A stretch of DNA of 61,816 nucleotides, filler included, from Pseudomonadota bacterium (lineage in GTDB: Bacteria; Desulfobacterota; Desulfobacteria; Desulfobacterales; JBDRRP01), in NCBI GenBank assembly GCA_043825735.1. It is 6 parts of 6 records of this genome, joined end to end, with 100 filler letters (N's around TTAATTAATTAA, not from the genome) between each part and the next. Parts side by side here need not be neighbours in the genome. Positions count along the whole stretch, not along the records: positions 25,010 to 55,892 come from JBDRRP010000151.1; 5 more parts are not named here. One strand, given 5' to 3'. The translations under genes were made by a program, and so were the position numbers. The notes beneath the pieces were generated by a model. It was not told the DNA's origin, searched no databases, and was given only the letters and a program-made list of their open reading frames with translations. Shown here piece by piece: positions 1 to 61,816 of this stretch; position 1 is the first letter of the stretch; every line of letters begins with the position of its first letter.

Positions 1-26
1 CCGCCTTTCGAGGCGGCCTCAGCGGT

Positions 27-1352
27 TTATCCGTGGTGATAGAGCACCTGACCGGAGATGGTCTTCGGATAGAAATAGGTGGATTTGCGCGGCATGATCA
101 GCCCCTGCTGTGCCACCGCCTGCACCTGCTCGATGCGGGTGGGGTTGAGGATGACCGCCATATCACAGCCGCCGTGCATCCATGCGTCGATGGCCGCCGA
201 TGCGTTGCTGGCATAGTCGATGCGGGATTCGTCGTCCAGGCGCTCCTGATCATAGCCCAGCAATTCCATCAGGGCCAGGCGGGTGACGATGGTCACGTCC
301 AGATCGATGAGGGCCGGCGCCAGTTCCGCATTAAAGAGTCGCCCCATCACCCCCGGCTTGAGCCGCAGGCAGTAAAACGTCGGATCACCGGAAATACATA
401 TGCCGAAGGCGTGGTTGAGGCTGTGGCGCTCCAGGCAGTCGATAAACGCCGTTTGGGCCGCTGCCGCTTCTCCGGGCTGGAAAGAAAACCCTTCAACGTC
501 GAAAACCGCCGATGCCTTGTCGATAAACGCTGCCATTTTCTGCGGCGGCACGTCTTTCAAAAGGCGGTGGGCCGGCAATATGACCAGCCCCGGATCTTCG
601 AGACTGCTGAGGTACATCATGACGAAGTTGGCCGGATGCTGCGCATCCATATTCGCAGTGGCCGCGGCCACCTCCCGGCTGTAGTTGAGGGCGCTCTCGT
701 AACGGTGGTGGCCGTCTGCGATGAAAACAGTGGTTTCCTGAAAAGCGCGCCGGATTTGCGCTTGCGCGTCATTGTCGATGATGCGCCACATGCGGTGGGT
801 CAGCCCCTGTCCGTCAGTGAACATAGCTTCGGGCGGGTGCGATGCCACCATTAGGGTGATGTCTTGGATGACACCGCGGCCGTCCGAGAAGACCGAAAAA
901 ATAGGACAGAAATTGCCGTGGGTGGCCCGCAGCAGCTTGAGCTGCTCTGTTTTGACTTTGCTGAATGTGCGCTCATGGGGCAAAATGTTGCCGTTTTCGA
1001 AAGGTTCCAGGCCGATCAGACCGATCAGGCCGTACCGGCTCACCGGCTTTCCGTTGACGGAAAAATCGACCGCCGTGAGGTAATAGGCCGGCGCCGCGTC
1101 CTGAACGAGTGTGCCGTCTTCCCGCCATGCGGAGAAAAACGCCGCCGAGCGCTGGGGGCGACCGTAGGTATCGGTGTCCTGCGGGGTCGCCTTGTTGAGG
1201 ATGAGGCGAATGATGTTGTTCGGGTGGGCGGCGTAAAACGCCTCCTGTTGTTCGGCCGAGATGACATCGTAGGGCGGGGTCAGCACGTCCGCGAGGCCTC
1301 CGACTTTTTTTTCATTGTAGCAGAGGCCGCGAAACGGTATGAATTCGGGCAT
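27..1352 (-). CDS. DUF1015 family protein
   Basis: Long ORF with PPYDVIS, PHERT, IADGHHRY and MPRKSTYFYPK motifs typical of DUF1015; start placed at MPEFIPFRG. Confidence 0.85.
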   Translation of the reverse strand: MPEFIPFRGLCYNEKKVGGLADVLTPPYDVISAEQQEAFYAAHPNNIIRLILNKATPQDTDTYGRPQRSAAFFSAWREDGTLVQDAAPAYYLTAVDFSVNGKPVSRYGLIGLIGLEPFENGNILPHERTFSKVKTEQLKLLRATHGNFCPIFSVFSDGRGVIQDITLMVASHPPEAMFTDGQGLTHRMWRIIDNDAQAQIRRAFQETTVFIADGHHRYESALNYSREVAAATANMDAQHPANFVMMYLSSLEDPGLVILPAHRLLKDVPPQKMAAFIDKASAVFDVEGFSFQPGEAAAAQTAFIDCLERHSLNHAFGICISGDPTFYCLRLKPGVMGRLFNAELAPALIDLDVTIVTRLALMELLGYDQERLDDESRIDYASNASAAIDAWMHGGCDMAVILNPTRIEQVQAVAQQGLIMPRKSTYFYPKTISGQVLYHHG

Positions 1353-1694
1353 CGGTACTCCTTTTCTCAGCATCTATAACCATTGTGGTGACGGCCGACA
1401 GGCCGGAGTGAACCAGCAGTGCAATCGTATTGCCCGTGGCTGCCCGACTTGCGCTCACCGACAATTCTTGTCGCGCAGAGGTATCGAGCGGATCGAAAAC
1501 AGCACTATGCATAGCTGGGGAGACTTCCCGATCCCATGTGGCGGACTGCGCGGGAGTCTTCAATTCAAACTGTGTCAGATACTAAATCCTTGCTCAGGGT
1601 TCAAGAGGTAATCCGGCCTCCGGGGTCAGTTGATCGTTGACACATCACGGCAAATACAGTAAGCAATCCCCCTTGCACCGGCAAGGTGAATCGC

Positions 1695-1787
1695 GGAGAG
1701 GTGGCCGAGTGGCTGAAGGCCCCGCTCTCGAAAAGCGGTATCCTGGCAAAACCGGGATCGTGGGTTCAAATCCCACCCTCTCCGCCA
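1695..1787 (+). tRNA. tRNA-Ser(CGA)
   Basis: GGAGAGG/CCTCTCC acceptor stem, anticodon loop CT-CGA-AA, long variable arm, GGTTCAAATCC T-loop, encoded CCA. Confidence 0.95.
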
Positions 1788-1868
1788 TCTCCGGCGCGTG
1801 AGAGTGCAACCGCCGGTAGCCGTTGCGATGGTTGCCGGTGAGCCAACGATTCAAAGCCCCACCGATGC

Positions 1869-1962
1869 GGAGAGATGTCCGAGCTGGCTGAAGGAGCACG
1901 ACTGGAAATCGTGTGTGCTGTCACAAGCGGCACCGAGGGTTCGAATCCCTCTCTCTCCGCCA
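1869..1962 (+). tRNA. tRNA-Ser(GGA)
   Basis: GGAGAGA acceptor stem, anticodon loop CT-GGA-AA, long variable arm, GGTTCGAATCC, encoded CCA. Confidence 0.95.
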
Positions 1963-2211
1963 CCCCCTTTGCCCATCGCCGTTCCCTGCGCCGGCACCAG
2001 TATTGCCACTTCCGGCATATTGCCTTAGAATCCCTTCGCGGCGCTCAGGGTTTCAGGCGAAAACCGACGTTGTTGGCGCTACGACTTTAAACCGCGGCCT
2101 ACGGCCGCAATTTAAAACCACCGGCGCTGCCGGTGGCGGTTTACTCGTGTAACGGTCGCATGACGCTGCCCCGGTGGCAGCGCACCACGTCATTTTTTCA
2201 GGTGGAGGACA

Positions 2212-3981
2212 ATGGGTTACCTGGTTCTGGCAAGAAAATATCGGCCGCAGACCTTTGAGGAAGTCGTCCAGCAGGAGCATGTCACACGGACGCTGACCAA
2301 TGCCATCCGCTCTGGGCGGGTGGCGCATGCCATCCTGTTCTCGGGACCGCGGGGAACCGGAAAAACGACCATCGCTCGGATTCTGGCCAAGGCCATGAAC
2401 TGTGTCGACGGCCCTACGCCGGCACCGTGCAATGTCTGCAGGTCCTGCGCTGATATCGTTGCCGGAAGCTCTGCCGATGTTTTTGAAATCGATGGTGCGT
2501 CCAACAACGGTGTCGAGCAGATTCGCGATCTGCGAGACAACATCCGTTATCTGCCGGCCTACAGCCCTCACAAGATCTATATCATCGACGAAGTGCACAT
2601 GCTCAGCATTGGGGCCTTCAACGCGCTGCTGAAAACGCTGGAAGAACCACCGGCCCACGTCTTGTTTTTTTTCGCCACGACCGAGCCCAACAAGATTCCC
2701 GTCACGATTCTTTCCCGTTGCCAGCGTTATGACCTGCGGCGCATTGATGAATCGTCGCTGGTGGCTCATATGAAGCAGCTGTGCCAGGAGGAGTGTCGTG
2801 ATGCTTCCGCCCATAGCTTGGCCCTGATCGCCCGTGAGGCCGGTGGCAGCATGCGCGATGCGCTCAGTTTGCTGGACCAAGTCCTGGCCAGCACCGAAGG
2901 CAGCATCACCCCGGCGACTGTTCTCTCTATGGTGGGCGGTGTGGAACGAGATCTGGTGGAGAAGATGGCCCTCGGGCTGCTCCAGCGCGATATCGCGGCG
3001 CTGCTCATGCTCCTCGATGACGCCTATCAGCGTGGCATTGATCTGAAAAAACTCTACGCCGATATGATTTCTCATCTGCGGGACGTGATGGTGGTGGCCA
3101 TGGGGCGCGGCGGGCTGCCGATGCTCGACGCTGCCACCGGTGATGTCGAGCAGCTCACCGCGGCGGCGGCAATCGTGGATGTGTCCACGCTGCACCAGGT
3201 GTCCAGGCTGCTTTACGATAGCCACACGACCGTCCGGTTGGCACAGAATACACGCCTGGCCTGTGAAATGGTGTTTTTCCAGGTGTGTCAGGTGGTGCCC
3301 TCGGTGTCGGTGGATACCCTTATCGAAAAACTGGACCTGCTGCGCACCACCATAGCGCTGCCGCCGGGCCCGAATGTCGGTGACGATGCGGTGGCGCTGC
3401 CGCCGTCAAATCGCGAGACACCCTTGTCGAGACCGGCACCGCCACGAGATCCGTCGCCATCTTCAGAACCACCGGCACCCTCAGCACATCGGTCGCCAGC
3501 GGCCTCAGCGCCCGAGGCCAAGCTGCATGCCGACGCCACGGCGCCGACCCCAGCGGAACATCATACCGGTGCTGACGTGCCGGGCAACGACCGCGAACGG
3601 GATGCCGCCTGGCAGGCCTGTCTGGATGTCATGTCCCGAAAGCATCCGTCCCTGGCGGCCCAGCTGCGCGGATCACGGCTGGTGCGAATGGACGCTGGCC
3701 GCATGGCAGTGGAACTGGTGGGCAACGGCTTCCAGCTCAACATGGTCAAGCGCCCGAAAAATCGCGAAGTGCTCCAAGCCTTTTGCACCGCGTATTTCAA
3801 TCGGCCATTGTCGGTGGACGTCACCGGAGACAGTCACGCCGCCGATGAGCAGGATCAAAAAAAAAATAAGCACCAGGAACTGAGGCAGGAGATTCTGGCG
3901 CATCCGCTCGTTGAAGACGCCATGGACATATTCAACGGCGAATTGGTGGATATCAAGCTCTTGGAGGAGGATGATCAATGA
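2212..3981 (+). CDS. dnaX: DNA polymerase III subunit gamma/tau
   Basis: LARKYRPQTF start, Walker A GPRGTGKTT, Cys zinc motif, DEVHML, ALLKTLEEPP, SRC; Pro-rich linker. Confidence 0.97.
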   Translation: MGYLVLARKYRPQTFEEVVQQEHVTRTLTNAIRSGRVAHAILFSGPRGTGKTTIARILAKAMNCVDGPTPAPCNVCRSCADIVAGSSADVFEIDGASNNGVEQIRDLRDNIRYLPAYSPHKIYIIDEVHMLSIGAFNALLKTLEEPPAHVLFFFATTEPNKIPVTILSRCQRYDLRRIDESSLVAHMKQLCQEECRDASAHSLALIAREAGGSMRDALSLLDQVLASTEGSITPATVLSMVGGVERDLVEKMALGLLQRDIAALLMLLDDAYQRGIDLKKLYADMISHLRDVMVVAMGRGGLPMLDAATGDVEQLTAAAAIVDVSTLHQVSRLLYDSHTTVRLAQNTRLACEMVFFQVCQVVPSVSVDTLIEKLDLLRTTIALPPGPNVGDDAVALPPSNRETPLSRPAPPRDPSPSSEPPAPSAHRSPAASAPEAKLHADATAPTPAEHHTGADVPGNDRERDAAWQACLDVMSRKHPSLAAQLRGSRLVRMDAGRMAVELVGNGFQLNMVKRPKNREVLQAFCTAYFNRPLSVDVTGDSHAADEQDQKKNKHQELRQEILAHPLVEDAMDIFNGELVDIKLLEEDDQ

Positions 3982-4280
3982 AGAACATGATGAAGCAGGC
4001 CCAACAGCTTCAGGCCAAAATGATGCGGATGCAGGAGGAGGTCGGCAATCGGACCGTGGAATCAAGTGCCGGCGGCGGCATGGTGAAAGTGGTGGCCAAT
4101 GGGCGTCAGCAGGTTCTGTCGGTGATTATTGACCCTGAAGTCGTCGATCCAGGCGATGTGGAAATGCTTCAGGATCTGGTGGTGGCTGCGATCAATGATG
4201 CTATGGGCAAGGCCCAGGAGATGATGGCCGCGGAGATGGGCAAACTCACCGGGGGGCTAAAGATCCCGGGGCTCCTATGA
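3978..4280 (+). CDS. ybaB: YbaB/EbfC nucleoid-associated protein
   Basis: MMKQAQQLQ, SAGGGMVKV, DVEMLQDLV; conserved dnaX-ybaB-recR synteny. Confidence 0.95.
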   Translation: MKNMMKQAQQLQAKMMRMQEEVGNRTVESSAGGGMVKVVANGRQQVLSVIIDPEVVDPGDVEMLQDLVVAAINDAMGKAQEMMAAEMGKLTGGLKIPGLL

Positions 4281-4359
4281 GTGCCCATCCACAAGCGGCA
4301 TCTTCCGGCCCCTGGCGGCGTTCTCGCACTTTTTGCATTTCTCTTCTGGATGGACACCA

Positions 4360-4959
4360 ATGAACTATTATCCTGCCTCCATCATCGCCCTCATCCGGCA
4401 GATCACCCGACTGCCGGGCATCGGCGAAAAAACCGCCGAGCGGCTGGCACTGCACATTCTCCGGGCCCCGCGCCAGGAAGCCGAACAACTGGCACGAACC
4501 ATTATGGAGGTCAAGACAAAGACGCAGTTGTGTTCCCGCTGCTTTGGTTTGAGTGACGCGCAACAGTGCCGTATCTGCAGCGATCAGCGCCGCAATCCGC
4601 GGATCCTCTGCGTTGTGGAGACGACCGGTGACCTGGTGGCACTGGAAAAATCGGGGGCTTTCGAAGGCCTCTACCTGGTGCTGGGGGGCGCCTTGTCGCC
4701 CATCGACGGCATCGGGCCCGAGAAGCTGCGAATCGATCAGTTGATGGCGCGGGTGCGGGCAGGGGGCGTGACCGAGGTCGTCCTGGCCACGAGTACCAGT
4801 GTCGAAGGCGAGGCCACGGCCGGCTATCTGGCAGATCTGCTCAAAGACCTGGCGGTGGCGGTGACCCGCATCGCTTCGGGTGTGCCTATGGGCGGGGACC
4901 TCAAATTCGTCGACCAGGTGACGTTGAAAAAAGCCATGGAGGCCCGTCGTGCCATCTGA
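4360..4959 (+). CDS. recR: Recombination protein RecR
   Basis: LPGIGEKTAERLA HhH, C4 zinc finger, Toprim LSPIDGIGP, EGEATA. Confidence 0.96.
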   Translation: MNYYPASIIALIRQITRLPGIGEKTAERLALHILRAPRQEAEQLARTIMEVKTKTQLCSRCFGLSDAQQCRICSDQRRNPRILCVVETTGDLVALEKSGAFEGLYLVLGGALSPIDGIGPEKLRIDQLMARVRAGGVTEVVLATSTSVEGEATAGYLADLLKDLAVAVTRIASGVPMGGDLKFVDQVTLKKAMEARRAI

Positions 4960-5365
4960 AGCGCTCGGCCGGGGAGAAGACATTTTTCAATGCCGCCAAT
5001 GCGGTGACTGTTGCCGCGGCTATGGGGGCACCTATGTGAGTGATGCGGACATTGCCGCCATCGCCCGGTATCTGGAATTGCCAGAAAAGATCCTGGTCTC
5101 ACAACACTGCTGCATCTCCGGTGGACGGCTGTTGCTGGCCCAGGGGCAAAACGGTTACTGCGCCTTCTGGGCCGACGGTCTGTGCGGCATCCACCCGGTG
5201 AAACCGCGGATGTGCCGGCAATGGCCCTACCTGAACAGTGTCCTCGTGGATGTGGACAACTGGTGGGCCATGGCCAGTTGCTGCCCTGGCATGCGTACCG
5301 ATGTTTCCCCCGAGAGTGTTCGGGCCTGCGTGAAAGCCGTGCGGGAAGAAAATCCGGACCTGTGA
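4949..5365 (+). CDS. YkgJ family cysteine-cluster protein
   Basis: FQCRQCGDCC...C...CGIHPVKPRMCRQWP cysteine pattern. Confidence 0.8.
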   Translation: MPSEALGRGEDIFQCRQCGDCCRGYGGTYVSDADIAAIARYLELPEKILVSQHCCISGGRLLLAQGQNGYCAFWADGLCGIHPVKPRMCRQWPYLNSVLVDVDNWWAMASCCPGMRTDVSPESVRACVKAVREENPDL

Positions 5366-5372
5366 TCGGCAC

Positions 5373-5657
5373 TCACGCCAGTGGGCGCCAGTACTTCGGA
5401 TCCATGACAGTGAATTGCTGCGCCGAATCTTCCGGGCCGGCGTCTACCGAGAGGATGCCCTCGGCCAGCAATGTCTCAAGGCTTTGCGCCAGTTGATCCT
5501 CACCGGCATTCCAGCATTGGGAAATAACCCTTCGCGTGGCTTTTTGGCCGGCATCCAAAAGGCCGCAGCATAGCAAATAGAGGGAAACGGTTTCCGTTGG
5601 CAGCCCACGGCGGAAAATGGCCTGCTGTATATACGATGTGGAGGCGTCGATGGTCAT
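5373..5657 (-). CDS. Hypothetical protein, possibly winged-helix-like
   Basis: 94-aa ORF filling the gap with AGGA upstream; SLYLLCC...LETLLAEGIL. Confidence 0.55.
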   Translation of the reverse strand: MTIDASTSYIQQAIFRRGLPTETVSLYLLCCGLLDAGQKATRRVISQCWNAGEDQLAQSLETLLAEGILSVDAGPEDSAQQFTVMDPKYWRPLA

Positions 5658-5720
5658 AATGTGTTCCTTAACAGATCGTTATAAAATGAACCGTCACAGT
5701 GCGATCGCCGTCATGGCCGA

Positions 5721-6527
5721 GTGCGGGTGTGCCCTGTGATCGGCGTCTTTGATTCAGGTCTCGGCGGTCTGACGGTGGTGCGGGCCATCCGCCGGCAGTT
5801 GCCGGGATACGATATCGTCTACTTGGGGGACACCGCGCGCACGCCTTACGGCAGCAAGAGTCTGGACACGGTTGCCCGTTATGCCCGGCAGAACGCAGCG
5901 TTTCTGCTGTCTCAGGCGTCGCGTCTTATCGTTGTGGCTTGCAACACGGCCTCAAGCATTTCCGATGTCGCGGCACTGGGCGATGGCCGAGTGCCGGTAT
6001 TCGACGTCATCGAACCCGCGGTACGAAAGGCCCTGAACGCGACGCGCACCCGCGCCATCGGGGTTATCGGCACCCGCGCCACCATCGCCAGCGGGGTCTA
6101 CGAGCGTCGCTTGAAGGCGCTCGATGCGGCCGTTCGCGTGGTGTCGACGCCGTGCCCCCTTCTGGTGCCGCTGGTGGAGGAGGGCTGGGCCGGCCACCCG
6201 GTGACGCGCATGATCGTCAAACGATACCTTCTGCCCATCAAGACGCGCCAGATCGACACGCTGATTCTGGGCTGTACCCACTATCCGGTGCTCAAATCCA
6301 TCATTCAGCGAAAAATCGGACCCCGGGTGGCGGTGATCGATTCTTCGGAAACGGTTGCGGCCAGTCTTAAAGCCTATCTGTCCACTCATCCCCAACTCGA
6401 TGCGACCCTATCGCAGGACGGGCGGCTGCGAATCTGCGTCTCGGATGAAACCGAGATGACCGCCACGCTGGCCGGCAAGATTCTCGACATGCCGGTCACT
6501 CTTGAGCGCATCGATCTTCCAAACTAA
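5721..6527 (+). CDS. murI: Glutamate racemase
   Basis: IGVFDSGLGGLTV, PYGSK, ACNTAS, LGCTHYP. Confidence 0.96.
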   Translation: MRVCPVIGVFDSGLGGLTVVRAIRRQLPGYDIVYLGDTARTPYGSKSLDTVARYARQNAAFLLSQASRLIVVACNTASSISDVAALGDGRVPVFDVIEPAVRKALNATRTRAIGVIGTRATIASGVYERRLKALDAAVRVVSTPCPLLVPLVEEGWAGHPVTRMIVKRYLLPIKTRQIDTLILGCTHYPVLKSIIQRKIGPRVAVIDSSETVAASLKAYLSTHPQLDATLSQDGRLRICVSDETEMTATLAGKILDMPVTLERIDLPN

Positions 6528-6696
6528 TTGTCTTCAATACTCAAACCGATTGAATATTAACCACGAAGATCACGAAGTTCACGAAGAAACTATGGAAATG
6601 GTATACGGGTATTCAGAATGCCCCAGTGAGCCTCTTCCCACAGTGATCTTGAACCAGTCACGGGGGACACGGAGAAAATCAACAGCAGTTAATGTT

Positions 6697-6827
6697 GATG
6701 AAACCGTAAAAAAGCAATTTTCTCGCAAAGACGCCAAGCACGCAAAGAAAAATTTATTTAATATCAACGTGTTAACTTTGCGATCTTTGCGGCTTTGCGA
6801 GAGATTCGGACTTTTTACGGGACCATC
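6697..6827. mobile_element. MITE copy 1
   Basis: Imperfect TIRs GATGaaaccGTAAAAA / TTTTTACgggacCATC, exact 6-bp flanking duplication AATGTT, internal cgcaaag/ctttgcg hairpin. Confidence 0.75.
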
Positions 6828-6968
6828 AATGTTGATAATAAAAACTCCGTGTTCTCCATGACGCCGTGGCGGTATAATTTTTTCCGATTGCAACGGCTTC
6901 CGACTTTAGGTTGAGCTTCCTGGATAAACGTAATTTATTATGGTTTTCTTCGTGTCCTTCGTGAACTT

Positions 6969-7198
6969 TGGGGTGGACCCCAAAGCTTGGACAGCCGGAT
7001 GGGTTCGTTAAGCTAAGAGCCAGAAGAATAAAATATAGAGGCATCAGGCCGCCTCAGAGTTAGGGTGACGCAGACCGTAGTAGACCTCATCCGGGGTTCT
7101 GTCGTCAAGGCTTGAGTGGCCTCTTTCACGGTTATAGCCGCTTATCCAAGAGGCAAGGCCCTTTCGCAAGGCCGCGCCGCTGTCGAATGAGTGGAGAT
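6969..7198 (-). mobile_element. IS3-family element, right end (partial)
   Basis: Minus frame 7044-7196 reads ...WISGYNRERGHSSLDDRTPDEVYYG...* (IS3 integrase C-terminus); IR-like end TGTCCAAGCTTTGGGGTCCACCCCA; cut by contig end. Confidence 0.8.
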
Positions 7199-7298
7199 NN
7201 NNNNNNNNNNNNNNNNNNNNNNNNNNNNNNNNNNNNNNNNNNTTAATTAATTAANNNNNNNNNNNNNNNNNNNNNNNNNNNNNNNNNNNNNNNNNNNN
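7199..7298. other. Artificial contig linker (also 9778-9877, 24910-25009, 55893-55992, 58963-59062)
   Basis: N runs around TTAATTAATTAA, which gives stops in all six frames; identical 100-nt layout five times. Confidence 0.98.
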
Positions 7299-7451
7299 CC
7301 CTGCGACGCCTGCATGATTTGGCATTTGATGACTGAGCAAATCACGAGAGAACAATACCTGCTATGGGCCAGAAAACAACGAGATAAATTGACGACTGAT
7401 AACGACACGGCTGAACATTGGTATGACCGGCAGACGCCGTGGAGGTGAATC

Positions 7452-7670
7452 GTGTTGATTCAATTTGATCCACGAGATATTAATACTGATGGGTTTCGCT
7501 ATGGGAGGCTTTTCCCAACGAATAACTCACAAGCGTTAGCGGATATTTTTGCTGATGATCTTGATGAACTTGACATGAAATTAAAAACTCTCGGGTTCAG
7601 AAAGAGAACAAAATGGGTCAAAGCACATGACGGTTTTTATGAAGCACAAATTAGGAAAGAGAGGAAGTGA
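7452..7670 (+). CDS. Phage hypothetical protein
   Basis: GGAGGTG SD upstream; stop overlaps the next start. Confidence 0.6.
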   Translation: MLIQFDPRDINTDGFRYGRLFPTNNSQALADIFADDLDELDMKLKTLGFRKRTKWVKAHDGFYEAQIRKERK

Positions 7671-7948
7671 TGTCACTGTCAACGACAGTAACAGAAATCC
7701 TGATTGAGTGGTTGAAAGCAAACGGGTATACGGGCATACACAGCGATGAGTGTGGCTGTTCGATTGATGATATGGCCCCCTGTTGTTGTTCGGGAGATAA
7801 TTGTCTCGACTGTGAACCCGGCTATTGGCGTGAGGGATGGATAGAAGATGAGGACGAATGGATGGAAGGATGTTTCTCCACCAAAGAGCCGACCACCGAA
7901 GAACTGAAGGCCAAGAAGGAGGCCGACGATGCCGACGCAGGCCGATAA
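7667..7948 (+). CDS. Phage Cys-rich hypothetical protein
   Basis: LKANGYTG...ECGC...PCCC...CLDCEPGY; coupled to neighbours. Confidence 0.65.
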   Translation: MMSLSTTVTEILIEWLKANGYTGIHSDECGCSIDDMAPCCCSGDNCLDCEPGYWREGWIEDEDEWMEGCFSTKEPTTEELKAKKEADDADAGR

Positions 7949-8303
7949 ATTAAAATTCGTCGCGGAGAAGTTGGGGTGGAAATATCATCGAGAAAGCAAT
8001 CCGTGGGGTGGTGGTTTTGATTGTTGGTTTTTGCCTGATGGAACAACAAAGTTTTGCATCTCCGACTGGCTCCATTCTGTCGATGCCCTGCTGGCCGAAG
8101 GTGGGCCGGTGGAGTGGTGTGAAGAATGTGATTGTGCATTTGAGATTAAAACGGATGAAGTGATATTGTACGATACATGTCCTAACGACGGTTATTATAT
8201 TATCAGCGCGTTCAATGTTTCCAAGTACACGGGGACTTTAGCTGAACGCATTGCCTCCGCGCTACTCGACGCGGTGTACAAGGCGATGGGGGGGAAGGAA
8301 TAA
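7929..8303 (+). CDS. Phage hypothetical protein
   Basis: AAGGAGG SD; VAEKLGW N-terminus; TAATG overlap with the next ORF. Confidence 0.65.
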   Translation: MPTQADKLKFVAEKLGWKYHRESNPWGGGFDCWFLPDGTTKFCISDWLHSVDALLAEGGPVEWCEECDCAFEIKTDEVILYDTCPNDGYYIISAFNVSKYTGTLAERIASALLDAVYKAMGGKE

Positions 8304-8716
8304 TGGGAGCTTGTGGTTGCGGTGATTTCGCCGGTATATGGAAACTCAAGGGGCCGGGAGAAATTATCTATACAATTGGGTACTACCCGTCTTGTAGTGA
8401 TTGCAAAATACCAGCAGGGATGGAATTATCTAAATTCAAAACACTGGCAGATGCACAAATGTTTTGCGCCGATGAATTACCCGATTACCCATTCTCCGAA
8501 GATGGCACTTCATTGATTTGTATTGTTGATCCTGAAAAATTGAAAAAGGCAATGACTTCATGGGCAGAAGAAATTAGGAAAGAACTTCAGGCCGGTGGTG
8601 ATGACTATGACCCCGAAGGATTGATTTCCGATGCAATTGATGAAACATTTAGGGATGCCGTCTTCGAAACCATAAAAGAAGATGCTAAATTAAAGGGGTT
8701 GGAGGGAACCGAATAA
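8303..8716 (+). CDS. Phage hypothetical protein (CGC...CxxC)
   Basis: TAATG coupling at both ends. Confidence 0.65.
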   Translation: MGACGCGDFAGIWKLKGPGEIIYTIGYYPSCSDCKIPAGMELSKFKTLADAQMFCADELPDYPFSEDGTSLICIVDPEKLKKAMTSWAEEIRKELQAGGDDYDPEGLISDAIDETFRDAVFETIKEDAKLKGLEGTE

Positions 8717-9009
8717 TGGCTACGCAATTAACAAGCGGGGAATGGACACCAATAGAACCATTGCCCGAAGCCCTTGAAACATTTCAAGATTTACTTACCG
8801 CAGGTGCGGCGAGGCGATTTATTGTTGGGACAGAACAGCAAATAGAAGAAGAACAACAGACGATTGAATTAAAGTATGAGCTTGAACAGCTTAAACAAGA
8901 TGTTGGTTTCATTAAATCAAAATTGAGTTGTAGCACCATTGTCGCGCCAACATCAGAGCAAATACGTAATTATGGAAAATCTTTAGAAGATATGAGGAGG
9001 AACCGATGA
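8716..9009 (+). CDS. Phage hypothetical protein with coiled coil
   Basis: GGAGG SD, TAATG and ATGA overlaps. Confidence 0.6.
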   Translation: MATQLTSGEWTPIEPLPEALETFQDLLTAGAARRFIVGTEQQIEEEQQTIELKYELEQLKQDVGFIKSKLSCSTIVAPTSEQIRNYGKSLEDMRRNR

Positions 9010-9269
9010 AGCCGAGTAAATGGCACATACCTGAAGACATGATAACGCCGGAACCTCCAGATATCGGTAGTTTTATGGCATGTTTTGTGAGAAGGACGCT
9101 TCTGAAACAGGGCGAATATCTTGAGTTGTTGGCGGGGGCATTTTACAAGGTATGTGGGGACGTTGACCCCCGGCGTATCGTATTGGTAAAACAAGATGAT
9201 TTTAATGGATCGAGGTTTTGGTACGAATTGCGGCCAGAGGAGGAAGGAACCGATGATCAAGCCAATTAG
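9006..9269 (+). CDS. Phage hypothetical protein
   Basis: AGGAGG SD, ATGA overlap. Confidence 0.6.
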   Translation: MKPSKWHIPEDMITPEPPDIGSFMACFVRRTLLKQGEYLELLAGAFYKVCGDVDPRRIVLVKQDDFNGSRFWYELRPEEEGTDDQAN

Positions 9270-9537
9270 CCCATGCCCGGTGCCGGGGTGCGGGGATAAA
9301 ATAGAGAAATCCGGTAATGAATTTTGTAACTCGGTATATTATGTTTGTCAGGGTTGCGATTACCGCGTTTCATCTCTCGCCGTCCACGAGCAGATATGCC
9401 GGGCGATGGAGTTTGCCAGAGATGTAGCTGAAACCATTTTAGATGATCTTGTTGGCGATGAATTTTCAGATACTCTTGTGGGAATTGTGTACAAAGCCAA
9501 GCAAATCATAGCAGGAGGAACCGATGAAGCCGATTGA
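9253..9537 (+). CDS. Phage zinc-ribbon-like protein
   Basis: PCPVPGCG...YVCQGC; SD before ATG 9253. Confidence 0.6.
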   Translation: MIKPISPCPVPGCGDKIEKSGNEFCNSVYYVCQGCDYRVSSLAVHEQICRAMEFARDVAETILDDLVGDEFSDTLVGIVYKAKQIIAGGTDEAD

Positions 9538-9766
9538 AGATGAACAAAATCTCATTACAGTCCCGTGCCCTAAATGTGGAGTCATGATGGGGTGGATAGA
9601 AGGTCATCCTGTTGATAAAAACTGTAACATATGCAACGACCGCCACGCGCTGGCGGTGAATATCCGATGCAGCTTGGTGTCCCAACTACATCGTTGGATA
9701 TTGCCTAATTGTGAGATCAATACGGATGAAATGCTGGCCATAATCGAGTGGGCGATGGAGGGGTGA
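9524..9766 (+). CDS. Phage zinc-finger-like protein
   Basis: PCPKCG...CNICN; AGGAGG SD. Confidence 0.6.
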   Translation: MKPIEDEQNLITVPCPKCGVMMGWIEGHPVDKNCNICNDRHALAVNIRCSLVSQLHRWILPNCEINTDEMLAIIEWAMEG

Positions 9767-9878
9767 AAATGCCTAACNNNNNNNNNNNNNNNNNNNNNNN
9801 NNNNNNNNNNNNNNNNNNNNNTTAATTAATTAANNNNNNNNNNNNNNNNNNNNNNNNNNNNNNNNNNNNNNNNNNNNG

Positions 9879-10043
9879 TACGGCTACAACGATCTTTTCA
9901 TCGGCGTGCCGGTGAAGCTTGGGGCCGGCGGCGTTGAGCAGATCATCGAGATCACGCTGACCGCCGACGAAAAGGCCGCCCTGGACAAATCGGCCGCGGC
10001 GGTCGAAGGCCTCAAGGAGACCCTCAAAAAACTTGGTTATTAG
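9879..10043 (+). CDS. mdh: Malate dehydrogenase, C-terminal fragment
   Basis: [42 protein letters not shown]...* matches the LDH-like MDH C-terminus; 5' part lost at contig edge. Confidence 0.85.
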
Positions 10044-10073
10044 ACGGATTCCCTCCCTCCCGTCTAATTCAAT

Positions 10074-10106
10074 GGGCGGCTGCCGTCAGGCAGCCGCCCT
10101 TTTTTT
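10074..10106 (+). terminator. Rho-independent terminator after mdh
   Basis: GGGCGGCTGCC-gtca-GGCAGCCGCCC followed by T7. Confidence 0.85.
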
Positions 10107-10141
10107 GCCGCCACCCGCCATGTCGATGGCATCGCACTGCT

Positions 10142-10342
10142 TTATGGCCCGGGCCGATCAGAAATCGGAGAACTGCCGCCACAGCCAGTCGAACAGATCC
10201 TCCGGGGAGGGGGCCGCTTGGTGGATCGAACGGGCGTGAGAAATGCCGCCGAACACGCTGCGCCCCGGCTCGGGAATGGGTGGATGTTCTCCGGGCTGGC
10301 GTCGGCCGTTACACCCAAAATGGCGTAGAAGTCTCTGGTCAT
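10142..10342 (-). pseudogene. Remnant of a DnaJ-domain protein
   Basis: MTRDFYAILGVTADASPENI is a J-domain start but HPD is absent; another frame continues ...SPEDLFDWLWRQFSDF*; lies just after the hsp20 pair. Confidence 0.65.
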
Positions 10343-10344
10343 TT

Positions 10345-10749
10345 CTATGAACTGGTCACCGTAATCTTACGGGGCACCGCCTTTTTCGCCTTGGGCAAAC
10401 TCAGGCGAAGGACACCGTCGGTGAGTTTGGCTTCGATGCGGCTCTGATCAATGGCTTCGGACAGTGAAAACTGACGATGGAAGCGGCCCACTTCAAATTC
10501 CGCAAGAACGTCCTTTTCGTCTTTTCCTTCAAAGGGCTTCACCGCGCCGGTGATCGTAAGTACATCGTCTCGAAGATCGATGACCATGTCTTCGCTGGCG
10601 ACGCCCGGCATGTCCGCCAGCAGCGTCAGGGCCGTTTGGGTTTCAAAGATGTCCACGGCCGGGGTGAACACCGGGCCGGGTTGGGTTTGCTCGGCAGGCG
10701 CCGCAACCTCCTTTTTTTCCCTGGCTTGTAGTTCTTTGCTCTCGGTCAT
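10345..10749 (-). CDS. Hsp20/alpha-crystallin family protein
   Basis: PAVDIFET, ADMPGV, RFHRQFSL, DGVLRLSLPK. Confidence 0.93.
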   Translation of the reverse strand: MTESKELQAREKKEVAAPAEQTQPGPVFTPAVDIFETQTALTLLADMPGVASEDMVIDLRDDVLTITGAVKPFEGKDEKDVLAEFEVGRFHRQFSLSEAIDQSRIEAKLTDGVLRLSLPKAKKAVPRKITVTSS

Positions 10750-10771
10750 TGTCGTTTCCTCCTGTCTGCTC

Positions 10772-11236
10772 CTATGAGACGGTGATCTGTTTGGGTTTGG
10801 AGGCCTCTGATTTGCTCAGGGTGACGGTAAGCAGGCCATTGGTCATCGATGCGGAGACCCGGTCGGGATCGATATCCCCGGGCAATCCGATGACCCGGGA
10901 AAAGCCCCCGGCTTCACGTTCACGGCGGTGATACCGGGCCTCTTTGCCCTCGGTGGGGATGGTGCGCTCTCCGGAAATGGTGAGATTTCTGCCGACGATC
11001 TGGATGTTGAGACCGTCCGCCGTCATACCGGGCAGTTCGGCACGCACGTAAAAGGCGTCCTTGTCTTCGGTCAGGTTGATCAGGGGAAACACACCCGCCG
11101 AGGTGAAGCTCCTTCGGCTTGAGCCTCTCATCAGCAGGTCGGACAGACTGTCCATTCGCTGCTGCAAGGCGCTGAGCTGATCAACCGGCGATTGAAACCC
11201 CCAGTACGGAAACGTGGTAAATGCTCTGGCAGCCAT
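10772..11236 (-). CDS. Hsp20/alpha-crystallin family protein
   Basis: FPLINLTED, AELPG, YHRRERE, NGLLTVTLSK. Confidence 0.93.
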   Translation of the reverse strand: MAARAFTTFPYWGFQSPVDQLSALQQRMDSLSDLLMRGSSRRSFTSAGVFPLINLTEDKDAFYVRAELPGMTADGLNIQIVGRNLTISGERTIPTEGKEARYHRREREAGGFSRVIGLPGDIDPDRVSASMTNGLLTVTLSKSEASKPKQITVS

Positions 11237-11901
11237 CGGTTTTATCCTCCATTCATTGTGGTTGATGTGGTCGCACAGGAATTTGCCGCAAACACTGTCA
11301 ACGAAAAGGTTTCCTTTGCATGCACGGCCGGGTCACGATGCGGTTGTTTAACCCGTTCGCGCAACAGAAACGATAAAAGCAACGGAAGGCTGCGACTTGC
11401 TGGAAGGGCGATGGATTCGGGGACGGGGATGCGGTGTCCACATTTAATCACCTCCTAAGGTCTCAGCCTGAATAAGCACCAGTCAGATAGCAGGTAATGA
11501 ATGTGAGCCGAGCATGACGAACGGCCATTTTGGAAAATAAATAATGCAGCTCCGATTGGAGTCAAGATGGTCTTTGTTAAAAAATGGGAGCGGTTCTTGA
11601 GTAGTGTCCATCCAGAAATGGTGGATTGTCCTTGGACACCCTGCGCTGCGCGCTGGGCGTCAGGATTAAACCGTGTGGTTCAGGGCAAGGCTTGAGCATT
11701 TTCGAAACCGGAGGAATAGCCTGCTATTTCGAGGATTTCGAAAAGTGCGAAAACGCCGCTCTGGGCCGAAAGATGCCGTTTATGGATGGACTCAAAGTAG
11801 TTTCAAGCCATGCTCTGTCAATGGCTCTGAATGGTTCCGATGGTTGCCTGGCGACGCTGGCGAAGGTTTCCGCACTTTCGTTTCAAACGGGCACGACGGT
11901 T

Positions 11902-12420
11902 TCAAGCGCCCGAAAGAGGCCATGCATGTTTCATCGATCCGCGGCGCAGGCTTTCGTAGAGAACGATGCCGGCGGCGGTGGAGAGGTTGAGACTGCGGAT
12001 TTCAGTTGAAATGGGAATGTGGAAGGTGCGCTCCGGGTAGGCCGCGAGGATGGTGGCGGGCAGTCCCCGGGTTTCGGAGCCGAACACGAGAAAAAGGCGC
12101 GCCGGTGACGGCATTTCCCAGAAGGGACGCGCCCCGTTTTTGGTCAGTAGCACCACTTCCTCCTGGTGGACCGCCATCTCTTTCACGAATGCGGCAAATG
12201 TTTCCCACAGGGTGAGCTTCACCCGGGGCCAATAGTCCAGGCCGGCGCGCTTTACCGCCTTGTCGTCGAGCGAAAATCCCAAGGGGTGGATGAGGTGCAG
12301 CCAAGCGCCTGCCCCCAGGCAGGTCCGCCCGATGTTGCCCGTGTTCCAATGAACGTCAGGGGCCACCAGGACCACATGACGTTCATGTTGTGACGATTTA
12401 TGAAGATGCGATGCACTCAT
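11902..12420 (-). CDS. trmL: tRNA (cytidine(34)-2'-O)-methyltransferase
   Basis: NTGNIGRTC, PLGFSLDDK, RAGLDYW, FGSETRGLP, RSLNLS SPOUT motifs. Confidence 0.92.
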   Translation of the reverse strand: MSASHLHKSSQHERHVVLVAPDVHWNTGNIGRTCLGAGAWLHLIHPLGFSLDDKAVKRAGLDYWPRVKLTLWETFAAFVKEMAVHQEEVVLLTKNGARPFWEMPSPARLFLVFGSETRGLPATILAAYPERTFHIPISTEIRSLNLSTAAGIVLYESLRRGSMKHAWPLSGA

Positions 12421-12549
12421 TGCTCACACAATTGATGAACTGGTGCGCTGTATGTTCAATCCCGAGGGGCATCGGAAAAATTCGCAAAACTGGTACGTAG
12501 TATGCATAATATCCTTTTATAATTAAAGTAAAAGGGTATATATATCACC

Positions 12550-12738
12550 ATGCCTCACTGGACATTCAAAAAACGATGCCCCATCTGCACATGTTGTGAT
12601 CTGAGCAATGCCGGGTGGCGTCTGTGGATGCTGCTCGTGCCGTTCTTCCGGCGCTATCGCTGCAATTACTGCAAATCGCTGGTCATGGCTTTCCAGGTAT
12701 TGCCTTCCCCGGCAGGGCTCGGCTGTCGCGACCGCTGA
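12550..12738 (+). CDS. Putative small zinc-ribbon protein
   Basis: CPIC...WMLLVPFFRRYRCNYC; AT-rich region with CATAAT upstream. Confidence 0.45.
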   Translation: MPHWTFKKRCPICTCCDLSNAGWRLWMLLVPFFRRYRCNYCKSLVMAFQVLPSPAGLGCRDR

Positions 12739-12949
12739 CACCTGCGTCACCATTTCGCCATTATCCTTGTTTCTCCGCTCCGCAGTATGGGCAAAATCTG
12801 AAATCACCATCCAGCTGCTGCCCGCACCGGGCGCATGTCGTCGGCTTTGCGCCCAACCCCGCCGATTGTCGGCAGCGCTCGCAGTGGATCACCGCCGGCG
12901 CAGGGATAAAGGATTTGACCGTCAGCCGTCGACTCGCACCGCTGTTGCC

Positions 12950-13498
12950 TTAAAACTGCCTCGGTTTGCAGACGACCTCCCGCACCTTGAGATCGAAAAA
13001 GTTGTCCTGGTGGGCCGGCGCGACGATGAGGGCGGCATCGGCGCCGCGAGATGAGCCGCCGATGGCCACGATGTCGCCTCCGGAGAGCAGGCCGGCATCG
13101 GCGGCCATGACGGCCACCTCTACGGCCACCTTGGTACCCTGGCCAAAGAGCTTGAGCGCATCGGCGATGATGAGCGCCGGATAGACGCCGCCGTGCTTTT
13201 TGGCCACCGAGCGTTCGATGCCCGACAGGGCGTGGGTGGCCTGGACGATGCGCACACCGGCCGCCGCCAGCCGCTCGCGGTTTTCCGGCGGCATCATGGA
13301 TTGAAAGGGGGCATTGAACCCGCAGTGGTAGGTCACGGCGATGATCTGAAAGCCGGTGAACACCTTAAGGGCCGCCAGCGCCGTCTCACCGCTGGTGGTG
13401 GCCAGCACCACTTCGGTGATCCCCAATTCCTGGCCGCGGGCGTATCCCTGCTGAAGCGTTGCCAGCGTGTTTTCCTTGCCTGATGTGTCAAAGTACAT
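12950..13498 (-). CDS. Stand-alone pyruvate kinase C-terminal (alpha/beta) domain protein
   Basis: YFDTSGKENT, ATTSGETA, THALSGIERS, FGQGTKVAVE, MAADAG; GGAGGGG SD before ATG 13498. Confidence 0.85.
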   Translation of the reverse strand: MYFDTSGKENTLATLQQGYARGQELGITEVVLATTSGETALAALKVFTGFQIIAVTYHCGFNAPFQSMMPPENRERLAAAGVRIVQATHALSGIERSVAKKHGGVYPALIIADALKLFGQGTKVAVEVAVMAADAGLLSGGDIVAIGGSSRGADAALIVAPAHQDNFFDLKVREVVCKPRQF

Positions 13499-13620
13499 GT
13501 GCAGCCCCTCCGTTGGTAATTCGTTGGCCTTTGTATAATGCATCACGGGCGGTTACTCAACCGGATGTCGCCTTGCTGCAGCGTCGTGCCCCCGGCGTCA
13601 TCCATGGCAGGGTTACTGAT

Positions 13621-13717
13621 GTTGTCAGTCCGAGACCCAGCGAGGAATCTCTCGGTTTTCGGAGGCTGCGGTGGGCGTTGAAAGGTCGAGATCCCTCGCT
13701 GCGCTCGGGATGACAAC
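13621..13717. repeat. REP-like palindrome (GTCA...GCGAGGAATCT / AGATCCCTCGC...TGAC type)
   Basis: GTTGTCA...CAGCGAGGAATCTC and GAGATCCCTCGCTG...TGACAAC arms. Confidence 0.7.
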
Positions 13718-14151
13718 GAAAAGCGAAGGCTTCCAAGGGGCGTTTTTCCCAACTGGTGACGACGTTCCTGCGTCGTCACCAAATGCGACGGACATGGCGG
13801 GACTGGCAGAACGTCAGTGAGTGGCGGGAGCGTCGTGACGAAGCTGTGGGGGTAGCGTCGTGACAAGGGAAAGGGCGTGGCGTTGCAGCGAGGACAAGTG
13901 CGGCGCGTTCACGGATGCGCCGCCGGTGCCGATGCCGCGTCTAAGCGCCGGTCCCGCCCCGGCCATGGCAGCCGGGCGAAAAAAGATGAGCCGCCGCGGT
14001 TGTTCTCAATGAATGGTGGCGGCGGTCTTTGTTTTAACAATAGCATGAAATCAATGACAGTGGTGCCTCAGGGCGCAGGGGCTGGAAAATGCCACACCGG
14101 CTGCTATTGTTGACGTCCGGGAAAGTTTTCACAGCTTAAAATCTGTTTTCC

Positions 14152-14182
14152 TTGACATATATTACAGCATTAATTATGTAAT
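14152..14182 (+). promoter_or_regulatory. Sigma70-like promoter with overlapping palindrome
   Basis: TTGACA at 14152; ATTACA-N10-TGTAAT inverted repeat over the -10 region. Confidence 0.6.
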
Positions 14183-14235
14183 TCATGAGCGGTTTTACAG
14201 TTTAAACAATGTTTAAGCGGGAGCCCCGAGCGGCA

Positions 14236-14697
14236 ATGGACAGAAAAAAACTCATCCGGGAGCAGCTTGATGCTTCATTGTCACGATTTGGGCCGCTTCG
14301 CGACACGCCACCGCCCCAAAAGGGGTGGATACGGGCCATCCGCGCGGCCCTTGGCATGTCGGCCCGGCAGTTAGCCGCCCGAATGGGCATCACCCAACAG
14401 TCCGTTGCGCGCATCGAGAAGGAAGAGACGGCCGGGGCGGTGACGATTAAAACCCTTCGCCGTGTCGCTGAAGGGCTTGACTGCATGTTTGTCTATGGCT
14501 TCGTTCCGAAGACCAGTCTGAATGAGAACGTAAGACGTCAGGCGCGACGGGTTGCCCATGCGCGCATGGCGCGCGTCGCCCACACCATGGACCTGGAGCG
14601 GCAGGGGCTAAGCGACGAGGAGAAGGATAAGGTGTTGATTGATACGATCGATGAGATCATCAGAACCATGCCGCCATCGTTGTGGGAAAAGCCATGA
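14236..14697 (+). CDS. Mobile mystery protein A (XRE HTH)
   Basis: PQKGWIRAIRAALGMS HTH, TLRRVAEGLDC, VAHTMDLERQ, LWE. Confidence 0.88.
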   Translation: MDRKKLIREQLDASLSRFGPLRDTPPPQKGWIRAIRAALGMSARQLAARMGITQQSVARIEKEETAGAVTIKTLRRVAEGLDCMFVYGFVPKTSLNENVRRQARRVAHARMARVAHTMDLERQGLSDEEKDKVLIDTIDEIIRTMPPSLWEKP

Positions 14698-15281
14698 TCG
14701 GAGCAGAACTTCCCGAAGGTGCGACACCCATCGACCCGGATGACGCGGCAGGTCTTCGTCTGCCCCACATCACCACCCGCGGCGAGTTGGACCGGTGGGA
14801 AAGCGAGAACATCCTAAAGGCATTGGCTTGGTTGGAAAGGATCCGGCCGAAGGATATCATCAACGCGGCATTTATCCGACGGCTTCATCAGAAGATGTTC
14901 GGCGATGTCTGGAAGTGGGCCGGCCGCTATCGAACATCGGCCAAAAACATCGGGGTGCCGTGGCACCAGGTGCCTGTGGACGTCGACAGTCTGTGCCGGG
15001 ACGTTCCTGTCTGGATTGCTTCGAGTGGCGAGAGCCCGGACGAGATGGCGGTGCGGCTTCATCACCGGCTGGTGTGGATTCACCCGTTTTCCAACGGCAA
15101 TGGCCGTCACGCGCGCCTGATGACCGATCTATTCATGGAGAACATATCCAAAGGACTGCGGTTCACCTGGGGTGGGGCCGATCTGACCCGCCATGACGAT
15201 TTTCGCAAGGCCTATATCGACGCTTTGAGGGAGGCGGACGAAGGTGATCTGAAACCCCTCCTTAAGTTCGCTAGGTCATAG
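14694..15281 (+). CDS. Mobile mystery protein B (Fic domain)
   Basis: GATPIDPD, MFGDVWKWAG, Fic motif HPFSNGNGRHAR; ATGA overlap with A. Confidence 0.9.
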   Translation: MIGAELPEGATPIDPDDAAGLRLPHITTRGELDRWESENILKALAWLERIRPKDIINAAFIRRLHQKMFGDVWKWAGRYRTSAKNIGVPWHQVPVDVDSLCRDVPVWIASSGESPDEMAVRLHHRLVWIHPFSNGNGRHARLMTDLFMENISKGLRFTWGGADLTRHDDFRKAYIDALREADEGDLKPLLKFARS

Positions 15282-15491
15282 AAAACACCAAGGCAAGGGA
15301 TAGCACCCTGTGCCCGGAGTCGCCGCACCTAAACGTGGCAACGCGGGAGCGTCGCTACGAGATACTTGACGCACATGCGGTAATTTGAGTTGATTGGCGC
15401 AAATGATCGCGGTAATTTGAGCGGTCTTGCTTAAATGATCGCTATCCAGCGCCCAGCATGGGCACGAACCCGTTCTTACCGGTGGCCACCC

Positions 15492-16331
15492 ATGATCATC
15501 GACATCCATGTACACGCGTTTCCGAAGGATATCAGAGAAAACCGGGAAACGTACTTCGACGGGGAGCCGGCATTCCGGCTGCTCTATGATTCGCCCAAGT
15601 CCCGGCTGGTCAGCGCCGGGGAAATCGTTGCCGCCATGGACGCGGGCGGGGTGGATAAATCCGTCATTTTCGGGTTTCCCTGGCGCAGCGACGCATTTTT
15701 TAGGGCCAACAACGACTACATCATCGACGCGGTGTCCCGATATCCGGACCGGCTCATCGGTTTCTGCTGCCTGGACCCGGCTCACCCCGGGGCGCTGGGT
15801 GAGGTGGCACGCTGCCTGGATGCCGGCCTTTCCGGGGTGGGCGAGTTGGCATTTTATGAGGGGGGCATCGATGAGGGGTGCCTTGCGGCGCTGGACCCGG
15901 TGATGGCCCTTTGCGCCGAGCGCGACGTCCCGGTGATGATTCACACCAACGAGCCGGTGGGCCACGCCTATCCGGGAAAGACCCCCAACACCCTGGCGCA
16001 GATCGATGCCCTGCTCAAGCGCTTTGCCGGCAACCGCATCATCCTGGCCCACTGGGGCGGCGGCATCTTTCTCTACAGCCTGATGAAAAAGGAAGTGCGC
16101 GAGACCCTGAAAAACACCTGGTTCGACACGGCGGCCTCGCCCTATCTCTACGATATGAAAATTTATCGCATGGCCGTCGATCTGTTGGGCCCGGGGAAAA
16201 TCCTTTTAGGGACCGATTTTCCTCTGCTGGCCCCGGCGCGCTATTTCAAGGAGATGACCGAAGCCGGCCTGACGGCGGACGAGATGGCCGCTGTCACCGG
16301 GGGCAACGCCAGTGCGTTGTTGAAGATTTAG
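15492..16331 (+). CDS. Amidohydrolase family protein
   Basis: IDIHVH, GVGEL, ILAHWGGG, FDTAASP, GTDFP. Confidence 0.9.
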   Translation: MIIDIHVHAFPKDIRENRETYFDGEPAFRLLYDSPKSRLVSAGEIVAAMDAGGVDKSVIFGFPWRSDAFFRANNDYIIDAVSRYPDRLIGFCCLDPAHPGALGEVARCLDAGLSGVGELAFYEGGIDEGCLAALDPVMALCAERDVPVMIHTNEPVGHAYPGKTPNTLAQIDALLKRFAGNRIILAHWGGGIFLYSLMKKEVRETLKNTWFDTAASPYLYDMKIYRMAVDLLGPGKILLGTDFPLLAPARYFKEMTEAGLTADEMAAVTGGNASALLKI

Positions 16332-16775
16332 TCGATACCGGTGGATCGTCGGAGGGCGGTATTTCCAACAAGTCGTTGGCTTAAAATTTCTCCCGCAGAG
16401 GCGCAGGGGCGCAGAGAAAAACTAGTATTTTCGGATCACGACGCTCCCGCGTCGTTACGGGCTTCTTTTCGGTTTTCTCTGCGCCTCTGCGCGATAATCT
16501 GTCCTGGCCTTTGGTGTTGTGGCCATCGTCCGTCGTCCGCAGAGTTTTTTATGCCGTATAGGCGCAATCTGAGGTTCGATATGCAGTTGCTGTTGCCCTT
16601 CGGCCGAAGGCCTTCCATCTGCGGTTTATTCTGTAGTTGACGTTGCGGCGAAGCCGCCTTTATTCTTATCCGCGTTTATCTGCGTTCACCAGCGTCCCAT
16701 TTTGCAGTTCGCCCTTGCAGTTGCATTTTTTGATCCTGGTTTTTCTGTCATCTGTCGTCTGTCCTCGGGCATTTC

Positions 16776-17621
16776 CTACCGCCGCTCGACCGTGATCTTG
16801 GTCATGTGCTGCATTTTCTGTTCGCCGCTCGGCATGCCGGGCATACCGCTCATCCCCGGCACACTGCCCATGTTCACCGTGGACTGGCCCCGGGTGACGA
16901 GTTCCACCCACATGCCTTCCTTCAGATCAAAGATGGTCTCGCCCTTGCCGGCGGATTTCGTGGTGGTTTTACCGCCCAGGCCCCCGGTCTTGGTGAAGGC
17001 GCGCTCGTGCACGCTGAAATAGGCGAGACCGTCGCTCACGTCTTCCAGGGTGAAGACCTGCTTGATCACGGCATCCATTCCCATGGCGCCGCCGGTGCTC
17101 ATTTTCTGGGTCATCTCGAATTCATCGCCGATGTCGAGCGTTCCTTCGGGAAATTCCGGAAACCAGAAAACCGTCTCCTTCCACATCTCACCCATGGACT
17201 TGTAGGACTGTTCCATCATGGCTTTCATTTCAGGCGGCACCCCTTCCATGTCGCCCATGGGCGGCGCCGGAGAGCCGGTGACTTTTTTGTTGCGGAGCTC
17301 GCCGGTGGTGTGCATGTCGGCGGTGAAGGTCATCTTGCCCATGTCCATACCAGAATCCTCCAGCGGGTTATTCAGGAATTTTGCCGTCAGGGTCACCCAT
17401 CCCTTTTTGGCCCCGGCAGACACGCTGTAGCGGATTTGGTGCTTGCTCCGGTTGACGTCCTTTTCACCCATGACGGTGCTGGTGTTCTGCATGGCCATGG
17501 TGACGTTCCAGGTCTGGCCGGGCTTCAATTTGTAAGCAAACGGCCACCCGCCGGCCCAGACCGGGCACAGCGTCAGCGCGAAGGCGAGCAGGGCAGTGGA
17601 GATCATCAGGGGGCGTTTCAT
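16776..17621 (-). CDS. Secreted beta-rich hypothetical protein
   Basis: N-terminal signal peptide; overlaps the stop of the upstream gene. Confidence 0.7.
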   Translation of the reverse strand: MKRPLMISTALLAFALTLCPVWAGGWPFAYKLKPGQTWNVTMAMQNTSTVMGEKDVNRSKHQIRYSVSAGAKKGWVTLTAKFLNNPLEDSGMDMGKMTFTADMHTTGELRNKKVTGSPAPPMGDMEGVPPEMKAMMEQSYKSMGEMWKETVFWFPEFPEGTLDIGDEFEMTQKMSTGGAMGMDAVIKQVFTLEDVSDGLAYFSVHERAFTKTGGLGGKTTTKSAGKGETIFDLKEGMWVELVTRGQSTVNMGSVPGMSGMPGMPSGEQKMQHMTKITVERR

Positions 17622-19069
17622 CGGTTGGCCTTTCTGTTGAGCAGGGTGATTTTTCGTTCTATCCGGCTGCGATCCGGAGCGTCGGAAGCGTACTTGAGAT
17701 AGTTGCCGTATGCCGTGGCCGCGTCCTTGTATCGCTCCCAGTCCTCGTACAGTGCGCCGAGACCTTTGTAGGCGGGCGCGTACCCCTTATCAATGGTCAG
17801 GGCTTCCCGGTACTGCTTTTCGGCGGCCCGCCGCTCGGCCTCACTGGCGCCGAAGGCAAAATCGCCAAGCTGGCTTTTGGCCATGCCGTAGGACACGGCG
17901 GCGGTTTTTTCACCCTTGTCGTAGAGGGTTTTATAAAGCATGCGGGCCTTCTCGTATTCCTCGTCAGCCAGAGCACTCTCAGCCTTGGCAGCGAGCGTGG
18001 CGGAAAGAAAGGCGCGGTAGGGCGCGGCGGCCTTGTCTTTTCCGGCGGCGGCCTGAGCGTCCGTGACTTCTTTCATGCGGGTGAGATCGCTCACGAAGGC
18101 GGCCTTGGATTCCGGGGCTTCGCTCAGAGTCTGCACCAGGCCGGTGGCGCCGAGTTGCTGTTGCATGCGCGCCATGTTGGCCTGCATGAGCCCCTGCATG
18201 GCCCGCATCTGCTCGGCAAAGGCGCCCATGACGCGCTCGTTTTCCCGCGCCATGTCGTTGTTGATCCGCCAGATGTGGCGCCAGCCCTCGGCCGCCTGCC
18301 CGGCATCATAGCCGGCGCCTGCCAGGTAGGTCATGCCCTGGGCGGTCGCCACCGGTGCAAAGCGCAGCCGCGGATCCAGGGGGCGGCCCTTGTCATCGGC
18401 CGCAGGGATGCTCTCCACCACGTCCTTGAGACTGTAATAAGCGCTTTGGGCGGCGTGGACCGCGGCCATGCGCGCCATCGTGTCGCGGTAGGTGGCCTCG
18501 CCGGACATGACCGCGTCGGAGGCTTTGATATCCTCCACATCAACGGCATAGTCCACGGCGATATCGAGCATACCGCTCAAGAGCGCGCCGGCGACGGCCA
18601 TGTTTCGCTGTTTTCGCTCCGCCGCCTTGATCCCCTGGTACATCTGAACGTAATAGCCATCCACCAGGTAGGCGATCTGTGGCGAGAGGACCGCTGCGAG
18701 CTGGGCTTCGTTGTCCATGGCGTAAAGGGTGCCGGTGGTGACCACGACGTGCCCGTCCATGTAGGCATAAAGCTCGGGTTTGGGGGAATCCACAACGGTC
18801 ACGGCCAGGCGGATGCCTTCGGGCGGCGTGCGGCCCGAAGGCAAAAGTTTTTTAAGAATTTTATCCGCGTAGCCGGTCACTGCCGGGTCCATGACCGCCG
18901 GCCGTCCCTCGAGATCCTGGCGGTAGGCCTGCGCCGCCTCCTGGATCAACATGCGACCGTCGTCGTTGAGGATGAAGGGCGGATCAGCGCACGGTGCGGC
19001 CGATGAAAACAGCAGTAGGGCAGCGATCGCCAGGGGTGCAGCGCGTCGGATCATTTCGGCCTCCGTCAT
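17618..19069 (-). CDS. Secreted M48-peptidase-like protein lacking HEXXH, with C-terminal TPRs
   Basis: Signal peptide; VTTG...NEAQLAAVLS followed by PQIAY where HEIAH is expected; AGYD; TPR AYKGLGALY. Confidence 0.75.
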   Translation of the reverse strand: MTEAEMIRRAAPLAIAALLLFSSAAPCADPPFILNDDGRMLIQEAAQAYRQDLEGRPAVMDPAVTGYADKILKKLLPSGRTPPEGIRLAVTVVDSPKPELYAYMDGHVVVTTGTLYAMDNEAQLAAVLSPQIAYLVDGYYVQMYQGIKAAERKQRNMAVAGALLSGMLDIAVDYAVDVEDIKASDAVMSGEATYRDTMARMAAVHAAQSAYYSLKDVVESIPAADDKGRPLDPRLRFAPVATAQGMTYLAGAGYDAGQAAEGWRHIWRINNDMARENERVMGAFAEQMRAMQGLMQANMARMQQQLGATGLVQTLSEAPESKAAFVSDLTRMKEVTDAQAAAGKDKAAAPYRAFLSATLAAKAESALADEEYEKARMLYKTLYDKGEKTAAVSYGMAKSQLGDFAFGASEAERRAAEKQYREALTIDKGYAPAYKGLGALYEDWERYKDAATAYGNYLKYASDAPDRSRIERKITLLNRKANR

Positions 19070-19276
19070 TTGCCCGATGACATTGGAAGATGGAATTGCG
19101 ATGGTTTTTTACGGAAAAGACAATCAGTACGCAGGCTGGGGACCGCGTAGCAGTGATTGCCGAACATACCGGTGAGGGCGCGCCCCTGTCAAGCTACGCG
19201 CAATCTAAAGGACCGTTGACGGTGGATGGCTTGTGGATTACCATAGCTATAACCATCCACACTGATGAGGCGTGCC

Positions 19277-19510
19277 ATGCGAACCGTACAGATGACCCTT
19301 GAAGAGGATCTTGTCCAGGCGGTTGACCGCATCTCCAAGCGGCTCAACACGACGCGCTCCGCCTTTACCCGGCAGGCGCTGCGCGAAGCGCTGGCCCGCT
19401 ACAGCGTCGAGCAGCAGGAACTTCGACATCGCCAGGGGTACCAGCGGCAACCGGCGGCTTCCGATGAGTTTGCCGTCTGGGAATCGGAGCAGGCGTGGGG
19501 TGACGAATGA
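19277..19510 (+). CDS. RHH/CopG antitoxin
   Basis: MRTVQMTL...VDR...TRSAFTRQALR; ATGA overlap with the toxin. Confidence 0.85.
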   Translation: MRTVQMTLEEDLVQAVDRISKRLNTTRSAFTRQALREALARYSVEQQELRHRQGYQRQPAASDEFAVWESEQAWGDE

Positions 19511-19818
19511 AACGCGGCGAAATCCGGTGGTATAAATTCATCCAGCCCGACAAGATGCGGCCGGTGCTGATCCTGACGCGGGATTCCATTCTGGAGTATC
19601 TCGGTGAAGTGACCATTGCCCCCATCACCAGTACGGTCCGCGAAATTCCCTCAGAGGTTTTTCTTTCCAAGGACGACGGCATGCCCCGTGATTGCGCGGT
19701 CAACTGCGACCACCTGCAGACGGTTTCCAAGGGGAAGATCGGTGGGCTAATCACCGCCTTGCCTCCCGCAAAAATGGCCGATGTCGGACGGGCCATCCAC
19801 TTTGTCCTCGATTTGTAA
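19507..19818 (+). CDS. PemK/MazF family toxin
   Basis: MKRGEI, RPVLIL, APITS, VNCDHLQTV. Confidence 0.9.
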   Translation: MKRGEIRWYKFIQPDKMRPVLILTRDSILEYLGEVTIAPITSTVREIPSEVFLSKDDGMPRDCAVNCDHLQTVSKGKIGGLITALPPAKMADVGRAIHFVLDL

Positions 19819-20092
19819 TTTCGGCGTGGATCCTCCTTCACCAAGGCTTTCACCGCTGCCAAGGCTACGGCAGACAAGTCGGCGCACAGGTGAACGCAGA
19901 TAAGTGGCAAAGGCTGCTTCGCCGCAACACCAAATGTCAAAACCGATTATCGCGCAGAGACGCAGAGACGCTGAGAAAAAAGGCAAAATGTGCTACCCGG
20001 ACTGATACTTTCGCCTTCCGGGTTTTGCTGCCATCTGTCGTCCGTCGTCTGTCTTCTTTGTTTTTGCCGTGTATCCGCACGCAGGTCAAATA

Positions 20093-20779
20093 TCAGCCTG
20101 CGAGCATTTTCTGGATTTTCGAAACGACGGGCTGAAGCCGATCGCGGTGCTGCGGCGGGATCATGAGCATTTTGAGGTGACGGTTGGCGGGCATGGCGAG
20201 GGCATCGGGGCGGATCATGCCGGTGCGGTAGATGGAGCGGTTTTCCACGTCCTTCAGGAACGTGAGCACATCGGCCAGATTGCCGGTGGCGCCGGGTACG
20301 TCCAGGTGCTCGATGATCTGCTGAAAGACCGTGTTTACGGAAACGAGAAAATCAGGCATGTCTGCAAACCCGCCCGCTGCGCAGACGGCGGTCGAGGTCA
20401 TGCACCGGCAGGCAAACGGCCGGATGCTGTATATCGTACACAGATTGTCTTCGAGCAGCGCGCAGGGGGTCCAGGCCGGGTCGCAGACCTCCTCGGGCGG
20501 GTCCTCATCGGCCAGGGACAGTTCGGCGAGGCGGTTGATGGTGATCAGCGGCCGGAACCTGTTTTCCGCGCACGTTTTGGACAGGCATCCAAAAAGGGTT
20601 TCAAGAGACTCGGCCTTCAGCCTATCCACCAGCCGGTAGCCTTCCAGGGTGGTCACGGTGACGTTGCGGGTGCAGCAATGGGAACAGCCCTTTTCACAGG
20701 CCTGCGCCACGCCCGACACCGCCTCGTCGTAGCGGCGGTAAAGGGCGTCGAGGATGCCGAGTTTTTTACCGATGTCCAT
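20093..20779 (-). CDS. YkgJ family cysteine-cluster protein
   Basis: ACEKGCSHCC...CALL...CTIYSIRPFACR. Confidence 0.8.
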   Translation of the reverse strand: MDIGKKLGILDALYRRYDEAVSGVAQACEKGCSHCCTRNVTVTTLEGYRLVDRLKAESLETLFGCLSKTCAENRFRPLITINRLAELSLADEDPPEEVCDPAWTPCALLEDNLCTIYSIRPFACRCMTSTAVCAAGGFADMPDFLVSVNTVFQQIIEHLDVPGATGNLADVLTFLKDVENRSIYRTGMIRPDALAMPANRHLKMLMIPPQHRDRLQPVVSKIQKMLAG

Positions 20780-20831
20780 GGTGCCGGTTTCTATACCGGA
20801 TCCGCCTGTCGCGCAAGAGGCGGCGAGGTGC

Positions 20832-22187
20832 TTACCGGTTACCGGACCGGAGTTTGGCCAGCGCGCCGTGCGCCGCATTGATCAGCGGGTGCACGGTAGG
20901 GGCCGGTGTCAGCATCGGGTGCGTGGCGATCTGCATCATGTCCAAATCCCGGACGTTGAGTTTCATCTGAATACCGATGGACACGGCATTGATCAATTCG
21001 CCCGCGGAAGGCCCGCCTGATATCTGGCCGCCAAGCAGATCTCCTCCCCGATCGGCAAACACCAGCTTCACCTTCAGCGGCGCGGCGCCGGGCAGGGTAC
21101 CGGGGTGGCGGTCCGGAGCGATCGCCTCTCCGGTAACGATCCGGAAGCCCTCTTTTTCGCACGTCCGGCAGGTCATTCCCGCACTGGCAAAGCAGACATT
21201 GCCGATCTTCGTGGAGAAGGCCGACACGGTGCCTTGAATCTGGCGAAGCACCCGGATGCCGTAGATGTTCGTTCCGGCGATGCGCGCTTCCGCAGTCGCC
21301 GTTGAAGCGAGCCACACCGGTACTTCCTCGCGCGTGAAAAAATCCCGCTTGAGGGCGCAATCACCCACGGCGAAGATATTTTTTACACGGGTCCGCATAT
21401 AGGAATCGACCCAGATCGATCCGCCCTGGGTCAGCATCAGGCCCCCCTTTTCAGCGAGCAGCGTGTTCGGCCGTCCGCCGATGCCGACAACGACCATGTC
21501 CGCCGGCAGGCGCGCGCCGTCATCCAGCGTCACCGAGGCCACGGCGTTTTGACCGTCGATGGACACCGCCCGCCGTCCGGTGCGGACGTGGACACCCGCC
21601 GTGGTCAGCTCATTGGCGACGGCATCACAGAACGCATCATCGAAGGCGAGACTGAGCAGTTTGGGCATAATCTCCACGATGTGAATCTCGGCGCCCGGGT
21701 CCCGCGCCAGCTCGTCGGCGAATTCGGCACCGATGAAGCCGCCGCCCAAAATGACGATCTTTTTTGCCGCCCTGGCTTTTTCTCTGAGAACGGTCATGGC
21801 TGAAAGGCTCTTGGTGATGGCGAACACGCCGGGCTGATCGATGCCCGCGATGGTGGGCAGCACCGGGTAGGTTCCCGTGGCCAGCACGAGTCGTTCGTAG
21901 TCAATCTCCTTAGCCGAAGCGAGGGTCAGGCGACACGCCGCCGTGTCAAGCGCCACGGCCTCGTCCACGGTGATTTCGATACCGGCCGCCTCGAGGGGCT
22001 TGTCGCCCATGATATTCTGTGACGGCTCTGACATGGTATGGATCATATAGGGAATGGCGCAGGGAATGACGCCGTCGGCGATGTCCTTGATGATGCATAC
22101 AGATTTTTCGGGATAAACGCTCTTTGCCGTCAGTGCAGTGATGACGCCCGCCGGGCCGCCGCCCACGATAACCACATCACATTTCAT
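20832..22187 (-). CDS. FAD-dependent pyridine nucleotide-disulfide oxidoreductase (CoA-disulfide reductase/NADH oxidase-like)
   Basis: GGGPAG, single Cys in PCAIPY, LATG, GGGFIGAE, AVGDC, THP; AGGAGG SD. Confidence 0.9.
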   Translation of the reverse strand: MKCDVVIVGGGPAGVITALTAKSVYPEKSVCIIKDIADGVIPCAIPYMIHTMSEPSQNIMGDKPLEAAGIEITVDEAVALDTAACRLTLASAKEIDYERLVLATGTYPVLPTIAGIDQPGVFAITKSLSAMTVLREKARAAKKIVILGGGFIGAEFADELARDPGAEIHIVEIMPKLLSLAFDDAFCDAVANELTTAGVHVRTGRRAVSIDGQNAVASVTLDDGARLPADMVVVGIGGRPNTLLAEKGGLMLTQGGSIWVDSYMRTRVKNIFAVGDCALKRDFFTREEVPVWLASTATAEARIAGTNIYGIRVLRQIQGTVSAFSTKIGNVCFASAGMTCRTCEKEGFRIVTGEAIAPDRHPGTLPGAAPLKVKLVFADRGGDLLGGQISGGPSAGELINAVSIGIQMKLNVRDLDMMQIATHPMLTPAPTVHPLINAAHGALAKLRSGNR

Positions 22188-22319
22188 TCTGGCCTCCTGA
22201 ATCATTATTGCGGTGAATAGGGGGGCATCGCGTTGCCGGTAATTTCGCGCTGTGTATCCTGTCGCGTCATAACACCGTCGCTGTCCCCTCAGGTTCGGCT
22301 CATCGACGATAATCGGAAA

Positions 22320-22335
22320 AGCAATTCACGTGCCA
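22320..22335 (-). promoter_or_regulatory. Sigma54 (-24/-12) promoter
   Basis: Minus strand TGGCACG-TGAA-TTGCT matches the consensus about 130 nt upstream of the oxidoreductase. Confidence 0.75.
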
Positions 22336-22623
22336 AAGGCCATTGCTATGCTATTGAGACGTTACTTGCTGATATTAAGGTGAATTTTAGGCGCAGGTTG
22401 GGTTGCTGCCCCAGGCTCGAAAGTGTGGTGGCGCGGAAAAAATATTTACACTTCGTCAGGGTCGGAATGAGTCTCCAGCCGCGAACAGCTGAAGATGCCC
22501 GGTGGGGCTTCTGATCCTGAACGCTGCAGGCGGTGCATTAAAATGCCTGCCACGGGCAGTGACGGGCCAGGCGGGAAAATTGTTCGAACCTACGGGCATT
22601 CGCGGTTTAACGGTTGGAATTTT

Positions 22624-23406
22624 TCAAGTCGGCGGACGGATGACCAGGAATTTTCCTTTTTTCCCCGAACGGGCGTCATTTTTTTCCACGATCACCAGGA
22701 TGGGACGCGCCGCGCCCTGCACCCATAGCGCGAGATCTCCGAAGCTGGGGTATGAGGGAAAATTATACAACCGTTTTGTTAACTGCACGGCGGGACTCGG
22801 CGGCCCGTCTTTTTGGAAGATGTCCAGAAACACCGTTCCGCTGTAATACGTTTCTTTTTCAACGACGTGCTGGCGCCCCATGAAGGGGATGATGCTGGGC
22901 AGGCCGAAGGTGGTTTTCTCCTTGAGTTTGCTGTCAAAGGAAACCGCCGCCATAAAGGTTTGCCCGTGGTGCCAGATCGATACCATATTCGAATAACCGA
23001 CCATGGTACCGCCGCAATTCAAATTCGGATAGGCATCCGGCCGTGGACGATCAAACCGTTCTTCAATCGTCTTCAGCCGCAGAAACCGTTCCCAGGCCAG
23101 GAAACCGACTTTTCCCGATTTCAGGTCGAGCACAAACACATACGCGTCCAGCGGCAGCCCGGAAGGTCGCCAACGCGCCTGGGGGTAAGACCTGCCGCCG
23201 CTATCGGCAGGTGAAACAAAAATATCGTCGGGGCGATCTGCAACCGAATAAGCGTAAAAATAGGTCGCGTAGGGGATGCGTTCCGTCTGAAAGGTCATGA
23301 CGTGCGCAGCGCCGATGGTCACTTCCCACGGTGTGCTGGACGGGTCGGCATGACAGACGGTTGCCGCCAGCAAAACCCCCATGACCATGAGCAGTCGCCA
23401 GGCCAC
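22624..23406 (-). CDS. Secreted hypothetical protein
   Basis: 260-aa ORF, signal peptide, AAGGAG SD. Confidence 0.65.
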   Translation of the reverse strand: MAWRLLMVMGVLLAATVCHADPSSTPWEVTIGAAHVMTFQTERIPYATYFYAYSVADRPDDIFVSPADSGGRSYPQARWRPSGLPLDAYVFVLDLKSGKVGFLAWERFLRLKTIEERFDRPRPDAYPNLNCGGTMVGYSNMVSIWHHGQTFMAAVSFDSKLKEKTTFGLPSIIPFMGRQHVVEKETYYSGTVFLDIFQKDGPPSPAVQLTKRLYNFPSYPSFGDLALWVQGAARPILVIVEKNDARSGKKGKFLVIRPPT

Positions 23407-23501
23407 GTTGTGCTCCTTCCGCTCAGATTTTGCATAGAATCCGCTGTCCGGCTAGTACCGTTGGGATACCGGAGGCGCTTTTTACAAAAGATCAGCTCTA
23501 T

Positions 23502-23688
23502 GATGAAACTGCAAAAAGTCCGAATTAACCACAGAGGACACAGAGGACACAGAGGGCACAGAGGACACAGAGGGCACAGAGGGCACAGAGGGCACAGAGG
23601 GCACAGAGATAACTTATTAATTACTCATGGTATTCTCTGTGGCCCTCTGCGGTCTCTGTGGTCCAAAATCACTTTTTACGGTTTCATC
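23502..23688. mobile_element. MITE copy 2 with internal (CACAGAGGR)x9 array
   Basis: TIRs GATGAAACtGcAAAAAGT / ACTTTTTACGGTTTCATC; flanks are not duplicated. Confidence 0.7.
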
Positions 23689-23706
23689 AATATTGATGTT
23701 TTATCT

Positions 23707-24231
23707 TTATTTCACCGGTTCCATGCCTTCATTTAAATATTTCGTTGCAAGATCAATATAGAGTTGTTTACCCCAATTCCAAAATGCTTCATCTTTTTCG
23801 CTTATTTCTCTGACGATCTGAGCTGGATTACCTGCCGCAACCACTCTTTTTGGAATTATCTGTTTCATTTTTATTACACTGCCCTCTGCGACAATTGCAC
23901 TATCTCCGATTTCAGACCAGATACTCAGTATGGAACCCATGCCGATCACTGCCTGATCACCAATTTTTTTACTATGGACCACGGCGCCGTGACCAATCGT
24001 GACGCGATTCCCGATCTGGTTCGTATCGCCCGGAGGCGCGTGAACAATGACACCTTCCTCCACTGCCGTGCCGTCGCCGATTTCAATCCGGCCGTAGTCC
24101 CCTCTTAAGATTGCGCCATGCCCGATATAGCAATTGTTCCCGATAACGACATCACCAATAACCCTCGCCAAATCACTTACGTAGGTATCGTTTCCAATTT
24201 TTGGCTGCTTGCCGTCAAATTTGTAAAGCAT
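23707..24231 (-). CDS. Gamma-carbonic anhydrase family protein (probable cassette gene)
   Basis: Hexapeptide repeats, ILRGD, VIVH, TIGHGAVVH; low GC; immediately follows an attC. Confidence 0.88.
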   Translation of the reverse strand: MLYKFDGKQPKIGNDTYVSDLARVIGDVVIGNNCYIGHGAILRGDYGRIEIGDGTAVEEGVIVHAPPGDTNQIGNRVTIGHGAVVHSKKIGDQAVIGMGSILSIWSEIGDSAIVAEGSVIKMKQIIPKRVVAAGNPAQIVREISEKDEAFWNWGKQLYIDLATKYLNEGMEPVK

Positions 24232-24286
24232 GAAATGCCCTTCTCAAGAATACACTTCTAATAAAACCATTATTTCGCGCTATCCC

Positions 24287-24346
24287 ACCGAACGTTGAGG
24301 CTGTTGGGCGCGCGGTGTTTGCGTCCCAACAAGCCGTTTGTTAGCC
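24287..24346 (-). other. Integron attC site
   Basis: Minus strand GGCTAAC-aaacGGCTTGTTGGG...CCCAACAGCCtcaac-GTTCGGT, 60-bp imperfect palindrome; the upstream stop lies in R''. Confidence 0.8.
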
Positions 24347-24758
24347 AATCAAGTCGATGTTATTCTCAGTGCACCAATTTCTAAGGGCTTCATTTTGTTT
24401 GCTATCTTCAAATTTGTGCCATTCATCGAGAAGCCCTACTCTATTCAAGAAGGTTTTTATATTTGGTATATGCGCCTTTCTTTCGAAATATCTGAGAGAC
24501 TCTGTCTGTTTCTGCAGGCAGTTTTTCAGAAATAAATTCAAACACAAGCCGCTCCCCTAAGTTCAATTTATTTTTGTGTGGAATTTCAATATATTCATCA
24601 GATTCTTCAAAATCCTCAGGCAATTCATCTGGATCACCGTACTCAGAAATATAATATATTTTTTCATTTCTGGTAGAAAGCAAGGCCTGATTTCCATACA
24701 TCGGCCTCATGCTGACGAACAAGAATGCGTTTTCAATATCGTCGTATGATATTTTCAT
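24341..24758 (-). pseudogene. UPF0158 family protein, frameshifted cassette gene
   Basis: YIEIPHKN.L.LG..LVFEF...GAY..YKNLLE then one extra base (GAA-T-AGA); the next frame continues RVGLLDEWHKFE...WCTENNI. Confidence 0.75.
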
Positions 24759-24765
24759 TTCTATT

Positions 24766-24829
24766 GGCTAACGTTTGAGCTGTGTGGAAACGCGGGTGTT
24801 TGCGTTTCCACACCAGCGATTTGTTATAC
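24766..24829 (-). other. Integron attC site
   Basis: Minus strand GTATAAC-aaatcGCTGGTGTGGAAACGC...GCGTTTCCACACAGCtcaaac-GTTAGCC, 64 bp. Confidence 0.85.
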
Positions 24830-25009
24830 GTTCTGTCACTTAGCTACAATTCTTGCATACAATTTTGACATAAATTTATCTGTTGATGCGTTATCAGAGA
24901 GCAAATAGTNNNNNNNNNNNNNNNNNNNNNNNNNNNNNNNNNNNNNNNNNNNNTTAATTAATTAANNNNNNNNNNNNNNNNNNNNNNNNNNNNNNNNNNN
25001 NNNNNNNNN

Positions 25010-25332
25010 GCCGTTGCAGTCATCAAGAAGCGACTCAACAGCTGCTTGTCTTTGACCAATATCTGTCGCCCATGAGAAAGGATCTGCTTGAGCAGCACCT
25101 CGCTGGCCGAGTTCATGATAACCACATGAATGTCTTTGCGAAGCTTGCGCGACAGTTCGACTACCATTCGCTCACGCATCAATTCAGCCGGCACAGCGTC
25201 CGGTGCCCGCAACAGCACTCCGATGTCGACATCGCTGTCTTCACGATGCCGGCCGCGTGCCCTGGATCCGAACAGGTAAACAGCAGCCACTTCAGGGGAG
25301 CGGCTGAAATATTTTTTCAGGTTCTGTTCCAT
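25010..25332 (-). CDS. Minimal nucleotidyltransferase (MntA-like antitoxin), 3' truncated
   Basis: YLFGSRARG...SDVDIGV; runs into the contig end. Confidence 0.85.
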
Positions 25333-25354
25333 GAGGGATCGTTTGGCCGCCTGC

Positions 25355-25668
25355 GGCGGCGTTCTGGGCCGCTGCGCGGCCGTTCCGGGTTCCGGGTTAA
25401 AAGCGAAATGCTTCAAACCAAAGAAAAAAACATTGAACCGCCAAGGACGCGAAGGACGCTAGACGCCTATCGGCGCGTTCGGGCCGCCGGAGGCGGCGTT
25501 CTGGGCCGCTGCGCGGCCGTTCCGGGTTCCGGGTTAAAAGCGGAATGCTTCAAACCAAAGAAAAAAAACATTGAACCGCCAAGGACGCGAAGGACGCTAG
25601 GCGCCTATCGGCGCGTTCGGGCCGCCGGAGGCGGCGTTCTGGGCCGCTGCGCGGCCGTTCCGGGTTCG
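25355..25668. repeat. About 2.3 tandem copies of a ~138-bp unit
   Basis: GTTCTGGGCCGCTGCGCGGCCGTTCCGGG recurs at 25361, 25498 and 25636 with near-identical intervening DNA. Confidence 0.85.
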
Positions 25669-25966
25669 GCGCCGGAGGCGCGTTCGTGCCGCTGCGCGGC
25701 GTTCCGGGTTCCGAGTTCAAACAGCAAGAGGTCCCTCCTTCGCTGCGCTTCCGCCGTCGCTCTGCGAGCTATGGCGGACAAGATGGCGGGCAAGCAGAGG
25801 TCGGATGACAGATGACAGATTACAGCGAACTGCAAAACATTGAACCGCAAAGTGCGCGAAGGTCGCTAAGTTTTGTTCGAATCGGGTCGCCGGGAAAAGC
25901 GCTCCGGCTCACGATTCGAACAAAGGCGACGCTGAAAGAAGCTGCGCCGGATGAGCCCCCTATCCT

Positions 25967-25989
25967 ATAGCTCCGCCCGGTCGATTACA
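25967..25989 (-). promoter_or_regulatory. Conserved 23-nt ops-like element (identical copy at 45240-45262)
   Basis: TGTAATCGACCGGGCGGAGCTAT is identical in both copies while its flanks diverge; resembles ops GGCGGTAG. Confidence 0.45.
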
Positions 25990-26061
25990 GGATCAACCAG
26001 GCATTATGCATCTGTTATTATTAATTTTTCATACATATAGCGGGCGATTTTCAGCCCGCAA

Positions 26062-26640
26062 TTACCACAGCATCTTCAGCTTTTCCCGAGGCACACCGCT
26101 GTCGTTGGCAATGCCGTCGAGGCTTTCGCTGCTGGCGTCAAACAGCAATACCGCGTCGAAAACCGGCGGCGCGCGCCGGGCCATCTCCTCGGCACTTTCC
26201 AGATGTTCCACCAATCGCAGTTTCATGGACTCGGTTCGAATGATCGTCTCGATGAATTCCTTGACGATGGCCGGCCCCACGAACACCACCTGGATGAGCC
26301 CGTTTTTTTCAAAATCCGCAAGACGAACGACGAGCCGGGACTTCAGCTCGCGATATTCACCCAAGCGCTTGACCACGAAAGACACTGCCAGACGGCTCCG
26401 GGTCTCGATCCCCTTTGGGGTTAGTTTGTATATGTAACCGAGTTTGTTTGGATTCTTACGGAAATTGCCGACCTTGACGAACCCCTTATCAAGAAGCCGC
26501 CGCAGGACGTAATTGATCTGGCCGAGACTGATGCCGGTGTGATCAGAGAGCTGGCGCTGGGTGCAGATGTCCCCTGAGTCGAGGGCATCCAGGATCTGAA
26601 AATCTTTGCCGGAAAAGCTCACAGAATAAGGCCCACACAA
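26062..26640 (-). CDS. MarR-type EPS-associated winged-helix regulator
   Basis: TQRQLS..GISLGQINYVLRRLLDKGFVK...Y.YKLTPKGI. Confidence 0.88.
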   Translation of the reverse strand: MCGPYSVSFSGKDFQILDALDSGDICTQRQLSDHTGISLGQINYVLRRLLDKGFVKVGNFRKNPNKLGYIYKLTPKGIETRSRLAVSFVVKRLGEYRELKSRLVVRLADFEKNGLIQVVFVGPAIVKEFIETIIRTESMKLRLVEHLESAEEMARRAPPVFDAVLLFDASSESLDGIANDSGVPREKLKMLW

Positions 26641-26962
26641 ATACCCGCCCCAAAAACCCTGATGAACCCGCCGAAAGTCCCGGTGGCCGCGTTTTTGTCA
26701 TTCCGGCGACCTGTCCGCCATAGCGCAGCGACGGCGGAAAGCCGGAATCCAGTGGTTCGAATCATTCTGGATGCCGGATCGCGTCCGGCATGACGACCAG
26801 GGGACTTTTCAATGCACCATCAGCCCTGCTTTCGAGGTGGCACGCAACGCGCTGGGATAAGATCAAAGGCGGCCCGGCCCTGTGTTTCCTGACCCGATCA
26901 GGTGCGCTGTAAATGCCGCAATAACAGGGAAATAGCCGTCGTTTCGTTCGCCGATGCGGTTT

Positions 26963-27009
26963 TGTTCAAAACCGAACACAGATTACTGCTCAACGGGTGG
27001 TTTAGTCAA
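26963..27009 (-). promoter_or_regulatory. Promoter with TGTTC-N6-GAACA palindrome (copy at 45822-45868)
   Basis: TTGACT-N18-TAATCT (copy: TTGACT-N18-TAAAGT), followed by the palindrome in both copies. Confidence 0.6.
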
Positions 27010-27300
27010 GGGTGAAAGCGTTTGGATCGTTGGGAGCGTTTGGCCGCTGCGCGGCGTTCTGGCGACCGGAGGTCGCGTTCCGGGTTCCGAGTGAGGCGCC
27101 TTCGGCGCGTTCCAAGTTCCGGGTTCCGGGTTCAAAACCGCTAACGGCAACGGCATTGAACCGCGAAGCTCGCGAAGGACGCCTCTGGCTTCGCTCTTCG
27201 AGCTACGCCCTGACAAGAAGTTTTGTTCGAATCGGATCGCCGGGAAAGCGCTCCGGTTTACGACCGAACAAAGGGAGCGCGCTATCGAAACGGCTTCTTG

Positions 27301-27576
27301 TCACTGACGCTTTTCCATCAGTGGGTAGATTTCCTTGCGATGGCAGATGCCGAGTATATGTATCTCATCGCCGGCCACCTTGAACACGATGCGGTAATCT
27401 CCAACCCTGAGTTTCCAGTAGCCTTTGAGGTTCTTACGCAAAGGCTGGCCATACTCTTGAGGGGCGATCATAAGACGGTTTTCAATCGCTTTTTTAATCC
27501 GCTGGCGGTTATCAGCGTTGAGCTTCGGAATATCTCGCTCTTTGACGTCATGGTGGTAGACGACCGTAAAAGGCAT
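27301..27576 (-). CDS. RelE/ParE family toxin
   Basis: YGQPLRKNLKGYWKLRVGDYRIVF...HRKEIY. Confidence 0.92.
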   Translation of the reverse strand: MPFTVVYHHDVKERDIPKLNADNRQRIKKAIENRLMIAPQEYGQPLRKNLKGYWKLRVGDYRIVFKVAGDEIHILGICHRKEIYPLMEKRQ

Positions 27577-27577
27577 G

Positions 27578-27805
27578 CTACTCCCAGACCGCCACATGGC
27601 TCAACGCCTTGCCCCGATCAAAACTATTCTCGCGCTCCGCAGCGAAATCAACAAGCGCCTGATCCTCACGTAGTTCCAGAGCCTCTTTCACCAGGTCGCG
27701 CATCAACATCGACATGGAGATGCCTGCGTCTTCAGCAAGACAGTGCAGAGCGTTATAGAGGGGCTTTTCAAGAACAACGTTGATTCTGGGATTTTTAGCT
27801 GGCAT
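27578..27805 (-). CDS. RHH antitoxin
   Basis: NPRINVVLE...SMSMLMRDLVKEALELRED...LSHVAVW; directly upstream of the toxin. Confidence 0.85.
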   Translation of the reverse strand: MPAKNPRINVVLEKPLYNALHCLAEDAGISMSMLMRDLVKEALELREDQALVDFAAERENSFDRGKALSHVAVWE

Positions 27806-27870
27806 GGCTTGACTCCTTTATAGCTGAGTGTGCCACTTGTGCGCCACCGCGTCAAGACTTCCTACTTTTA

Positions 27871-27983
27871 GGGCGTTTTGATCGTTTTGATCGTTTTGAT
27901 CGTTTTGATCGTTAAGAGCGTTAAGAGCGTTAAGAGCGTTAAGAGCGTTAAGAGCGTTAAGAGCGTTAAGAGCGTTAAGAGCG
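27871..27983. repeat. 9-mer tandem array (GATCGTTTT)4(AAGAGCGTT)7+
   Basis: Read directly; same family at 30131-30220, 31438-31530, 45047-45168, 46241-46400, 47266-47412, 53174-53360 and 55789-55892. Confidence 0.95.
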
Positions 27984-28157
27984 GTTAAATCTCTTTGCAG
28001 TTGCCGTTCGGCCGGCTTGTCCGCCGTCTTGTCCGCCATAGCGCAGCGACGGTGGAAGCCTTGGTTTTGGCGAAGGGGAAGGCCGCCAATTTCTATCTGC
28101 GTTTATCTGCGTTCATCCGCGTCCCATTTTGCAGTTCGCAGTTGCCTGTACATCCTG

Positions 28158-28721
28158 TCAAATAATCTCTTTCAGGCCGTAGTCCTGCTGTTCATATTTC
28201 TTGCCGCAGGTCAGGCATTCCAGATCGCCGGGTAGTCTTTCACCGCACCGGCAGGCCCAGCCGATTTGTTTTGCGGGGTTGCCAATAACCAAGGCGTGAT
28301 CGGGGACGTTTCGGCTAACGACACCGCCGGCGCCGATGAAAGCATACCGGCCGATCGTCGTACCGCAAACGATGGTACAGTTGGCGCCCAGCGTTGCGCC
28401 GCGTTTGACCAGAGTCGGGCGCACCTGGTCCATCTTTCGTATCTCGGCGCGGGGGTTGGTGATGTTGGTGAACACCATGGACGGGCCACAGAACACAAAA
28501 TCCTCAAGAACCACGCCGCGGTAAACAGATACATTGTTTTGAATCTTACAGCCCTGACCGATGATGACATCCTCGGCGATGAAGACATTCTGACCGATCG
28601 TGCAATCAATGCCGACAACAGCGCCAGTGCTGACATGGGCCCAATGCCATATTTTCGTTCCTTTCCCGATTTTTGCGCCGTCATCGACAATCGCCGTTTC
28701 ATGTGCAAAATAATCAGGCAT
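28158..28721 (-). CDS. wbpD: WbpD/WlbB-like N-acetyltransferase
   Basis: [45 protein letters not shown]. Confidence 0.85.
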
Positions 28722-29141
28722 CAGCTTTCTCCTGGTCATTTTTCTATACGCTTATGCAGAAAGTGCCGGTTGGTCCTTACCCAAAGTGGTGTTGAACCAC
28801 GGAGTTACTGCGGTCAAAAGTGGAGATGGGATAGCGCTCGGTGCGCCCTTACAGCCAGAAACAGGTTCTTATCTCTTTTTCTTCTACCAAAAAAGAACCA
28901 TAAACCACGAAACACACGAAAGAAAGATGGATAAACGATAACGGGCTGATCTACTCCAAAAAGCGTGCACCGGGCAGCGCCATGGCAACGGGGCCGCGCC
29001 TTTAATTTGTAGATAATTGCGTATTAAAACAATCAACACCATTTGATTTTCTCCGTGCCCTCCGTGACTGTGGTGATCACACAATGTCATCGGGGGTACC
29101 GGTCCTAAACGCTAAACTATAGCGTCATCGATCAGTGGATT

Positions 29142-30110
29142 TTACGATTTCAGCATCTTGCAAAATGGATGGTATTCACCCGACAGACCGATCGGCGGGG
29201 TGTTCCGTATCTGGTGGGCTGTTTCGATACTGGCCCGGGCCTGATCGAGACCAAAGCCGTTGCCCTTCAATATCTCTTGATAGCTACGCGTGTGAAGATC
29301 GGTGAAACCGCCGGAAAACTCAATTTCCTTAGCGTCCACCGTGATCGATCGATATGTGCGCATTTTGCGTTTTAACGCTTCTTCCGGCAAATAGTTGTCA
29401 TTGACGCTCAAAAACCAACGCACGCGGGCATTCTTCAGCCTCAGATAACCGGCGGCAGTATCCGGCTGATGAATATGAACGATGTTTTCTTTTACAGGGC
29501 CAAAAATCCAGCTGAGCATATCGAAAAAATGGATACCGATATTGGTGGCGATGCCGCCGGATTTCTCAGGATATCCCTTCCAGCTCACAAAATACCACCG
29601 CCCCCGGGAAGTGAGATAGCTGAGATCGATATCGTAAATTTTGCCGGGGTCAGCAGCCAGTTCACCGCCCACCTTTTCTTTGAGCGCAATCAGACTGGGA
29701 TGAAGTCGGAGTTGAAGGATATTCCATACCCTGGCGCCCTGCTCCTCCGCGATTTCAGCCACGGCATCGATATTCCAGGGGTTGAGCACCAGCGGCTTTT
29801 CGCAGATGGCATCCGCCTTGATGCGCAGGGCAAACCGGATATGAGCGTCGTGCAGGTAGTTGGGAGAACAGATGCTCACATAGTGGATGGGCTGCGCCCC
29901 TTTTCGGCGCTCTTTCTCAGCATGACGGTCAAAGCGCTCGAATTCGGTAAAAAAGGCTGCGTCAGGAAAATAGCTGTCTATCACACCCACCGAATCTTTC
30001 GGGTCCATTGCCATTACCAACCGGTTTCCAGTTTCCGCGATCGCCTTCATATGCCTGGGCGCGACATATCCTGCAGCCCCGATCAATGCAAAATTCTTTA
30101 TTTCCTGCAT
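29142..30110 (-). CDS. wbpB: WbpB/WlbA-like UDP-GlcNAcA 3-dehydrogenase
   Basis: FALIGAAGYVAPRHM, FFTEFERFDRH, CSPNYLHDAH, CEKPL, TNIGIHFFD. Confidence 0.9.
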   Translation of the reverse strand: MQEIKNFALIGAAGYVAPRHMKAIAETGNRLVMAMDPKDSVGVIDSYFPDAAFFTEFERFDRHAEKERRKGAQPIHYVSICSPNYLHDAHIRFALRIKADAICEKPLVLNPWNIDAVAEIAEEQGARVWNILQLRLHPSLIALKEKVGGELAADPGKIYDIDLSYLTSRGRWYFVSWKGYPEKSGGIATNIGIHFFDMLSWIFGPVKENIVHIHQPDTAAGYLRLKNARVRWFLSVNDNYLPEEALKRKMRTYRSITVDAKEIEFSGGFTDLHTRSYQEILKGNGFGLDQARASIETAHQIRNTPPIGLSGEYHPFCKMLKS

Positions 30111-30319
30111 GGTTTGGTCCTCAGCATTTCAAGAGCGTTAGGAGCGTTTTGATCGTTGGGAGCGTTAGGAGCGTTTTGATCGTTGGGATCGTTAGGAGCG
30201 TTTTGATCGTTGGGAGCGTTTGGCCGCTGCGCGGCGTTCTGGCGACCGGAGGTCGCGTTTCGTGTTCGAAGTTCCGGGTTGCCGGTTGGTGCCGGAGGCG
30301 AATTTGAAGCGTAAAGTTT

Positions 30320-30442
30320 GATAAAACCGTAAAAAGTGATTTTGAACCACAGAGACCGCAGAGAAAATACCGAATAATTAGCAAGTTATCTCTGCGTTTT
30401 CTGTGTCCTCTGTGTTGAATTCTGACTTTTTACGAAGGCATC
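30320..30442. mobile_element. MITE copy 3
   Basis: TIRs GATAaaacCGTAAAAAGT / ACTTTTTACGaaggCATC; flanks AAGTTT/AAGCTT; internal cacagag/ctctgtg hairpin. Confidence 0.7.
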
Positions 30443-30513
30443 AAGCTTGATTACTAATCGGTTTGCTGCCTGCGCCGTTCGACTTCGCTGTTGTCCATCC
30501 ATGGGAGGAATCT

Positions 30514-30630
30514 TGCTCCCTCGTCCATGATGGGAGAGGGACGGGGTGAGGGGGACATCCCACAGATAACAAAAGACAATCTTATACCGGCCCACCCCCT
30601 CCCCTGGCCCCTCCCACAAGGGGAGGGGTA
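30514..30630. repeat. REP-like palindrome GGGAGAGGG...GGTGAGGGG / CCCCTCCCC...CCCTCCC
   Basis: Two inverted arms directly after the HD gene. Confidence 0.65.
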
Positions 30631-30631
30631 T

Positions 30632-31423
30632 TCATGGATGGACAATAGCTGAGAGACGGCGCTGAATGACAGGCTTTAGTGATTGGACTTGCGCATCTTG
30701 GGGAAGAAAAGAGAGCAGCTTACCAAGATATCCTCTATCGATCGCAATTTTGGCACTTACCGGATAACTGAATCCAGTCAACCAACCGCTTACCAGCAGT
30801 TTAAAATCATTTACCCACACTAAATCTTCATATCTGACAGGCGCTCCAGAATGGATATTTTCCAAGATATTTTTCGAATACTCTTCAGGGTCGGACTTTA
30901 AGCCAAAAAGGAGCGCGTTTCTATCTTCATTGTTTGAAAAGTATTCAATTATTGTACTCATGATATCTATCTTGTCGGCATCTCGAATTATCCTAAGGGC
31001 GAGATCTACCTGAACTGGCAGGTTATCCTGCAGGTGGTGACGATTGTGTAAAAGCACGGCAGCCAGTATTGTTCTGCGGTGGCTGGGTTCAATCGCAGCA
31101 AGGATTCCTTCTTTTTTTAATATTTTCACACCAACGGCGGCGTGATTCACCGTTTTGAGATCATTGTAGGACTGGAAACGGGCATATTGATCAAACCGGC
31201 CGACATCATGAAACAGTGCGGCAATTCTGCAAATACCACTCGTGGGGGAAGGCAGGTCCAACCAGTCGATAATTTCTTCAGAAACACGCAGCACTCTCAT
31301 AGAGTGATCGATTTTCATCTGAATGTTTCGCTTATCTTCGGCAGTCCCCTGTAAATACCCTTTTGAAAAGGAATGGAACCAGTCGATATAGTATGAGATG
31401 TCAGGCGGTATTTCAAATTCCAT
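30632..31423 (-). CDS. HD-domain protein
   Basis: KIDHSMRV, ALFHDVGRFDQY, NHA, IRDADKIDI; lower GC. Confidence 0.85.
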   Translation of the reverse strand: MEFEIPPDISYYIDWFHSFSKGYLQGTAEDKRNIQMKIDHSMRVLRVSEEIIDWLDLPSPTSGICRIAALFHDVGRFDQYARFQSYNDLKTVNHAAVGVKILKKEGILAAIEPSHRRTILAAVLLHNRHHLQDNLPVQVDLALRIIRDADKIDIMSTIIEYFSNNEDRNALLFGLKSDPEEYSKNILENIHSGAPVRYEDLVWVNDFKLLVSGWLTGFSYPVSAKIAIDRGYLGKLLSFLPQDAQVQSLKPVIQRRLSAIVHP

Positions 31424-32165
31424 ATCATTTCGCCTATGGAGCGTTGGGAGCGTTTAGATCGTTGGGAGCGTTTAGATCGTTAGGAGCGTTGGGAGCGTTT
31501 AGATCGTTAGGAGCGTTGGGAGCGTTGGGAGTGTGGGCGCCGAGGGTGCGTTCTGGCCGCTACGCGGCGTTCCGGGTTCCGGGTTGGCGCCGGAGGCGCG
31601 TTCCAGGTTCCGGGTTCGGCGCCGGAGGCGCATTCTGGCCGCTACGCGGCGTTCCGGGTTCAAAATCGCTAACGGCAAAGACATTGAACCGCGAAGGACG
31701 CCAAGGACGCTAAATCAAAATTCTTTGGTTTTCGCTGTTTCTGTCGTCTGGCAGTTCGTCTTGTCCGCCAAAGCCTTAGCGGAGGTGGAAGCCTTTGCAG
31801 AAGTGGAAGGCCGCCACACCATCGCCTTCAACACCATAAAAACAATTTTCACCACCGCAGAGAAACAGAGTGAACGGAGAACTGCAGGTTTTGATTTCGG
31901 GAGATACCGAAATCAAAACGGTTTCGATCGCCTCCGGCGAGGTGGTGCATCATGCTAACAAAACCGTTAATACTTGGCTGGTTTTACCATGCTATGACCA
32001 CTGTCGAACTGCCCGAAGGGCTGGAACCCTTTTGGGATCACGGCATCTCCCGGGATCCCAAAAACTCTGTTTCCTCTGTTCCTCTGTGGTGAAATCACCC
32101 TCACAGTTGCGTTCGGCCGTCTTGTCCGCCGAAGCCTTGGCGAAGGTGGATCTGCGCCAAAGACT

Positions 32166-33164
32166 TTAGGGATTTTTGCCGTGGTATTTTTGATGCCATC
32201 GCCAGGCTGTTTCGATGATGCCTTCGAGATCGGGGAACCGGGGCGCCCACCCGAGTTTTTCGCGGATCTTCATAGCGTCGCCGACAAGCACCGCCGGGTC
32301 CCCGGATCTGCGGTTGGCGATTTCATAGGGCACCTTGCGACCGGTGACTTTCTCGGCTACCGCGATCAGCTGCCGGATCGAAAAACCGTTGCCGTTGCCC
32401 AGGTTGTAAGAAGCGCTCTGGGCGTCGCCCTGCAATGCCTTCAAGGCCAGCAGATGGGCCTGGGCCAGATCGCTGATGTGAATGTAGTCCCTGATGCACG
32501 TGCCATCGGGGGTGTCGTAGTCGTCGCCGTAAACGGACAGTTTTTCCCGGCGCCCGTCTATCGCATCGAGAACGAGCGGGATCAGGTGGGTTTCCGGGTC
32601 GTGAACTTCACCCACCGCCCCTTCCGGATCGGCGCCGGCGGCATTGAAATACCTGAGATTGACATGACGCAAACCGTGAGCGATCTCGGCATCGGCGAGC
32701 ATCCGCTCCACGGCCATCTTTGAAAACCCGTACGGATTGACAGGCTTCTGGGGGTGGGACTCAACGAGGGGCAGCGCCATCGGCTCGCCATAAATGGCGC
32801 AGGTGCTCGAAAAAATCATTTTGGAAATGCCGGCTTCGACCATGGCCTCAATAAGGGTCAGGCTCCCGACGGTATTGTTTCGGTAATACATCTCCGGATG
32901 CTCGACCGATTCGCCCACATAGGCAAAGGCGGCAAAGTGCATGACCGCTTGCGGCCGATATTGTTTCATCACCGCGACAAGCCGCTCACCATCCAGAATG
33001 TCGCCCTTTTCCAGCGGCCCCCATTTCACCGCCCATGCGTGCCCCCGGCTCAGGTTGTCGTAGACGATGGGCGTGTAGCCGCCGGCTGCCAGTGCTTTGC
33101 AGGCATGTGAACCGATGTAGCCGGCGCCGCCGGTGACCAGGATGGTGTTGTTTTTTGAAGTCAT
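32166..33164 (-). CDS. galE: UDP-glucose 4-epimerase
   Basis: GGAGYIGSH, HFAAFAYVGES, YGFSK, LRYFNAAGA, PETHLIP, DGTCIRDYIH. Confidence 0.93.
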   Translation of the reverse strand: MTSKNNTILVTGGAGYIGSHACKALAAGGYTPIVYDNLSRGHAWAVKWGPLEKGDILDGERLVAVMKQYRPQAVMHFAAFAYVGESVEHPEMYYRNNTVGSLTLIEAMVEAGISKMIFSSTCAIYGEPMALPLVESHPQKPVNPYGFSKMAVERMLADAEIAHGLRHVNLRYFNAAGADPEGAVGEVHDPETHLIPLVLDAIDGRREKLSVYGDDYDTPDGTCIRDYIHISDLAQAHLLALKALQGDAQSASYNLGNGNGFSIRQLIAVAEKVTGRKVPYEIANRRSGDPAVLVGDAMKIREKLGWAPRFPDLEGIIETAWRWHQKYHGKNP

Positions 33165-33425
33165 GGGTATGAGCCTTTGGCACTGCGTTAGTTGGCCGCC
33201 TGCGGCGGGGGAAAACCTTTTTGGCACGGATTACACGGATTGCACGGATTTGGGCACTGCGTTAATTGGCCGCCTGCGGCGGGGGAAAAGCTTTTTTGGC
33301 ACGGATAGGGTTTGCGCACCTGCAGCGCTTTAAACCGTGTAATCCGTGGAATCCGTGCCAAGGAGCTTTTGTGCTGTTATTTTTTTATTTATAATAGCAG
33401 TGACAAAAGAATTTTTACCCCGTGC

Positions 33426-33803
33426 CTAAGGCTTTTTGGTTTTGGTGAAAACCTTGCGTTTGATCTGAACGCTTTGGGCAAAGTTGATCAGGAGGCCGAT
33501 TTCAATGCCTGTTGCTTTGAGATAGTTGTTCAATTGCGCCTCGTGGGCCGGATGCAACTCTTTTATGGATTTCAGCTCCAGGATTACTTTCTCCTCGACG
33601 AGAATATCGGCAATGTAGTCTCCGACTATTTTTTCATCGTAAAGGACTTTGATCGGCACTTCCATTTGAGCGTTAAGGCCTGCCTTTTCAAGTTCGATCA
33701 TGAGTGATTTCTGATAGACCGCTTCAAGGAAGCCAAATCCAAGGGTATTGTGGACTTTGTAGGCACAGTCGATGATCTTGGCGGTGAGGTCACTGTGTTT
33801 CAT
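33426..33803 (-). CDS. GxxExxY protein
   Basis: VHNTLGFGFLEAVY, YIADILVE..VILELKS, HEAQLNNYLK, GLLINF. Confidence 0.93.
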   Translation of the reverse strand: MKHSDLTAKIIDCAYKVHNTLGFGFLEAVYQKSLMIELEKAGLNAQMEVPIKVLYDEKIVGDYIADILVEEKVILELKSIKELHPAHEAQLNNYLKATGIEIGLLINFAQSVQIKRKVFTKTKKP

Positions 33804-34140
33804 GGATATTGTTGGCGCTGCGTTAATGGGCCGCCTGCGGCGGGGGAAAGCTTTTTTGGCACGGATTACACGGATTGCGCCTATACGGCTTAAAAAGCGA
33901 CGCGGATTTGGGCACTGCGTTAGTTGGCCGCCTGCGGCGGGGAAAACCTTTTTGGCACGGATTACACGGATTACGCGGTTAAGAAATTACGCAGCGCCTT
34001 CGGCGCTTTAATCCGCGTAATCCGTGTAATCCGTGTAATCCGTGCCAATGAGCTTTTATGTTGTTATTTTCTTCATTAAAAATAGCAGTGCCAAAAAGCA
34101 TTTTCCCCCGTGCCTAAGGCTTTTGAAATTTAGGACCGGA

Positions 34141-35364
34141 TTATTTTGACAGATATTCTTCGTAGGTTGTCCGGATGCCGTCTTCGAGTGCGATTGACGC
34201 CTTCCAGCCGGCGGCGTTGATTCTGGACACATCGAGGCGCTTTCGGTACATGCCGTCGGGTTTGCTGCTGTCGAAGACCATATCGCCAGTAAAGCCAATC
34301 GTTGTTTTTACCAGCGCGGCCAGTTCGGCGATGGTCGCGTCAGCGCCGCTACCGACATTCACAAATGAGACGCCGGTGTCGGTGGTGGCCCGTTGATAAG
34401 CAGTTTCTTCCATTTGCATGACGTGGATGCAGCCGCCGGCCATGTCGTCGACGTGGAGAAATTCGCGGTAAGGCGCCCCCGAGCCCCACAGGATCACGGC
34501 GGGTGGGACTTCAGAGGGCAGAGGACAGAGGACAGAGGACGGAGAAACGCATTCCGGGTTCAAGGTTCCGGGTTCAAGGTTGGCAGCCGAAGGCTGCGTA
34601 AAACCCTCTTTGGGTTCAATCTGTGTAATTTTTTGAAGCCGTGTAGGCGTAATCTGTGGATAAACCGTTTTTTGGCCGTTGCGGATGGCAATTGCGTTTA
34701 GTGAATGGCGGATGTCTTCCGGGATGGGGCCGTAGGTTTCCTCGTCATATAGAATGCCTTTTCCGTCGCCAATTTCGGCCAACTTGGCCAGGTGGAATTT
34801 ACGGATCAGGGCCGGCAGGACATGGGAGTTTTGAAGGTTGTAATTGTCATTGGGGCCATAGAGATTTGTGGGCATCACCGACCGGTAGTCAGAGCCGTAT
34901 TGCCGGTTGAGGCTTTCGCAAAGTTTGATGCCGGCTATTTTGGCAATCGCGTAGGGCTCGTTGGTCGGCTCCAAGGCACCGGTGAGCAGGTATTCTTCCT
35001 TCAAAGGTTGGGCTGCCGCAGTCGGGTAGATGCATGAGCTGCCCAAAAACAGCAGATTCTTTACCCCTGCCTTGAACGCCCCCCAGATCACGTTGTTTTG
35101 AACGGTCAGATTCTCGTAGATGAAATCGGCCCGGTAGGTGTTGTTCGCATAAACTCCGCCCACGCGGGCTGCGGCCATGAACACGCCGTCGATCCTGTTG
35201 CTTTCAAAAAATGCGAAGACGGCCCGCTGGTCCAGCAGGTCGAGCTGCTGCCGGGTGCGGGTGATGATGTTGGTGTAGCCGTCCTTTTGGAGACGGCGGA
35301 GGATGGCCGAGCCGACCATGCCCTTATGGCCGGCGACGAAAATGGAATCATTTTTGTTCAACAT
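34141..35364 (-). CDS. fcl: GDP-L-fucose synthase with a repeat-derived insertion
   Basis: GHKGMVGSA, AAARVGG, GSSCIYP, YAIAKIAG, MPTNLYGPNDN, WGSGAPYREFLHVDD. Confidence 0.93.
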   Translation of the reverse strand: MLNKNDSIFVAGHKGMVGSAILRRLQKDGYTNIITRTRQQLDLLDQRAVFAFFESNRIDGVFMAAARVGGVYANNTYRADFIYENLTVQNNVIWGAFKAGVKNLLFLGSSCIYPTAAAQPLKEEYLLTGALEPTNEPYAIAKIAGIKLCESLNRQYGSDYRSVMPTNLYGPNDNYNLQNSHVLPALIRKFHLAKLAEIGDGKGILYDEETYGPIPEDIRHSLNAIAIRNGQKTVYPQITPTRLQKITQIEPKEGFTQPSAANLEPGTLNPECVSPSSVLCPLPSEVPPAVILWGSGAPYREFLHVDDMAGGCIHVMQMEETAYQRATTDTGVSFVNVGSGADATIAELAALVKTTIGFTGDMVFDSSKPDGMYRKRLDVSRINAAGWKASIALEDGIRTTYEEYLSK

Positions 35365-35418
35365 TTCAAAACCAATATTTCACCACAGAGTAACAGAGAT
35401 AATAGAGTATAATTTGAT

Positions 35419-35829
35419 TCAGGGAGATGCCTGAATCAAATCATCATTCGGTAGCATTAGGCGAGTGATACCATCTTTTAACAAGACCACGTTAAAGTTG
35501 ATTAATAAACCAACCGGAGCTTTTAATATCTTCATGTATGTCATGGCCTGGGCTTCATGGATTGTCTCTATTCTTTTGCATGACTTGAGCTCTACAACAA
35601 CTACGTCGTCAACGAACAGGTCAACACGGTACTTACATTCTGTCGGCTTCCCCTTATAAACGATGGGAATTTCCTTTTGCCTTGAGAAGGCAAGTCCACG
35701 ATTACTGAACTCTAAACACAGGCATTCTTCGTAGATGTTCTCGAGAAGTCCTGGACCGAGCTCTTTGTGGACCTCTATAGCAGCGCCTATAATTGCCCCC
35801 GTGAGAACGTTGATCGAGTCATTTACCAT
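35419..35829 (-). CDS. GxxExxY protein
   Basis: AIEVHKELGPGLLENIY, YRVDLFV..VVVELKS, HEAQAMTYMK, GLLINFNV. Confidence 0.93.
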   Translation of the reverse strand: MVNDSINVLTGAIIGAAIEVHKELGPGLLENIYEECLCLEFSNRGLAFSRQKEIPIVYKGKPTECKYRVDLFVDDVVVVELKSCKRIETIHEAQAMTYMKILKAPVGLLINFNVVLLKDGITRLMLPNDDLIQASP

Positions 35830-35970
35830 AAATAATTTTTACCACAGAGGTACAGAGAAAACAGAGTTTCTGGAATCCCGGAAGGCGACGCAAACTGTTT
35901 TGATTTCGGTATCTCCCGAAATCAAAACCAGTCGTTCTCCGTTCACTCTGTGTCTCTGTGGTGAACTGAT

Positions 35971-37149
35971 CTATTCATAGTAGTTTTTGATCTTGAAGCC
36001 TTGTTGTTGCAGGGTGTCATCTCTTAGGGCGTCTTGCAGGTCGGAGGTGACCATGTCTTTAACCAGTTCTTCGAAGGTGATTTTGGGCGCCCAGCCTAAT
36101 TTCTGTTTGGCTTTTGATGGGTCGCCCAATAACGTCTCCACCTCGGTGGGGCGGAAGTAGGCGGGGTCGACTCTCACGATCGTCGACCCTGGGTTCACGG
36201 TGCACGGTTCACGGGGCACGGCTGAATCTCCCGGAGGCCCTTGCGGAAAATCTACGGAGATGTCGGCGACTGATGAGAGGATGCCGACTTCGTCGATGCC
36301 TTTTCCCTGCCACTCGATGCTCATGCCCAGATTGGCAGCGGCTTTGTCGACAAATTCTTTGACACTGTGCTGCTCGCCGGTGGCGATGACGTAGTCGTCA
36401 GGGGCATCTCCCTGAAGCATGAGCCACATCATGCGAACGTAGTCCTTGGCGTGGCCCCAGTCGCGCAGGGCGTCCAGGTTGCCCAGGTAAAGGCAGTCCT
36501 GCAGCCCCAGGCGGATGCGGGCCAGGGCGCGGGTGATTTTTCGCGTGACAAAGGTCTCGCCGCGAACCGGAGACTCATGGTTGAAAAGAATGCCGTTACA
36601 GGCAAAAAAATTGTAGGCCTCCCGGTAGTTCACCGTGATCCAGTAAGCGTAGAGTTTGGCCACCGCATAGGGAGAGCGCGGATAAAACGGCGTCGTCTCG
36701 GATTGGGGCACTTCCACCACCTTGCCGTAGAGCTCACTGGTGGATGCCTGATAATAGCGGGTCTTACCCCCCAAGCCCAGGATTCGAATAGCTTCGAGCA
36801 GCCGCAGCGCGCCCATGGCATCGGTATCGGCCGTGTATTCGGGCGTCTCGAAAGACACCTGCACATGGCTCTGGGCCGCCAGATTGTAGATCTCGTCGGG
36901 CTGGGTTTCCTGGATGATGCGGATCAGGTTGGTGGCGTCGGTGAGATCGCCGTAGTGCATTTTGAACCGCACATCCTTTTCGTGCGGATCCCGGTAGAGG
37001 TGATCCACCCGGTCGGTATTGAACAGCGATGCGCGGCGCTTGATGCCGTGAACGCTGTAGCCTTTTTTCAAAAGAAACTCGGCAAGGTAAGCGCCGTCCT
37101 GGCCGGTGATGCCGGTGATTAAGGCGACTTTTGAGTTAGAATCAGTCAT
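35971..37149 (-). CDS. gmd: GDP-mannose 4,6-dehydratase
   Basis: [47 protein letters not shown]. Confidence 0.96.
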
Positions 37150-37243
37150 CGGAGTTTTCCTTGTGGAATTGAGCCATGGTTGGTGGTTGGCATCGATTCA
37201 GGGATTTAGGAATTTAGGAATTTAGGAATTTAGGAATTTAACG

Positions 37244-37615
37244 CTATTTTGACTGGAGATCTCGGAGATATTTGCGGAAACCTTTAATCTGTTTGCGGCA
37301 ATCCGCTGCCAAATCGTATACGCGCCTGAATTGGTTTTCATCAATGTAGCCACAATCCGTTGCGCGGTAGAGCTGGGACTGTACTTCACTGCATGAACGC
37401 TGAGAGTATCCTAAGAACTTCACGAACTCCTTTGTGGAGCTATCATCAAACCCCTCGGCGATATTGTCCATCACCGATCCCGAAACCCGCCAAATCTGGT
37501 CCTTTAAACTGTAATCTCTGTTAAAAGGCACAGCATTAATAATTTTCCAAACTTCGCGACACAACTCTCGCGCCACCTGCCAACAAGGCAATTCTTCGAA
37601 TGTCTTATAGCCCAT
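37244..37615 (-). CDS. Four-helix-bundle protein (23S rRNA IVS protein family)
   Basis: FEELPCWQ.A, LKDQI.R...SVMDNIAEGF, EFVKFLGYS..S..EVQSQLY.A.D.GYI. Confidence 0.92.
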   Translation of the reverse strand: MGYKTFEELPCWQVARELCREVWKIINAVPFNRDYSLKDQIWRVSGSVMDNIAEGFDDSSTKEFVKFLGYSQRSCSEVQSQLYRATDCGYIDENQFRRVYDLAADCRKQIKGFRKYLRDLQSK

Positions 37616-37743
37616 TTTTAGTTCCTGCAGTTTTTAAGCCGTTTAGGCGCAATCCCTCAATTCCTGTCGCTTTTTAAGCCGTATAGGCGCAATCCCTGAA
37701 TTCCTGAATCCCTCAATTCCTGAATCCCTCAATCAGCTTTTTC

Positions 37744-38010
37744 TTAAGCCATACCATCTCGAAGTTTTCTAAGGGATCTAATCTTCTTATACTCCAACAT
37801 CAGATCGATCCACTCGCGGAAGAGCGGGGCCAGGCGCTCGATGGAGGCGCCGGTGCGGCGGTTGGCGATACGGTTCAGGGCAAACTGGCATTCTTCGTTG
37901 TCCGGATCGTTTTCCAGGAGGTGGCGGCAGATCTCTTCGGCCTTGTCGAAATTGCCCTGATCCTCCTGCACTTTGGCCATGGTGGCGGTGAAGAACGTTT
38001 TGTCGGTCAT
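37744..38010 (-). CDS. Small TPR-like protein
   Basis: FFTATMAKV..DQGNFDKAEEICRHLLENDP; GAGGTG SD. Confidence 0.7.
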   Translation of the reverse strand: MTDKTFFTATMAKVQEDQGNFDKAEEICRHLLENDPDNEECQFALNRIANRRTGASIERLAPLFREWIDLMLEYKKIRSLRKLRDGMA

Positions 38011-38407
38011 GGGGTCACCTCGAATTGCGCCTATACGGCTTCAAAGATTGGCACTGCGTTAATTGGCCGCCGGTGGCGGGAAAACCTTTTTGGCACGGAT
38101 TTCACGGATTACACGGATTAAAAAAAGAGAATTTTCGCGGCCTGCGGCCGAAGGGCAACAGCAAAGAGATTTAACCGCGGATGACGCAGATTAAAACCAA
38201 GAGGTTTGTTCGAATCGTGACCCGGGGCGCTTTTTTCCCGGCGACCCGATTCGGACAAAACTTAGCGTCCTTCGCGCACTTCGCGGTTCAATGTCTTGCA
38301 GTTCGCCGTCATCCGGCTTTTCTCCGACCTCCGACCTCTGACCTCGGACCTCGGACCTCGGACCTCGGACTTCTGACCTCTGACATCTGGCATCTGACTT
38401 CAACCCT

Positions 38408-39424
38408 CTATTCGCTATAATACCCCCGATACCAGGCCACAAACTGGCGAATGCCTTCTTCCAACTGTGTATGGGGACAAAAGCCGGTGGCGGCGATGAG
38501 GTCGTCGATGTCGGCATGGGTCGCTTTGACATCTCCGGGCTGCATATCCATGAATACTTTTTGGGCTTCAATGCCGAGCGCCCTCTCGAGCGTTTCGATG
38601 AAGTCGATCAACGCCACCGGCTGGTTGTTGCCGATATTGTAGATGCGATACGGCGCATAGGAAGTGCCGGGGTCAGGCGCATCACCGGACCAGTCCGGGT
38701 TCGGCGCGGGTACCGTGTCGATGACTTTTACGATGCCTTCGACGATATCATCGATGTAGGTGAAATCGCGCTGCATGCGGCCATGATTGAACACCTTGAT
38801 GGGTCGTCCCGCGAGAATGTCCCGGGTAAAAGAAAAATAGGCCATGTCCGGCCGACCCCAGGGGCCGTAGACCGTAAAAAACCTCAGACCGGTGCAGGGC
38901 AGTCCGAAGAGCTGGCTGTAAGCATGGGCCATGAGCTCATTTGACTTTTTGGTGGCTGCGTAAAGCGACACCGGATGATCCACGTTGTGGTGGACTGAAA
39001 ACGGCGTCTTCGTATTGGCGCCGTAAACCGAACTCGATGAAGCAAACACCAGATGCCGTAGCGATTTGTGCTGGCGGGCCCCTTCCAGCAGATTGGCAAA
39101 CCCGACGATGTTGGCGTCGATGTAAGCCGCGGGATTTTCCAGCGAATAGCGCACGCCGGCCTGGGCCGCCAGGTTGACGACGGCTGTGAAGTCATGCGCC
39201 TTGAAAAGCGCCGCCGTAGCGGTCCTGTCGGCCAGATCCATTTTTATGAAGGTAAAGCGCTCGCTCGCTTCCAGCTGCTTCAGACGGTCGCGCTTGAGAT
39301 GCGGGTCGTAGTAGTCGTTGAGGTTGTCGATGCCCACGACCGCACGGCCGGCATCCAGCAGGCGCCGGCTGAGGTGATACCCGATGAACCCGGCAGCGCC
39401 GGTGATTAAAACCTTGTTATCCAC
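38408..39424 (-). CDS. UDP-glucuronate 4-epimerase-like NAD-dependent epimerase
   Basis: GAAGFIG, NLNDYYD, LAAQAGVRYS, YAATKK, RFFTVYGPWGRPDMA; GTG start inferred. Confidence 0.92.
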   Translation of the reverse strand: MDNKVLITGAAGFIGYHLSRRLLDAGRAVVGIDNLNDYYDPHLKRDRLKQLEASERFTFIKMDLADRTATAALFKAHDFTAVVNLAAQAGVRYSLENPAAYIDANIVGFANLLEGARQHKSLRHLVFASSSSVYGANTKTPFSVHHNVDHPVSLYAATKKSNELMAHAYSQLFGLPCTGLRFFTVYGPWGRPDMAYFSFTRDILAGRPIKVFNHGRMQRDFTYIDDIVEGIVKVIDTVPAPNPDWSGDAPDPGTSYAPYRIYNIGNNQPVALIDFIETLERALGIEAQKVFMDMQPGDVKATHADIDDLIAATGFCPHTQLEEGIRQFVAWYRGYYSE

Positions 39425-39509
39425 AGATTGCACCGATTTCCACAGATTAAAAAAGAGAGTTTTAGCGGCCTGCGGCCGAAGGGCAACTGCAACAATGACT
39501 TCGGATATC

Positions 39510-39579
39510 CGCAGATTACGCAGATTACGCAGATTACGCAGATTACGCAGATTACGCAGATTACGCAGATTACGCAGAT
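39510..39579. repeat. (CGCAGATTA)x7+ array
   Basis: Read directly; same family as CACGGATTA around the first GxxExxY gene. Confidence 0.95.
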
Positions 39580-39988
39580 GGGCGGCCTTCGGCCGGGAAA
39601 GCTAAAATCAACTACAATTTATCCACAGATTACACAGATTAAAAAAAAGAGAGAACGGCCTGCGGCCGAACTGCCACTGCAAGGGCAATTTTGGCACGGA
39701 TTGCACGGATGACGCGGATTATAACCAACGGGTTATTCAGCCTGCGGCCGGGAACTGCAAGATGACAGATGACAGACGACAGACGACAGACGACAGAAAA
39801 ACCAAGAGCAGAAATCAACTGCAAAGAGAATTAACCGCTGAGAGCGCAGAGGAAAAATGATTTGGGCGCTACACGCGGAACAGCAAAAAACGGTCTATTT
39901 TCTATTAACTTTTTACTATTCACGTTTCACTGCTTTTTCGATGCTCCAAACGATCTAAACGCTCATAACGCACCGCAGGCGCCCGCCT

Positions 39989-41365
39989 TTAATAATGCAC
40001 CCGCTTGGGCTTGCCGATGGGAAAAACGTTGAAGCCGATGGAGTAGAGCGCGTCGTGGTCGAGGATGTTTCGGCCGTCGAAGATAAAGGTCGGTTTTTGC
40101 ATCGAATTAAAAATTCGCTTGAAATCGAGCTTTTTGTACAGGTCCCACTCGGTCATCACGGCAATCGCGTGGCATCCTGCGGCAGCGGCGTAAGGGTCCT
40201 CTACGAAATCGACGGTCCCTGCGACGCCGGCCAGATCGATTTTGGCGTTGCCCAGTGCCTTGGGGTCAGTGATGACGACCTCGGCGTTTTCTTCGAGAAG
40301 TTTCTTGGCCACGGTAATGGCCGGGGCCTCGCGGGTATCACCGGTGTTGGCCTTGAAGGCGAAGCCGAAAAGGCAGATGCGTTTTCCGGCCAGGGTGTTG
40401 AACATGGTGGCAAGCATGTTCATGACAAAGCGCTCTTTCTGATGCTCGTTGATCCGTATCACCCCTTCCCAGTAGTCCGCCTCGGCCTCGAGCCCGTAAC
40501 TACGGAACAGGTAAACCAGATTCAGCAGGTCCTTTTTAAAGCAGGACCCCCCGAAACCGATGCTGGCATTGAGAAACTTGGCGCCGATGCGGCTGTCGCG
40601 CCCCACCGCCTGGGCCACTTCGCCGACGTTGGCGTCGGTTTTTTCGCAGAGGCTCGAAATGGCGTTGATCGAGGAAATGCGCTGGGCCAAAAACGCGTTG
40701 GCGACCAGCTTCGAGAGCTCGCTGCTCCAGATGTTCGAGGTGATGATGTTTTCCGCCGGCACCCAGTTGGCATAAATGTCCACCAGCACCTGCCGCGCCT
40801 TACGGCCGGTTTCCGTCTCCCGGGATCCCACCAGGACGCGCTCCGGGGACTGAAGGTCCCTGATGGCAGTTCCTTCGGCCAGGAATTCGGGGTTTGAAAG
40901 CACTTCGAACCGGACGCGGCTGTCCTCTGAATATAGAATCCGCTCGATGGCCTGGGCGGTTCTGACCGGCAGGGTGCTTTTTTCGACGACGATGGTGTCC
41001 TTTTTGGCGCAGCGCAGGATATGGCGCGCCGTTTTTTCTACGTATTGAAGATCCGCCGCATACCCGGCGCCCACACCGAAGGTTTTGGTGGGGGTATTGA
41101 CGCTGACGAAAATAATGTCGGCATCTTCGATGCCCTTGTCGATGTCGGTGCTGAAGAACAGGTTGCGACCCCGCGCCTGGGCTACGATCTCCTCCAAGCC
41201 CGGCTCAAAGATGGGCAGATTGCCCGAGTTCCACTGGGCGATCTTTTCCGCATTGATGTCCACCACGGTCACTTTGTACCGGGTACACTTGTTTGCGATC
41301 ATGGCCATGGTGGGCCCGCCCACGTAGCCGGCGCCGATGCACAGAATATTTTTTTCAAAGGGCAT
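39989..41365 (-). CDS. ugd: UDP-glucose 6-dehydrogenase
   Basis: IGAGYVGGPT, VNTPTK, EKSTLPV, SNPEFLAEG, GFGGSCFKKD, AFKANTGD. Confidence 0.94.
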   Translation of the reverse strand: MPFEKNILCIGAGYVGGPTMAMIANKCTRYKVTVVDINAEKIAQWNSGNLPIFEPGLEEIVAQARGRNLFFSTDIDKGIEDADIIFVSVNTPTKTFGVGAGYAADLQYVEKTARHILRCAKKDTIVVEKSTLPVRTAQAIERILYSEDSRVRFEVLSNPEFLAEGTAIRDLQSPERVLVGSRETETGRKARQVLVDIYANWVPAENIITSNIWSSELSKLVANAFLAQRISSINAISSLCEKTDANVGEVAQAVGRDSRIGAKFLNASIGFGGSCFKKDLLNLVYLFRSYGLEAEADYWEGVIRINEHQKERFVMNMLATMFNTLAGKRICLFGFAFKANTGDTREAPAITVAKKLLEENAEVVITDPKALGNAKIDLAGVAGTVDFVEDPYAAAAGCHAIAVMTEWDLYKKLDFKRIFNSMQKPTFIFDGRNILDHDALYSIGFNVFPIGKPKRVHY

Positions 41366-41407
41366 CGTTTTTCCTTTCAGAAAAACAGGTTCACGGTACA
41401 CGGGAAA

Positions 41408-41725
41408 GGACAGAGGACAGATGTCAGAGGTCAGATGTCAGAGGGCAGATGTCAGATGTCAGATGTCAGATGTCAGAGGGCAGATGACAGCAAAACCGAA
41501 AAGCAAAGAGATTAGACAGGATTAACAGGATGTACAGGATAATGGCGGCCTTCCACCTTCGCTCTACGAGCTACGGCGGACAAGTCGGCCGAACGGCAAC
41601 TGCAAGGGCGCATTAACCGCAGACAGGCGTGAAAGGCCCTTCGCGGTTCAATGTCTTGCAGTTCCCTGACATCTGACTTCTGACATCGGACTTCTGACAC
41701 CTGACCTCCGACCTCCGACATCTGG
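41408..41725. repeat. Inverted pair of 7-mer arrays (GTCAGAT/GACAGAG)n ... (TCTGACM)n bounding the ugd-ftsB spacer
   Basis: Arrays at 41408-41490 and 41665-41725 are complementary; the family recurs more than 10 times. Confidence 0.85.
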
Positions 41726-42049
41726 TCATTTGTCCGCTGCCGTCTGCCCGCTGTCCTCTTGTTTTCTATTGTGAATCCTTACGACGATCTCGCCGGGCCT
41801 GACCATGCCCAGTTGCTCTCTGGCGCGGTGTTCGATGAGCGCCGGGTCGCCGTGTTGAAGGCGCTCGATTTCTTTTGCCATTTTCAGGTTTTCTTCGATG
41901 ATCGTATCGTTTTTCTGCTGGGTCTGTTCGTGGGCCGATTTCATCTTGAACAGATCCACCAGTCCCTTGTCACCAAAAAAAATGACCAGCAGGAAGTTGA
42001 ACAGAATCACGACCGCTAGGGCCACGATGATTTTTTGGAAGGTGGTCAA
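41726..42049 (-). CDS. ftsB: FtsB/DivIC septum formation initiator family protein
   Basis: TM helix, FGDKGL, coiled coil, IEHRAREQLGMVRPGE. Confidence 0.85.
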   Translation of the reverse strand: MTTFQKIIVALAVVILFNFLLVIFFGDKGLVDLFKMKSAHEQTQQKNDTIIEENLKMAKEIERLQHGDPALIEHRAREQLGMVRPGEIVVRIHNRKQEDSGQTAADK

Positions 42050-42321
42050 CTTTTATTCAGGGATTAAGGAATTCAGAGATTGTGAATTAGCGGCCTGCGG
42101 CCGAACGGCAACTGCAAAGAACATTTTGGCACGGATTACACGGATTAACACCAAATGGGTTAAACGGCCTGCGGCCGGGAACTGCCAGAGGGCAGACGAC
42201 CGAAAAACCGATTAGGATTTTGAGCCAAAGGGACTAAAGGGACCTAAAGGACCAAAACGATCCTAACGCACTCAACGCTCATAACGATCCTAACGCGCCG
42301 CAGGCGCCAGCCGTGCGCCGT

Positions 42322-43635
42322 CTACGCCTTGACGACATTTGCCCTCGGCTCTCGGTAAACGCCTCTGGTGTCGACGATGAGCGGGGCGTTGCCTGCGATC
42401 ATGGCGTAATCGAAAGCGTCGTGGTTGGTGGCCAGGACCACGCAGTCGCTCTGTCTCAGCGTTTCCGGTGTCAGGTCCACCGACTTCAGATGGAATTGAT
42501 ATTTTCGCATCTTGGGAAACGCCGGCACAAAGGGATCGCTGTAGGCGATGCGGCAGCCTTTTTTCTCGAGCAGTTCCATGATTTCCACTGACGGCGACTC
42601 ACGCATGTCGTCTACGTTTTTTTTGTAGGCGATCCCCAGGACAAGGACATTGGCCCCCTTGAGCGCCTTGCCCTGATCGTTCAGGGCGTCGGCCACTTTG
42701 GAAACCACCCACTGGGGCATGGCGGTATTGACCTCTCCGGCCAGCTCAATAAACCGGGTGTTGATGCCGTATTCCCGGGCCTTCCAGGTGAGGTAAAAGG
42801 GGTCGATGGGGATGCAGTGCCCGCCGAGGCCAGGCCCTGGATAAAAGGGGGTGTAGCCAAAGGGTTTGGTGGCCGCAGCATTGATCACCTCCCAAATGTC
42901 GATGCCCATCTTGTCTGCCACGATCTTGAGTTCGTTGACCAGACCGATGTTCACCGAGCGGAAGATGTTCTCCAAAAGTTTGGTCATTTCGGCCGCCATG
43001 GTGGAGGACACCGGCACCACCTGGTCGATGACCTGGCCATAGAGGGTTTTGCCGATCTCAAGGCACGCCGCCGTCTCACCGCCCACCACCTTGGGAATAG
43101 TGCGGGTGGTGAAATGGGGGTTGCCGGGATCTTCCCGCTCCGGGGAGAATACAACAAACGCATCCTGCCCCACGGTAAAGCCTTTTTCTTCGATGCGGGG
43201 CCGGATGACTTCTGCGGTGGTGCCCGGGTAGGTGGTACTCTCCAGGCTCACCACCTGCCCTGGCCTCAAATGTGGCAAAATTTCTTCGATGGTGTTGATG
43301 ATAAATGAAAGATCGGGCTCACGGTGATTGTCCAGCGGCGTGGGCACGCAGAGAATCAACGCGTCGGCTTCCGCGGCTCGAGAAAAATCCGTGGTGGCGG
43401 AAAACCCGCCACGATCTAGCATCTGCTTCACCTGTTTGGAGGGAATGTGTTTGAAATAGCTTTCCCCCCGGGACAGAGCAGCGGTTTTATACGGGTCGAT
43501 GTCAAACCCGATGACGGGAAAGCCCACCTCGGCAAACCTTAGCACCAACGGCAACCCGACGTAGCCGAGGCCGATGATGCCGATGACGGCAGTGTGGTTG
43601 TTCAGTTTGTCGCGGAGATTAGCAAAGTGAGGCAT
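42322..43635 (-). CDS. wbpA: WbpA-like UDP-GlcNAc 6-dehydrogenase
   Basis: [55 protein letters not shown]. Confidence 0.88.
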
Positions 43636-43660
43636 TTGTTGTTCCTTTGTGAATCGCAGA

Positions 43661-43720
43661 GGGCACGGACTGGCACGGACTGGCGCGGACTGGCACGGAC
43701 TGGCGCGGACTGGCGCGGAC
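43661..43720. repeat. (TGGCRCGGAC)x6 10-mer array
   Basis: Read directly, about 25 nt upstream of the wbpA start. Confidence 0.95.
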
Positions 43721-43801
43721 AGCCTGTTGAAGGGAACTGCAAAATGGCAGAAACACTGAAAGCAAAGATATTTCACCACATTTGAACCAGCGTTTCTCCG
43801 G

Positions 43802-44779
43802 TCACTCCGTTTCTCTGTGGTAAGCGCTGTTTTTGATGTTGTGGTGAGTGAATGATCGGTACCACTCGCAGGTCGTTCTGAGACCGTCTTCGAGAGAAAC
43901 GGTTGGACGGAACCCTAGTATCTGAGAGGCTCGGGTGATATCGGCCACCGAGTGGCGGACATCGCCGGGGCGCTCGGGGGCGATTTGGGGTTGCCGAGGC
44001 GCTCCGGCAATGGCCGAGATTTCACCCCACAGACGACGGATAGTCGTCTGATGGCCCGTACCGATATTGAACACCTGCCCTGCCCCGCCGCCTTTAATGG
44101 CCGCAACGCACGCGGCAGCCACGTCGGTCACATAAATGAAATCCCTTGTTTGCAAACCGTCGCCAAAAATTGCGGGCGCTTTGCTTCTCGACGCTTTTTC
44201 CAGAAATATGGAAATGACACCAGAATACGGTGAAGACGGGTCCTGCCTGGGCCCGAAGACATTGAAAAACCGCAGAGACACCGTCTCAAGACCGTACAGG
44301 ATGTGATATAGACCGGCGTAGTGCTCCATTGCCAGTTTTTGCACCGCATAAGGACTGAGCGGATCAGAAGCCATGCGCTCGTGCTTTGGCAGGTCCGGGT
44401 TGTTGCCGTAGACGGCCGCCGAGCTTGCCAGCACCACCCGGCGACACCCGTTTTTTCTGGCGGCCTCCAGCACATTCAGGGAACCGATTTCGTTGATCAG
44501 GGCAGCGCCCACCGGATCGTCGATGGTCTGGGGCACCAGCACCATCGCTGCCAGGTGAACCACCGCAGCGCAGCCGGAAATGGCCTTTTCGATGTCGGCG
44601 GCGTTGCGGATGTCGCCTTCGATAAAACGGATGCGGTCATTGACGGCGGCAAGGTTCCGAAGGTTACCGGTGCTGAGATTGTCCAGCACAGTAACGCCGC
44701 AGCCTTTTGCCAGCAGTGCTTCGGCCAGGTGCGAGCCGATGAAGCCGGCGCCGCCGGTGATTAAAATCTTGGTATCCAC
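43802..44779 (-). CDS. SDR nucleotide-sugar epimerase (WbpP-like)
   Basis: [49 protein letters not shown]. Confidence 0.9.
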
Positions 44780-45333
44780 AGATTACACAGATTTGCGCCT
44801 ACACGGCTTAAAAGCTCCACAGATTAAGAGCAAAAGGGGCGGCCTTCCGCCTTCGCCAAGGCTACGGCGGACAAGTCGGCCGGGAACTACCAGAGGTCAG
44901 AGGTCCGAAGTCAGATGGCAGAGGACAGAGGACAGAGGACAGAGGACAGAAAAACCAAGACCGAAGAGCAACTGCAAGGACGAATTAACCGCAGATTGCG
45001 CCGGCACGGCTTAAAAAGCGACGCGGATACCGCGGATGAAGGACCTAAACGATCATAACGATCTTAACGATCCCAACGATCTCAACGCTCCCAACGATCC
45101 CAACGATCTCAACGATCCCAACGATCTCAACGATCCCAACGATCCCAACGATCCAAACGTTCATAACGCGCCGAAGGCGCCGAACCCGGAACGCCGCGCA
45201 GCGGCCAGAACGCGACCTCCGGTCGCCAGACCGGTTTTCATAGCTCCGCCCGGTCGATTACAATGTCGACATGGAATTATCATATTGTTTTTACAGCTTT
45301 TTTATATATAGCTGGCAGCTTTTCCGTCAGCTA

Positions 45334-45561
45334 TTACCATAGCATCTTCAGCTTTTCTCGAGACAAGCCGGTTTCCTTTGAAATACCGTCAAGGCTCTCG
45401 GCATCGGCGTCAAACAGCAGCACCACATCGAAATTGATCTGGCCGAGACTGATGCCGGTGTGGTCGGAGAGTTGGCGCTGGGTGGAGATGTCCCCTGAAT
45501 CGAGGGCATCCAAAACCTGGAAGTCGTTGCCTGAAAGGGACACGGGTAATAGCTCACACAA
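45334..45561 (-). pseudogene. Second EPS-associated MarR regulator copy with a 351-bp in-frame deletion
   Basis: ...GISLGQIN fused to FDVVLLFD...KLKMLW; corresponds to loss of 26161-26511 of the intact copy. Confidence 0.85.
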
Positions 45562-46065
45562 TAAACCCACCCCGCAAACCCGGATGAATCCGCCGAAAGC
45601 CCGGGTGGCCGCGTTTTTGTCATTGCGGATGCCGGAACGCGTCCGGCATGACGACCGAAGGACTTTATAATGCGCCATCAACTCTGCTTTTGGGGTGGAA
45701 CGCAACGCGCTGGGATAAAATCAAAAGCGGCCTGTCTCTGTGTTTTCCTGGCCCGATCAGGTGCGGATAAAACATCGCGATAACAAAGGCATGGCCATCA
45801 CATCGTTAGCCAAAGTGGTTTTGTTCAAAACCGAACACACTTTAATGCTGAACAACGAATCAAGTCAAGGAATAAGCGTATGAAATGATTCATAATGGCC
45901 TCGCGGCCTTCGGCCGGAGGACAGAGGACAGAGGACCCCCTTCGCCAAGAGGCTACGGCGGGCAAGCAGAGGGCAGATTTCAGAGATCGGATGTCGGAGG
46001 TCTGAAGTCGGAGGTCAGACTGCTGAGAGCAAATAACCGATCACGGTCTCTTTTCTATTAACTTC

Positions 46066-46207
46066 GACGAATCTGTAAAAGTTCGAAAAGCCGCCACCCC
46101 GGCGACCGCCGGCGTATAGAAGTGCTTGAAATCACTGGATCCCGAATCTCGCTTCACTCGTCCGGGATGACTAAAAAAGGAAAAATCCGACTTTTTACGA
46201 GTCCATC
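46066..46207. mobile_element. MITE copy 4
   Basis: TIR ends, flanks AACTTC/AACTTT; a homologous empty site lies at 39891-39940. Confidence 0.8.
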
Positions 46208-46480
46208 AACTTTTTACTATCCACCGTTCACCGCTTTTCCGACGATCCCAACGCGCCAAACGATCATAACGATCCCAACGCGCCAAACGATCTAAACGAT
46301 CTAAACGATCCCAACGATCTAAACGATCCCAACGATCTAAACGATCCTAACGATCCTAACGATCCTAACGATCATAACGATCATAACGCTCCAAACGCTC
46401 ATTTTAACAGGATTGGGCCGAGAAAAAACAAAACGGCGCAGGCATGGTGAGTCACCTGCGCCGTATGGAATGCTGGGAAA

Positions 46481-46735
46481 CTAGGCGGTCTTGCTGGTGG
46501 CGATCTTCGTCAACCGGGCAATCTTGCGCGATGCCGTTCGGGGATGGATGACACCCTTCTTGGCAGCCTTGTCGATGACGGACTGGGCAACCTTGAGATC
46601 ATCGGCTGCGGTTTCCGCCGTAGCGGCAAGCATATCCTTGGTGATATTCTTCACGCGGGTTTTTACGGCTTTGTTACGAAGGCGGCGGTCCTCGCTCTGG
46701 CGTGCGCGTTTGAGCGCTGATTTATGATTGGCCAC
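46481..46735 (-). CDS. rpsT: 30S ribosomal protein S20
   Basis: ANHKSALKRARQ...RN...IDKAAKKGVIH..TASRK. Confidence 0.96.
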   Translation of the reverse strand: MANHKSALKRARQSEDRRLRNKAVKTRVKNITKDMLAATAETAADDLKVAQSVIDKAAKKGVIHPRTASRKIARLTKIATSKTA

Positions 46736-47460
46736 AGGTACTGCTCCTTTTTGGGGTTCATCGTGAAAACGGACTTATAAAAAGTTCCGTTTGTTGTGTC
46801 AAGGGATTTTTTGATCGAAACGCGGCAAACGGCAAATGGGACGCGGATGAGCGGCCGTTGGCCGAACTGCAACTGCAAGGGCGAATTAACCGCGGATTAC
46901 GCAGATTACGCGGATGAGCGGCCTTCGGCCGGGAACTGACAGAGAGCAGATGACAGAGGTCGGAGATCGCGTGACAGAAACAGCGAAAGCAAAGATATTT
47001 AACAGGGATGTACAGGATATACAGGATAAGGGCGGCCTGCGGCCGTGACTGGCAGAGGGCAGACGACAGATGGCAGATGGCAGATGGCAGAAACACCAAA
47101 AACAAAGAAATTTTGACAGGATTAACAGGATGTACAGGATAAGGGGCGGCCTGCGGCCTGAGGGCAACTGCAAGGACATTATTCACCACCAGGAACGGCG
47201 AAACCAGAGGATTTCAGCACAAAAGGACCCAAGAGACCTAAGGGACCAAAAAGACTTGGCGACCTAAACGATCCTAACGATCCCAACGATCCTAACGATC
47301 CTAACGCTCATAACGCTCATAACGCTCCTAACGATCCCAACGCTCCTAACGCTCCTAACGCTCCTAACGCTCCTAACGCTCCTAACGATCCCAACGATCC
47401 TAACGCTCACAACGTTTCTTTCTTGTCATTTTGAATGATATCAGTCATTTTCAGCAAATT

Positions 47461-49026
47461 ATGATTTCTCACACCAAAGAGGAAAACCAGGAACTGGGGC
47501 GGGCTGCCGGAGTGGTGGGAAAGGCGACCCTGGTCAGCCGAATCCTGGGCTACATCCGGGATGCCGTCATCGCGGCCGCCTTTGGCGCATCGGCCGGCGC
47601 CGATGCCTTTTTCGTTGCCTTTCGGGTGCCCAACCTGCTGCGTCGCCTCTTTGCCGAGGGCAGCCTCAGTGTGGCATTCGTACCGGTGCTCACCGGCGTT
47701 CTTCGCCGGCAGGGAAAAGCCGAGGCCATGGTTCTGGCCCGCTCGGCCTTGGTTTTTTTTAGTGCGATTCTGGCGCTCGTCGCGGTTGCCGGCATCATCG
47801 CCGCGCCGCTCATCGTCAGGATCATCGCGCCGGGATTCATCGATACGCCCTGGCAGTTCGAACTTACCGTCACCCTGACCCGCCTGGTTTTTCCATATGT
47901 GCTGCTCATCGGGCTCGTGGCCATTTGTATGGGGGTGCTCAACGTCTTCGGCCACTTTGCCGCGCCCGCCCTGGCCCCGGTGATGCTGAACATCGGCATC
48001 ATCGGATCGGTATGGGTGCTGGCCCCCGTGCTCCATACACCGGAAACGGCGCTGGCCATCGGCGTCATCGTCGGCGGCATCATGCAGGTAGCCTTGCAGA
48101 TACCCTTTTTGCGTCGGATCGGTCTGACACTGCGCGGGGAATGGACGTTCAGGCACCCGGCCCTGACCGAGATCAGTCGGAAAATGCTCCCCATGGCTTT
48201 TGGTGCCGCCGCCTACCAGATCAATGTCGTAGTGAGCACCCTGCTGGCAACCCTACTCCCGGGCGGCAGCGTGTCCTATCTTTACTACGCAGACCGCCTC
48301 GTTCAGTTTCCCCTGGGAGTCATCGCCATCGCCGCCGCCACTGCCGCCCTGCCCAGTTTTTCGCGCCTGGCGGCCGATGGGGACACAACCGGTCTCAGAG
48401 ACGCATTGTCCTTCACGCTTACGCTGGTCTTTTTCATCACCTTGCCGGCCATGGTGGGGCTGGTGGTGGTGCGTGCCCCCCTCGTGAGCATGCTCTTTGA
48501 GCGCGGCGCTTTCGATCCGGTTGCCACGGTGCGGACAGCCGACGCCCTGCTTTACTACACGCTGGGCCTCTGGGCATTTGCCGGAACGCGGCTGGTGGTC
48601 AATGCCTTTTATGCCCTTGGCCGCATATGGACACCGGTGCTTATTTCTGTTTCGGCGGTAGCGGCCAACATCGTTTTCAGCCTGCTGCTGATGCCCCGGA
48701 TGGGGCACGCCGGTCTCGCCCTGGCCACCAGCCTGTCATCCGGCGTGAACCTGCTGTTTCTGGTAATCGTGCTCAGGCGACAAACCGGCCGCCTCAACGG
48801 TCGGCGCATCGCTCTGTCGTTTCTCAAGGCGCTGGGCATGGCCCTGGTGATGGGCGCTGTGGTGACGGCCGTGCTGCGCGCCGTGCTGCCAATGGCCAAC
48901 GGCAGCGCGCTTGGCTTGCTGGTGGTTGTGCTGGGAAGCGTCGCGACAGGTGCCGGCGTGTATTTTCTCATGGCCAAAGCGCTCAAATGCCCGGAGCTGG
49001 CGGCACTGGTCAAGGCGATCCGGTGA
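47461..49026 (+). CDS. murJ: Lipid II flippase MurJ
   Basis: SRILGYIRD, DAFFVAFRVPNLLRRLFAEG, YYADRLVQFPLGV, LFERGAF. Confidence 0.96.
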   Translation: MISHTKEENQELGRAAGVVGKATLVSRILGYIRDAVIAAAFGASAGADAFFVAFRVPNLLRRLFAEGSLSVAFVPVLTGVLRRQGKAEAMVLARSALVFFSAILALVAVAGIIAAPLIVRIIAPGFIDTPWQFELTVTLTRLVFPYVLLIGLVAICMGVLNVFGHFAAPALAPVMLNIGIIGSVWVLAPVLHTPETALAIGVIVGGIMQVALQIPFLRRIGLTLRGEWTFRHPALTEISRKMLPMAFGAAAYQINVVVSTLLATLLPGGSVSYLYYADRLVQFPLGVIAIAAATAALPSFSRLAADGDTTGLRDALSFTLTLVFFITLPAMVGLVVVRAPLVSMLFERGAFDPVATVRTADALLYYTLGLWAFAGTRLVVNAFYALGRIWTPVLISVSAVAANIVFSLLLMPRMGHAGLALATSLSSGVNLLFLVIVLRRQTGRLNGRRIALSFLKALGMALVMGAVVTAVLRAVLPMANGSALGLLVVVLGSVATGAGVYFLMAKALKCPELAALVKAIR

Positions 49027-49377
49027 CGGCGGAGGTCAGAGGTCAGAAAAACCAAAAACAAAAATCAACTGCAACTGCAAAGAAGATGGGACGCGGATGA
49101 ACGCTGATAAACGCAGATAGTGAATCAGTGGCCTGCGGCCGGACACCCACTGCAAAGAGATTTAACCGCAGATGACGCGGATAACGCGGATTGGCACTGC
49201 GTTAGTTGCCGCCTGCGGCGGGGAAAAGCATATTGGCACGGATTACACGGATTGCGCGGTTTTTGGCGCTGAAAGCGCCTTAAATTTTAACCGCGAAATC
49301 CGCGTAGCTGTTTAAGCCGTATAGGCGCAATCCGTGCCAAAAAACGCCCTTGCAGTTGCCCTTCGGCCGCAGGCCGT

Positions 49378-49914
49378 CTAGAAATCGGCGGTCATGGTGT
49401 TGTAACTGCTCTCGGCCATTTTTTTGAAAAGCGCTTCCAGAGCGGCGCGCTGGTTGGCATTGGTGGCGGATTTGGTGCTTCCCACCGAAAAAGCTTCTTC
49501 GCCTGAGAGGCCTTTTCGCTCCCAGAGGACGGCACCGTCACTGGTGGCGGTAAGCTTGAGGTCTATGGTAACGATGGCCCGCTGCTCGGTGGTGGTAGTG
49601 GTCCCGGTGTGAGCGATGGCCGTAATATAGAGGCGTTGGATGACACCGCTCAGCACCGCGTCGGCCGCTTGAGGCGTGGTCACATTCACCGAGTCGGCCC
49701 GGGTAAACTCATAGATGAGGTCGTTGGTGAAAATCGTCTCGAGGCCGGTTTGACCGGTGCGGTTTTCAAAAACGGCGATACTCACCGCCCGCACGCCGCC
49801 GGGGACCTTCCCGCCGCCGGCAAACTGATACCCGCAGCCGGCAAACAGCAGAATCATGAAGAGCGTAACAAATGTGTTGCAGCGCATAGTATGTTTCGTG
49901 ACTTTCGTGCCCAT
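49378..49914 (-). CDS. lptE: LptE family lipoprotein
   Basis: Lipobox FAGCGY, FENRT, ADAVLSG; follows leuS; true start may be 49887. Confidence 0.8.
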   Translation of the reverse strand: MGTKVTKHTMRCNTFVTLFMILLFAGCGYQFAGGGKVPGGVRAVSIAVFENRTGQTGLETIFTNDLIYEFTRADSVNVTTPQAADAVLSGVIQRLYITAIAHTGTTTTTEQRAIVTIDLKLTATSDGAVLWERKGLSGEEAFSVGSTKSATNANQRAALEALFKKMAESSYNTMTADF

Positions 49915-50188
49915 GGAGTCTCGAATGGCAGAGGTCAGATGTCGGAAGTCAGAGGTCAGTCGACAGAAAACGCTTTAAGGTCGGATCGGTCCGAAGGCCG
50001 ATCATCCGAGTAATCTGAAGGCTTTGCCGGTGGCCGTTTACTCGACTTTGCAGTTGTTTTTGGTTTTCCTGATCTCTGATATCTGACATCCGACATCTGA
50101 TATCAGCCCCTTGCCCTTTGCTGTCATCTGCTTGCCCGCCGTAGCTTTAGCGAAGGAGGGTCGTCCGCCCTCCGACCGCGTGCCGTCG

Positions 50189-52780
50189 TTATATGACGAT
50201 GTTCACCAATTTCTTTTTCACCACGATGACTTTCCGTATGGTCTTTGACTCGATGAAGCGCTGCGCGTTCTCATCGGCCAACGCCATTGCCTTCAGCGCC
50301 GCCTCATCGGCATCGGCCGGGGCCGTGAACCGGCCCCGGAGCTTGCCGTTGACCTGGATGACGATCGTGACTTCGTCCTTTTCCAGAGCGTCTTCCCTGA
50401 AGGTGGGCCAGGGCTCAAGCACGATGCTGCCGCCATGACCCAGCGCCGACCACACTTCTTCGGCAAAATGGGGCACGATGGGTGCCAGCATGAGCACCAC
50501 GTTTTCCAAAGCAAACCGCAGGGGCCCTGCCGCGCCGACAGGCGCGTTGTCTATATCGATGCCGTAGAGCGCGTTGACCAGTTCCATGACCGCACTGATC
50601 ACCGTGTTGAAGTGAAACCGATCGTCGATATCACGGGTGACACGAAAAATCGTCTGATGCACCTGCTGGTAGAGCCCCTTGACGGCGCCCTCCAGTTCAT
50701 CGGCGGCGCCGGTGAAAGCAGGCACGCCCGATACGAGCGGCAGCAGTTGGTAGACCAGGCGCCAGACCCGGCCCAGAAAACGAGCACTGCCGTCCACGCC
50801 CTGCTCGCTCCACTCCAGATCGCGCTCGGGCGGGGCTGCAAACAGGCAGAAAAGACGCGTGGTGTCCGCGCCATAACGATCCAGGAGCAGGTTGGGATCG
50901 ATGACGTTTTTCTTTGACTTGCTCATTTTCTCCACCCGGCCCACAACCACCGGCTGCCTGCAGCGGGCGCAGGTGCGCGTTTCGCCGTCGCCCGCTGCCT
51001 CTTCCGGCAGGAGGAACCCGTGCTGAGGACAGGCCACGGTTTCCTTGCAGACCATGCCCTGGGTGAGCAGTCGGGTGAATGGCTCCTTGAAATCCACCAG
51101 CCCCATTTCCTTCAGCACGCGCGTGTAATAGCGCGAGTAAAGCAGATGCAAAATGGCATGCTCCACCCCGCCGATGTACTGGTCCACCGGCATCCAGTAG
51201 GCCGCCTCGGTGGGATCGAACATGCCGGTGTCGCAGTGCGGGGAGCAGTAGCGCTCGAAATACCAGCTCGATTCCACGAAAGTGTCCATGGTGTCGGTTT
51301 CCCGCCGGGCGTCTTCGCGGCCGCAGGTCGGGCAGGTGGTGCGGGCAAAAAAGGGTAACCCGGGCAATGGCGAGCGGCCCCCGGAAAGCAGGTCGGCATC
51401 TTCGGGCAGCAAAATGGGCAGATCCGCCTCAGGTACCGGCACGATCCCGCATGACGGGCAGTGGATCATGGGGATGGGCGCCCCCCAGTAACGCTGCCGG
51501 GAAATGCCCCAGTCGCGAAGTCGGAAGCTCACGGTCTGTTTCCCCCGGCCCATGCCTTCCAGATGGCGGGTAATGGCCTCGATGGCCTCGGCGTTGGGCA
51601 TGCCGTCAAATTGCCCTGAATTGACCATGACGCCCGGTGCGGCATAGGCCGCATCCATGGCCTGCGGATCCAGGGGCGGACCGTCGGGTTGGACTACCAC
51701 CACGATCTCGAGGCCGTACTTTCGGGCGAATTCAAAGTCGCGCTGGTCATGGGCCGGCACCGACATGACCGCACCGGTGCCGTACTCCATGAGGGCAAAG
51801 TTGGCCGTGTAGATGGGCATGCGACGATTGGTGACCGGGTTGAGGCAGTAGGCGCCGGTGAAGACCCCCTCCTTTTCCAGGTTATCAAGCGCCTTGGCCG
51901 AGCGGTCCTGAAGGGCGATTTTCTCTACGAAGGCGGCCACTGCAGCTTCCTGGCCGGTGCCTGCCGACAGCTCGATCACCAGGGGATGCTCGGGTGCAAG
52001 GACCATGAACGTGGCCCCGAACAGGGTGTCTGGCCGGGTGGTGAACACGGGAATCTCCCCGTCACGATCGGCGAGATAGAAGCGTATTTCAGCGCCGAAG
52101 CTTTTGCCGATCCAGTTCTTTTGCATGGTGGTGACTTTTTCGGGCCACCCGGGCAGCTGATCGCAATGGACCAGAAGGTCTTCGGCGAAATCGGTGATGC
52201 GGAAAAACCACTGATGAAGTTTTTTCTGGCGCACCGGCTTGCCGCAGCGCCAGCACATGCCCGCTTCCACCTGCTCATTGGCCAGCACCGTCTGGCAGGG
52301 CTCGCACCAGTTGACGAAGGATTCCTTGCGGTAGGCCATCCCTTTTTCCACCATCTTGAGAAACAGCCACTGCTCCCAGCGGTAATACTCGGGGCGGCAG
52401 GTAGCAATCTCTCGGCCCCAGTCGTAGCTGAAACCCAGACGCTTGAGCTGGGCCCGCATATAGTCGATGTTCTCATAGGTCCAGCGGGCCGGATGGGTGT
52501 TGTTGGCGATGGCCGCCTTTTCGGCCGGCATGCCGAAGGCGTCCCAGCCCATGGGGTGAAGGACGTTGAACCCCTTCATCCGTTTGTACCGCGAGACCAC
52601 ATCGCCGATGGTGTAGTTGCGCACGTGGCCCATATGAATTTTTCCCGATGGGTAGGGAAACATCTCCAGGACATAGTATTTTTCCCGCTCCGGATCGACA
52701 TCAACCGTGAACATATGGTTGTCTTCCCAGAACGCCTGCCACCGGGTTTCAATGGTTTTGGGATCGTATCGTTCTTCCAT
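50189..52780 (-). CDS. leuS: Leucine--tRNA ligase
   Basis: MFPYPSG.HMGH, GWDAFG, FTTRPDT, SRQRYWG, KMSKS. Confidence 0.98.
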
Positions 52781-53533
52781 GCCCTTCTTTCCTTAAAATA
52801 GTGGCCGGCGGCCACAGGGGGTTGACGCAATTTAGTAATATTTTCAGGTATCTGAGTCCATGCACCGAAAACAACGTCGCCACGGTCAGTGTCACTGCCT
52901 ATGCCATAATGCCTGTCAAAGTGCAAGCGGCCTGCGTTCGGCAGCTGCCAGAGGACAGAGGACAGAAAAACCGAGAACCCCAAAAAAACAACAGCAACTG
53001 CGAATTAACCGCAGATGACGCGGATGGCGCGGATGGTCGGCCTGCGGCCGGAGGGCAAATAAACGATAATGATCCAGCGACGGTCTCCGTGAACCCGGAA
53101 CCTGGAACCTGGAACGCGCCGAAGGCGCCAACCTGGAACGCCGCGCAGCGGCCAGAACGCGCCTCCGGCGCCCAACGCCCCCAACGATCCCAACGATCTT
53201 AACGCTCCCAACGATCTTAACGCTCCCAACGATCTCAACGATCCCAACGATCCCAACGATCCCAACGATCCCAACGATCCCAACAATCCCAACGATCCCA
53301 ACGATCCCAACGATCCCAACGATCCCAACGATCCTAACGCTCAAAACGCTCCTAACGCTCGGACACCAAAGTGCTGTAATTCACTGACATTTCGAAAGAT
53401 TAGCCAGAAAATCGTTTGACTTGTACTCGACAATCCCATATTCAATCAGCACCATGCCACTGAGCGCCGGAGCGCAATCCAGAATTCGGCCACCAACCCA
53501 TAATCCAGCTAACAATGGAGATCATCACCTTCT

Positions 53534-54997
53534 ATGAGCAGTAAAATACTGATCAACGCCGTAGATGCCGAAGAATGCCGCATCGCTAAAGTCACTGACA
53601 GTCAGCTGGAAGAATTCCAGATCGAAACCTCATCCCACCGGATCACCCACGGCAATATATATAAAGGTATTATCACCCGGATCGAGCCGAGTCTCCAGGC
53701 GGTGTTTGTCGACTACGGCACCGACCGAAACGGGTTTCTCCAGAAACAGGAAATTCACTACGACTATTTTCAGGACTCCACCAGCCCGGATCGCACCATG
53801 CACCAACTGGTCAAAAAAGGTCAGGAGCTGCTGGTCCAGGTGACCAAGGATCCGCTGGGCAGCAAGGGCGCCATGCTCACCACTTTTATCTCCCTTCCGG
53901 GACGATACATCGTGCTGATGCCCGGAGCGGAAAATCGTGGAATTTCTCGGAAAATCGAAGATGAGGAAGAGCGCGCACGCCTCAAGGAAATCATTCATGG
54001 GCTTAAAATCCCTGAAGGATTCGGCCTCATCGTCCGCACTGCCGGACTAGGATGCACCAAGACCCTCATCAACAACGATCTCAACTACCTGCTGCGCCTG
54101 TGGAAAAACATCAAAAACCAGGTCATGCAAGAGCCTACACCGGCGCTCATGTACGAGGAGCGCAACGTGGTGGTTCGCTCCCTCAGGGATTACTTCACGT
54201 CAGACATCGTTGAAATCCTTATTGACGATCCGAAAGTCTACGAGGAAGCCAAGGAGTTCATCCAGCTGATCGCCCCCAAACAGGCCAATATCGTCAAACT
54301 CTACCGGGGTCCCAAACCCATTTTCAGCAAGTTTCAGCTCGAGCATCAGATCTCCTCCATTTTCGAAAGCCGGGTGGGGCTCAAGGCCGGCGGATCCATC
54401 GTTATCGAACAGACCGAAGCCCTGGTGTCCATCGATGTCAACTCCGGCAAGGCCACCAAAGGCAAGGATATCGAAGAGACCGCCTTCGAAACCAATATGG
54501 AAGCTGCCGAGGAAGTCGCCCGTCAACTCCGGATGCGGGACATGGGCGGCCTCATCGTCGTTGATTTCATCGACATGAGAGATAACAAACATCGCAGCGA
54601 AGTGGTCAAGACGCTTAAAAACCATATGAAAATAGACAAGGCCCGCTCGCGGATCGGCCGCATCTCCAATTTCGGGCTCTTGGAATTGTCCCGTCAACGG
54701 CTGCGCCCGTCCATTGATTTCGGCCGGTTCGATACCTGCCGCTACTGCCGCGGAAAGGGGGTGATCCCATCAGCCGACACCCTCGGCGCCGAGTTCCTGA
54801 GAAAGCTCAATTTGGAGACCTTGACGCCCAATATGACAGTGGCCAAATGCATGCTGCCCATGCCCACGGCCGCCTACGTACTCAACAAAAAACGCCGCGA
54901 AATCATGGAGTTGGAAGCCCGCAGAGGGGTGCAGATATTCATCGAAGGGGATCCGGACATGATCCCGGGAGAGTCGCATATCGCCATGGAACCCTGA
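53534..54997 (+). CDS. Rne/Rng family ribonuclease
   Basis: S1 GNIYKG..EPSLQAVFVDYG, IDVNSG, LRMRDMGGLIVVDFIDM, ELSRQR, CxxC. Confidence 0.94.
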   Translation: MSSKILINAVDAEECRIAKVTDSQLEEFQIETSSHRITHGNIYKGIITRIEPSLQAVFVDYGTDRNGFLQKQEIHYDYFQDSTSPDRTMHQLVKKGQELLVQVTKDPLGSKGAMLTTFISLPGRYIVLMPGAENRGISRKIEDEEERARLKEIIHGLKIPEGFGLIVRTAGLGCTKTLINNDLNYLLRLWKNIKNQVMQEPTPALMYEERNVVVRSLRDYFTSDIVEILIDDPKVYEEAKEFIQLIAPKQANIVKLYRGPKPIFSKFQLEHQISSIFESRVGLKAGGSIVIEQTEALVSIDVNSGKATKGKDIEETAFETNMEAAEEVARQLRMRDMGGLIVVDFIDMRDNKHRSEVVKTLKNHMKIDKARSRIGRISNFGLLELSRQRLRPSIDFGRFDTCRYCRGKGVIPSADTLGAEFLRKLNLETLTPNMTVAKCMLPMPTAAYVLNKKRREIMELEARRGVQIFIEGDPDMIPGESHIAMEP

Positions 54998-55020
54998 CAG
55001 GCTGAGACACGGAGCCCATT

Positions 55021-55776
55021 ATGCCGAAAAAACAAACTGAGCCATCCCGGAAGGTGATTATCGGGGCCGTAGTCGTTCTCGTCTTGCTGATCATCGTCGC
55101 CGGGATCTGGCTGCTGCAACAAAACAAAGCGGAAAAAGCATCGGCGCCCCCACCGGAAAATAGTGCGGTGTCGGTCAAAAACCAGCCCGTCATCGATTAT
55201 AATCAGCTAAACAAAGACAAAGCGCTGGGCGACATGATGGATGAGCGAAAGGCCGCCTACGGGGTGGACAAAGGACTGGACATGATCGTCAAAGCCGACG
55301 AGTCTGTAAAGATCGGCGATGAGACGGTGAATATGGGAGACGTCCAGCGCAAGATCCACGCAAAAGAAGGCGGCATCGTCGAGCAGAATCTTCTGTTGAG
55401 CGCTAAAGGGCCGGCAGACGCCTACGGCATCTATGTGGTGCAGCCGGGCGACAATATCTGGAACATCCATTTCAAACTGCTCAAAGACTATTTTTCCCAC
55501 AAGGGTGTGGACATCGCACCCATGGCCGATGAACCCGACCAGAAGGGTTTCAGCTCAGGTGTTGGCAAGCTCCTGAAATTTTCCGAAAACATGGCCTACA
55601 TCTACAATGTCAAGGAGCGCGCCCTCACCGCCGATCTCAACCTTATCCAGCCCCTGAGCAAAATCGTCGTCTACGACATGAAAAAAGCCTTCGACCTGCT
55701 GGAGACTATCGACTTCAGCAAGGTGCACACGATCCGCTTCGACGGTGAGAACATCTGGATCCCGGCGCAGCAATAG
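55021..55776 (+). CDS. Membrane-anchored protein with a LysM-like motif
   Basis: N-terminal TM helix; YVVQPGDNIWNI. Confidence 0.7.
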   Translation: MPKKQTEPSRKVIIGAVVVLVLLIIVAGIWLLQQNKAEKASAPPPENSAVSVKNQPVIDYNQLNKDKALGDMMDERKAAYGVDKGLDMIVKADESVKIGDETVNMGDVQRKIHAKEGGIVEQNLLLSAKGPADAYGIYVVQPGDNIWNIHFKLLKDYFSHKGVDIAPMADEPDQKGFSSGVGKLLKFSENMAYIYNVKERALTADLNLIQPLSKIVVYDMKKAFDLLETIDFSKVHTIRFDGENIWIPAQQ

Positions 55777-55788
55777 GCCGCCGGAGGC

Positions 55789-55892
55789 GCGTTTAGAGCG
55801 TTTAGAGCGTTTAGAGCGTTTAGAGCGTTTAGAGCGTTTAGAGCGTTTAGAGCGTTTAGAGCGTTTAGAGCGTTTAGAGCGTTTAGAGCGTT
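55789..55892. repeat. (TTTAGAGCG)x11 perfect array at the contig end
   Basis: Read directly; the contig ends inside the array. Confidence 0.95.
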
Positions 55893-55992
55893 NNNNNNNN
55901 NNNNNNNNNNNNNNNNNNNNNNNNNNNNNNNNNNNNTTAATTAATTAANNNNNNNNNNNNNNNNNNNNNNNNNNNNNNNNNNNNNNNNNNNN

Positions 55993-56088
55993 AAACTGCT
56001 CATAGGTCCATCGGCGGTTGCCGCAGATGATCGCCTCTTTGTGGGGGAAGAACTGGCAAGCCTTTCTCAGCGTGTCGGCCAAAAGCAT
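55993..56088 (-). CDS. Acyl-CoA synthetase N-terminus (partial)
   Basis: MLLADTLRKACQFFPHKEAIICGNRRWTYEQF resembles the start of AMP-binding enzymes; GAGGT SD. Confidence 0.65.
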
Positions 56089-56252
56089 TTTGTTACCTCT
56101 CTATACGTTATGGAAAATCCGGTTTCGAGGGCGGCGCACCGACGTTTCAATCCTCTATCCATCGATTCCGCCATCATGGGTAGTCTCTTCAAGATTTTTG
56201 CCGTTCTAATATCATCATAATACGCATAAGTGTCTGTTCGGTAAGAAATCTT

Positions 56253-56945
56253 TTATATTACTTCGTCAAGCAACTGCCCGTTCTCCTTCAGCCAGACCCT
56301 TGCCTTATCCATTGTTGGCGCTTGGGCGCGGACAATGTTCCAGAACTGGGGCGTATGGTTGGCCTCGATCAGGTGGGTGAGTTCGTGGACGATGACATAG
56401 TCGATGACCAACATTGGGGCCTTGATCAGCCGCCAGTTGAACCCGACATTGTTCTTGACGGTGCAGGAACCCCAGCGATAACGGTTGTCCATGATCTTGA
56501 TCCCGGCAACATCAACGCCAAGGTCGCGGGCGTGACCCTGGACCCGAGGGACGATCTTTTTTTTGGCCTTGCCGATATACCATTCCTGCAAAGCCTCCAC
56601 TCGTTTCTTCCCCTGTGTCGCCGGAATAAGGAACCGCTGGGTGAACCGAACCTCGGCCAAGCCTGTTTTGACCACCTCGATCCGATATTGCCGTCCCAGA
56701 TAGAGCGCCGATTCGCCGCTCACCAGTTCCTTCCCCGGTGGATGGGGCAGGCCTCGGTATTTCTGGGGATGGCCCGTTTTTTCATAAATCCATTGACGCT
56801 TGGACTCGACGACCTGCCGGATCTTTTCGTCGGAAATGCCTTCCGGCGCATGCACCACGACGCTGCGATCCCGTTCGACGGTGATGGTCAGCTTTCGTCG
56901 TTTGGCCGATCTTTGAATCGTGTATTCCAGTACCACCTTAATCAC
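56253..56945 (-). CDS. YgjP/DUF45 (SprT-like) zinc metalloprotein
   Basis: RWGSC, FNWRL, DYVIVHELTH, NHTPQFW. Confidence 0.9.
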   Translation of the reverse strand: MIKVVLEYTIQRSAKRRKLTITVERDRSVVVHAPEGISDEKIRQVVESKRQWIYEKTGHPQKYRGLPHPPGKELVSGESALYLGRQYRIEVVKTGLAEVRFTQRFLIPATQGKKRVEALQEWYIGKAKKKIVPRVQGHARDLGVDVAGIKIMDNRYRWGSCTVKNNVGFNWRLIKAPMLVIDYVIVHELTHLIEANHTPQFWNIVRAQAPTMDKARVWLKENGQLLDEVI

Positions 56946-57026
56946 TCCGCGTAGATAATGATATCGTTGTTCTTCTCCGCGATCTCCATGATCCGGGAGA
57001 TGATATGGGCGCGGTTCTTCACAAGA
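56942..57026 (-). pseudogene. 3' remnant of the upstream gene, probably type I restriction subunit R
   Basis: VKNRAHIISRIMEIAEKNNDIIIYAE* overlaps the YgjP start; YgjP commonly follows hsdR; truncated by IS630. Confidence 0.45.
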
Positions 57027-58255
57027 CTAGTACCACGTAACATTATATCTTTCGTATCTATAAAAAGTATGATATATTGGCGGCAACTCAATAAGGGAGG
57101 TCGCCATGTCGCCAAGATATCGAGTAACACTGACCAAGGAGGAGCGCGGCGAACTTGAGGCTATGACACGCCGTGGAAAGACCCACGCCCGAAGATTTAT
57201 CCACGCCCGGGCGTTGCTGCTGTGTGACGCCAGTGGGGATGGACCGGCCTGGAATGTCGCCGATGTCGCAACAGCGCTTGGGGTTACCAGCCGGGCGATA
57301 GAACACCTCAAGAAGCGCTTTGTGGAGGATGGGCTCGAAGCGGCGCTTGAACGTAAGCCCAGAGAAAAACCTCCGCGGGATGTCGTATTTGACGGGGCAT
57401 TTGAAGCAAGATTGATCGCATTGGCCTGTTCAGATGCTCCGGAGGGACATCGGCGTTGGACGGTCAGACTGCTTGCCGACAAGGCCGTCGAACTTAAATT
57501 TGCAGGATCGGTGTCGCATATGACCGTACAGCGGGCTTTAAAAAAAACGAACTTAAGCCTCACCTCAGCAAGTACTGGAAAATCCCTCCCGAAGGGAGTG
57601 CGGCCTTTGTAGCTCATATGGAGGATGTTCTTGAAATCTATCACATGCCGTATGATCCTGACTACCCGGTGGTGTGCATGGATGAATCTTGCAAACAAAT
57701 GATCGGCGAGGTCCGCGAGCCGATACCTTGCACACCCGGACGTCCAGTACGTATTGACGATGAATACGTCAGAAACGGGGTTGCGGAAATTTTCATGGAA
57801 GTGGAACCTCTGGCCGGTAAAAGACATGTGGCGGTTACCGAACATCGCACCAGAAAGGATTGGGCGTTGCAGATCAAACAGATGCTTGATGAACGCTATG
57901 TGGCCGCGATCAAGGTACGTCTGGTTATGGATAATCTGAACACCCACGGCATTGCCTCGCTCTATGAAACATTCGAACCCAGGGAAGCCAGACGTTTGGC
58001 GGAACGACTGGATATCCATTACACGCCGAAACACGGCAGTTGGTTGAACATGGCGGAGATCGAGCTCAGCGTCCTGAAAGGACAGTGCCTGGATCGCCGA
58101 ATCCCCGACATGGCAACCATGCAGACCCAAGTGGCTGCATGGGAAAGAAACCGAAATAACAGCGCGAAAAATATTGTCTGGCAATTCACCACACCAGACG
58201 CCCGAATCAAGCTGAAGCGCCTTTATCCGAACTTATAGGCGTTACATGGTACTAG
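57027..58255 (+). mobile_element. IS630-family insertion sequence
   Basis: Ends CTAGTACCACGTAAC / GTTACATGGTACTAG (14/15 inverted match) including the CTAG target. Confidence 0.92.
57106..58238 (+). CDS. IS630 transposase (orfA/orfB joined by a probable -1 frameshift)
   Basis: HTH with RWTVRLLA; A-run at 57540-57547 shifts to KNELKPH; DE...DNLNTH...SWLNMAEIE catalytic motifs. Confidence 0.9.
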
Positions 58256-58492
58256 CGCATAACCTGCCAACAAATAAGCACCAACGCTCTCCTTACCTCC
58301 AACGGCGGCCAAATAGACCGTAACATAGGCAAAGACGGTAAGCACGGCTACGGCAAAACGGAACTCCCGCGCTCCAACGGGATGATGCCACCGCCCCGCC
58401 GATCGCGACCATGTCGGCAGCAACAGCGCCTCTTCAAGATTGTGCAGCGTTACTGCCAGCGCAAATAGCCCCGAGAGAAGAACGAAATCCAT
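58256..58492 (-). pseudogene. HXXEE-domain membrane protein cassette, truncated by IS630
   Basis: LAVTLHNLEEAL motif; hydrophobic; runs into the IS end. Confidence 0.75.
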
Positions 58493-58541
58493 CTTGTTCA
58501 CCACATCTTTTGGCAGTAGCCAGTGGAGTGTATATATTGAA

Positions 58542-58598
58542 AGCCAACGCCAAGGGTCAGGCCCGCTGTAAAGCGTCGCCTTCACCCTCTTGTTGGCC
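58542..58598 (-). other. Integron attC site
   Basis: Minus strand GGCCAAC-aaGAGGGTGAAGGC...GCCTGACCCTtggc-GTTGGCT, 57 bp, between two cassette-sized genes. Confidence 0.72.
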
Positions 58599-58962
58599 AT
58601 CCGCTTTGAATCCTTCGTGGAAAGCGACAGTGCCCTGCGGAGTATGCCCGTCGAAAGACAAAGCGAAGAAGACCTCCGGTGGCACTCCCTCATGCACAAG
58701 TCCAGCCATGTTCTTGAACCCGAATTTCCGGTAGTAATCCGGATGTCCTACGAGACAACATCCTTGAGCATTCATATCTTTCAGGCGTGACAACCCTTCT
58801 TTTATCAGTGCTTTGCCGATGCCCTTCCGCTGGTGCCCCGGCAAGACGGAAACAGGTCCAAGGCCATACCAGTTCGGTGTGCCGTCTGAGATGGTCACGG
58901 GAGAAAAAGCAATATGCCCTATCACTCGGCCATCCATTTCTGCGACCAGCGATACCGTAAGA
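58557..58962 (-). CDS. GNAT N-acetyltransferase (YhbS-like), 5' truncated
   Basis: GHIAFSPV, LGPVSV.P.HQRKGIG, GHPDYYRKFGF; reads into the attC. Confidence 0.9.
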
Positions 58963-59062
58963 NNNNNNNNNNNNNNNNNNNNNNNNNNNNNNNNNNNNNN
59001 NNNNNNTTAATTAATTAANNNNNNNNNNNNNNNNNNNNNNNNNNNNNNNNNNNNNNNNNNNN

Positions 59063-61816
59063 GCCGCTTTGATGGAAAGACTCCCCGCCTCGGCGTTGTA
59101 GGCTCCGACTGCCGATTCACCGCCAAAAGTGTCCACGGATTTTACTTCTATGTAGATTTGCGGGGTCAGCCCATACGCCGTGGTTTCGGCATCGGTCAAA
59201 AACCGGATGAACTCCGCTCGGCGGCCGATGTCTTGAAACGCAGTGAAGCTGCCGGTGCCGACTTTCGAGCGCAGCATGTAGTGCGATAAATCTACCTCTG
59301 TGTTCGGTGCCCACCAGAACCGGACGCCGCGGATGAACTGATCGTTGGAAAAGCTGCCGGGCGTTGACGGGGCGCTGTTTGTGCAGGTGATTACCGCCGC
59401 GTTATTGCTTTCCTGGGCATTTAAGTCCCTGGCCCATACCTTGACCTTCACTTGGTTTGATGCGCCATTTGCGCCGCCGTCAGCGGTGTTGTCAGCCTTG
59501 GTATAAATAAACTCCGGATCCACCGTGAAGCGCTCCCGGCGCACGCTGTTATCCGGATTGCAGATCTGGACCCTGTAAAGCGGCAAATAGGTGATCGGCT
59601 TAAAAGTTCCTGCCCCGTATATTTCAGCTTCGGCGGCGGTTTCCCAGGTATCGACCATTCGATCCCATTGAACCCTGAGATCGGCTGTATAAAAATTGAG
59701 ATCGTTCGTTTGCCCGTAGACCTGGAGTCCAGAAACGTCACTGATGAGCCTGGCCGGATTGTCCCAGCCAGTGAAATCAATGGTTGCAGTTTTGCTGGTG
59801 GCAGTGTCATCGTCGCTTGGCGATGACGTTCCGGAAACGCAAAAGATATAGGTTTTGCCGGGTTCAAGGTAGCGCACGTCGAATCTCGGGGAAAACGTCT
59901 CGCCGTCCTTGATCCACTGCGTTCCACCTGCGACTTTGTGAAAAATACTCCATGTGAATGCGGTGCCGTGCCATGAGAGGGCCACAACGGCGGCGCCGCT
60001 ATTTCCCTGCTCTCGCCACTGCTCAGTTGCCGTAAGATCGGCGACCATCGTGACGGTTACCGGGGTCTCGAGAACGGGGGGCGTGATGGTGGCTGCATAG
60101 ACTTCAGGCCGATACTCGATGGCGGTCAGCCTTCTGGACTGATTATCGTTTCTCGAAATATCGAGGATTTTAAAATCTTTGAGAGTGTTGATCAGCGTTC
60201 CGATTGAACAGACAGCGTCCTTTTCCGGGATCTTGCCATTGGTTGCCCACGGCTCTGTAACGGTAACGGTGTCAGTTGTAACCGCCCCGGGGTTTGCGAC
60301 GCCAATCGTTTGAATACTGTCATCGTCCTGATGACGCACCATTATCTGATAGCTTTCTGTTTCCGAAAAAGTGATTCCCCGATTTAAGGTAATCGTGTTG
60401 GCGGTTGCAGATAGCGCCCTGGCCGAAAGGCCCCACTCCGGCATATCGTGCGAAACACCGATGACATCGCTGACCTGGCAGGCGATTGCGTCAACATCCA
60501 CAGCAAAGGACACCAGCCGGATAAGGTATTTATTTAATGCGAGCTGGTACGCGGCATGCTTGGTGGCAATCTCTCGATTCGTGCAGGCGTAAAGCGCGAG
60601 CGAAGCCATCCGTTCCTCATCGTCGGGGCCAAGCTCACTATCTCTAAAAAGAAGCGTTTGCCGCTGATTTTTCAGATCCTCGTCATAGAACGTAACCTCA
60701 ATGGCGTTGGCCCGGTCCTTGGTTTCCGTGTAAAAATCGGAAAACGAGCCGCTGACGATGTTTTCCATATTGAAAATCTGGGTGCGCCCGGCAACCGCGT
60801 CAAAAACGCATCCGATCCGCGTGCCCTTAAAAACGGTCCGCCCACGTCCAAGGACACCCAGATTCCTTAACGACATGGCCAGCGATTGTGCTGTGTCGCA
60901 GTAGATATTCGCGGTTATCCCAAGGCTGGTGCACATGGCCGCCCACGAAACAAAGTCCGAGTAAATCATGCGGACGTATGGGAACCCGATGCCGTACTCA
61001 TTTTCCGTGTGCATGTCATAAGAGATCCACGCCGGGCTGGTCGCCGGTTTGGCAACCCAATCCGTGCCATTGTGAACCTGAACAGTGCTCCTGGTGACAA
61101 GGCAAGAGACCTCTGGCATGCCGCCGGAAAGCTCATCAGTGGCAAGCGCCTGAATTGCCAGGAGAGAGGCGCCGGGGTGGGTGAAATCGTCGTAAGTGAT
61201 GCCCTGGATATAGGTAAAGTAGCAATTGGACATGAATCTTGAACCGGTGGCCGGCTGCGCAGTAAAGCGGGCCTGCACATCGTATTCACCGCTGGGTATA
61301 TTGTCCACTCGGTATGTTTTCCGGATGGCGTTTTGGCTCGCCCCTGAAATGGTTTCGGATGCCAATCCAGACCAGGTAGCGTCACCGACTTTTCTGTACT
61401 GGACGACTATATTTACCGAATTTGTAGAAAGGCCGCCTTCATCGTTTGCATAGTAAAGGCCGTTTGGGCACTCTATTCCAACAATGAGCCCCTGGTTTGC
61501 GTTCCCGCTGGCCCTTTCAGTTTGGAAACTGGTGGAAAGCTGCTTTCCAACCGATTTTTCGGAAAACGTATCACCAAAATACGGGATTACTGTCTGATCG
61601 AGCGCCCCGAGGCGTGTTTCAATTTGGACGTTGCTGTAAAATGTCGCCGGATTTGCATTGATTTCAATATCGGAAATGGAGTCTACGGCGTGATCCGCAA
61701 CGCCGTAAAGCAGATTCAGCGTCTGCGAATCACCATTGGTCACCATGAACTTGCCGATGAGATACGGCTTGATGCGCATGGTGCCATAAATGACCGGCCA
61801 TGCGTGTCCCGGTACC
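59063..61816 (-). CDS. Phage tail tip/host-specificity protein J-like (partial at both ends)
   Basis: More than 900 aa open across the contig; WPVIYG, GLYYAND.G, SPAWISYD, IFNMENIV.GSF, AIEYRPEVY, FN3-like repeats. Confidence 0.85.

What the first reader, a model, noticed from the sequence alone, without database searches (positions are those of the whole stretch)
25340..55892. All repeat families follow one polarity rule relative to transcription
Seen: on the sense strand, stop codons are followed by an opening arm (CAGAGG/CAGATG, GAGCGTT/GATCGTT, CACGGATT/CGCAGAT, GGAATT). Starts and promoters are preceded by the complementary closing arm (CTCTG/CATCTG, AACGCTC/AACGATC, AATCCGTG, AATTCC). 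The rule flips correctly at divergent (rpsT/murJ, leuS/rne) and convergent (murJ/lptE) junctions. It also holds in contig 3 (16660-16770, 19885-20055). I found no clear exception by eye. Inference: slippage alone would not give this; it points to insertion or selection acting on the transcript or on one DNA strand.
Basis: seen in the sequence. Interest (0 to 1): 0.85.

Follow-up and report, generated by a model that had tools for sequence, protein, structure and literature searches.

The report
Mirror-image repeat hairpins between genes
The gaps between genes in this sulfate-reducer-type genome hold small mirror-symmetric repeat elements, and the "polarity rule" follows from that symmetry and is not a signal tied to the direction in which genes are read.

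Summary
The pattern is real. On the window contig, 16 of 17 spacers holding both motif kinds read "opening then closing". Genome-wide, purine-rich arrays precede pyrimidine-rich arrays in 228 spacers against 8.

The rule is strand-symmetric. Reverse-complementing "A ... rc(A)" gives the same string, so it "flips correctly" at every junction by construction and says nothing about transcription.
- 161 of the 228 pairs are complementary hairpin arms.
- Tests that can see direction are negative. A 137-bp element with unlike ends lies 23:17 sense:antisense. Sense RNA does not fold better than antisense (64:88).
- The rest are fixed-order composites (CAGAGG/CGCRGAT modules, then (AACGMTCNN)n), inserted in either orientation with about a 3:1 sense bias.

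What does relate to transcription is placement: the arrays avoid divergent spacers and lie nearer stops.

The same rule is in print for Xanthomonas and Nostoc heptamers (PMC4692102), and CACGGAG-type pairs for Geobacter (PMC2700814). This scan noted such hairpins before in other Desulfobacterales genomes.

The arms also bracket small GxxExxY-nuclease and four-helix-bundle genes: 9 of 10 here, 19 of 28 in other genomes.

Verdict: new member of a known kind.

The parts
27874..27988 (-). (CGTTTTGAT)4.4 + (CGTTAAGAG)8.7 on the + strand. This is an AACGMTC-type nonamer array read on the - strand toward the RHH/ParE gene pair.
30133..30220 (-). (GAGCGTTAG)9.8 on the + strand. Read on the - strand it is (AACGCTC..)n, ending 23 bp upstream of the start of the - strand oxidoreductase gene 29142-30110.
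31438..31531 (-). (GGAGCGTTG)10.4 on the + strand. Read on the - strand it is (AACGCTCC.)n, 15 bp upstream of the start of the HD-domain gene 30632-31423. GC-hairpin/GTTCCGG modules follow at 31567-31635.
33225..34055 (.). Hairpin (CACGGATTA / CCGTGGAAT, 33225-33357), then a GxxExxY (PDDEXK_3) gene at 33426-33803 on the - strand, then a near-perfect hairpin at 33945-34055 ((CACGGATTA)n ... (TAATCCGTG)n).
   Evidence: Fold energy -67.9 (+) and -63.5 (-) kcal/mol, z -11.9 and -11.0. Flank inverted repeat 15/16.
34505..34660 (.). A complete opening>closing element inside the 407-aa epimerase ORF 34141-35364, read through in frame: (CAGAGGA)4.7, GTTCCGG units, a GC hairpin, then TAATCTGTG units.
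35385..35970 (.). (ACAGAGTA)3, then a second GxxExxY gene (35419-35829, - strand), then the complementary flank.
   Evidence: flank inverted repeat 14/16
37196..37734 (.). (ATTTAGGA)5.6, then a four-helix-bundle / 23S-rRNA-IVP gene (37244-37615, - strand), then (AATCCCTG/AATTCCTG)5.5. The gene lies in the loop of an array-armed inverted repeat.
   Evidence: flank inverted repeat 14/16
38094..38398 (.). (CACGGATTA)3 ... (CTCTGAC)11: opening then closing arrays in a -/- spacer.
39425..39988 (+). Composite spacer. Same-direction X modules: (CGCAGATTA)7.8, GC hairpins, caactgcaa / aattaaccgc anchors, (AGACGAC)5.4. Then an AT-rich module and a short AACGATC array.
   Evidence: the lone array is unstructured, z +1.25
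41411..41724 (.). (CAGAGGT/CAGATGT)10 ... (CTGACAT)8.4, an inverted array pair.
42130..42295 (+). (CACGGATTA)2, (AAAGGGACCT)n, then (AACGATCCT)4.4.
44780..45240 (+). X>Y composite: CACAGATTA units, (CAGAGGA)8.6, CGCRGAT units, (AACGATCCC)12.4, then three GAAC-plus-GC-hairpin modules. The opening and closing arrays are not complementary to each other.
   Evidence: array z -1.8
45917..46402 (+). (GAGGACA / GAGGTCG) arrays, an AT-rich module, then (ACGATCCAA)17.3 pointing at the 3' end of rpsT.
46433..46464 (-). Intrinsic terminator of rpsT (12-bp stem plus T tract). It lies between the rpsT stop codon (46481) and the array.
46800..47408 (+). rpsT/murJ divergent spacer: X modules (CGCGGATTA, CAGAGG/CAGATGG, ACAGGAT), then (AACGMTCCT)15.8 ending 53 bp before the murJ start.
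   Evidence: The same-genus genome has a spacer of about 210 bp with one oppositely oriented 4.7-copy array.
49032..49377 (.). murJ/lptE convergent spacer: opening units (CGCAGATAA, CGCGGATAA), then closing units.
49929..50104 (.). lptE/leuS spacer: (CAGAGGT)4.4 ... (CTGATAT)5.1.
52937..53376 (+). X>Y composite inserted between the conserved leuS- and rne-proximal flanks: (CAGAGGA), (CGCGGATGG), GAAC-hairpin modules, (CCCAACGAT)20.8.
   Evidence: Conserved flanks are 52887-52936 and 53377-53468 against G001.
55789..55892 (+). (GCGTTTAGA)11.6 running into the contig end.
16394..16770 (.). Contig 3, convergent spacer: a (CGCAGAGG)3 ... (CTCTGCGC)2 hairpin, then closing-orientation X modules next to the - strand gene's stop.
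23525..23670 (.). Contig 3: (CACAGAGGG)8.8, a loop, then (CTCTGYGG)3.2 with a gttcaaaatcactttttac-type end. A family-1-like hairpin with unequal arms.
   Evidence: z -4.95

Best explanation
The spacers are colonised by non-autonomous repeat elements of two architectures.

(1) Dyad-symmetric hairpin elements. Their two arms are short tandem arrays of 7-9 nt units. The main superfamilies are CRCRRAK-NN and AAGGGKYC. The 5' arm is the purine-rich version and the 3' arm its complement. A string of the form A...rc(A) is its own reverse complement. Each strand therefore reads 'opening then closing', whatever the direction of the flanking genes.

(2) Non-palindromic composites with a fixed internal order. 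X modules come first: CAGAKGN and CGCRGATNA arrays, small GC hairpins, and caactgcaa / aattaaccgc anchors. An AT-rich module, an (AACGMTCNN)n array and GAAC-hairpin modules follow. A composite fills the middle of a spacer and occurs in both orientations.

Shown: the symmetry, the complementarity, the lack of transcriptional polarity in asymmetric markers, insertion relative to a congener, and the presence of the hairpin type across the order.

Inferred: the elements spread by insertion. The full-length form carries a GxxExxY PD-(D/E)XK nuclease or a four-helix-bundle gene in the loop. Arms then grow and shrink by slippage. Copies that disrupt promoters are lost, which leaves the bias toward gene 3' ends.
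For: Logic: for a left-hand gene on + (stop adjacent) the rule asks for 'opening' on +. For a left-hand gene on - (start adjacent) it asks for 'closing' on -, which is again 'opening' on +. Gene strand drops out.

Data on the order:
- O>C against C>O is 228:8, and alike in all four gene configurations.
- 161 of 228 O>C spacers have arms complementary at 12/14 or better, against 41 of 228 with partners shuffled.
- 575 of 1307 arrays have an inverted partner within 300 bp. The 5' arm is purine-rich 200:20 and the 3' arm pyrimidine-rich 190:21.
- Arm order is fixed within families: CRCRRAK 243:4, AGGGK 66:1.
- The hairpin at 33945-34055 folds equally on both strands (z -11.9 and -11.0).

Markers that can see direction:
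- The family-1 element has 69 copies, all with unlike A and B ends and never AA or BB. In co-directional spacers its A>B strand is sense 23 times and antisense 17.
- Sense RNA is more stable in 64 of 152 hairpins and antisense in 88, p=0.19.
- Both orientations of the X>Y composite occur among same-strand genes of the window contig.

Insertion:
- Composite 52937-53376 lies between flanks conserved in G001.
- The rpsT/murJ spacer is 725 bp here and about 210 bp in G001, with an oppositely oriented array.

Spread across the order:
- CRCRGAGx2...CTCYGYGx2 occurs in 41 of 151 Desulfobacterales genomes. The reversed arm order gives 0 matches here and occurs in 7 of 151 genomes.

Cassette link:
- 9 of 10 GxxExxY/IVP genes here have an inverted repeat of 14/16 or better between their flanks, against 13 of 400 random genes.
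- 19 of 28 do so in 20 other genomes, against 1 of 50 shifted controls. There the left arm is purine-rich in 14 and pyrimidine-rich in 2.

In print:
- The same distance and strand rule 'irrespective of the ORFs orientation', plus convergent pairs, for Xanthomonas and Nostoc heptamers (PMC4692102; passages and section 13 read).
- Paired TCTCCGTS x3 sites on opposite strands in Geobacter (PMC2700814; passages and supplement legends read).
Against: - 53 of 228 O>C spacers have non-complementary arrays (10/14 or less). Arrays with no detected partner still obey the rule: 312 of 428. My 'fixed-order composite' account of these rests on anchors and on reading examples, not on a full element census.
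- Non-palindromic X anchors read outward 62:19, and also at the few sites near starts, 12:2. This is expected if a composite fills its spacer, but I did not show that for each case.
- Family-1 stems show 143 G.T cells against 6 A.C cells on the A>B strand. That points to one functional strand and is not explained by pure symmetry.
- Gene calls come from my own simple caller. Long-array copy numbers are uncertain.
- No transposition event, empty site with target duplication, or transcript map was seen.
Confidence: 0.75

Rival explanations
1. One reading: selection on the transcript. G-rich 'opening' arrays are 3'-UTR signals and C-rich 'closing' arrays are 5'-UTR signals, for example stabilising or terminating hairpins or 5'-3' pairing. 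Orientation would then be set by the direction of transcription.
For: - Arrays are depleted from divergent spacers: 0.45 per kb against 1.1-1.4 per kb.
- They lie nearer stops, 107:48.
- An A tract lies upstream of 119 of 228 hairpins and a T tract downstream of 105 of 228, against baselines of 0.25 and 0.24. This resembles bidirectional terminators.
- (AACGMTCNN)n arrays sit 8-100 bp upstream of a same-strand start in 30 of 39 cases, often directly before RBS-ATG.
- X anchors are sense-biased in co-directional spacers: 33:17, 16:5, 13:3, 22:8.
Against: - The rule is strand-symmetric and cannot test this.
- The G-rich strand is on sense 392 times and antisense 378.
- Family-1 orientation is 23:17.
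- Sense folds are no more stable than antisense folds (64:88).
- The rpsT terminator precedes the array.
- The rne-side array lies upstream of the region conserved with G001.
- Loops have a median of 68 nt, far above terminator loops.
- Lone arrays are unstructured.
Confidence: 0.08
2. A strand-specific DNA process sets the orientation: replication direction, or single-strand transposition by a Y1 (RAYT/IS200-like) enzyme.
For: - G.T is far commoner than A.C (143:6) on one strand of family-1 stems.
- The genome holds 8 Y1_Tnp matches. Five resemble REP-associated tyrosine transposases, but below the curated cut-off (45-68 bits against 80).
Against: - Both arms flip within each spacer, and + strand counts are 600:574.
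- Family-1 orientation against local GC skew is 22:11 and 16:14, p=0.31. GC skew is itself barely informative here: r=0.075 with gene-strand bias.
- None of the 8 Y1 genes has a CRCRRAK-type array within 400 bp. One has an unrelated GGAATGGG array.
Confidence: 0.06
3. The arrays are multi-site binding platforms for a regulator or nucleoid protein, as Aklujkar et al. proposed for the Geobacter paired sites. Their orientation at gene ends would then be functional.
For: - Units are conserved across genera.
- Sites are paired, as in Geobacter classes 1-3.
- Arrays sit immediately upstream of about 30 starts.
Against: - Copy numbers and unit spellings vary freely. The CRCRRAK superfamily has 40 unit variants.
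- Arrays are absent from orthologous spacers of a congener.
- One element is tolerated in frame inside a gene.
- No candidate binding protein was found.
Confidence: 0.08

Closest known systems
GGGAATC heptamer repeats of Xanthomonas and GGGGA(C/T)T repeats of Nostoc PCC 7120 (Rehm et al. 2015, PMC4692102; passages and section 13 read)
   Same: - Tandem 7-nt units, mostly intergenic.
- Fewer sites between divergent ORFs.
   Different: - Here there are many unit families of 7-9 nt, and most lack G tracts, so G-quadruplexes are not the common theme.
- Non-palindromic composites and long nonamer arrays are added.
- That paper gives no symmetry explanation and found no link to mobile elements.
Geobacter metallireducens 'putative global regulator binding sites' classes 1-3 (Aklujkar et al. 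2009, PMC2700814; passages and supplement legends read, supplement files not opened)
   Same: - Class 2 is three tandem repeats of TCTCCGTS[Y], paired on opposite strands at variable distance. That is the reverse complement of the (CACGGAGA)3 arms found here.
- Classes 1 and 3 are paired octamer and heptamer arrays.
[quoted passage not shown]
   Different: - They were interpreted as regulator binding sites, and no polarity analysis was reported in the passages I read.
- Different order (Desulfuromonadales-type), and fewer copies (21 pairs).
REP / BIME / REPIN-RAYT systems (PMC3116915, PMC3337134, PMC3733652; search listing and abstract starts only)
   Same: High-copy extragenic hairpin-forming elements. 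Doublets in inverted orientation. Preference for gene 3' ends. Lineage-specific bursts.
   Different: - The arms are tandem arrays and not a 20-40-bp palindrome.
- No GTAG or CGTC tag is seen at the stem foot of the family-1 consensus.
- No array-flanked RAYT was found.
TAACTGA direct repeats of marine Beggiatoaceae (MacGregor 2015, PMC4679880; passages read)
   Same: [quoted passage not shown] This is the closest analogue of the (AACGMTCNN)n arrays (30 of 39 forward).
   Different: - A 9-nt unit, up to about 20-37 copies against 2-6.
- An RBS usually follows the array here.
- Limited to this genome and one congener among the 41 genomes searched.
ORF-bearing 23S rRNA intervening sequences (Coxiella IVS with S23p; PMC4990558, listing and abstract start only)
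   Same: A small PF05635 / four-helix-bundle gene enclosed by inverted repeats, described as a selfish element.
   Different: Here the cassette (37196-37734) sits in a polysaccharide gene cluster and not in 23S rRNA. Its arms are tandem 8-mers.
Rickettsia palindromic elements
   Same: A palindromic repeat inserted in frame in a protein-coding gene (34505-34660 in the epimerase ORF).
   Different: One case seen here. Unrelated sequence.

Membership tests
Convergent heptamer-repeat pairs (Xanthomonas/Nostoc type, PMC4692102) | Tandem short units (about 7 nt), mostly intergenic | tested here: met
   1307 of 1789 non-redundant arrays of period 6-10 are intergenic.
Convergent heptamer-repeat pairs (Xanthomonas/Nostoc type, PMC4692102) | Two arrays close together on opposite strands (inverted pair) | tested here: met
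   575 of 1307 arrays have an inverted partner within 300 bp. 161 of 228 O>C spacers are complementary.
Convergent heptamer-repeat pairs (Xanthomonas/Nostoc type, PMC4692102) | G-rich strand nearest its 5' neighbouring ORF, irrespective of ORF orientation | tested here: met
   562:208 (G-rich) and 884:291 (purine-rich); the same in all gene configurations.
Convergent heptamer-repeat pairs (Xanthomonas/Nostoc type, PMC4692102) | GGG runs able to form G-quadruplexes | tested here: not met
   The dominant units (CGCAGAGG, CACGAAGNN, CACGGATTA, CAGAGGA) lack G tracts. Only the AAGGGGTC-type families have them.
Geobacter class-2 paired sites (PMC2700814) | Three tandem TCTCCGTS[Y] units, paired on opposite strands at variable distance | tested here: met
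   (CACGGAGNN)3 ... (NNCTCCGTG)3 copies, e.g. G000:C40:56891-56972 and C44:38900-38979. The type occurs in 41 of 151 genomes of the order.
REP/REPIN-RAYT | A RAYT gene flanked by the repeats it mobilises | tested here: not met
   8 Y1_Tnp matches, none with a hairpin-family array within 400 bp. The best NCBIfam REP_Tyr_transpos scores are 45-68 bits, below the 80-bit cut-off.
REP/REPIN-RAYT | Conserved GTAG or CGTC tetranucleotide at the foot of the palindrome | tested here: not met
   The family-1 consensus has neither at the stem foot. Other families were not examined.
MITE | Terminal inverted repeats plus target-site duplication | tested here: inconclusive
   Terminal inverted repeats are present in family 1 (TTGA..CGTAAAAAGT / ACTTTTTACG..TCAA). 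No empty sites were compared, so target-site duplication was not assessed.
Leader tandem repeats (TAACTGA type, PMC4679880) | Forward orientation immediately upstream of start codons | tested here: met
   For (AACGMTCNN)n with at least 4 units: 30 of the 39 arrays that have a gene on their 3' side lie upstream of a same-strand start, commonly 8-100 bp away. RBS-ATG often follows directly.
ORF-bearing IVS-like / GxxExxY cassettes | Small PF05635 or PF13366 gene bracketed by inverted repeats | tested here: met
   9 of 10 here against 13 of 400 random genes. 19 of 28 in 20 other genomes against 1 of 50 shifted controls.
ORF-bearing IVS-like / GxxExxY cassettes | Location inside 23S rRNA (helix 25/45) with RNase III excision | tested here: not met
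   The window copies lie between protein genes of a nucleotide-sugar cluster. Processing is not testable with these tools.

The most novel reading that the evidence does not exclude
The array-armed hairpins are the gene-less majority of a widespread, undescribed selfish cassette. Its full form carries a GxxExxY PD-(D/E)XK nuclease gene, or a four-helix-bundle gene, in the loop. The nuclease would act on one strand of the array hairpin to spread or maintain it, which would account for G.T far outnumbering A.C. In this lineage one derivative, (AACGAUCCN)n, has been co-opted as a copy-number-tunable leader in front of about 30 genes, many in polysaccharide clusters.
Probability: 0.3. Interest if true: 0.65.

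Novelty: new member of a known kind. Interest (0 to 1): 0.35.

Why it matters
It removes a tempting false lead. A rule that 'flips correctly' at every gene junction looks like proof of transcript-level selection, but any dyad-symmetric element satisfies it. The same pattern reported without explanation in Xanthomonas and Nostoc can be read the same way.

What remains of interest:
- These hairpin arms are shared across Desulfobacterales, burst in single lineages and break short-read assemblies. They can sit in frame inside genes.
- They bracket small nuclease-like genes far more often than chance allows. That gives a testable candidate for the unknown machinery behind 'heptamer repeats'.

Tried and rejected
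- Rfam: no family matches 25010-55892 at E<=0.1.
- RNA evidence: no RNA holder is listed for this DNA. The two metatranscriptome runs of the same study carry only short look-alike pieces of the repeats. No statement on expression is possible.
- Replichore test: the draft has 160 contigs, and GC skew correlates with gene-strand bias at only r=0.075. The test of family-1 orientation against skew (p=0.31) is therefore uninformative and not a negative result.
- General compositional gradient: outside the arrays, spacers show almost no purine or GC skew away from gene ends, apart from the Shine-Dalgarno zone. The rule belongs to the repeats and not to the spacers.
- RAYT link: rejected for lack of repeat-flanked Y1 genes.
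- First alignment of all 67 family-1 copies was spoiled by long-loop copies. It was redone on the 54 copies of 132-142 nt; 13 copies were dropped.
- Literature: no paper holds the Desulfobacteraceae or sulfate-reducer repeat term sets I tried. The 'GxxExxY protein' search gave one unrelated paper, after a first search timed out. So I found no description of the cassette link in this library. Subscription journals are not covered.
- Supplement files of PMC2700814 and PMC4692102 were not opened. They may hold orientation tables that bear on the comparison.

Full report
WHAT THE WINDOW IS. The 61.8-kb window is six contigs of one 6.8-Mb, 160-contig assembly, joined by runs of N. The finding lies on contig C151 (window 25010-55892). 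LeuS is 70-73% identical to Desulfobacteraceae and Desulfobacterales MAGs. It also shows a long minus-strand cluster of nucleotide-sugar enzymes. That cluster is interspersed with two GxxExxY (PDDEXK_3) genes and one four-helix-bundle / 23S-rRNA-IVP gene.

THE OBSERVATION. TRF lists 7-, 8- and 9-nt arrays in nearly every spacer.
- 17 spacers hold both kinds. 16 read opening-then-closing on the + strand.
- The exception is 30111-30631.
- By array and nearest gene end, 29 arrays fit, 8 do not and 10 are compositionally ambiguous.
- The contig-3 examples are as described.

Genome-wide I used my own gene calls (5497 genes, 82% coding) and TRF, which give 1307 intergenic arrays.
- The purine-rich strand reads away from the nearest gene 884:291. 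The G-rich strand does so 562:208.
- In the 313 spacers with two or more oriented arrays the order is O>C in 228 and C>O in 8.

So the pattern is real and far beyond chance. It is a strong tendency and not an exceptionless law.

WHY IT IS NOT A TRANSCRIPTIONAL POLARITY. Write the rule out for a gene on the left of a spacer. If the gene is on +, its stop is adjacent and the rule asks for 'opening' on +. If it is on -, its start is adjacent and the rule asks for 'closing' on -, which is 'opening' on +. The gene's strand cancels. The rule is equivalent to 'opening on the left, closing on the right, on either strand'. Flipping correctly at divergent and convergent junctions is therefore guaranteed.

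The data agree with this.
- O>C holds alike in --, ++, +- and -+ spacers: 78:3, 78:2, 50:1, 12:1.
- The G-rich strand is on the sense strand of the nearest gene 392 times and on the antisense strand 378 times.
- The + strand as a whole shows no bias (600:574). Because orientation flips inside each spacer, replichore cannot be the cause.

WHAT THE REPEATS ARE, CLASS 1: HAIRPIN ELEMENTS.
- 575 of 1307 arrays have an inverted partner of the same unit within 300 bp.
- 161 of 228 O>C spacers have arms complementary at 12/14 or better, against 41 of 228 with shuffled partners.
- The example at 33945-34055 is a near-perfect hairpin on both strands (-67.9 and -63.5 kcal/mol, z about -11 to -12).
- Arm order is fixed within families: CRCRRAK superfamily 243:4, AAGGGK 66:1. 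A few small families have 5' arms that are not purine-rich (CGTGTGTTT, ATCGGT). 'One rule for all families' therefore rests mainly on two superfamilies.

One family is a defined element of about 137 bp. It reads TTGA..CGTAAAAAGTGATTTTGAAC-(CRCAGAGNN)3-loop-(NNCTCTGYG)3-GTGATTTCAGACTTTTTACG..TCAA. It has 69 copies and unlike ends, A and B, so it can report direction. In co-directional spacers its A>B strand is sense 23 times and antisense 17. Across 152 co-directional hairpins, sense RNA is the more stable fold in 64 and antisense in 88 (p=0.19). Neither test shows transcript-level polarity.

CLASS 2: FIXED-ORDER COMPOSITES. In the window many opening and closing arrays are not complementary. 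An example is 44780-45240, with (CAGAGGA)8.6 and CGCRGAT units followed by (AACGATCCC)12.4. Lone arrays are unstructured (z -1.8 and +1.25).

Reading 43 AACGMTC arrays with their flanks shows a recurring order. X modules come first: CAGAKGN and CGCRGATNA arrays, small GC hairpins, and caactgcaa / aattaaccgc anchors. Then comes an AT-rich module, then (AACGMTCNN)n, then GAAC-hairpin modules.

Both orientations occur among same-strand genes of C151. GAKCGTT is on + at 27.9, 30.1 and 31.4 kb. AACGMTC is on + at 42-53 kb.

Here a real but partial polarity appears.
- 30 of the 39 arrays that have a gene on their 3' side lie just upstream of a same-strand start. 9 abut the stop of an opposite-strand gene.
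- X anchors are sense-biased in co-directional spacers: 33:17, 16:5, 13:3, 22:8. These counts are not independent of each other.
- X anchors lie mostly after stops: 67 near stops against 14 near starts for CAACTGCAA.

TRUE LINKS TO TRANSCRIPTION.
- Array density is 1.41 per kb in convergent spacers, 1.1-1.35 in co-directional and 0.45 in divergent.
- In co-directional spacers the hairpin lies nearer the stop, 107:48.
- About half the hairpins have an A tract before and a T tract after, 119 and 105 of 228 against a baseline of about 0.25. Loops have a median of 68 nt.
- At rpsT the canonical terminator lies between the stop codon and the array.

These points fit avoidance of promoters, and perhaps occasional terminator-like activity. 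They do not fit a coded UTR signal.

INSERTION AND SPREAD. The same-genus genome G001 (4.1 Mb) is syntenic.
- Its leuS/rne spacer shares only the two gene-proximal flanks (52887-52936 and 53377-53468). It lacks the 440-bp composite.
- Its rpsT/murJ spacer is about 210 bp against 725 bp here. It holds one 4.7-copy array pointing the other way, toward rpsT.
- AACGMTC arrays occur only here and in G001 among the 41 genomes searched.
- The CRCRGAG hairpin type occurs in 41 of 151 genomes of the order. There are bursts here (206 matches) and in G097 (287), and 0-13 elsewhere. By my tally of the table, the other 149 genomes hold 116 matches in the forward order and 7 in the reversed order. The reversed order gives 0 matches here.
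- One complete O>C element lies in frame inside the epimerase ORF.
- Arms can be very unequal, for example 8.8 against 3.2 units at 23525-23670. This fits slippage after insertion.

A STRAND ASYMMETRY THAT REMAINS. In 54 family-1 copies the stem has 26 pairs. There are 1306 unchanged cells, 68 one-sided changes that keep pairing, 4 double changes and 24 broken cells. G.T cells number 143 against 6 A.C on the A>B strand. Copies share ancestry, so these are not independent events. The excess still suggests that one strand is the folded, functional one. Orientation shows no link to transcription, and the GC-skew test has no power. I leave this unexplained.

THE CASSETTE LINK. Earlier notes of this scan on other genomes gave the lead.
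- Seven GxxExxY and three strong IVP genes occur in this genome.
- 9 of these 10 have an inverted repeat of 14/16 or better between their 200-bp flanks, built of the same units. An example is (CACGGAGAA)3 - gene - (CTCCGTGTC)2.8. The figure for random genes is 13 of 400.
- In 20 other Desulfobacterales genomes, 19 of 28 GxxExxY genes show the same, against 1 of 50 shifted controls. The left arm is purine-rich in 14 and pyrimidine-rich in 2.
- In the window, the four-helix-bundle gene at 37244-37615 sits in the loop between (ATTTAGGA)5.6 and (AATCCCTG)5.5.

The gene-less hairpins therefore look like derivatives of gene-bearing cassettes. The mechanism of spread is inferred and not shown.

WHAT IS KNOWN.
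- Rehm et al. 2015 (PMC4692102) report, for Xanthomonas GGGAATC and Nostoc GGGGA(C/T)T heptamers, 70-75 convergent pairs per genome. [quoted passage not shown] That is this rule.
- Aklujkar et al. 2009 (PMC2700814) list paired TCTCCGTS x3 sites on opposite strands in Geobacter. These are the same arms as here.
- MacGregor 2015 (PMC4679880) describes forward-oriented heptamer arrays just upstream of starts.
- REP/REPIN-RAYT systems are analogous, but membership fails: no repeat-flanked RAYT and no GTAG/CGTC tag.
- This scan has met such hairpins before in other Desulfobacterales genomes and reached the same symmetry reading.

VERDICT. The interpretation as a transcription-relative polarity is an artefact of a strand-symmetric definition. 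The elements are a new member of a known, poorly understood kind. Their link to GxxExxY and four-helix-bundle cassettes is the part worth following.

Noticed in passing
window 34505-34660 (inside ORF 34141-35364, - strand): A complete opening>closing repeat element is read through in frame inside a GDP-sugar epimerase-like gene. It adds roughly 50-70 residues between the two Pfam Epimerase stretches. This resembles the Rickettsia palindromic elements.
   Followed up: partly
window 33426-33803, 35419-35829, 37244-37615: Two GxxExxY (TIGR04256 / PF13366) genes and one four-helix-bundle (TIGR02436 / PF05635) gene are wedged into the nucleotide-sugar cluster. Each is bracketed by inverted tandem-array arms.
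   Followed up: yes
window 43662-43720: (GGCACGGACT)5.9 lies between the longest possible start (43779) and the better-scoring start (43635) of the UDP-glucose dehydrogenase-like gene. It is either a translated 10-nt repeat or a leader array.
   Followed up: no
window 25345-25711: A 138-bp unit repeated 2.4 times at 97% identity. It is built of GC hairpins separated by GTTCYGG units. The same modules flank the nonamer arrays elsewhere (45160-45230, 53091-53170).
   Followed up: partly
window 55789-55892; G000 C25:36-112, C27:126-202, C71:37-113, C104:29-105: Contigs end in arrays or in family-1 elements. The repeats fragment the assembly, and an independent contig set breaks inside the long arrays.
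   Followed up: partly
G000 C86:120979-121842, C34:195-1199, C128:1-1032, C112:6137-7222: Several 290-360-aa proteins have an N-terminal Y1 transposase domain similar to REP-associated tyrosine transposases, but below the cut-off. One of them (C86) also gives a weak DnaA-C-terminus-like match in its tail. None has repeats beside it.
   Followed up: partly
genome handle G097 (another genus of the order): A second, independent burst of CRCRGAG hairpins: 287 matches. They often stand in series, which gives 55 apparent 'reversed' pairs.
   Followed up: no
window 27301-27805: A ParE-toxin / RHH-antitoxin gene pair lies next to the first nonamer array.
   Followed up: no
window 7299-9777 (contig C149): A short contig with markedly lower G+C (0.44-0.48) than the rest of the window (0.49-0.62).
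   Followed up: no

Follow-up and report, generated by a model that had tools for sequence, protein, structure and literature searches.

The galE–fcl–gmd run is broken up here by three small genes, two encoding GxxExxY proteins (PF13366) and one a four-helix-bundle protein (PF05635), each of which lies between inverted arms of its own short tandem unit (locus 33170–37740), and we consider that these genes are probably the cargo of hairpin-bounded mobile cassettes resembling the intervening sequences of 23S rRNA. Positions are counted in the window, by which we mean the whole stretch of 61,816 nucleotides that was analysed, and the features of the locus are as follows.

32166–33163 or 33227, minus strand: galE (TIGR01179, 7e-133)
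33164–33425: spacer element that follows GxxExxY #1 in the sense of the gene, a complete hairpin of CACGGATTA units
33426–33803, minus strand: GxxExxY #1, 125 aa (PF13366, 5e-42; TIGR04256)
33804–34140: spacer element upstream of GxxExxY #1, with CACGGATTA arms, module GCGCCTATACGGCTT and a complete hairpin
34141–35364, minus strand: fcl (GDP-L-fucose synthase), 407 aa, profile match in two stretches
35379–35407: arm copy after the GxxExxY #2 stop, CACCACAGAG type, reading ...CTCTGTGGTGAA in the sense of the gene
35419–35829, minus strand: GxxExxY #2, 136 aa (PF13366, 1.6e-43)
35838–35965: complete hairpin between gmd and GxxExxY #2, arms 35838–35866 and 35937–35965
35971–37149, minus strand: gmd (GDP-mannose 4,6-dehydratase), 392 aa
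37196–37240: downstream arm of the four-helix unit, ATTTAGGA x5.6
37244–37615, minus strand: four-helix-bundle gene, 123 aa (PF05635, 5e-31; TIGR02436; sequence relative of PDB 2GSC)
37631–37734: upstream arm of the four-helix unit, with AATCCCTSAATTCCTG units and, twice, module TTTTAAGCCGTATAGGCGCAAT
37744–38010, minus strand: TPR gene, 88 aa

The galE ORF as listed reaches back to GTG 33227; translation more probably starts at ATG 33163, which gives MTSKNNTILVTGG. Every long ORF in 33170–37740 is accounted for and none encodes a transposase or a reverse transcriptase, in agreement with the initial annotation, which had also recognized the three small genes as interrupting the run. Repeat DNA is also found within the host genes: in fcl, repeat-element DNA makes up an in-frame insert of some 94 aa (approximately 34498–34779), and gmd carries a short in-frame run of GGTTCACGG-type units (36192–36221). 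The Rfam matches within the window are two tRNAs only. All ten family genes of the window's genome are co-oriented with both neighbours, compared with a baseline of 56% of crude spacers that are co-directional in that genome, and, in other genomes, a shared strand was found for 62 of 70 neighbour genes of GxxExxY and for 58 of 62 of the four-helix family.

Arrays of CACGGATTA/TAATCCGTG units lie at 33225–33250, 33335–33357, 33956–33978 and 34009–34044. On the downstream side of GxxExxY #1, they form hairpin I1 (33212–33370), with 49-nt arms at 33212–33260 and 33322–33370 that are 80% complementary, and, on the upstream side, hairpin I4 (33943–34057), with arms at 33943–33978 and 34022–34057, module GCGCCTATACGGCTT lying at about 33877–33891 in the same spacer. 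The two spacers are near-duplicates (flank-versus-flank direct-repeat score of 67); the initial annotation had taken this gene to be repeat-flanked, and the repeats are indeed present, but as two whole duplicated hairpin spacers rather than as a single arm on each side. Its view that the other two small genes are bounded by repeat arms of their own holds. The CACCACAGAG-type arms, at 35379–35407, 35838–35866 and 35937–35965, give GxxExxY #2 the overall order arm–loop–arm'–gene–arm', and, in the four-helix unit, AATCCCTSAATTCCTG x2.7 at 37691–37733 faces the ATTTAGGA x5.6 array, the 44-nt arms lying 75 nt ahead of the start codon and 5 nt past the stop. In RNA folding, the arms are predicted to pair, with the ORF enclosed, in the minimum-energy structure and in the centroid alike (z −3.5 and −4.9), the value for the four-helix unit being −3.5.

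The proteins themselves are clear members of their families. GxxExxY #1 and #2 gave profile matches of 143–149 bits against cut-offs of 35 and 22 (TIGR04256 and PF13366, PDDEXK_3), and they have the GxxExxY motif and a D...ExK nuclease triad, in line with the PD-(D/E)XK-like D...ELK signature that had been pointed out for such proteins; G24, E27, Y30, D66, E76 and K78 (numbering of GxxExxY #1) are invariant in 20 aligned GxxExxY proteins. The AlphaFold model of GxxExxY #1 (pLDDT 94) found its best Foldseek match in Cas4 SSO0001 (E 1.9e-4, TM 0.61), followed by lambda-exonuclease-like enzymes and Hjc; as modelled, the protein has a PD-(D/E)XK fold with the nuclease triad intact. The four-helix protein scored 107.5 bits against a cut-off of 33.8 for TIGR02436 and 105 against 24 for PF05635, and its sequence matched that of PDB 2GSC, an uncharacterized helical protein, at E 7.9e-10.

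The nesting of these genes within inverted repeats goes well beyond chance. As a measure, we used the local alignment of the 250-nt upstream flank against the reverse complement of the downstream flank, a score of 15 being at about the 99th percentile over 6012 crude genes (greedy longest ORFs) of the window's genome. Scores of at least 15 were obtained for 72 of the 6012, namely for nine of the ten GxxExxY/four-helix genes and for 63 of the 6002 other crude genes. Over all genomes examined (those of the same order plus five from other phyla), among which related genomes are not independent samples, 44 of 66 GxxExxY and 27 of 42 four-helix genes scored at least 15, compared with 11 of 121 neighbour genes in the same loci, or 4 of 114 after correction, since seven of the 11 are, by their coordinates, target genes that the filter had missed. 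The median distance from arm to start codon is 33–37 nt, and that from stop codon to arm 16–27 nt.

Arm type tracks protein family, CRCRRA units going with GxxExxY and C-poor units with the four-helix genes, in five phyla and on a plasmid. At least two CRCRRA motifs are present in 24 of 44 GxxExxY arms versus one of 27 four-helix arms (Fisher p 6.6e-6), and the C fraction of the arms is 0.23 versus 0.11 (Mann–Whitney p 1.6e-6). The closest relative of GxxExxY #1 (68% identity), from another family of the order, has CACGGATT arms too, and relatives in Rhodothermota, in Bacteroidota and on the Fusobacteria plasmid CP102406.1 have CACGGATT/CACAGAT-type units. The expectation that protein clade predicts the repeat unit is borne out between families across phyla, but the link is weak inside GxxExxY, where the tree needs two label changes, a number equalled in 25 of 1000 shuffles, and where the arm T fraction differs at p 0.055.

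Cassettes are gained and lost at the DNA level, and both filled and empty sites exist, in support of the hairpin-bounded mobile units that had been proposed. The gap between the TPR gene and gmd, which measures about 590 nt here, four-helix unit included, is only 67 nt in the congener G001, which has no four-helix gene at this site and instead contains a one-unit mini-palindrome, GAGGATTCTGAATTT. Between gmd and fcl there is a GxxExxY gene here; at this place, G001 has an N-terminal fragment of a four-helix gene, G025 (another family) has an intact one flanked by arms, and G019 (20 nt) and G028 (about 100 nt) have no insert. A third junction, gatC–gatA, holds a GxxExxY gene here and none in G001, G019 or G028.

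Evidence for movement comes from a relative, G020, in which two 496-bp copies of a four-helix unit, on different contigs, are 98% identical, arms and outer termini included. Their termini match those of a gene-less family in the window's genome, which has 11 full copies of 251–322 bp with 22-nt terminal inverted repeats, shows clear 7–8-bp AT-rich target duplications in three copies, and has arms, internal module and termini in common with four-helix units. These terminal repeats and target duplications suggest that a transposase works in trans and that the small gene is carried along as cargo. MITEs are miniature elements with terminal inverted repeats that are mobilized in trans by a transposase, and the gene-less family is like them in its termini and, in some copies, its target duplications; the differences are that some members carry a protein gene and that the four-helix unit of the window shares the arms and internal module of the gene-less family, but not its outer termini. 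None of the three units of the window has these outer terminal repeats, nor was a target duplication found at any of them; a matching transposase was likewise not found, and neither was a longer element with the same termini in the window's assembly. Counting against the cassette reading, the family paralogues in the window's genome are only 34–54% identical, and no recent movement is visible there.

The closest known counterparts of the four-helix unit are the ORF-bearing rRNA intervening sequences of Leptospira and Coxiella, in which terminal inverted repeats pair into a 28-bp stem, with a PF05635-family ORF described in its loop; the stem is cut midway by RNase III, and the intervening sequence sits where a tetraloop was replaced (PMC4990558). 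Both have the PF05635 ORF within the loop, a long stem from terminal inverted repeats (28 bp, against arms of about 44 nt and a predicted stem here), a similar size (428–444 nt, against about 540 nt here), a small hairpin that was replaced, and a sporadic distribution suggesting horizontal transfer. In contrast, the four-helix unit here lies between the TPR gene and gmd, in a protein-coding operon spacer rather than in a 23S rRNA helix, short tandem units are arrayed to make up its arms, and the layout is shared by a second, unrelated family, GxxExxY, which has an arm type of its own. PF05635 is also reported to resemble Avd of diversity-generating retroelements (PMC10053308), but the locus has no reverse transcriptase and no template/variable repeat pair.

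Set against these findings is the abundance of repeats in the window's genome, where 1374 inverted repeats with arms of at least 18 nt and 2335 tandem arrays of period 7–10, 1460 of them inside crude ORFs, accompany only ten family genes, a disproportion that counts against the cassette reading. It would be expected if the hairpins were pre-existing host spacer elements, comparable to REP or RNA-stability elements, and the genes had landed in their fragile or permissive tips, the arms not being mobile. The CGCAGAG hairpin upstream of gatA is kept at the same locus in G001, with no gene in its loop, and is thus vertically inherited, so that hairpins are, in at least some cases, stable features of the host; the mini-palindrome at the empty TPR–gmd site and the replacement of existing tetraloops by rRNA intervening sequences are favourable to the same explanation. 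We nevertheless think it unlikely, if a serious contender, because arm type follows protein family in five phyla and on a plasmid, because the near-identical G020 copies extend over arms and outer termini, and because an additional copy of one arm lies beside GxxExxY #2 and both G024 copies. The palindromic spacer elements, together with eight PF01797 matches in the genome, recall REP/BIME and RAYT systems, but the five Y1 genes examined have their own unrelated 16–39-nt inverted repeats about 1 kb apart rather than tandem-unit arms. On the contig, 16 of 23 spacers of at least 40 nt contain some tandem array, although, even with gene-flanking spacers counted, CRCRGATT units occur in only six, CRCRGAG in two and AGGRATT in three, and the initial annotation overstated the case in having gene-less arm copies fill most other spacers. 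Of its further suggestion, that orphan arms are derivatives of the gene-bearing units, what stands is the one gene-less family that shares termini, arms and module with four-helix units, whereas most orphan hairpins cannot be tied to the small genes and the gatA hairpin is vertical.

The same annotation took the units to be autonomous, the GxxExxY and four-helix proteins catalysing the movement of their own units and the orphan hairpins being non-autonomous derivatives. The intact triad of GxxExxY in a fold nearest Cas4, Hjc and exonucleases would suit such a role, as would the position of the gene at a palindrome centre, like a homing endonuclease gene inside its own target, and orphan arms of matching unit types do exist (CRCRGAG-type units in 330 and CRCRGATT-type units in 40 of 3625 crude spacers genome-wide). 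I-Ssp6803I is an example of a small PD-(D/E)XK homing endonuclease, and the likeness to homing endonuclease genes includes a small nuclease-fold gene interrupting a palindromic site, horizontal spread, and sites, the gmd–fcl and gatC–gatA junctions, that are occupied here but empty in both G019 and G028; it does not include an intron or intein, the arms here are tandem arrays, and cleavage is putative. However, the four-helix protein has no catalytic fold, the termini and target duplications of the gene-less family are typical of transposase-driven elements, and the window's genome has no near-identical paralogues at several sites, although potential targets number in the hundreds. There is no indication that either small protein drives its own movement, and we regard autonomy as quite improbable; hairpin boundaries, turnover and family-specific arms are the parts of that interpretation that survive. 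It is harder still to believe that the small genes are ordinary residents, with functions in, for example, stress, defence or RNA handling, inherited vertically beside hairpins that are merely regulatory or terminator-like. The proteins are conserved and intact, and PF05635 genes are reported inside cas operons and read there as functionally associated (PMC3936711), but presence varies between congeners at three junctions, one junction holds different families in different genomes, relatives at 45–60% identity are scattered over many phyla, and PDDEXK_3 is entered as of unknown function with ‘multiple transfers’ (PMC3424549).

On the cassette reading, which we prefer, each unit consists of one ORF, GxxExxY or PF05635 four-helix, between inverted arms of short tandem units, placed in an operon-internal spacer in the same direction as its neighbours; being inside the operon and co-directional, it would be transcribed with the host genes. 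In the transcript, the arms are predicted to pair as a long stem closing off the ORF, and this stem may be what makes the insert tolerable in essential operons; its geometry is that of the ORF-bearing rRNA intervening sequences, whereas its formation and processing in vivo, including any cutting by RNase III, we infer. Cassettes are gained and lost, and they pass between phyla along with their arm type. The four-helix type would most likely be moved by a transposase that works in trans on the outer terminal repeats, and the nuclease of the GxxExxY type might cut at palindrome centres much as a homing endonuclease does.

A more far-reaching proposal, which we put forward as speculative and on balance doubtful, is that the GxxExxY and four-helix genes are two lineages of one previously unrecognized, cross-phylum class of minimal selfish cassettes at hairpin tips, in operon spacers and in rRNA helices. 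The arms would then serve the encoded protein as arrays of recognition sites, the nuclease of the GxxExxY type would cut empty palindromes of its own unit type, with repair copying the cassette in, and cutting of the transcript stem by RNase III would free the cassette and spare the operon. If this were true, the ORF-bearing rRNA intervening sequences would be members of the class that happened to insert into rRNA, and many of the orphan hairpins with tandem arms would be its targets or footprints.

The three small genes, two of the GxxExxY type (PF13366) and one four-helix gene (PF05635), stand between galE, fcl and gmd on contig C151 (window 25010-55892; 30.9 kb), which belongs to a 6.8-Mb assembly of 160 contigs with 57.5% G+C. 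Both the genes and the repeats named for them in the initial annotation were confirmed at the positions it had given. The run, in minus-strand order, is as follows.

37744..38010, minus strand: TPR gene, 88 aa
37244..37615, minus strand: four-helix-bundle gene, 123 aa (PF05635, 5e-31; TIGR02436), with ATTTAGGA x5.6 opposite AATCCCTSAATTCCTG x2.7 around it
35971..37149, minus strand: gmd
35419..35829, minus strand: GxxExxY #2, 136 aa, with CACCACAGAG-type arms around it
34141..35364, minus strand: fcl
33426..33803, minus strand: GxxExxY #1, 125 aa, with CACGGATTA/TAATCCGTG arrays around it
After GxxExxY #1, minus strand: galE

Among the ORFs of 33170-37740 there is no transposase or reverse transcriptase, as had been claimed, nor any further credible ORF, and an Rfam search of the window returned two tRNAs and nothing else. 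PF13366 and PF05635, both small and widely distributed, are families with no established function, and their genes puzzle annotators, being found within unrelated operons.

Short tandem arrays are abundant throughout this genome (G000), so that repeats at the flanks of a gene are by themselves little proof of anything; Tandem Repeats Finder gave 3813 merged arrays, with period 9 the most frequent, and the arrays of period 6-12 comprise some 1900 distinct units. Contig C151 terminates within a 9-mer array (GCGTTTAGA x11.6, window 55789-55892), and filler N runs at window 7199-7298, 9778-9877, 24910-25009, 55893-55992 and 58963-59062 join several contigs; because the assembly breaks at tandem repeats, the true repeat number is probably underestimated. 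Another motif, of type CTCACCCTGACCCTCTCCCCCGACGGGGAGAGGG, recurs in the spacers of this genome and of its congener G001 (window 30386-30650; locus L071 40-160).

Nesting was scored as the best local alignment of the 250-nt upstream flank to the reverse complement of the downstream flank, a measure that superseded an earlier, insensitive criterion of strict same-unit array pairing (197 pairs from 2335 arrays). For the 6012 scorable crude genes of the genome, taken as greedy longest ORFs, the 99th percentile of this score lay at about 15, and 72 genes reached 15 or more. The genome contains seven PF13366 genes and three solid PF05635 genes; nine of these ten scored 15-30.5, and the tenth, at the gatC-gatA junction, has a complete hairpin at one side only. 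When same-unit array pairs 250-1000 bp apart were scanned without regard to gene content, three GxxExxY genes and one four-helix gene were recovered, the sole other real genes enclosed being a glyoxalase-like gene and a PIN-domain gene. Over all genomes examined, scores of at least 15 were obtained for 44/66 GxxExxY and 27/42 four-helix genes, against 11/121 neighbouring genes at the same loci; seven of those 11 were, by their coordinates, target genes missed by the filter, giving a corrected control of 4/114.

The sample comprised 30 relatives from 29 families of the same order, making 31 genomes with G000, of which 26 carry PF05635 and 17 carry PF13366 (E of 1e-10 or better), the two kinds of gene often lying within a few kilobases of one another and next to sugar-nucleotide genes. 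GxxExxY #1 has relatives at 45-60% identity in Planctomycetota, Bacteroidota, Rhodothermota and Acidobacteriota, among others, and five genomes of those other phyla also supplied both families for flank scoring; on the scores from the order and from these five, the nested arrangement is general across phyla rather than confined to G000. Plasmid records with GxxExxY relatives numbered only 8 of 72,556, and a phage collection searched with the four-helix protein gave no relative. Tandem arrays numbered 15-30 per 100 kb in genomes with neither family (G007, G004, G008 and G014) and 30-52 in gene-rich ones, and long inverted repeats 5-12.5 versus 7.5-15, all from small and uneven samples of two to three 20-kb stretches each; long inverted repeats in G000 range from 0 to 7 per 20 kb.

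Read in the sense of the gene, the usual unit follows the stop codon of the operon gene lying upstream and opens with an arm made of two to six tandem units, continues through 17-75 nt containing a ribosome-binding site, the small ORF and a further 4-20 nt, and closes with the arm as its reverse complement before the start of the next gene. The four-helix unit of the window conforms to this layout, with arms of 44 nt. GxxExxY #2 shows a variant, arm-loop-arm'-gene-arm', that recurs in both of the copies in another relative (G024), and GxxExxY #1 lies between two near-duplicate entire spacers, each a complete hairpin, which have their outer modules in common and give its flanks a direct-repeat score of 67. 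All ten family genes of G000 are co-oriented with both neighbours and lie within operons; the hosts include galE-fcl-gmd, gatC-gatA, an mlaE-mlaF-like permease/ATPase pair and a wzm-wzt-like ABC-2 permease/ATPase pair. Of the crude spacers of the genome, 56% are co-directional. At the loci of the sampled genomes, same-strand neighbours were found for 62/70 GxxExxY and 58/62 four-helix cases. Two near-identical GxxExxY genes stand in tandem about 650 bp apart in G013 (C23:23230-24231; loci L044/L059), and two copies with equal scores lie 870 bp apart on C99 of G018; in both cases whole units seem to have been duplicated locally.

The arms differ with the protein that they enclose. The arms of GxxExxY genes consist of CRCRRA units (e.g. 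AACCACGGAGGACACGGAG, ACCACGAAGATCACGAAGG, CACGGATTACACGGATT), whereas four-helix arms are C-poor (e.g. GAGGGATTCAGGAATT, GAAGGCTGAAGGCT, TTTGGAGTTTGGAG, AGGAATTAGGAATT): two or more CRCRRA motifs were present in 24/44 GxxExxY arms versus 1/27 four-helix arms (Fisher p 6.6e-6), and the C fraction was 0.23 versus 0.11 (Mann–Whitney p 1.6e-6), p values that, like those below, are indicative only, as related genomes are not independent samples. At the level of the family, then, the arms go with the protein. A weaker signal was obtained inside GxxExxY: on a tree of 30 proteins the two unit classes need two changes, a number equalled by 25 of 1000 label shuffles, and the arm T fraction differs between the GPG and GxGF clades with p 0.055. 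Arms of CACGGATT are also present in the closest relative of GxxExxY #1 (68% identity), which belongs to another family of the order, and in clade members from Rhodothermota, Bacteroidota and the Fusobacteria plasmid CP102406.1.

Alignment to relatives yielded both filled and empty sites, at the TPR-gmd, gmd-fcl and gatC-gatA junctions. In the congener, whose gmd is 84% identical, the TPR gene is only 67 nt from gmd; the window aligns with roughly the final 45 nt ahead of gmd, about 530 nt with the four-helix gene and its arms are missing, and the place of the unit is taken by GAGGATTCTGAATTT, one unit facing its own complement. The gmd-fcl junction is different in each of five genomes, holding GxxExxY #2 in G000, a four-helix N-terminal fragment flanked by short direct repeats in G001, an intact four-helix gene with GGTTCAMGG arms in G025, 20 nt in G019 and about 100 nt in G028. 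GxxExxY occupies the gatC-gatA junction in G000 and is absent from it in G001, G019 (8 nt) and G028 (46 nt), and the CGCAGAG hairpin directly before gatA is kept between G000 and G001; these comparisons indicate that the small genes turn over and that some hairpins are inherited. The congener's site downstream of gatA was excluded as a clean empty site, being comparable over one half only and having another downstream neighbour. A search of sequencing runs listed no RNA run containing the sequence; contigs from four runs over window 32000-39000 break at repeats, the listed joints lying within them, and no joined empty allele was seen. The position of GxxExxY #1, after fcl, is taken in the congener by a nucleotidyltransferase gene (PF01909) and, behind it, an N-terminal fragment that is HEPN-like by eye only (L001 4468-4950), which would make this a third type of small gene pair in the spacer.

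Evidence of movement comes from the four-helix type. In another relative, G020, a four-helix unit of 496 bp occurs twice, on separate contigs; the copies are 98% identical, the ORF has an in-frame stop, and the common sequence extends past the arms to GGATCATCTCCCGATTAGTTG... at one end and ...CTTCTCCAACTAAATTGGAGAAGAACC at the other. The same termini bound a gene-less family in G000, with 11 full copies of 251-322 bp (C93:75585-75900, C32:25783-26120, C16:14137-14427 and others) having 22-nt terminal inverted repeats, and a non-coding core of some 200 nt, conserved at 75-86% identity, is shared by at least 20 copies. The arms of the family are of CAAGGGTT type, and its module, GCGCCTATACGGCTTAACAGCGAC, has 78 matches at two or fewer mismatches, each of them inside a purine-rich arm. 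AT-rich duplications of 7-8 bp are clear in three copies, and Rfam gave no family match for these elements. The family behaves like a MITE. The four-helix units of the window and of contig C15 share its arms and module without its outer termini. The initial annotation had regarded the genes as autonomous members of hairpin-bounded mobile units and the orphan arms as their non-autonomous derivatives. Mobility, bounding hairpins and family-specific arms are borne out, and the link to gene-less copies is supported for the four-helix type; autonomy is not upheld, and the abundant CRCRRA hairpins carry no comparable evidence of a GxxExxY origin.

The same kind of repeat DNA lies within the neighbouring enzymes. 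An insert of about 94 aa in fcl (window 34498-34779), in frame, consists of CACAGATT units around module ACGCCTACACGGCTT, a GCAGCCTTCGGCTGC hairpin, AACCTTGAACCCGG x2 and CCTCTGT x4; it is absent in G019 and G028 and shorter in G001. In run X1, one contig carries an additional 9-nt unit behind 34617, with the frame kept. In gmd, a short in-frame run of GGTTCACGG-type units (window 36192-36221) belongs to an additional segment, some 30 aa long (residues ~291-320), that is missing from most relatives' gmd. Units of this type are also the arms of the four-helix gene after gmd in G025.

As to the proteins, G24, E27, Y30, D66, E76 and K78 are invariant in 20 GxxExxY sequences, and the GxxExxY model (pLDDT 94) finds its best fold matches in Cas4, lambda-exonuclease-like enzymes and the Holliday-junction resolvase Hjc. 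A PDB sequence search gave nothing significant among solved structures. The four-helix protein matches 2GSC, itself uncharacterised. Excerpts of two papers describe PF05635 as uncharacterised and Avd-like (PMC11270868, PMC10053308), and an excerpt of a third enters PDDEXK_3 as of unknown function with multiple transfers (PMC3424549).

Predicted RNA folding of the four-helix unit and of the gatA-side GxxExxY unit pairs the arms and encloses the ORF in both the minimum-energy and the centroid structures (z -3.5 and -4.9 for the two units, in that order). This is the geometry of the 23S rRNA intervening sequence (IVS) which, according to an excerpt of PMC4990558, carries an ORF of the same family looped out by a 28-bp stem of terminal inverted repeats, is cut mid-stem by RNase III and replaced a tetraloop. 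Given that shared geometry, we read the three units as probable IVS-like cassettes riding in operons, in whose transcript the arms would form a stem around the ORF, with processing in vivo a predicted consequence. Such cassettes would fit the co-orientation with the operon, the arms hugging the ORF, their being tolerated within essential operons, and the presence of mini-palindromes where sites are empty. Integron cassettes, considered from the layout alone, were dropped, as the flanking genes are housekeeping genes.

At the DNA level, the best-supported of the candidate routes for the four-helix/MITE lineage would be movement by a transposase acting in trans; no longer element with the termini of the gene-less family (GGATCATCTCCC... 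/ ...GGGAGAAGACCC) was found in the G000 assembly. Y1 transposases were rejected as movers of the hairpins, because the five examined among eight PF01797 matches (C86:120979-121944, C34, C112, C50 and C136) are flanked by unrelated repeats, namely inverted repeats of their own of 16-39 nt about 0.9-1.05 kb apart, and resemble REP-associated transposase units. For the GxxExxY type, homing at palindrome centres by the candidate nuclease is an attractive idea.

Literature searches on GxxExxY/PF13366, PF05635 and intervening sequences found no description of a hairpin-nested architecture in the library searched. PF05635 genes between cas genes, for example cmr3/cmr2, are interpreted as a functional association in an excerpt of PMC3936711; insertion within operons would also account for them, and where PF13366 and PF05635 genes have been called 'associated' with cas or polysaccharide loci, insertion may be the explanation instead of a functional partnership. 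In genome annotation, tandem-unit hairpins can serve as landmarks, and the same repeat DNA can lie in frame within enzymes such as fcl and gmd. Through their common hairpin architecture, specific to each family, both acquire a concrete and testable identity, as cargo of IVS-like elements, which also opens a way into the long-standing question of how ORF-bearing rRNA intervening sequences originated.
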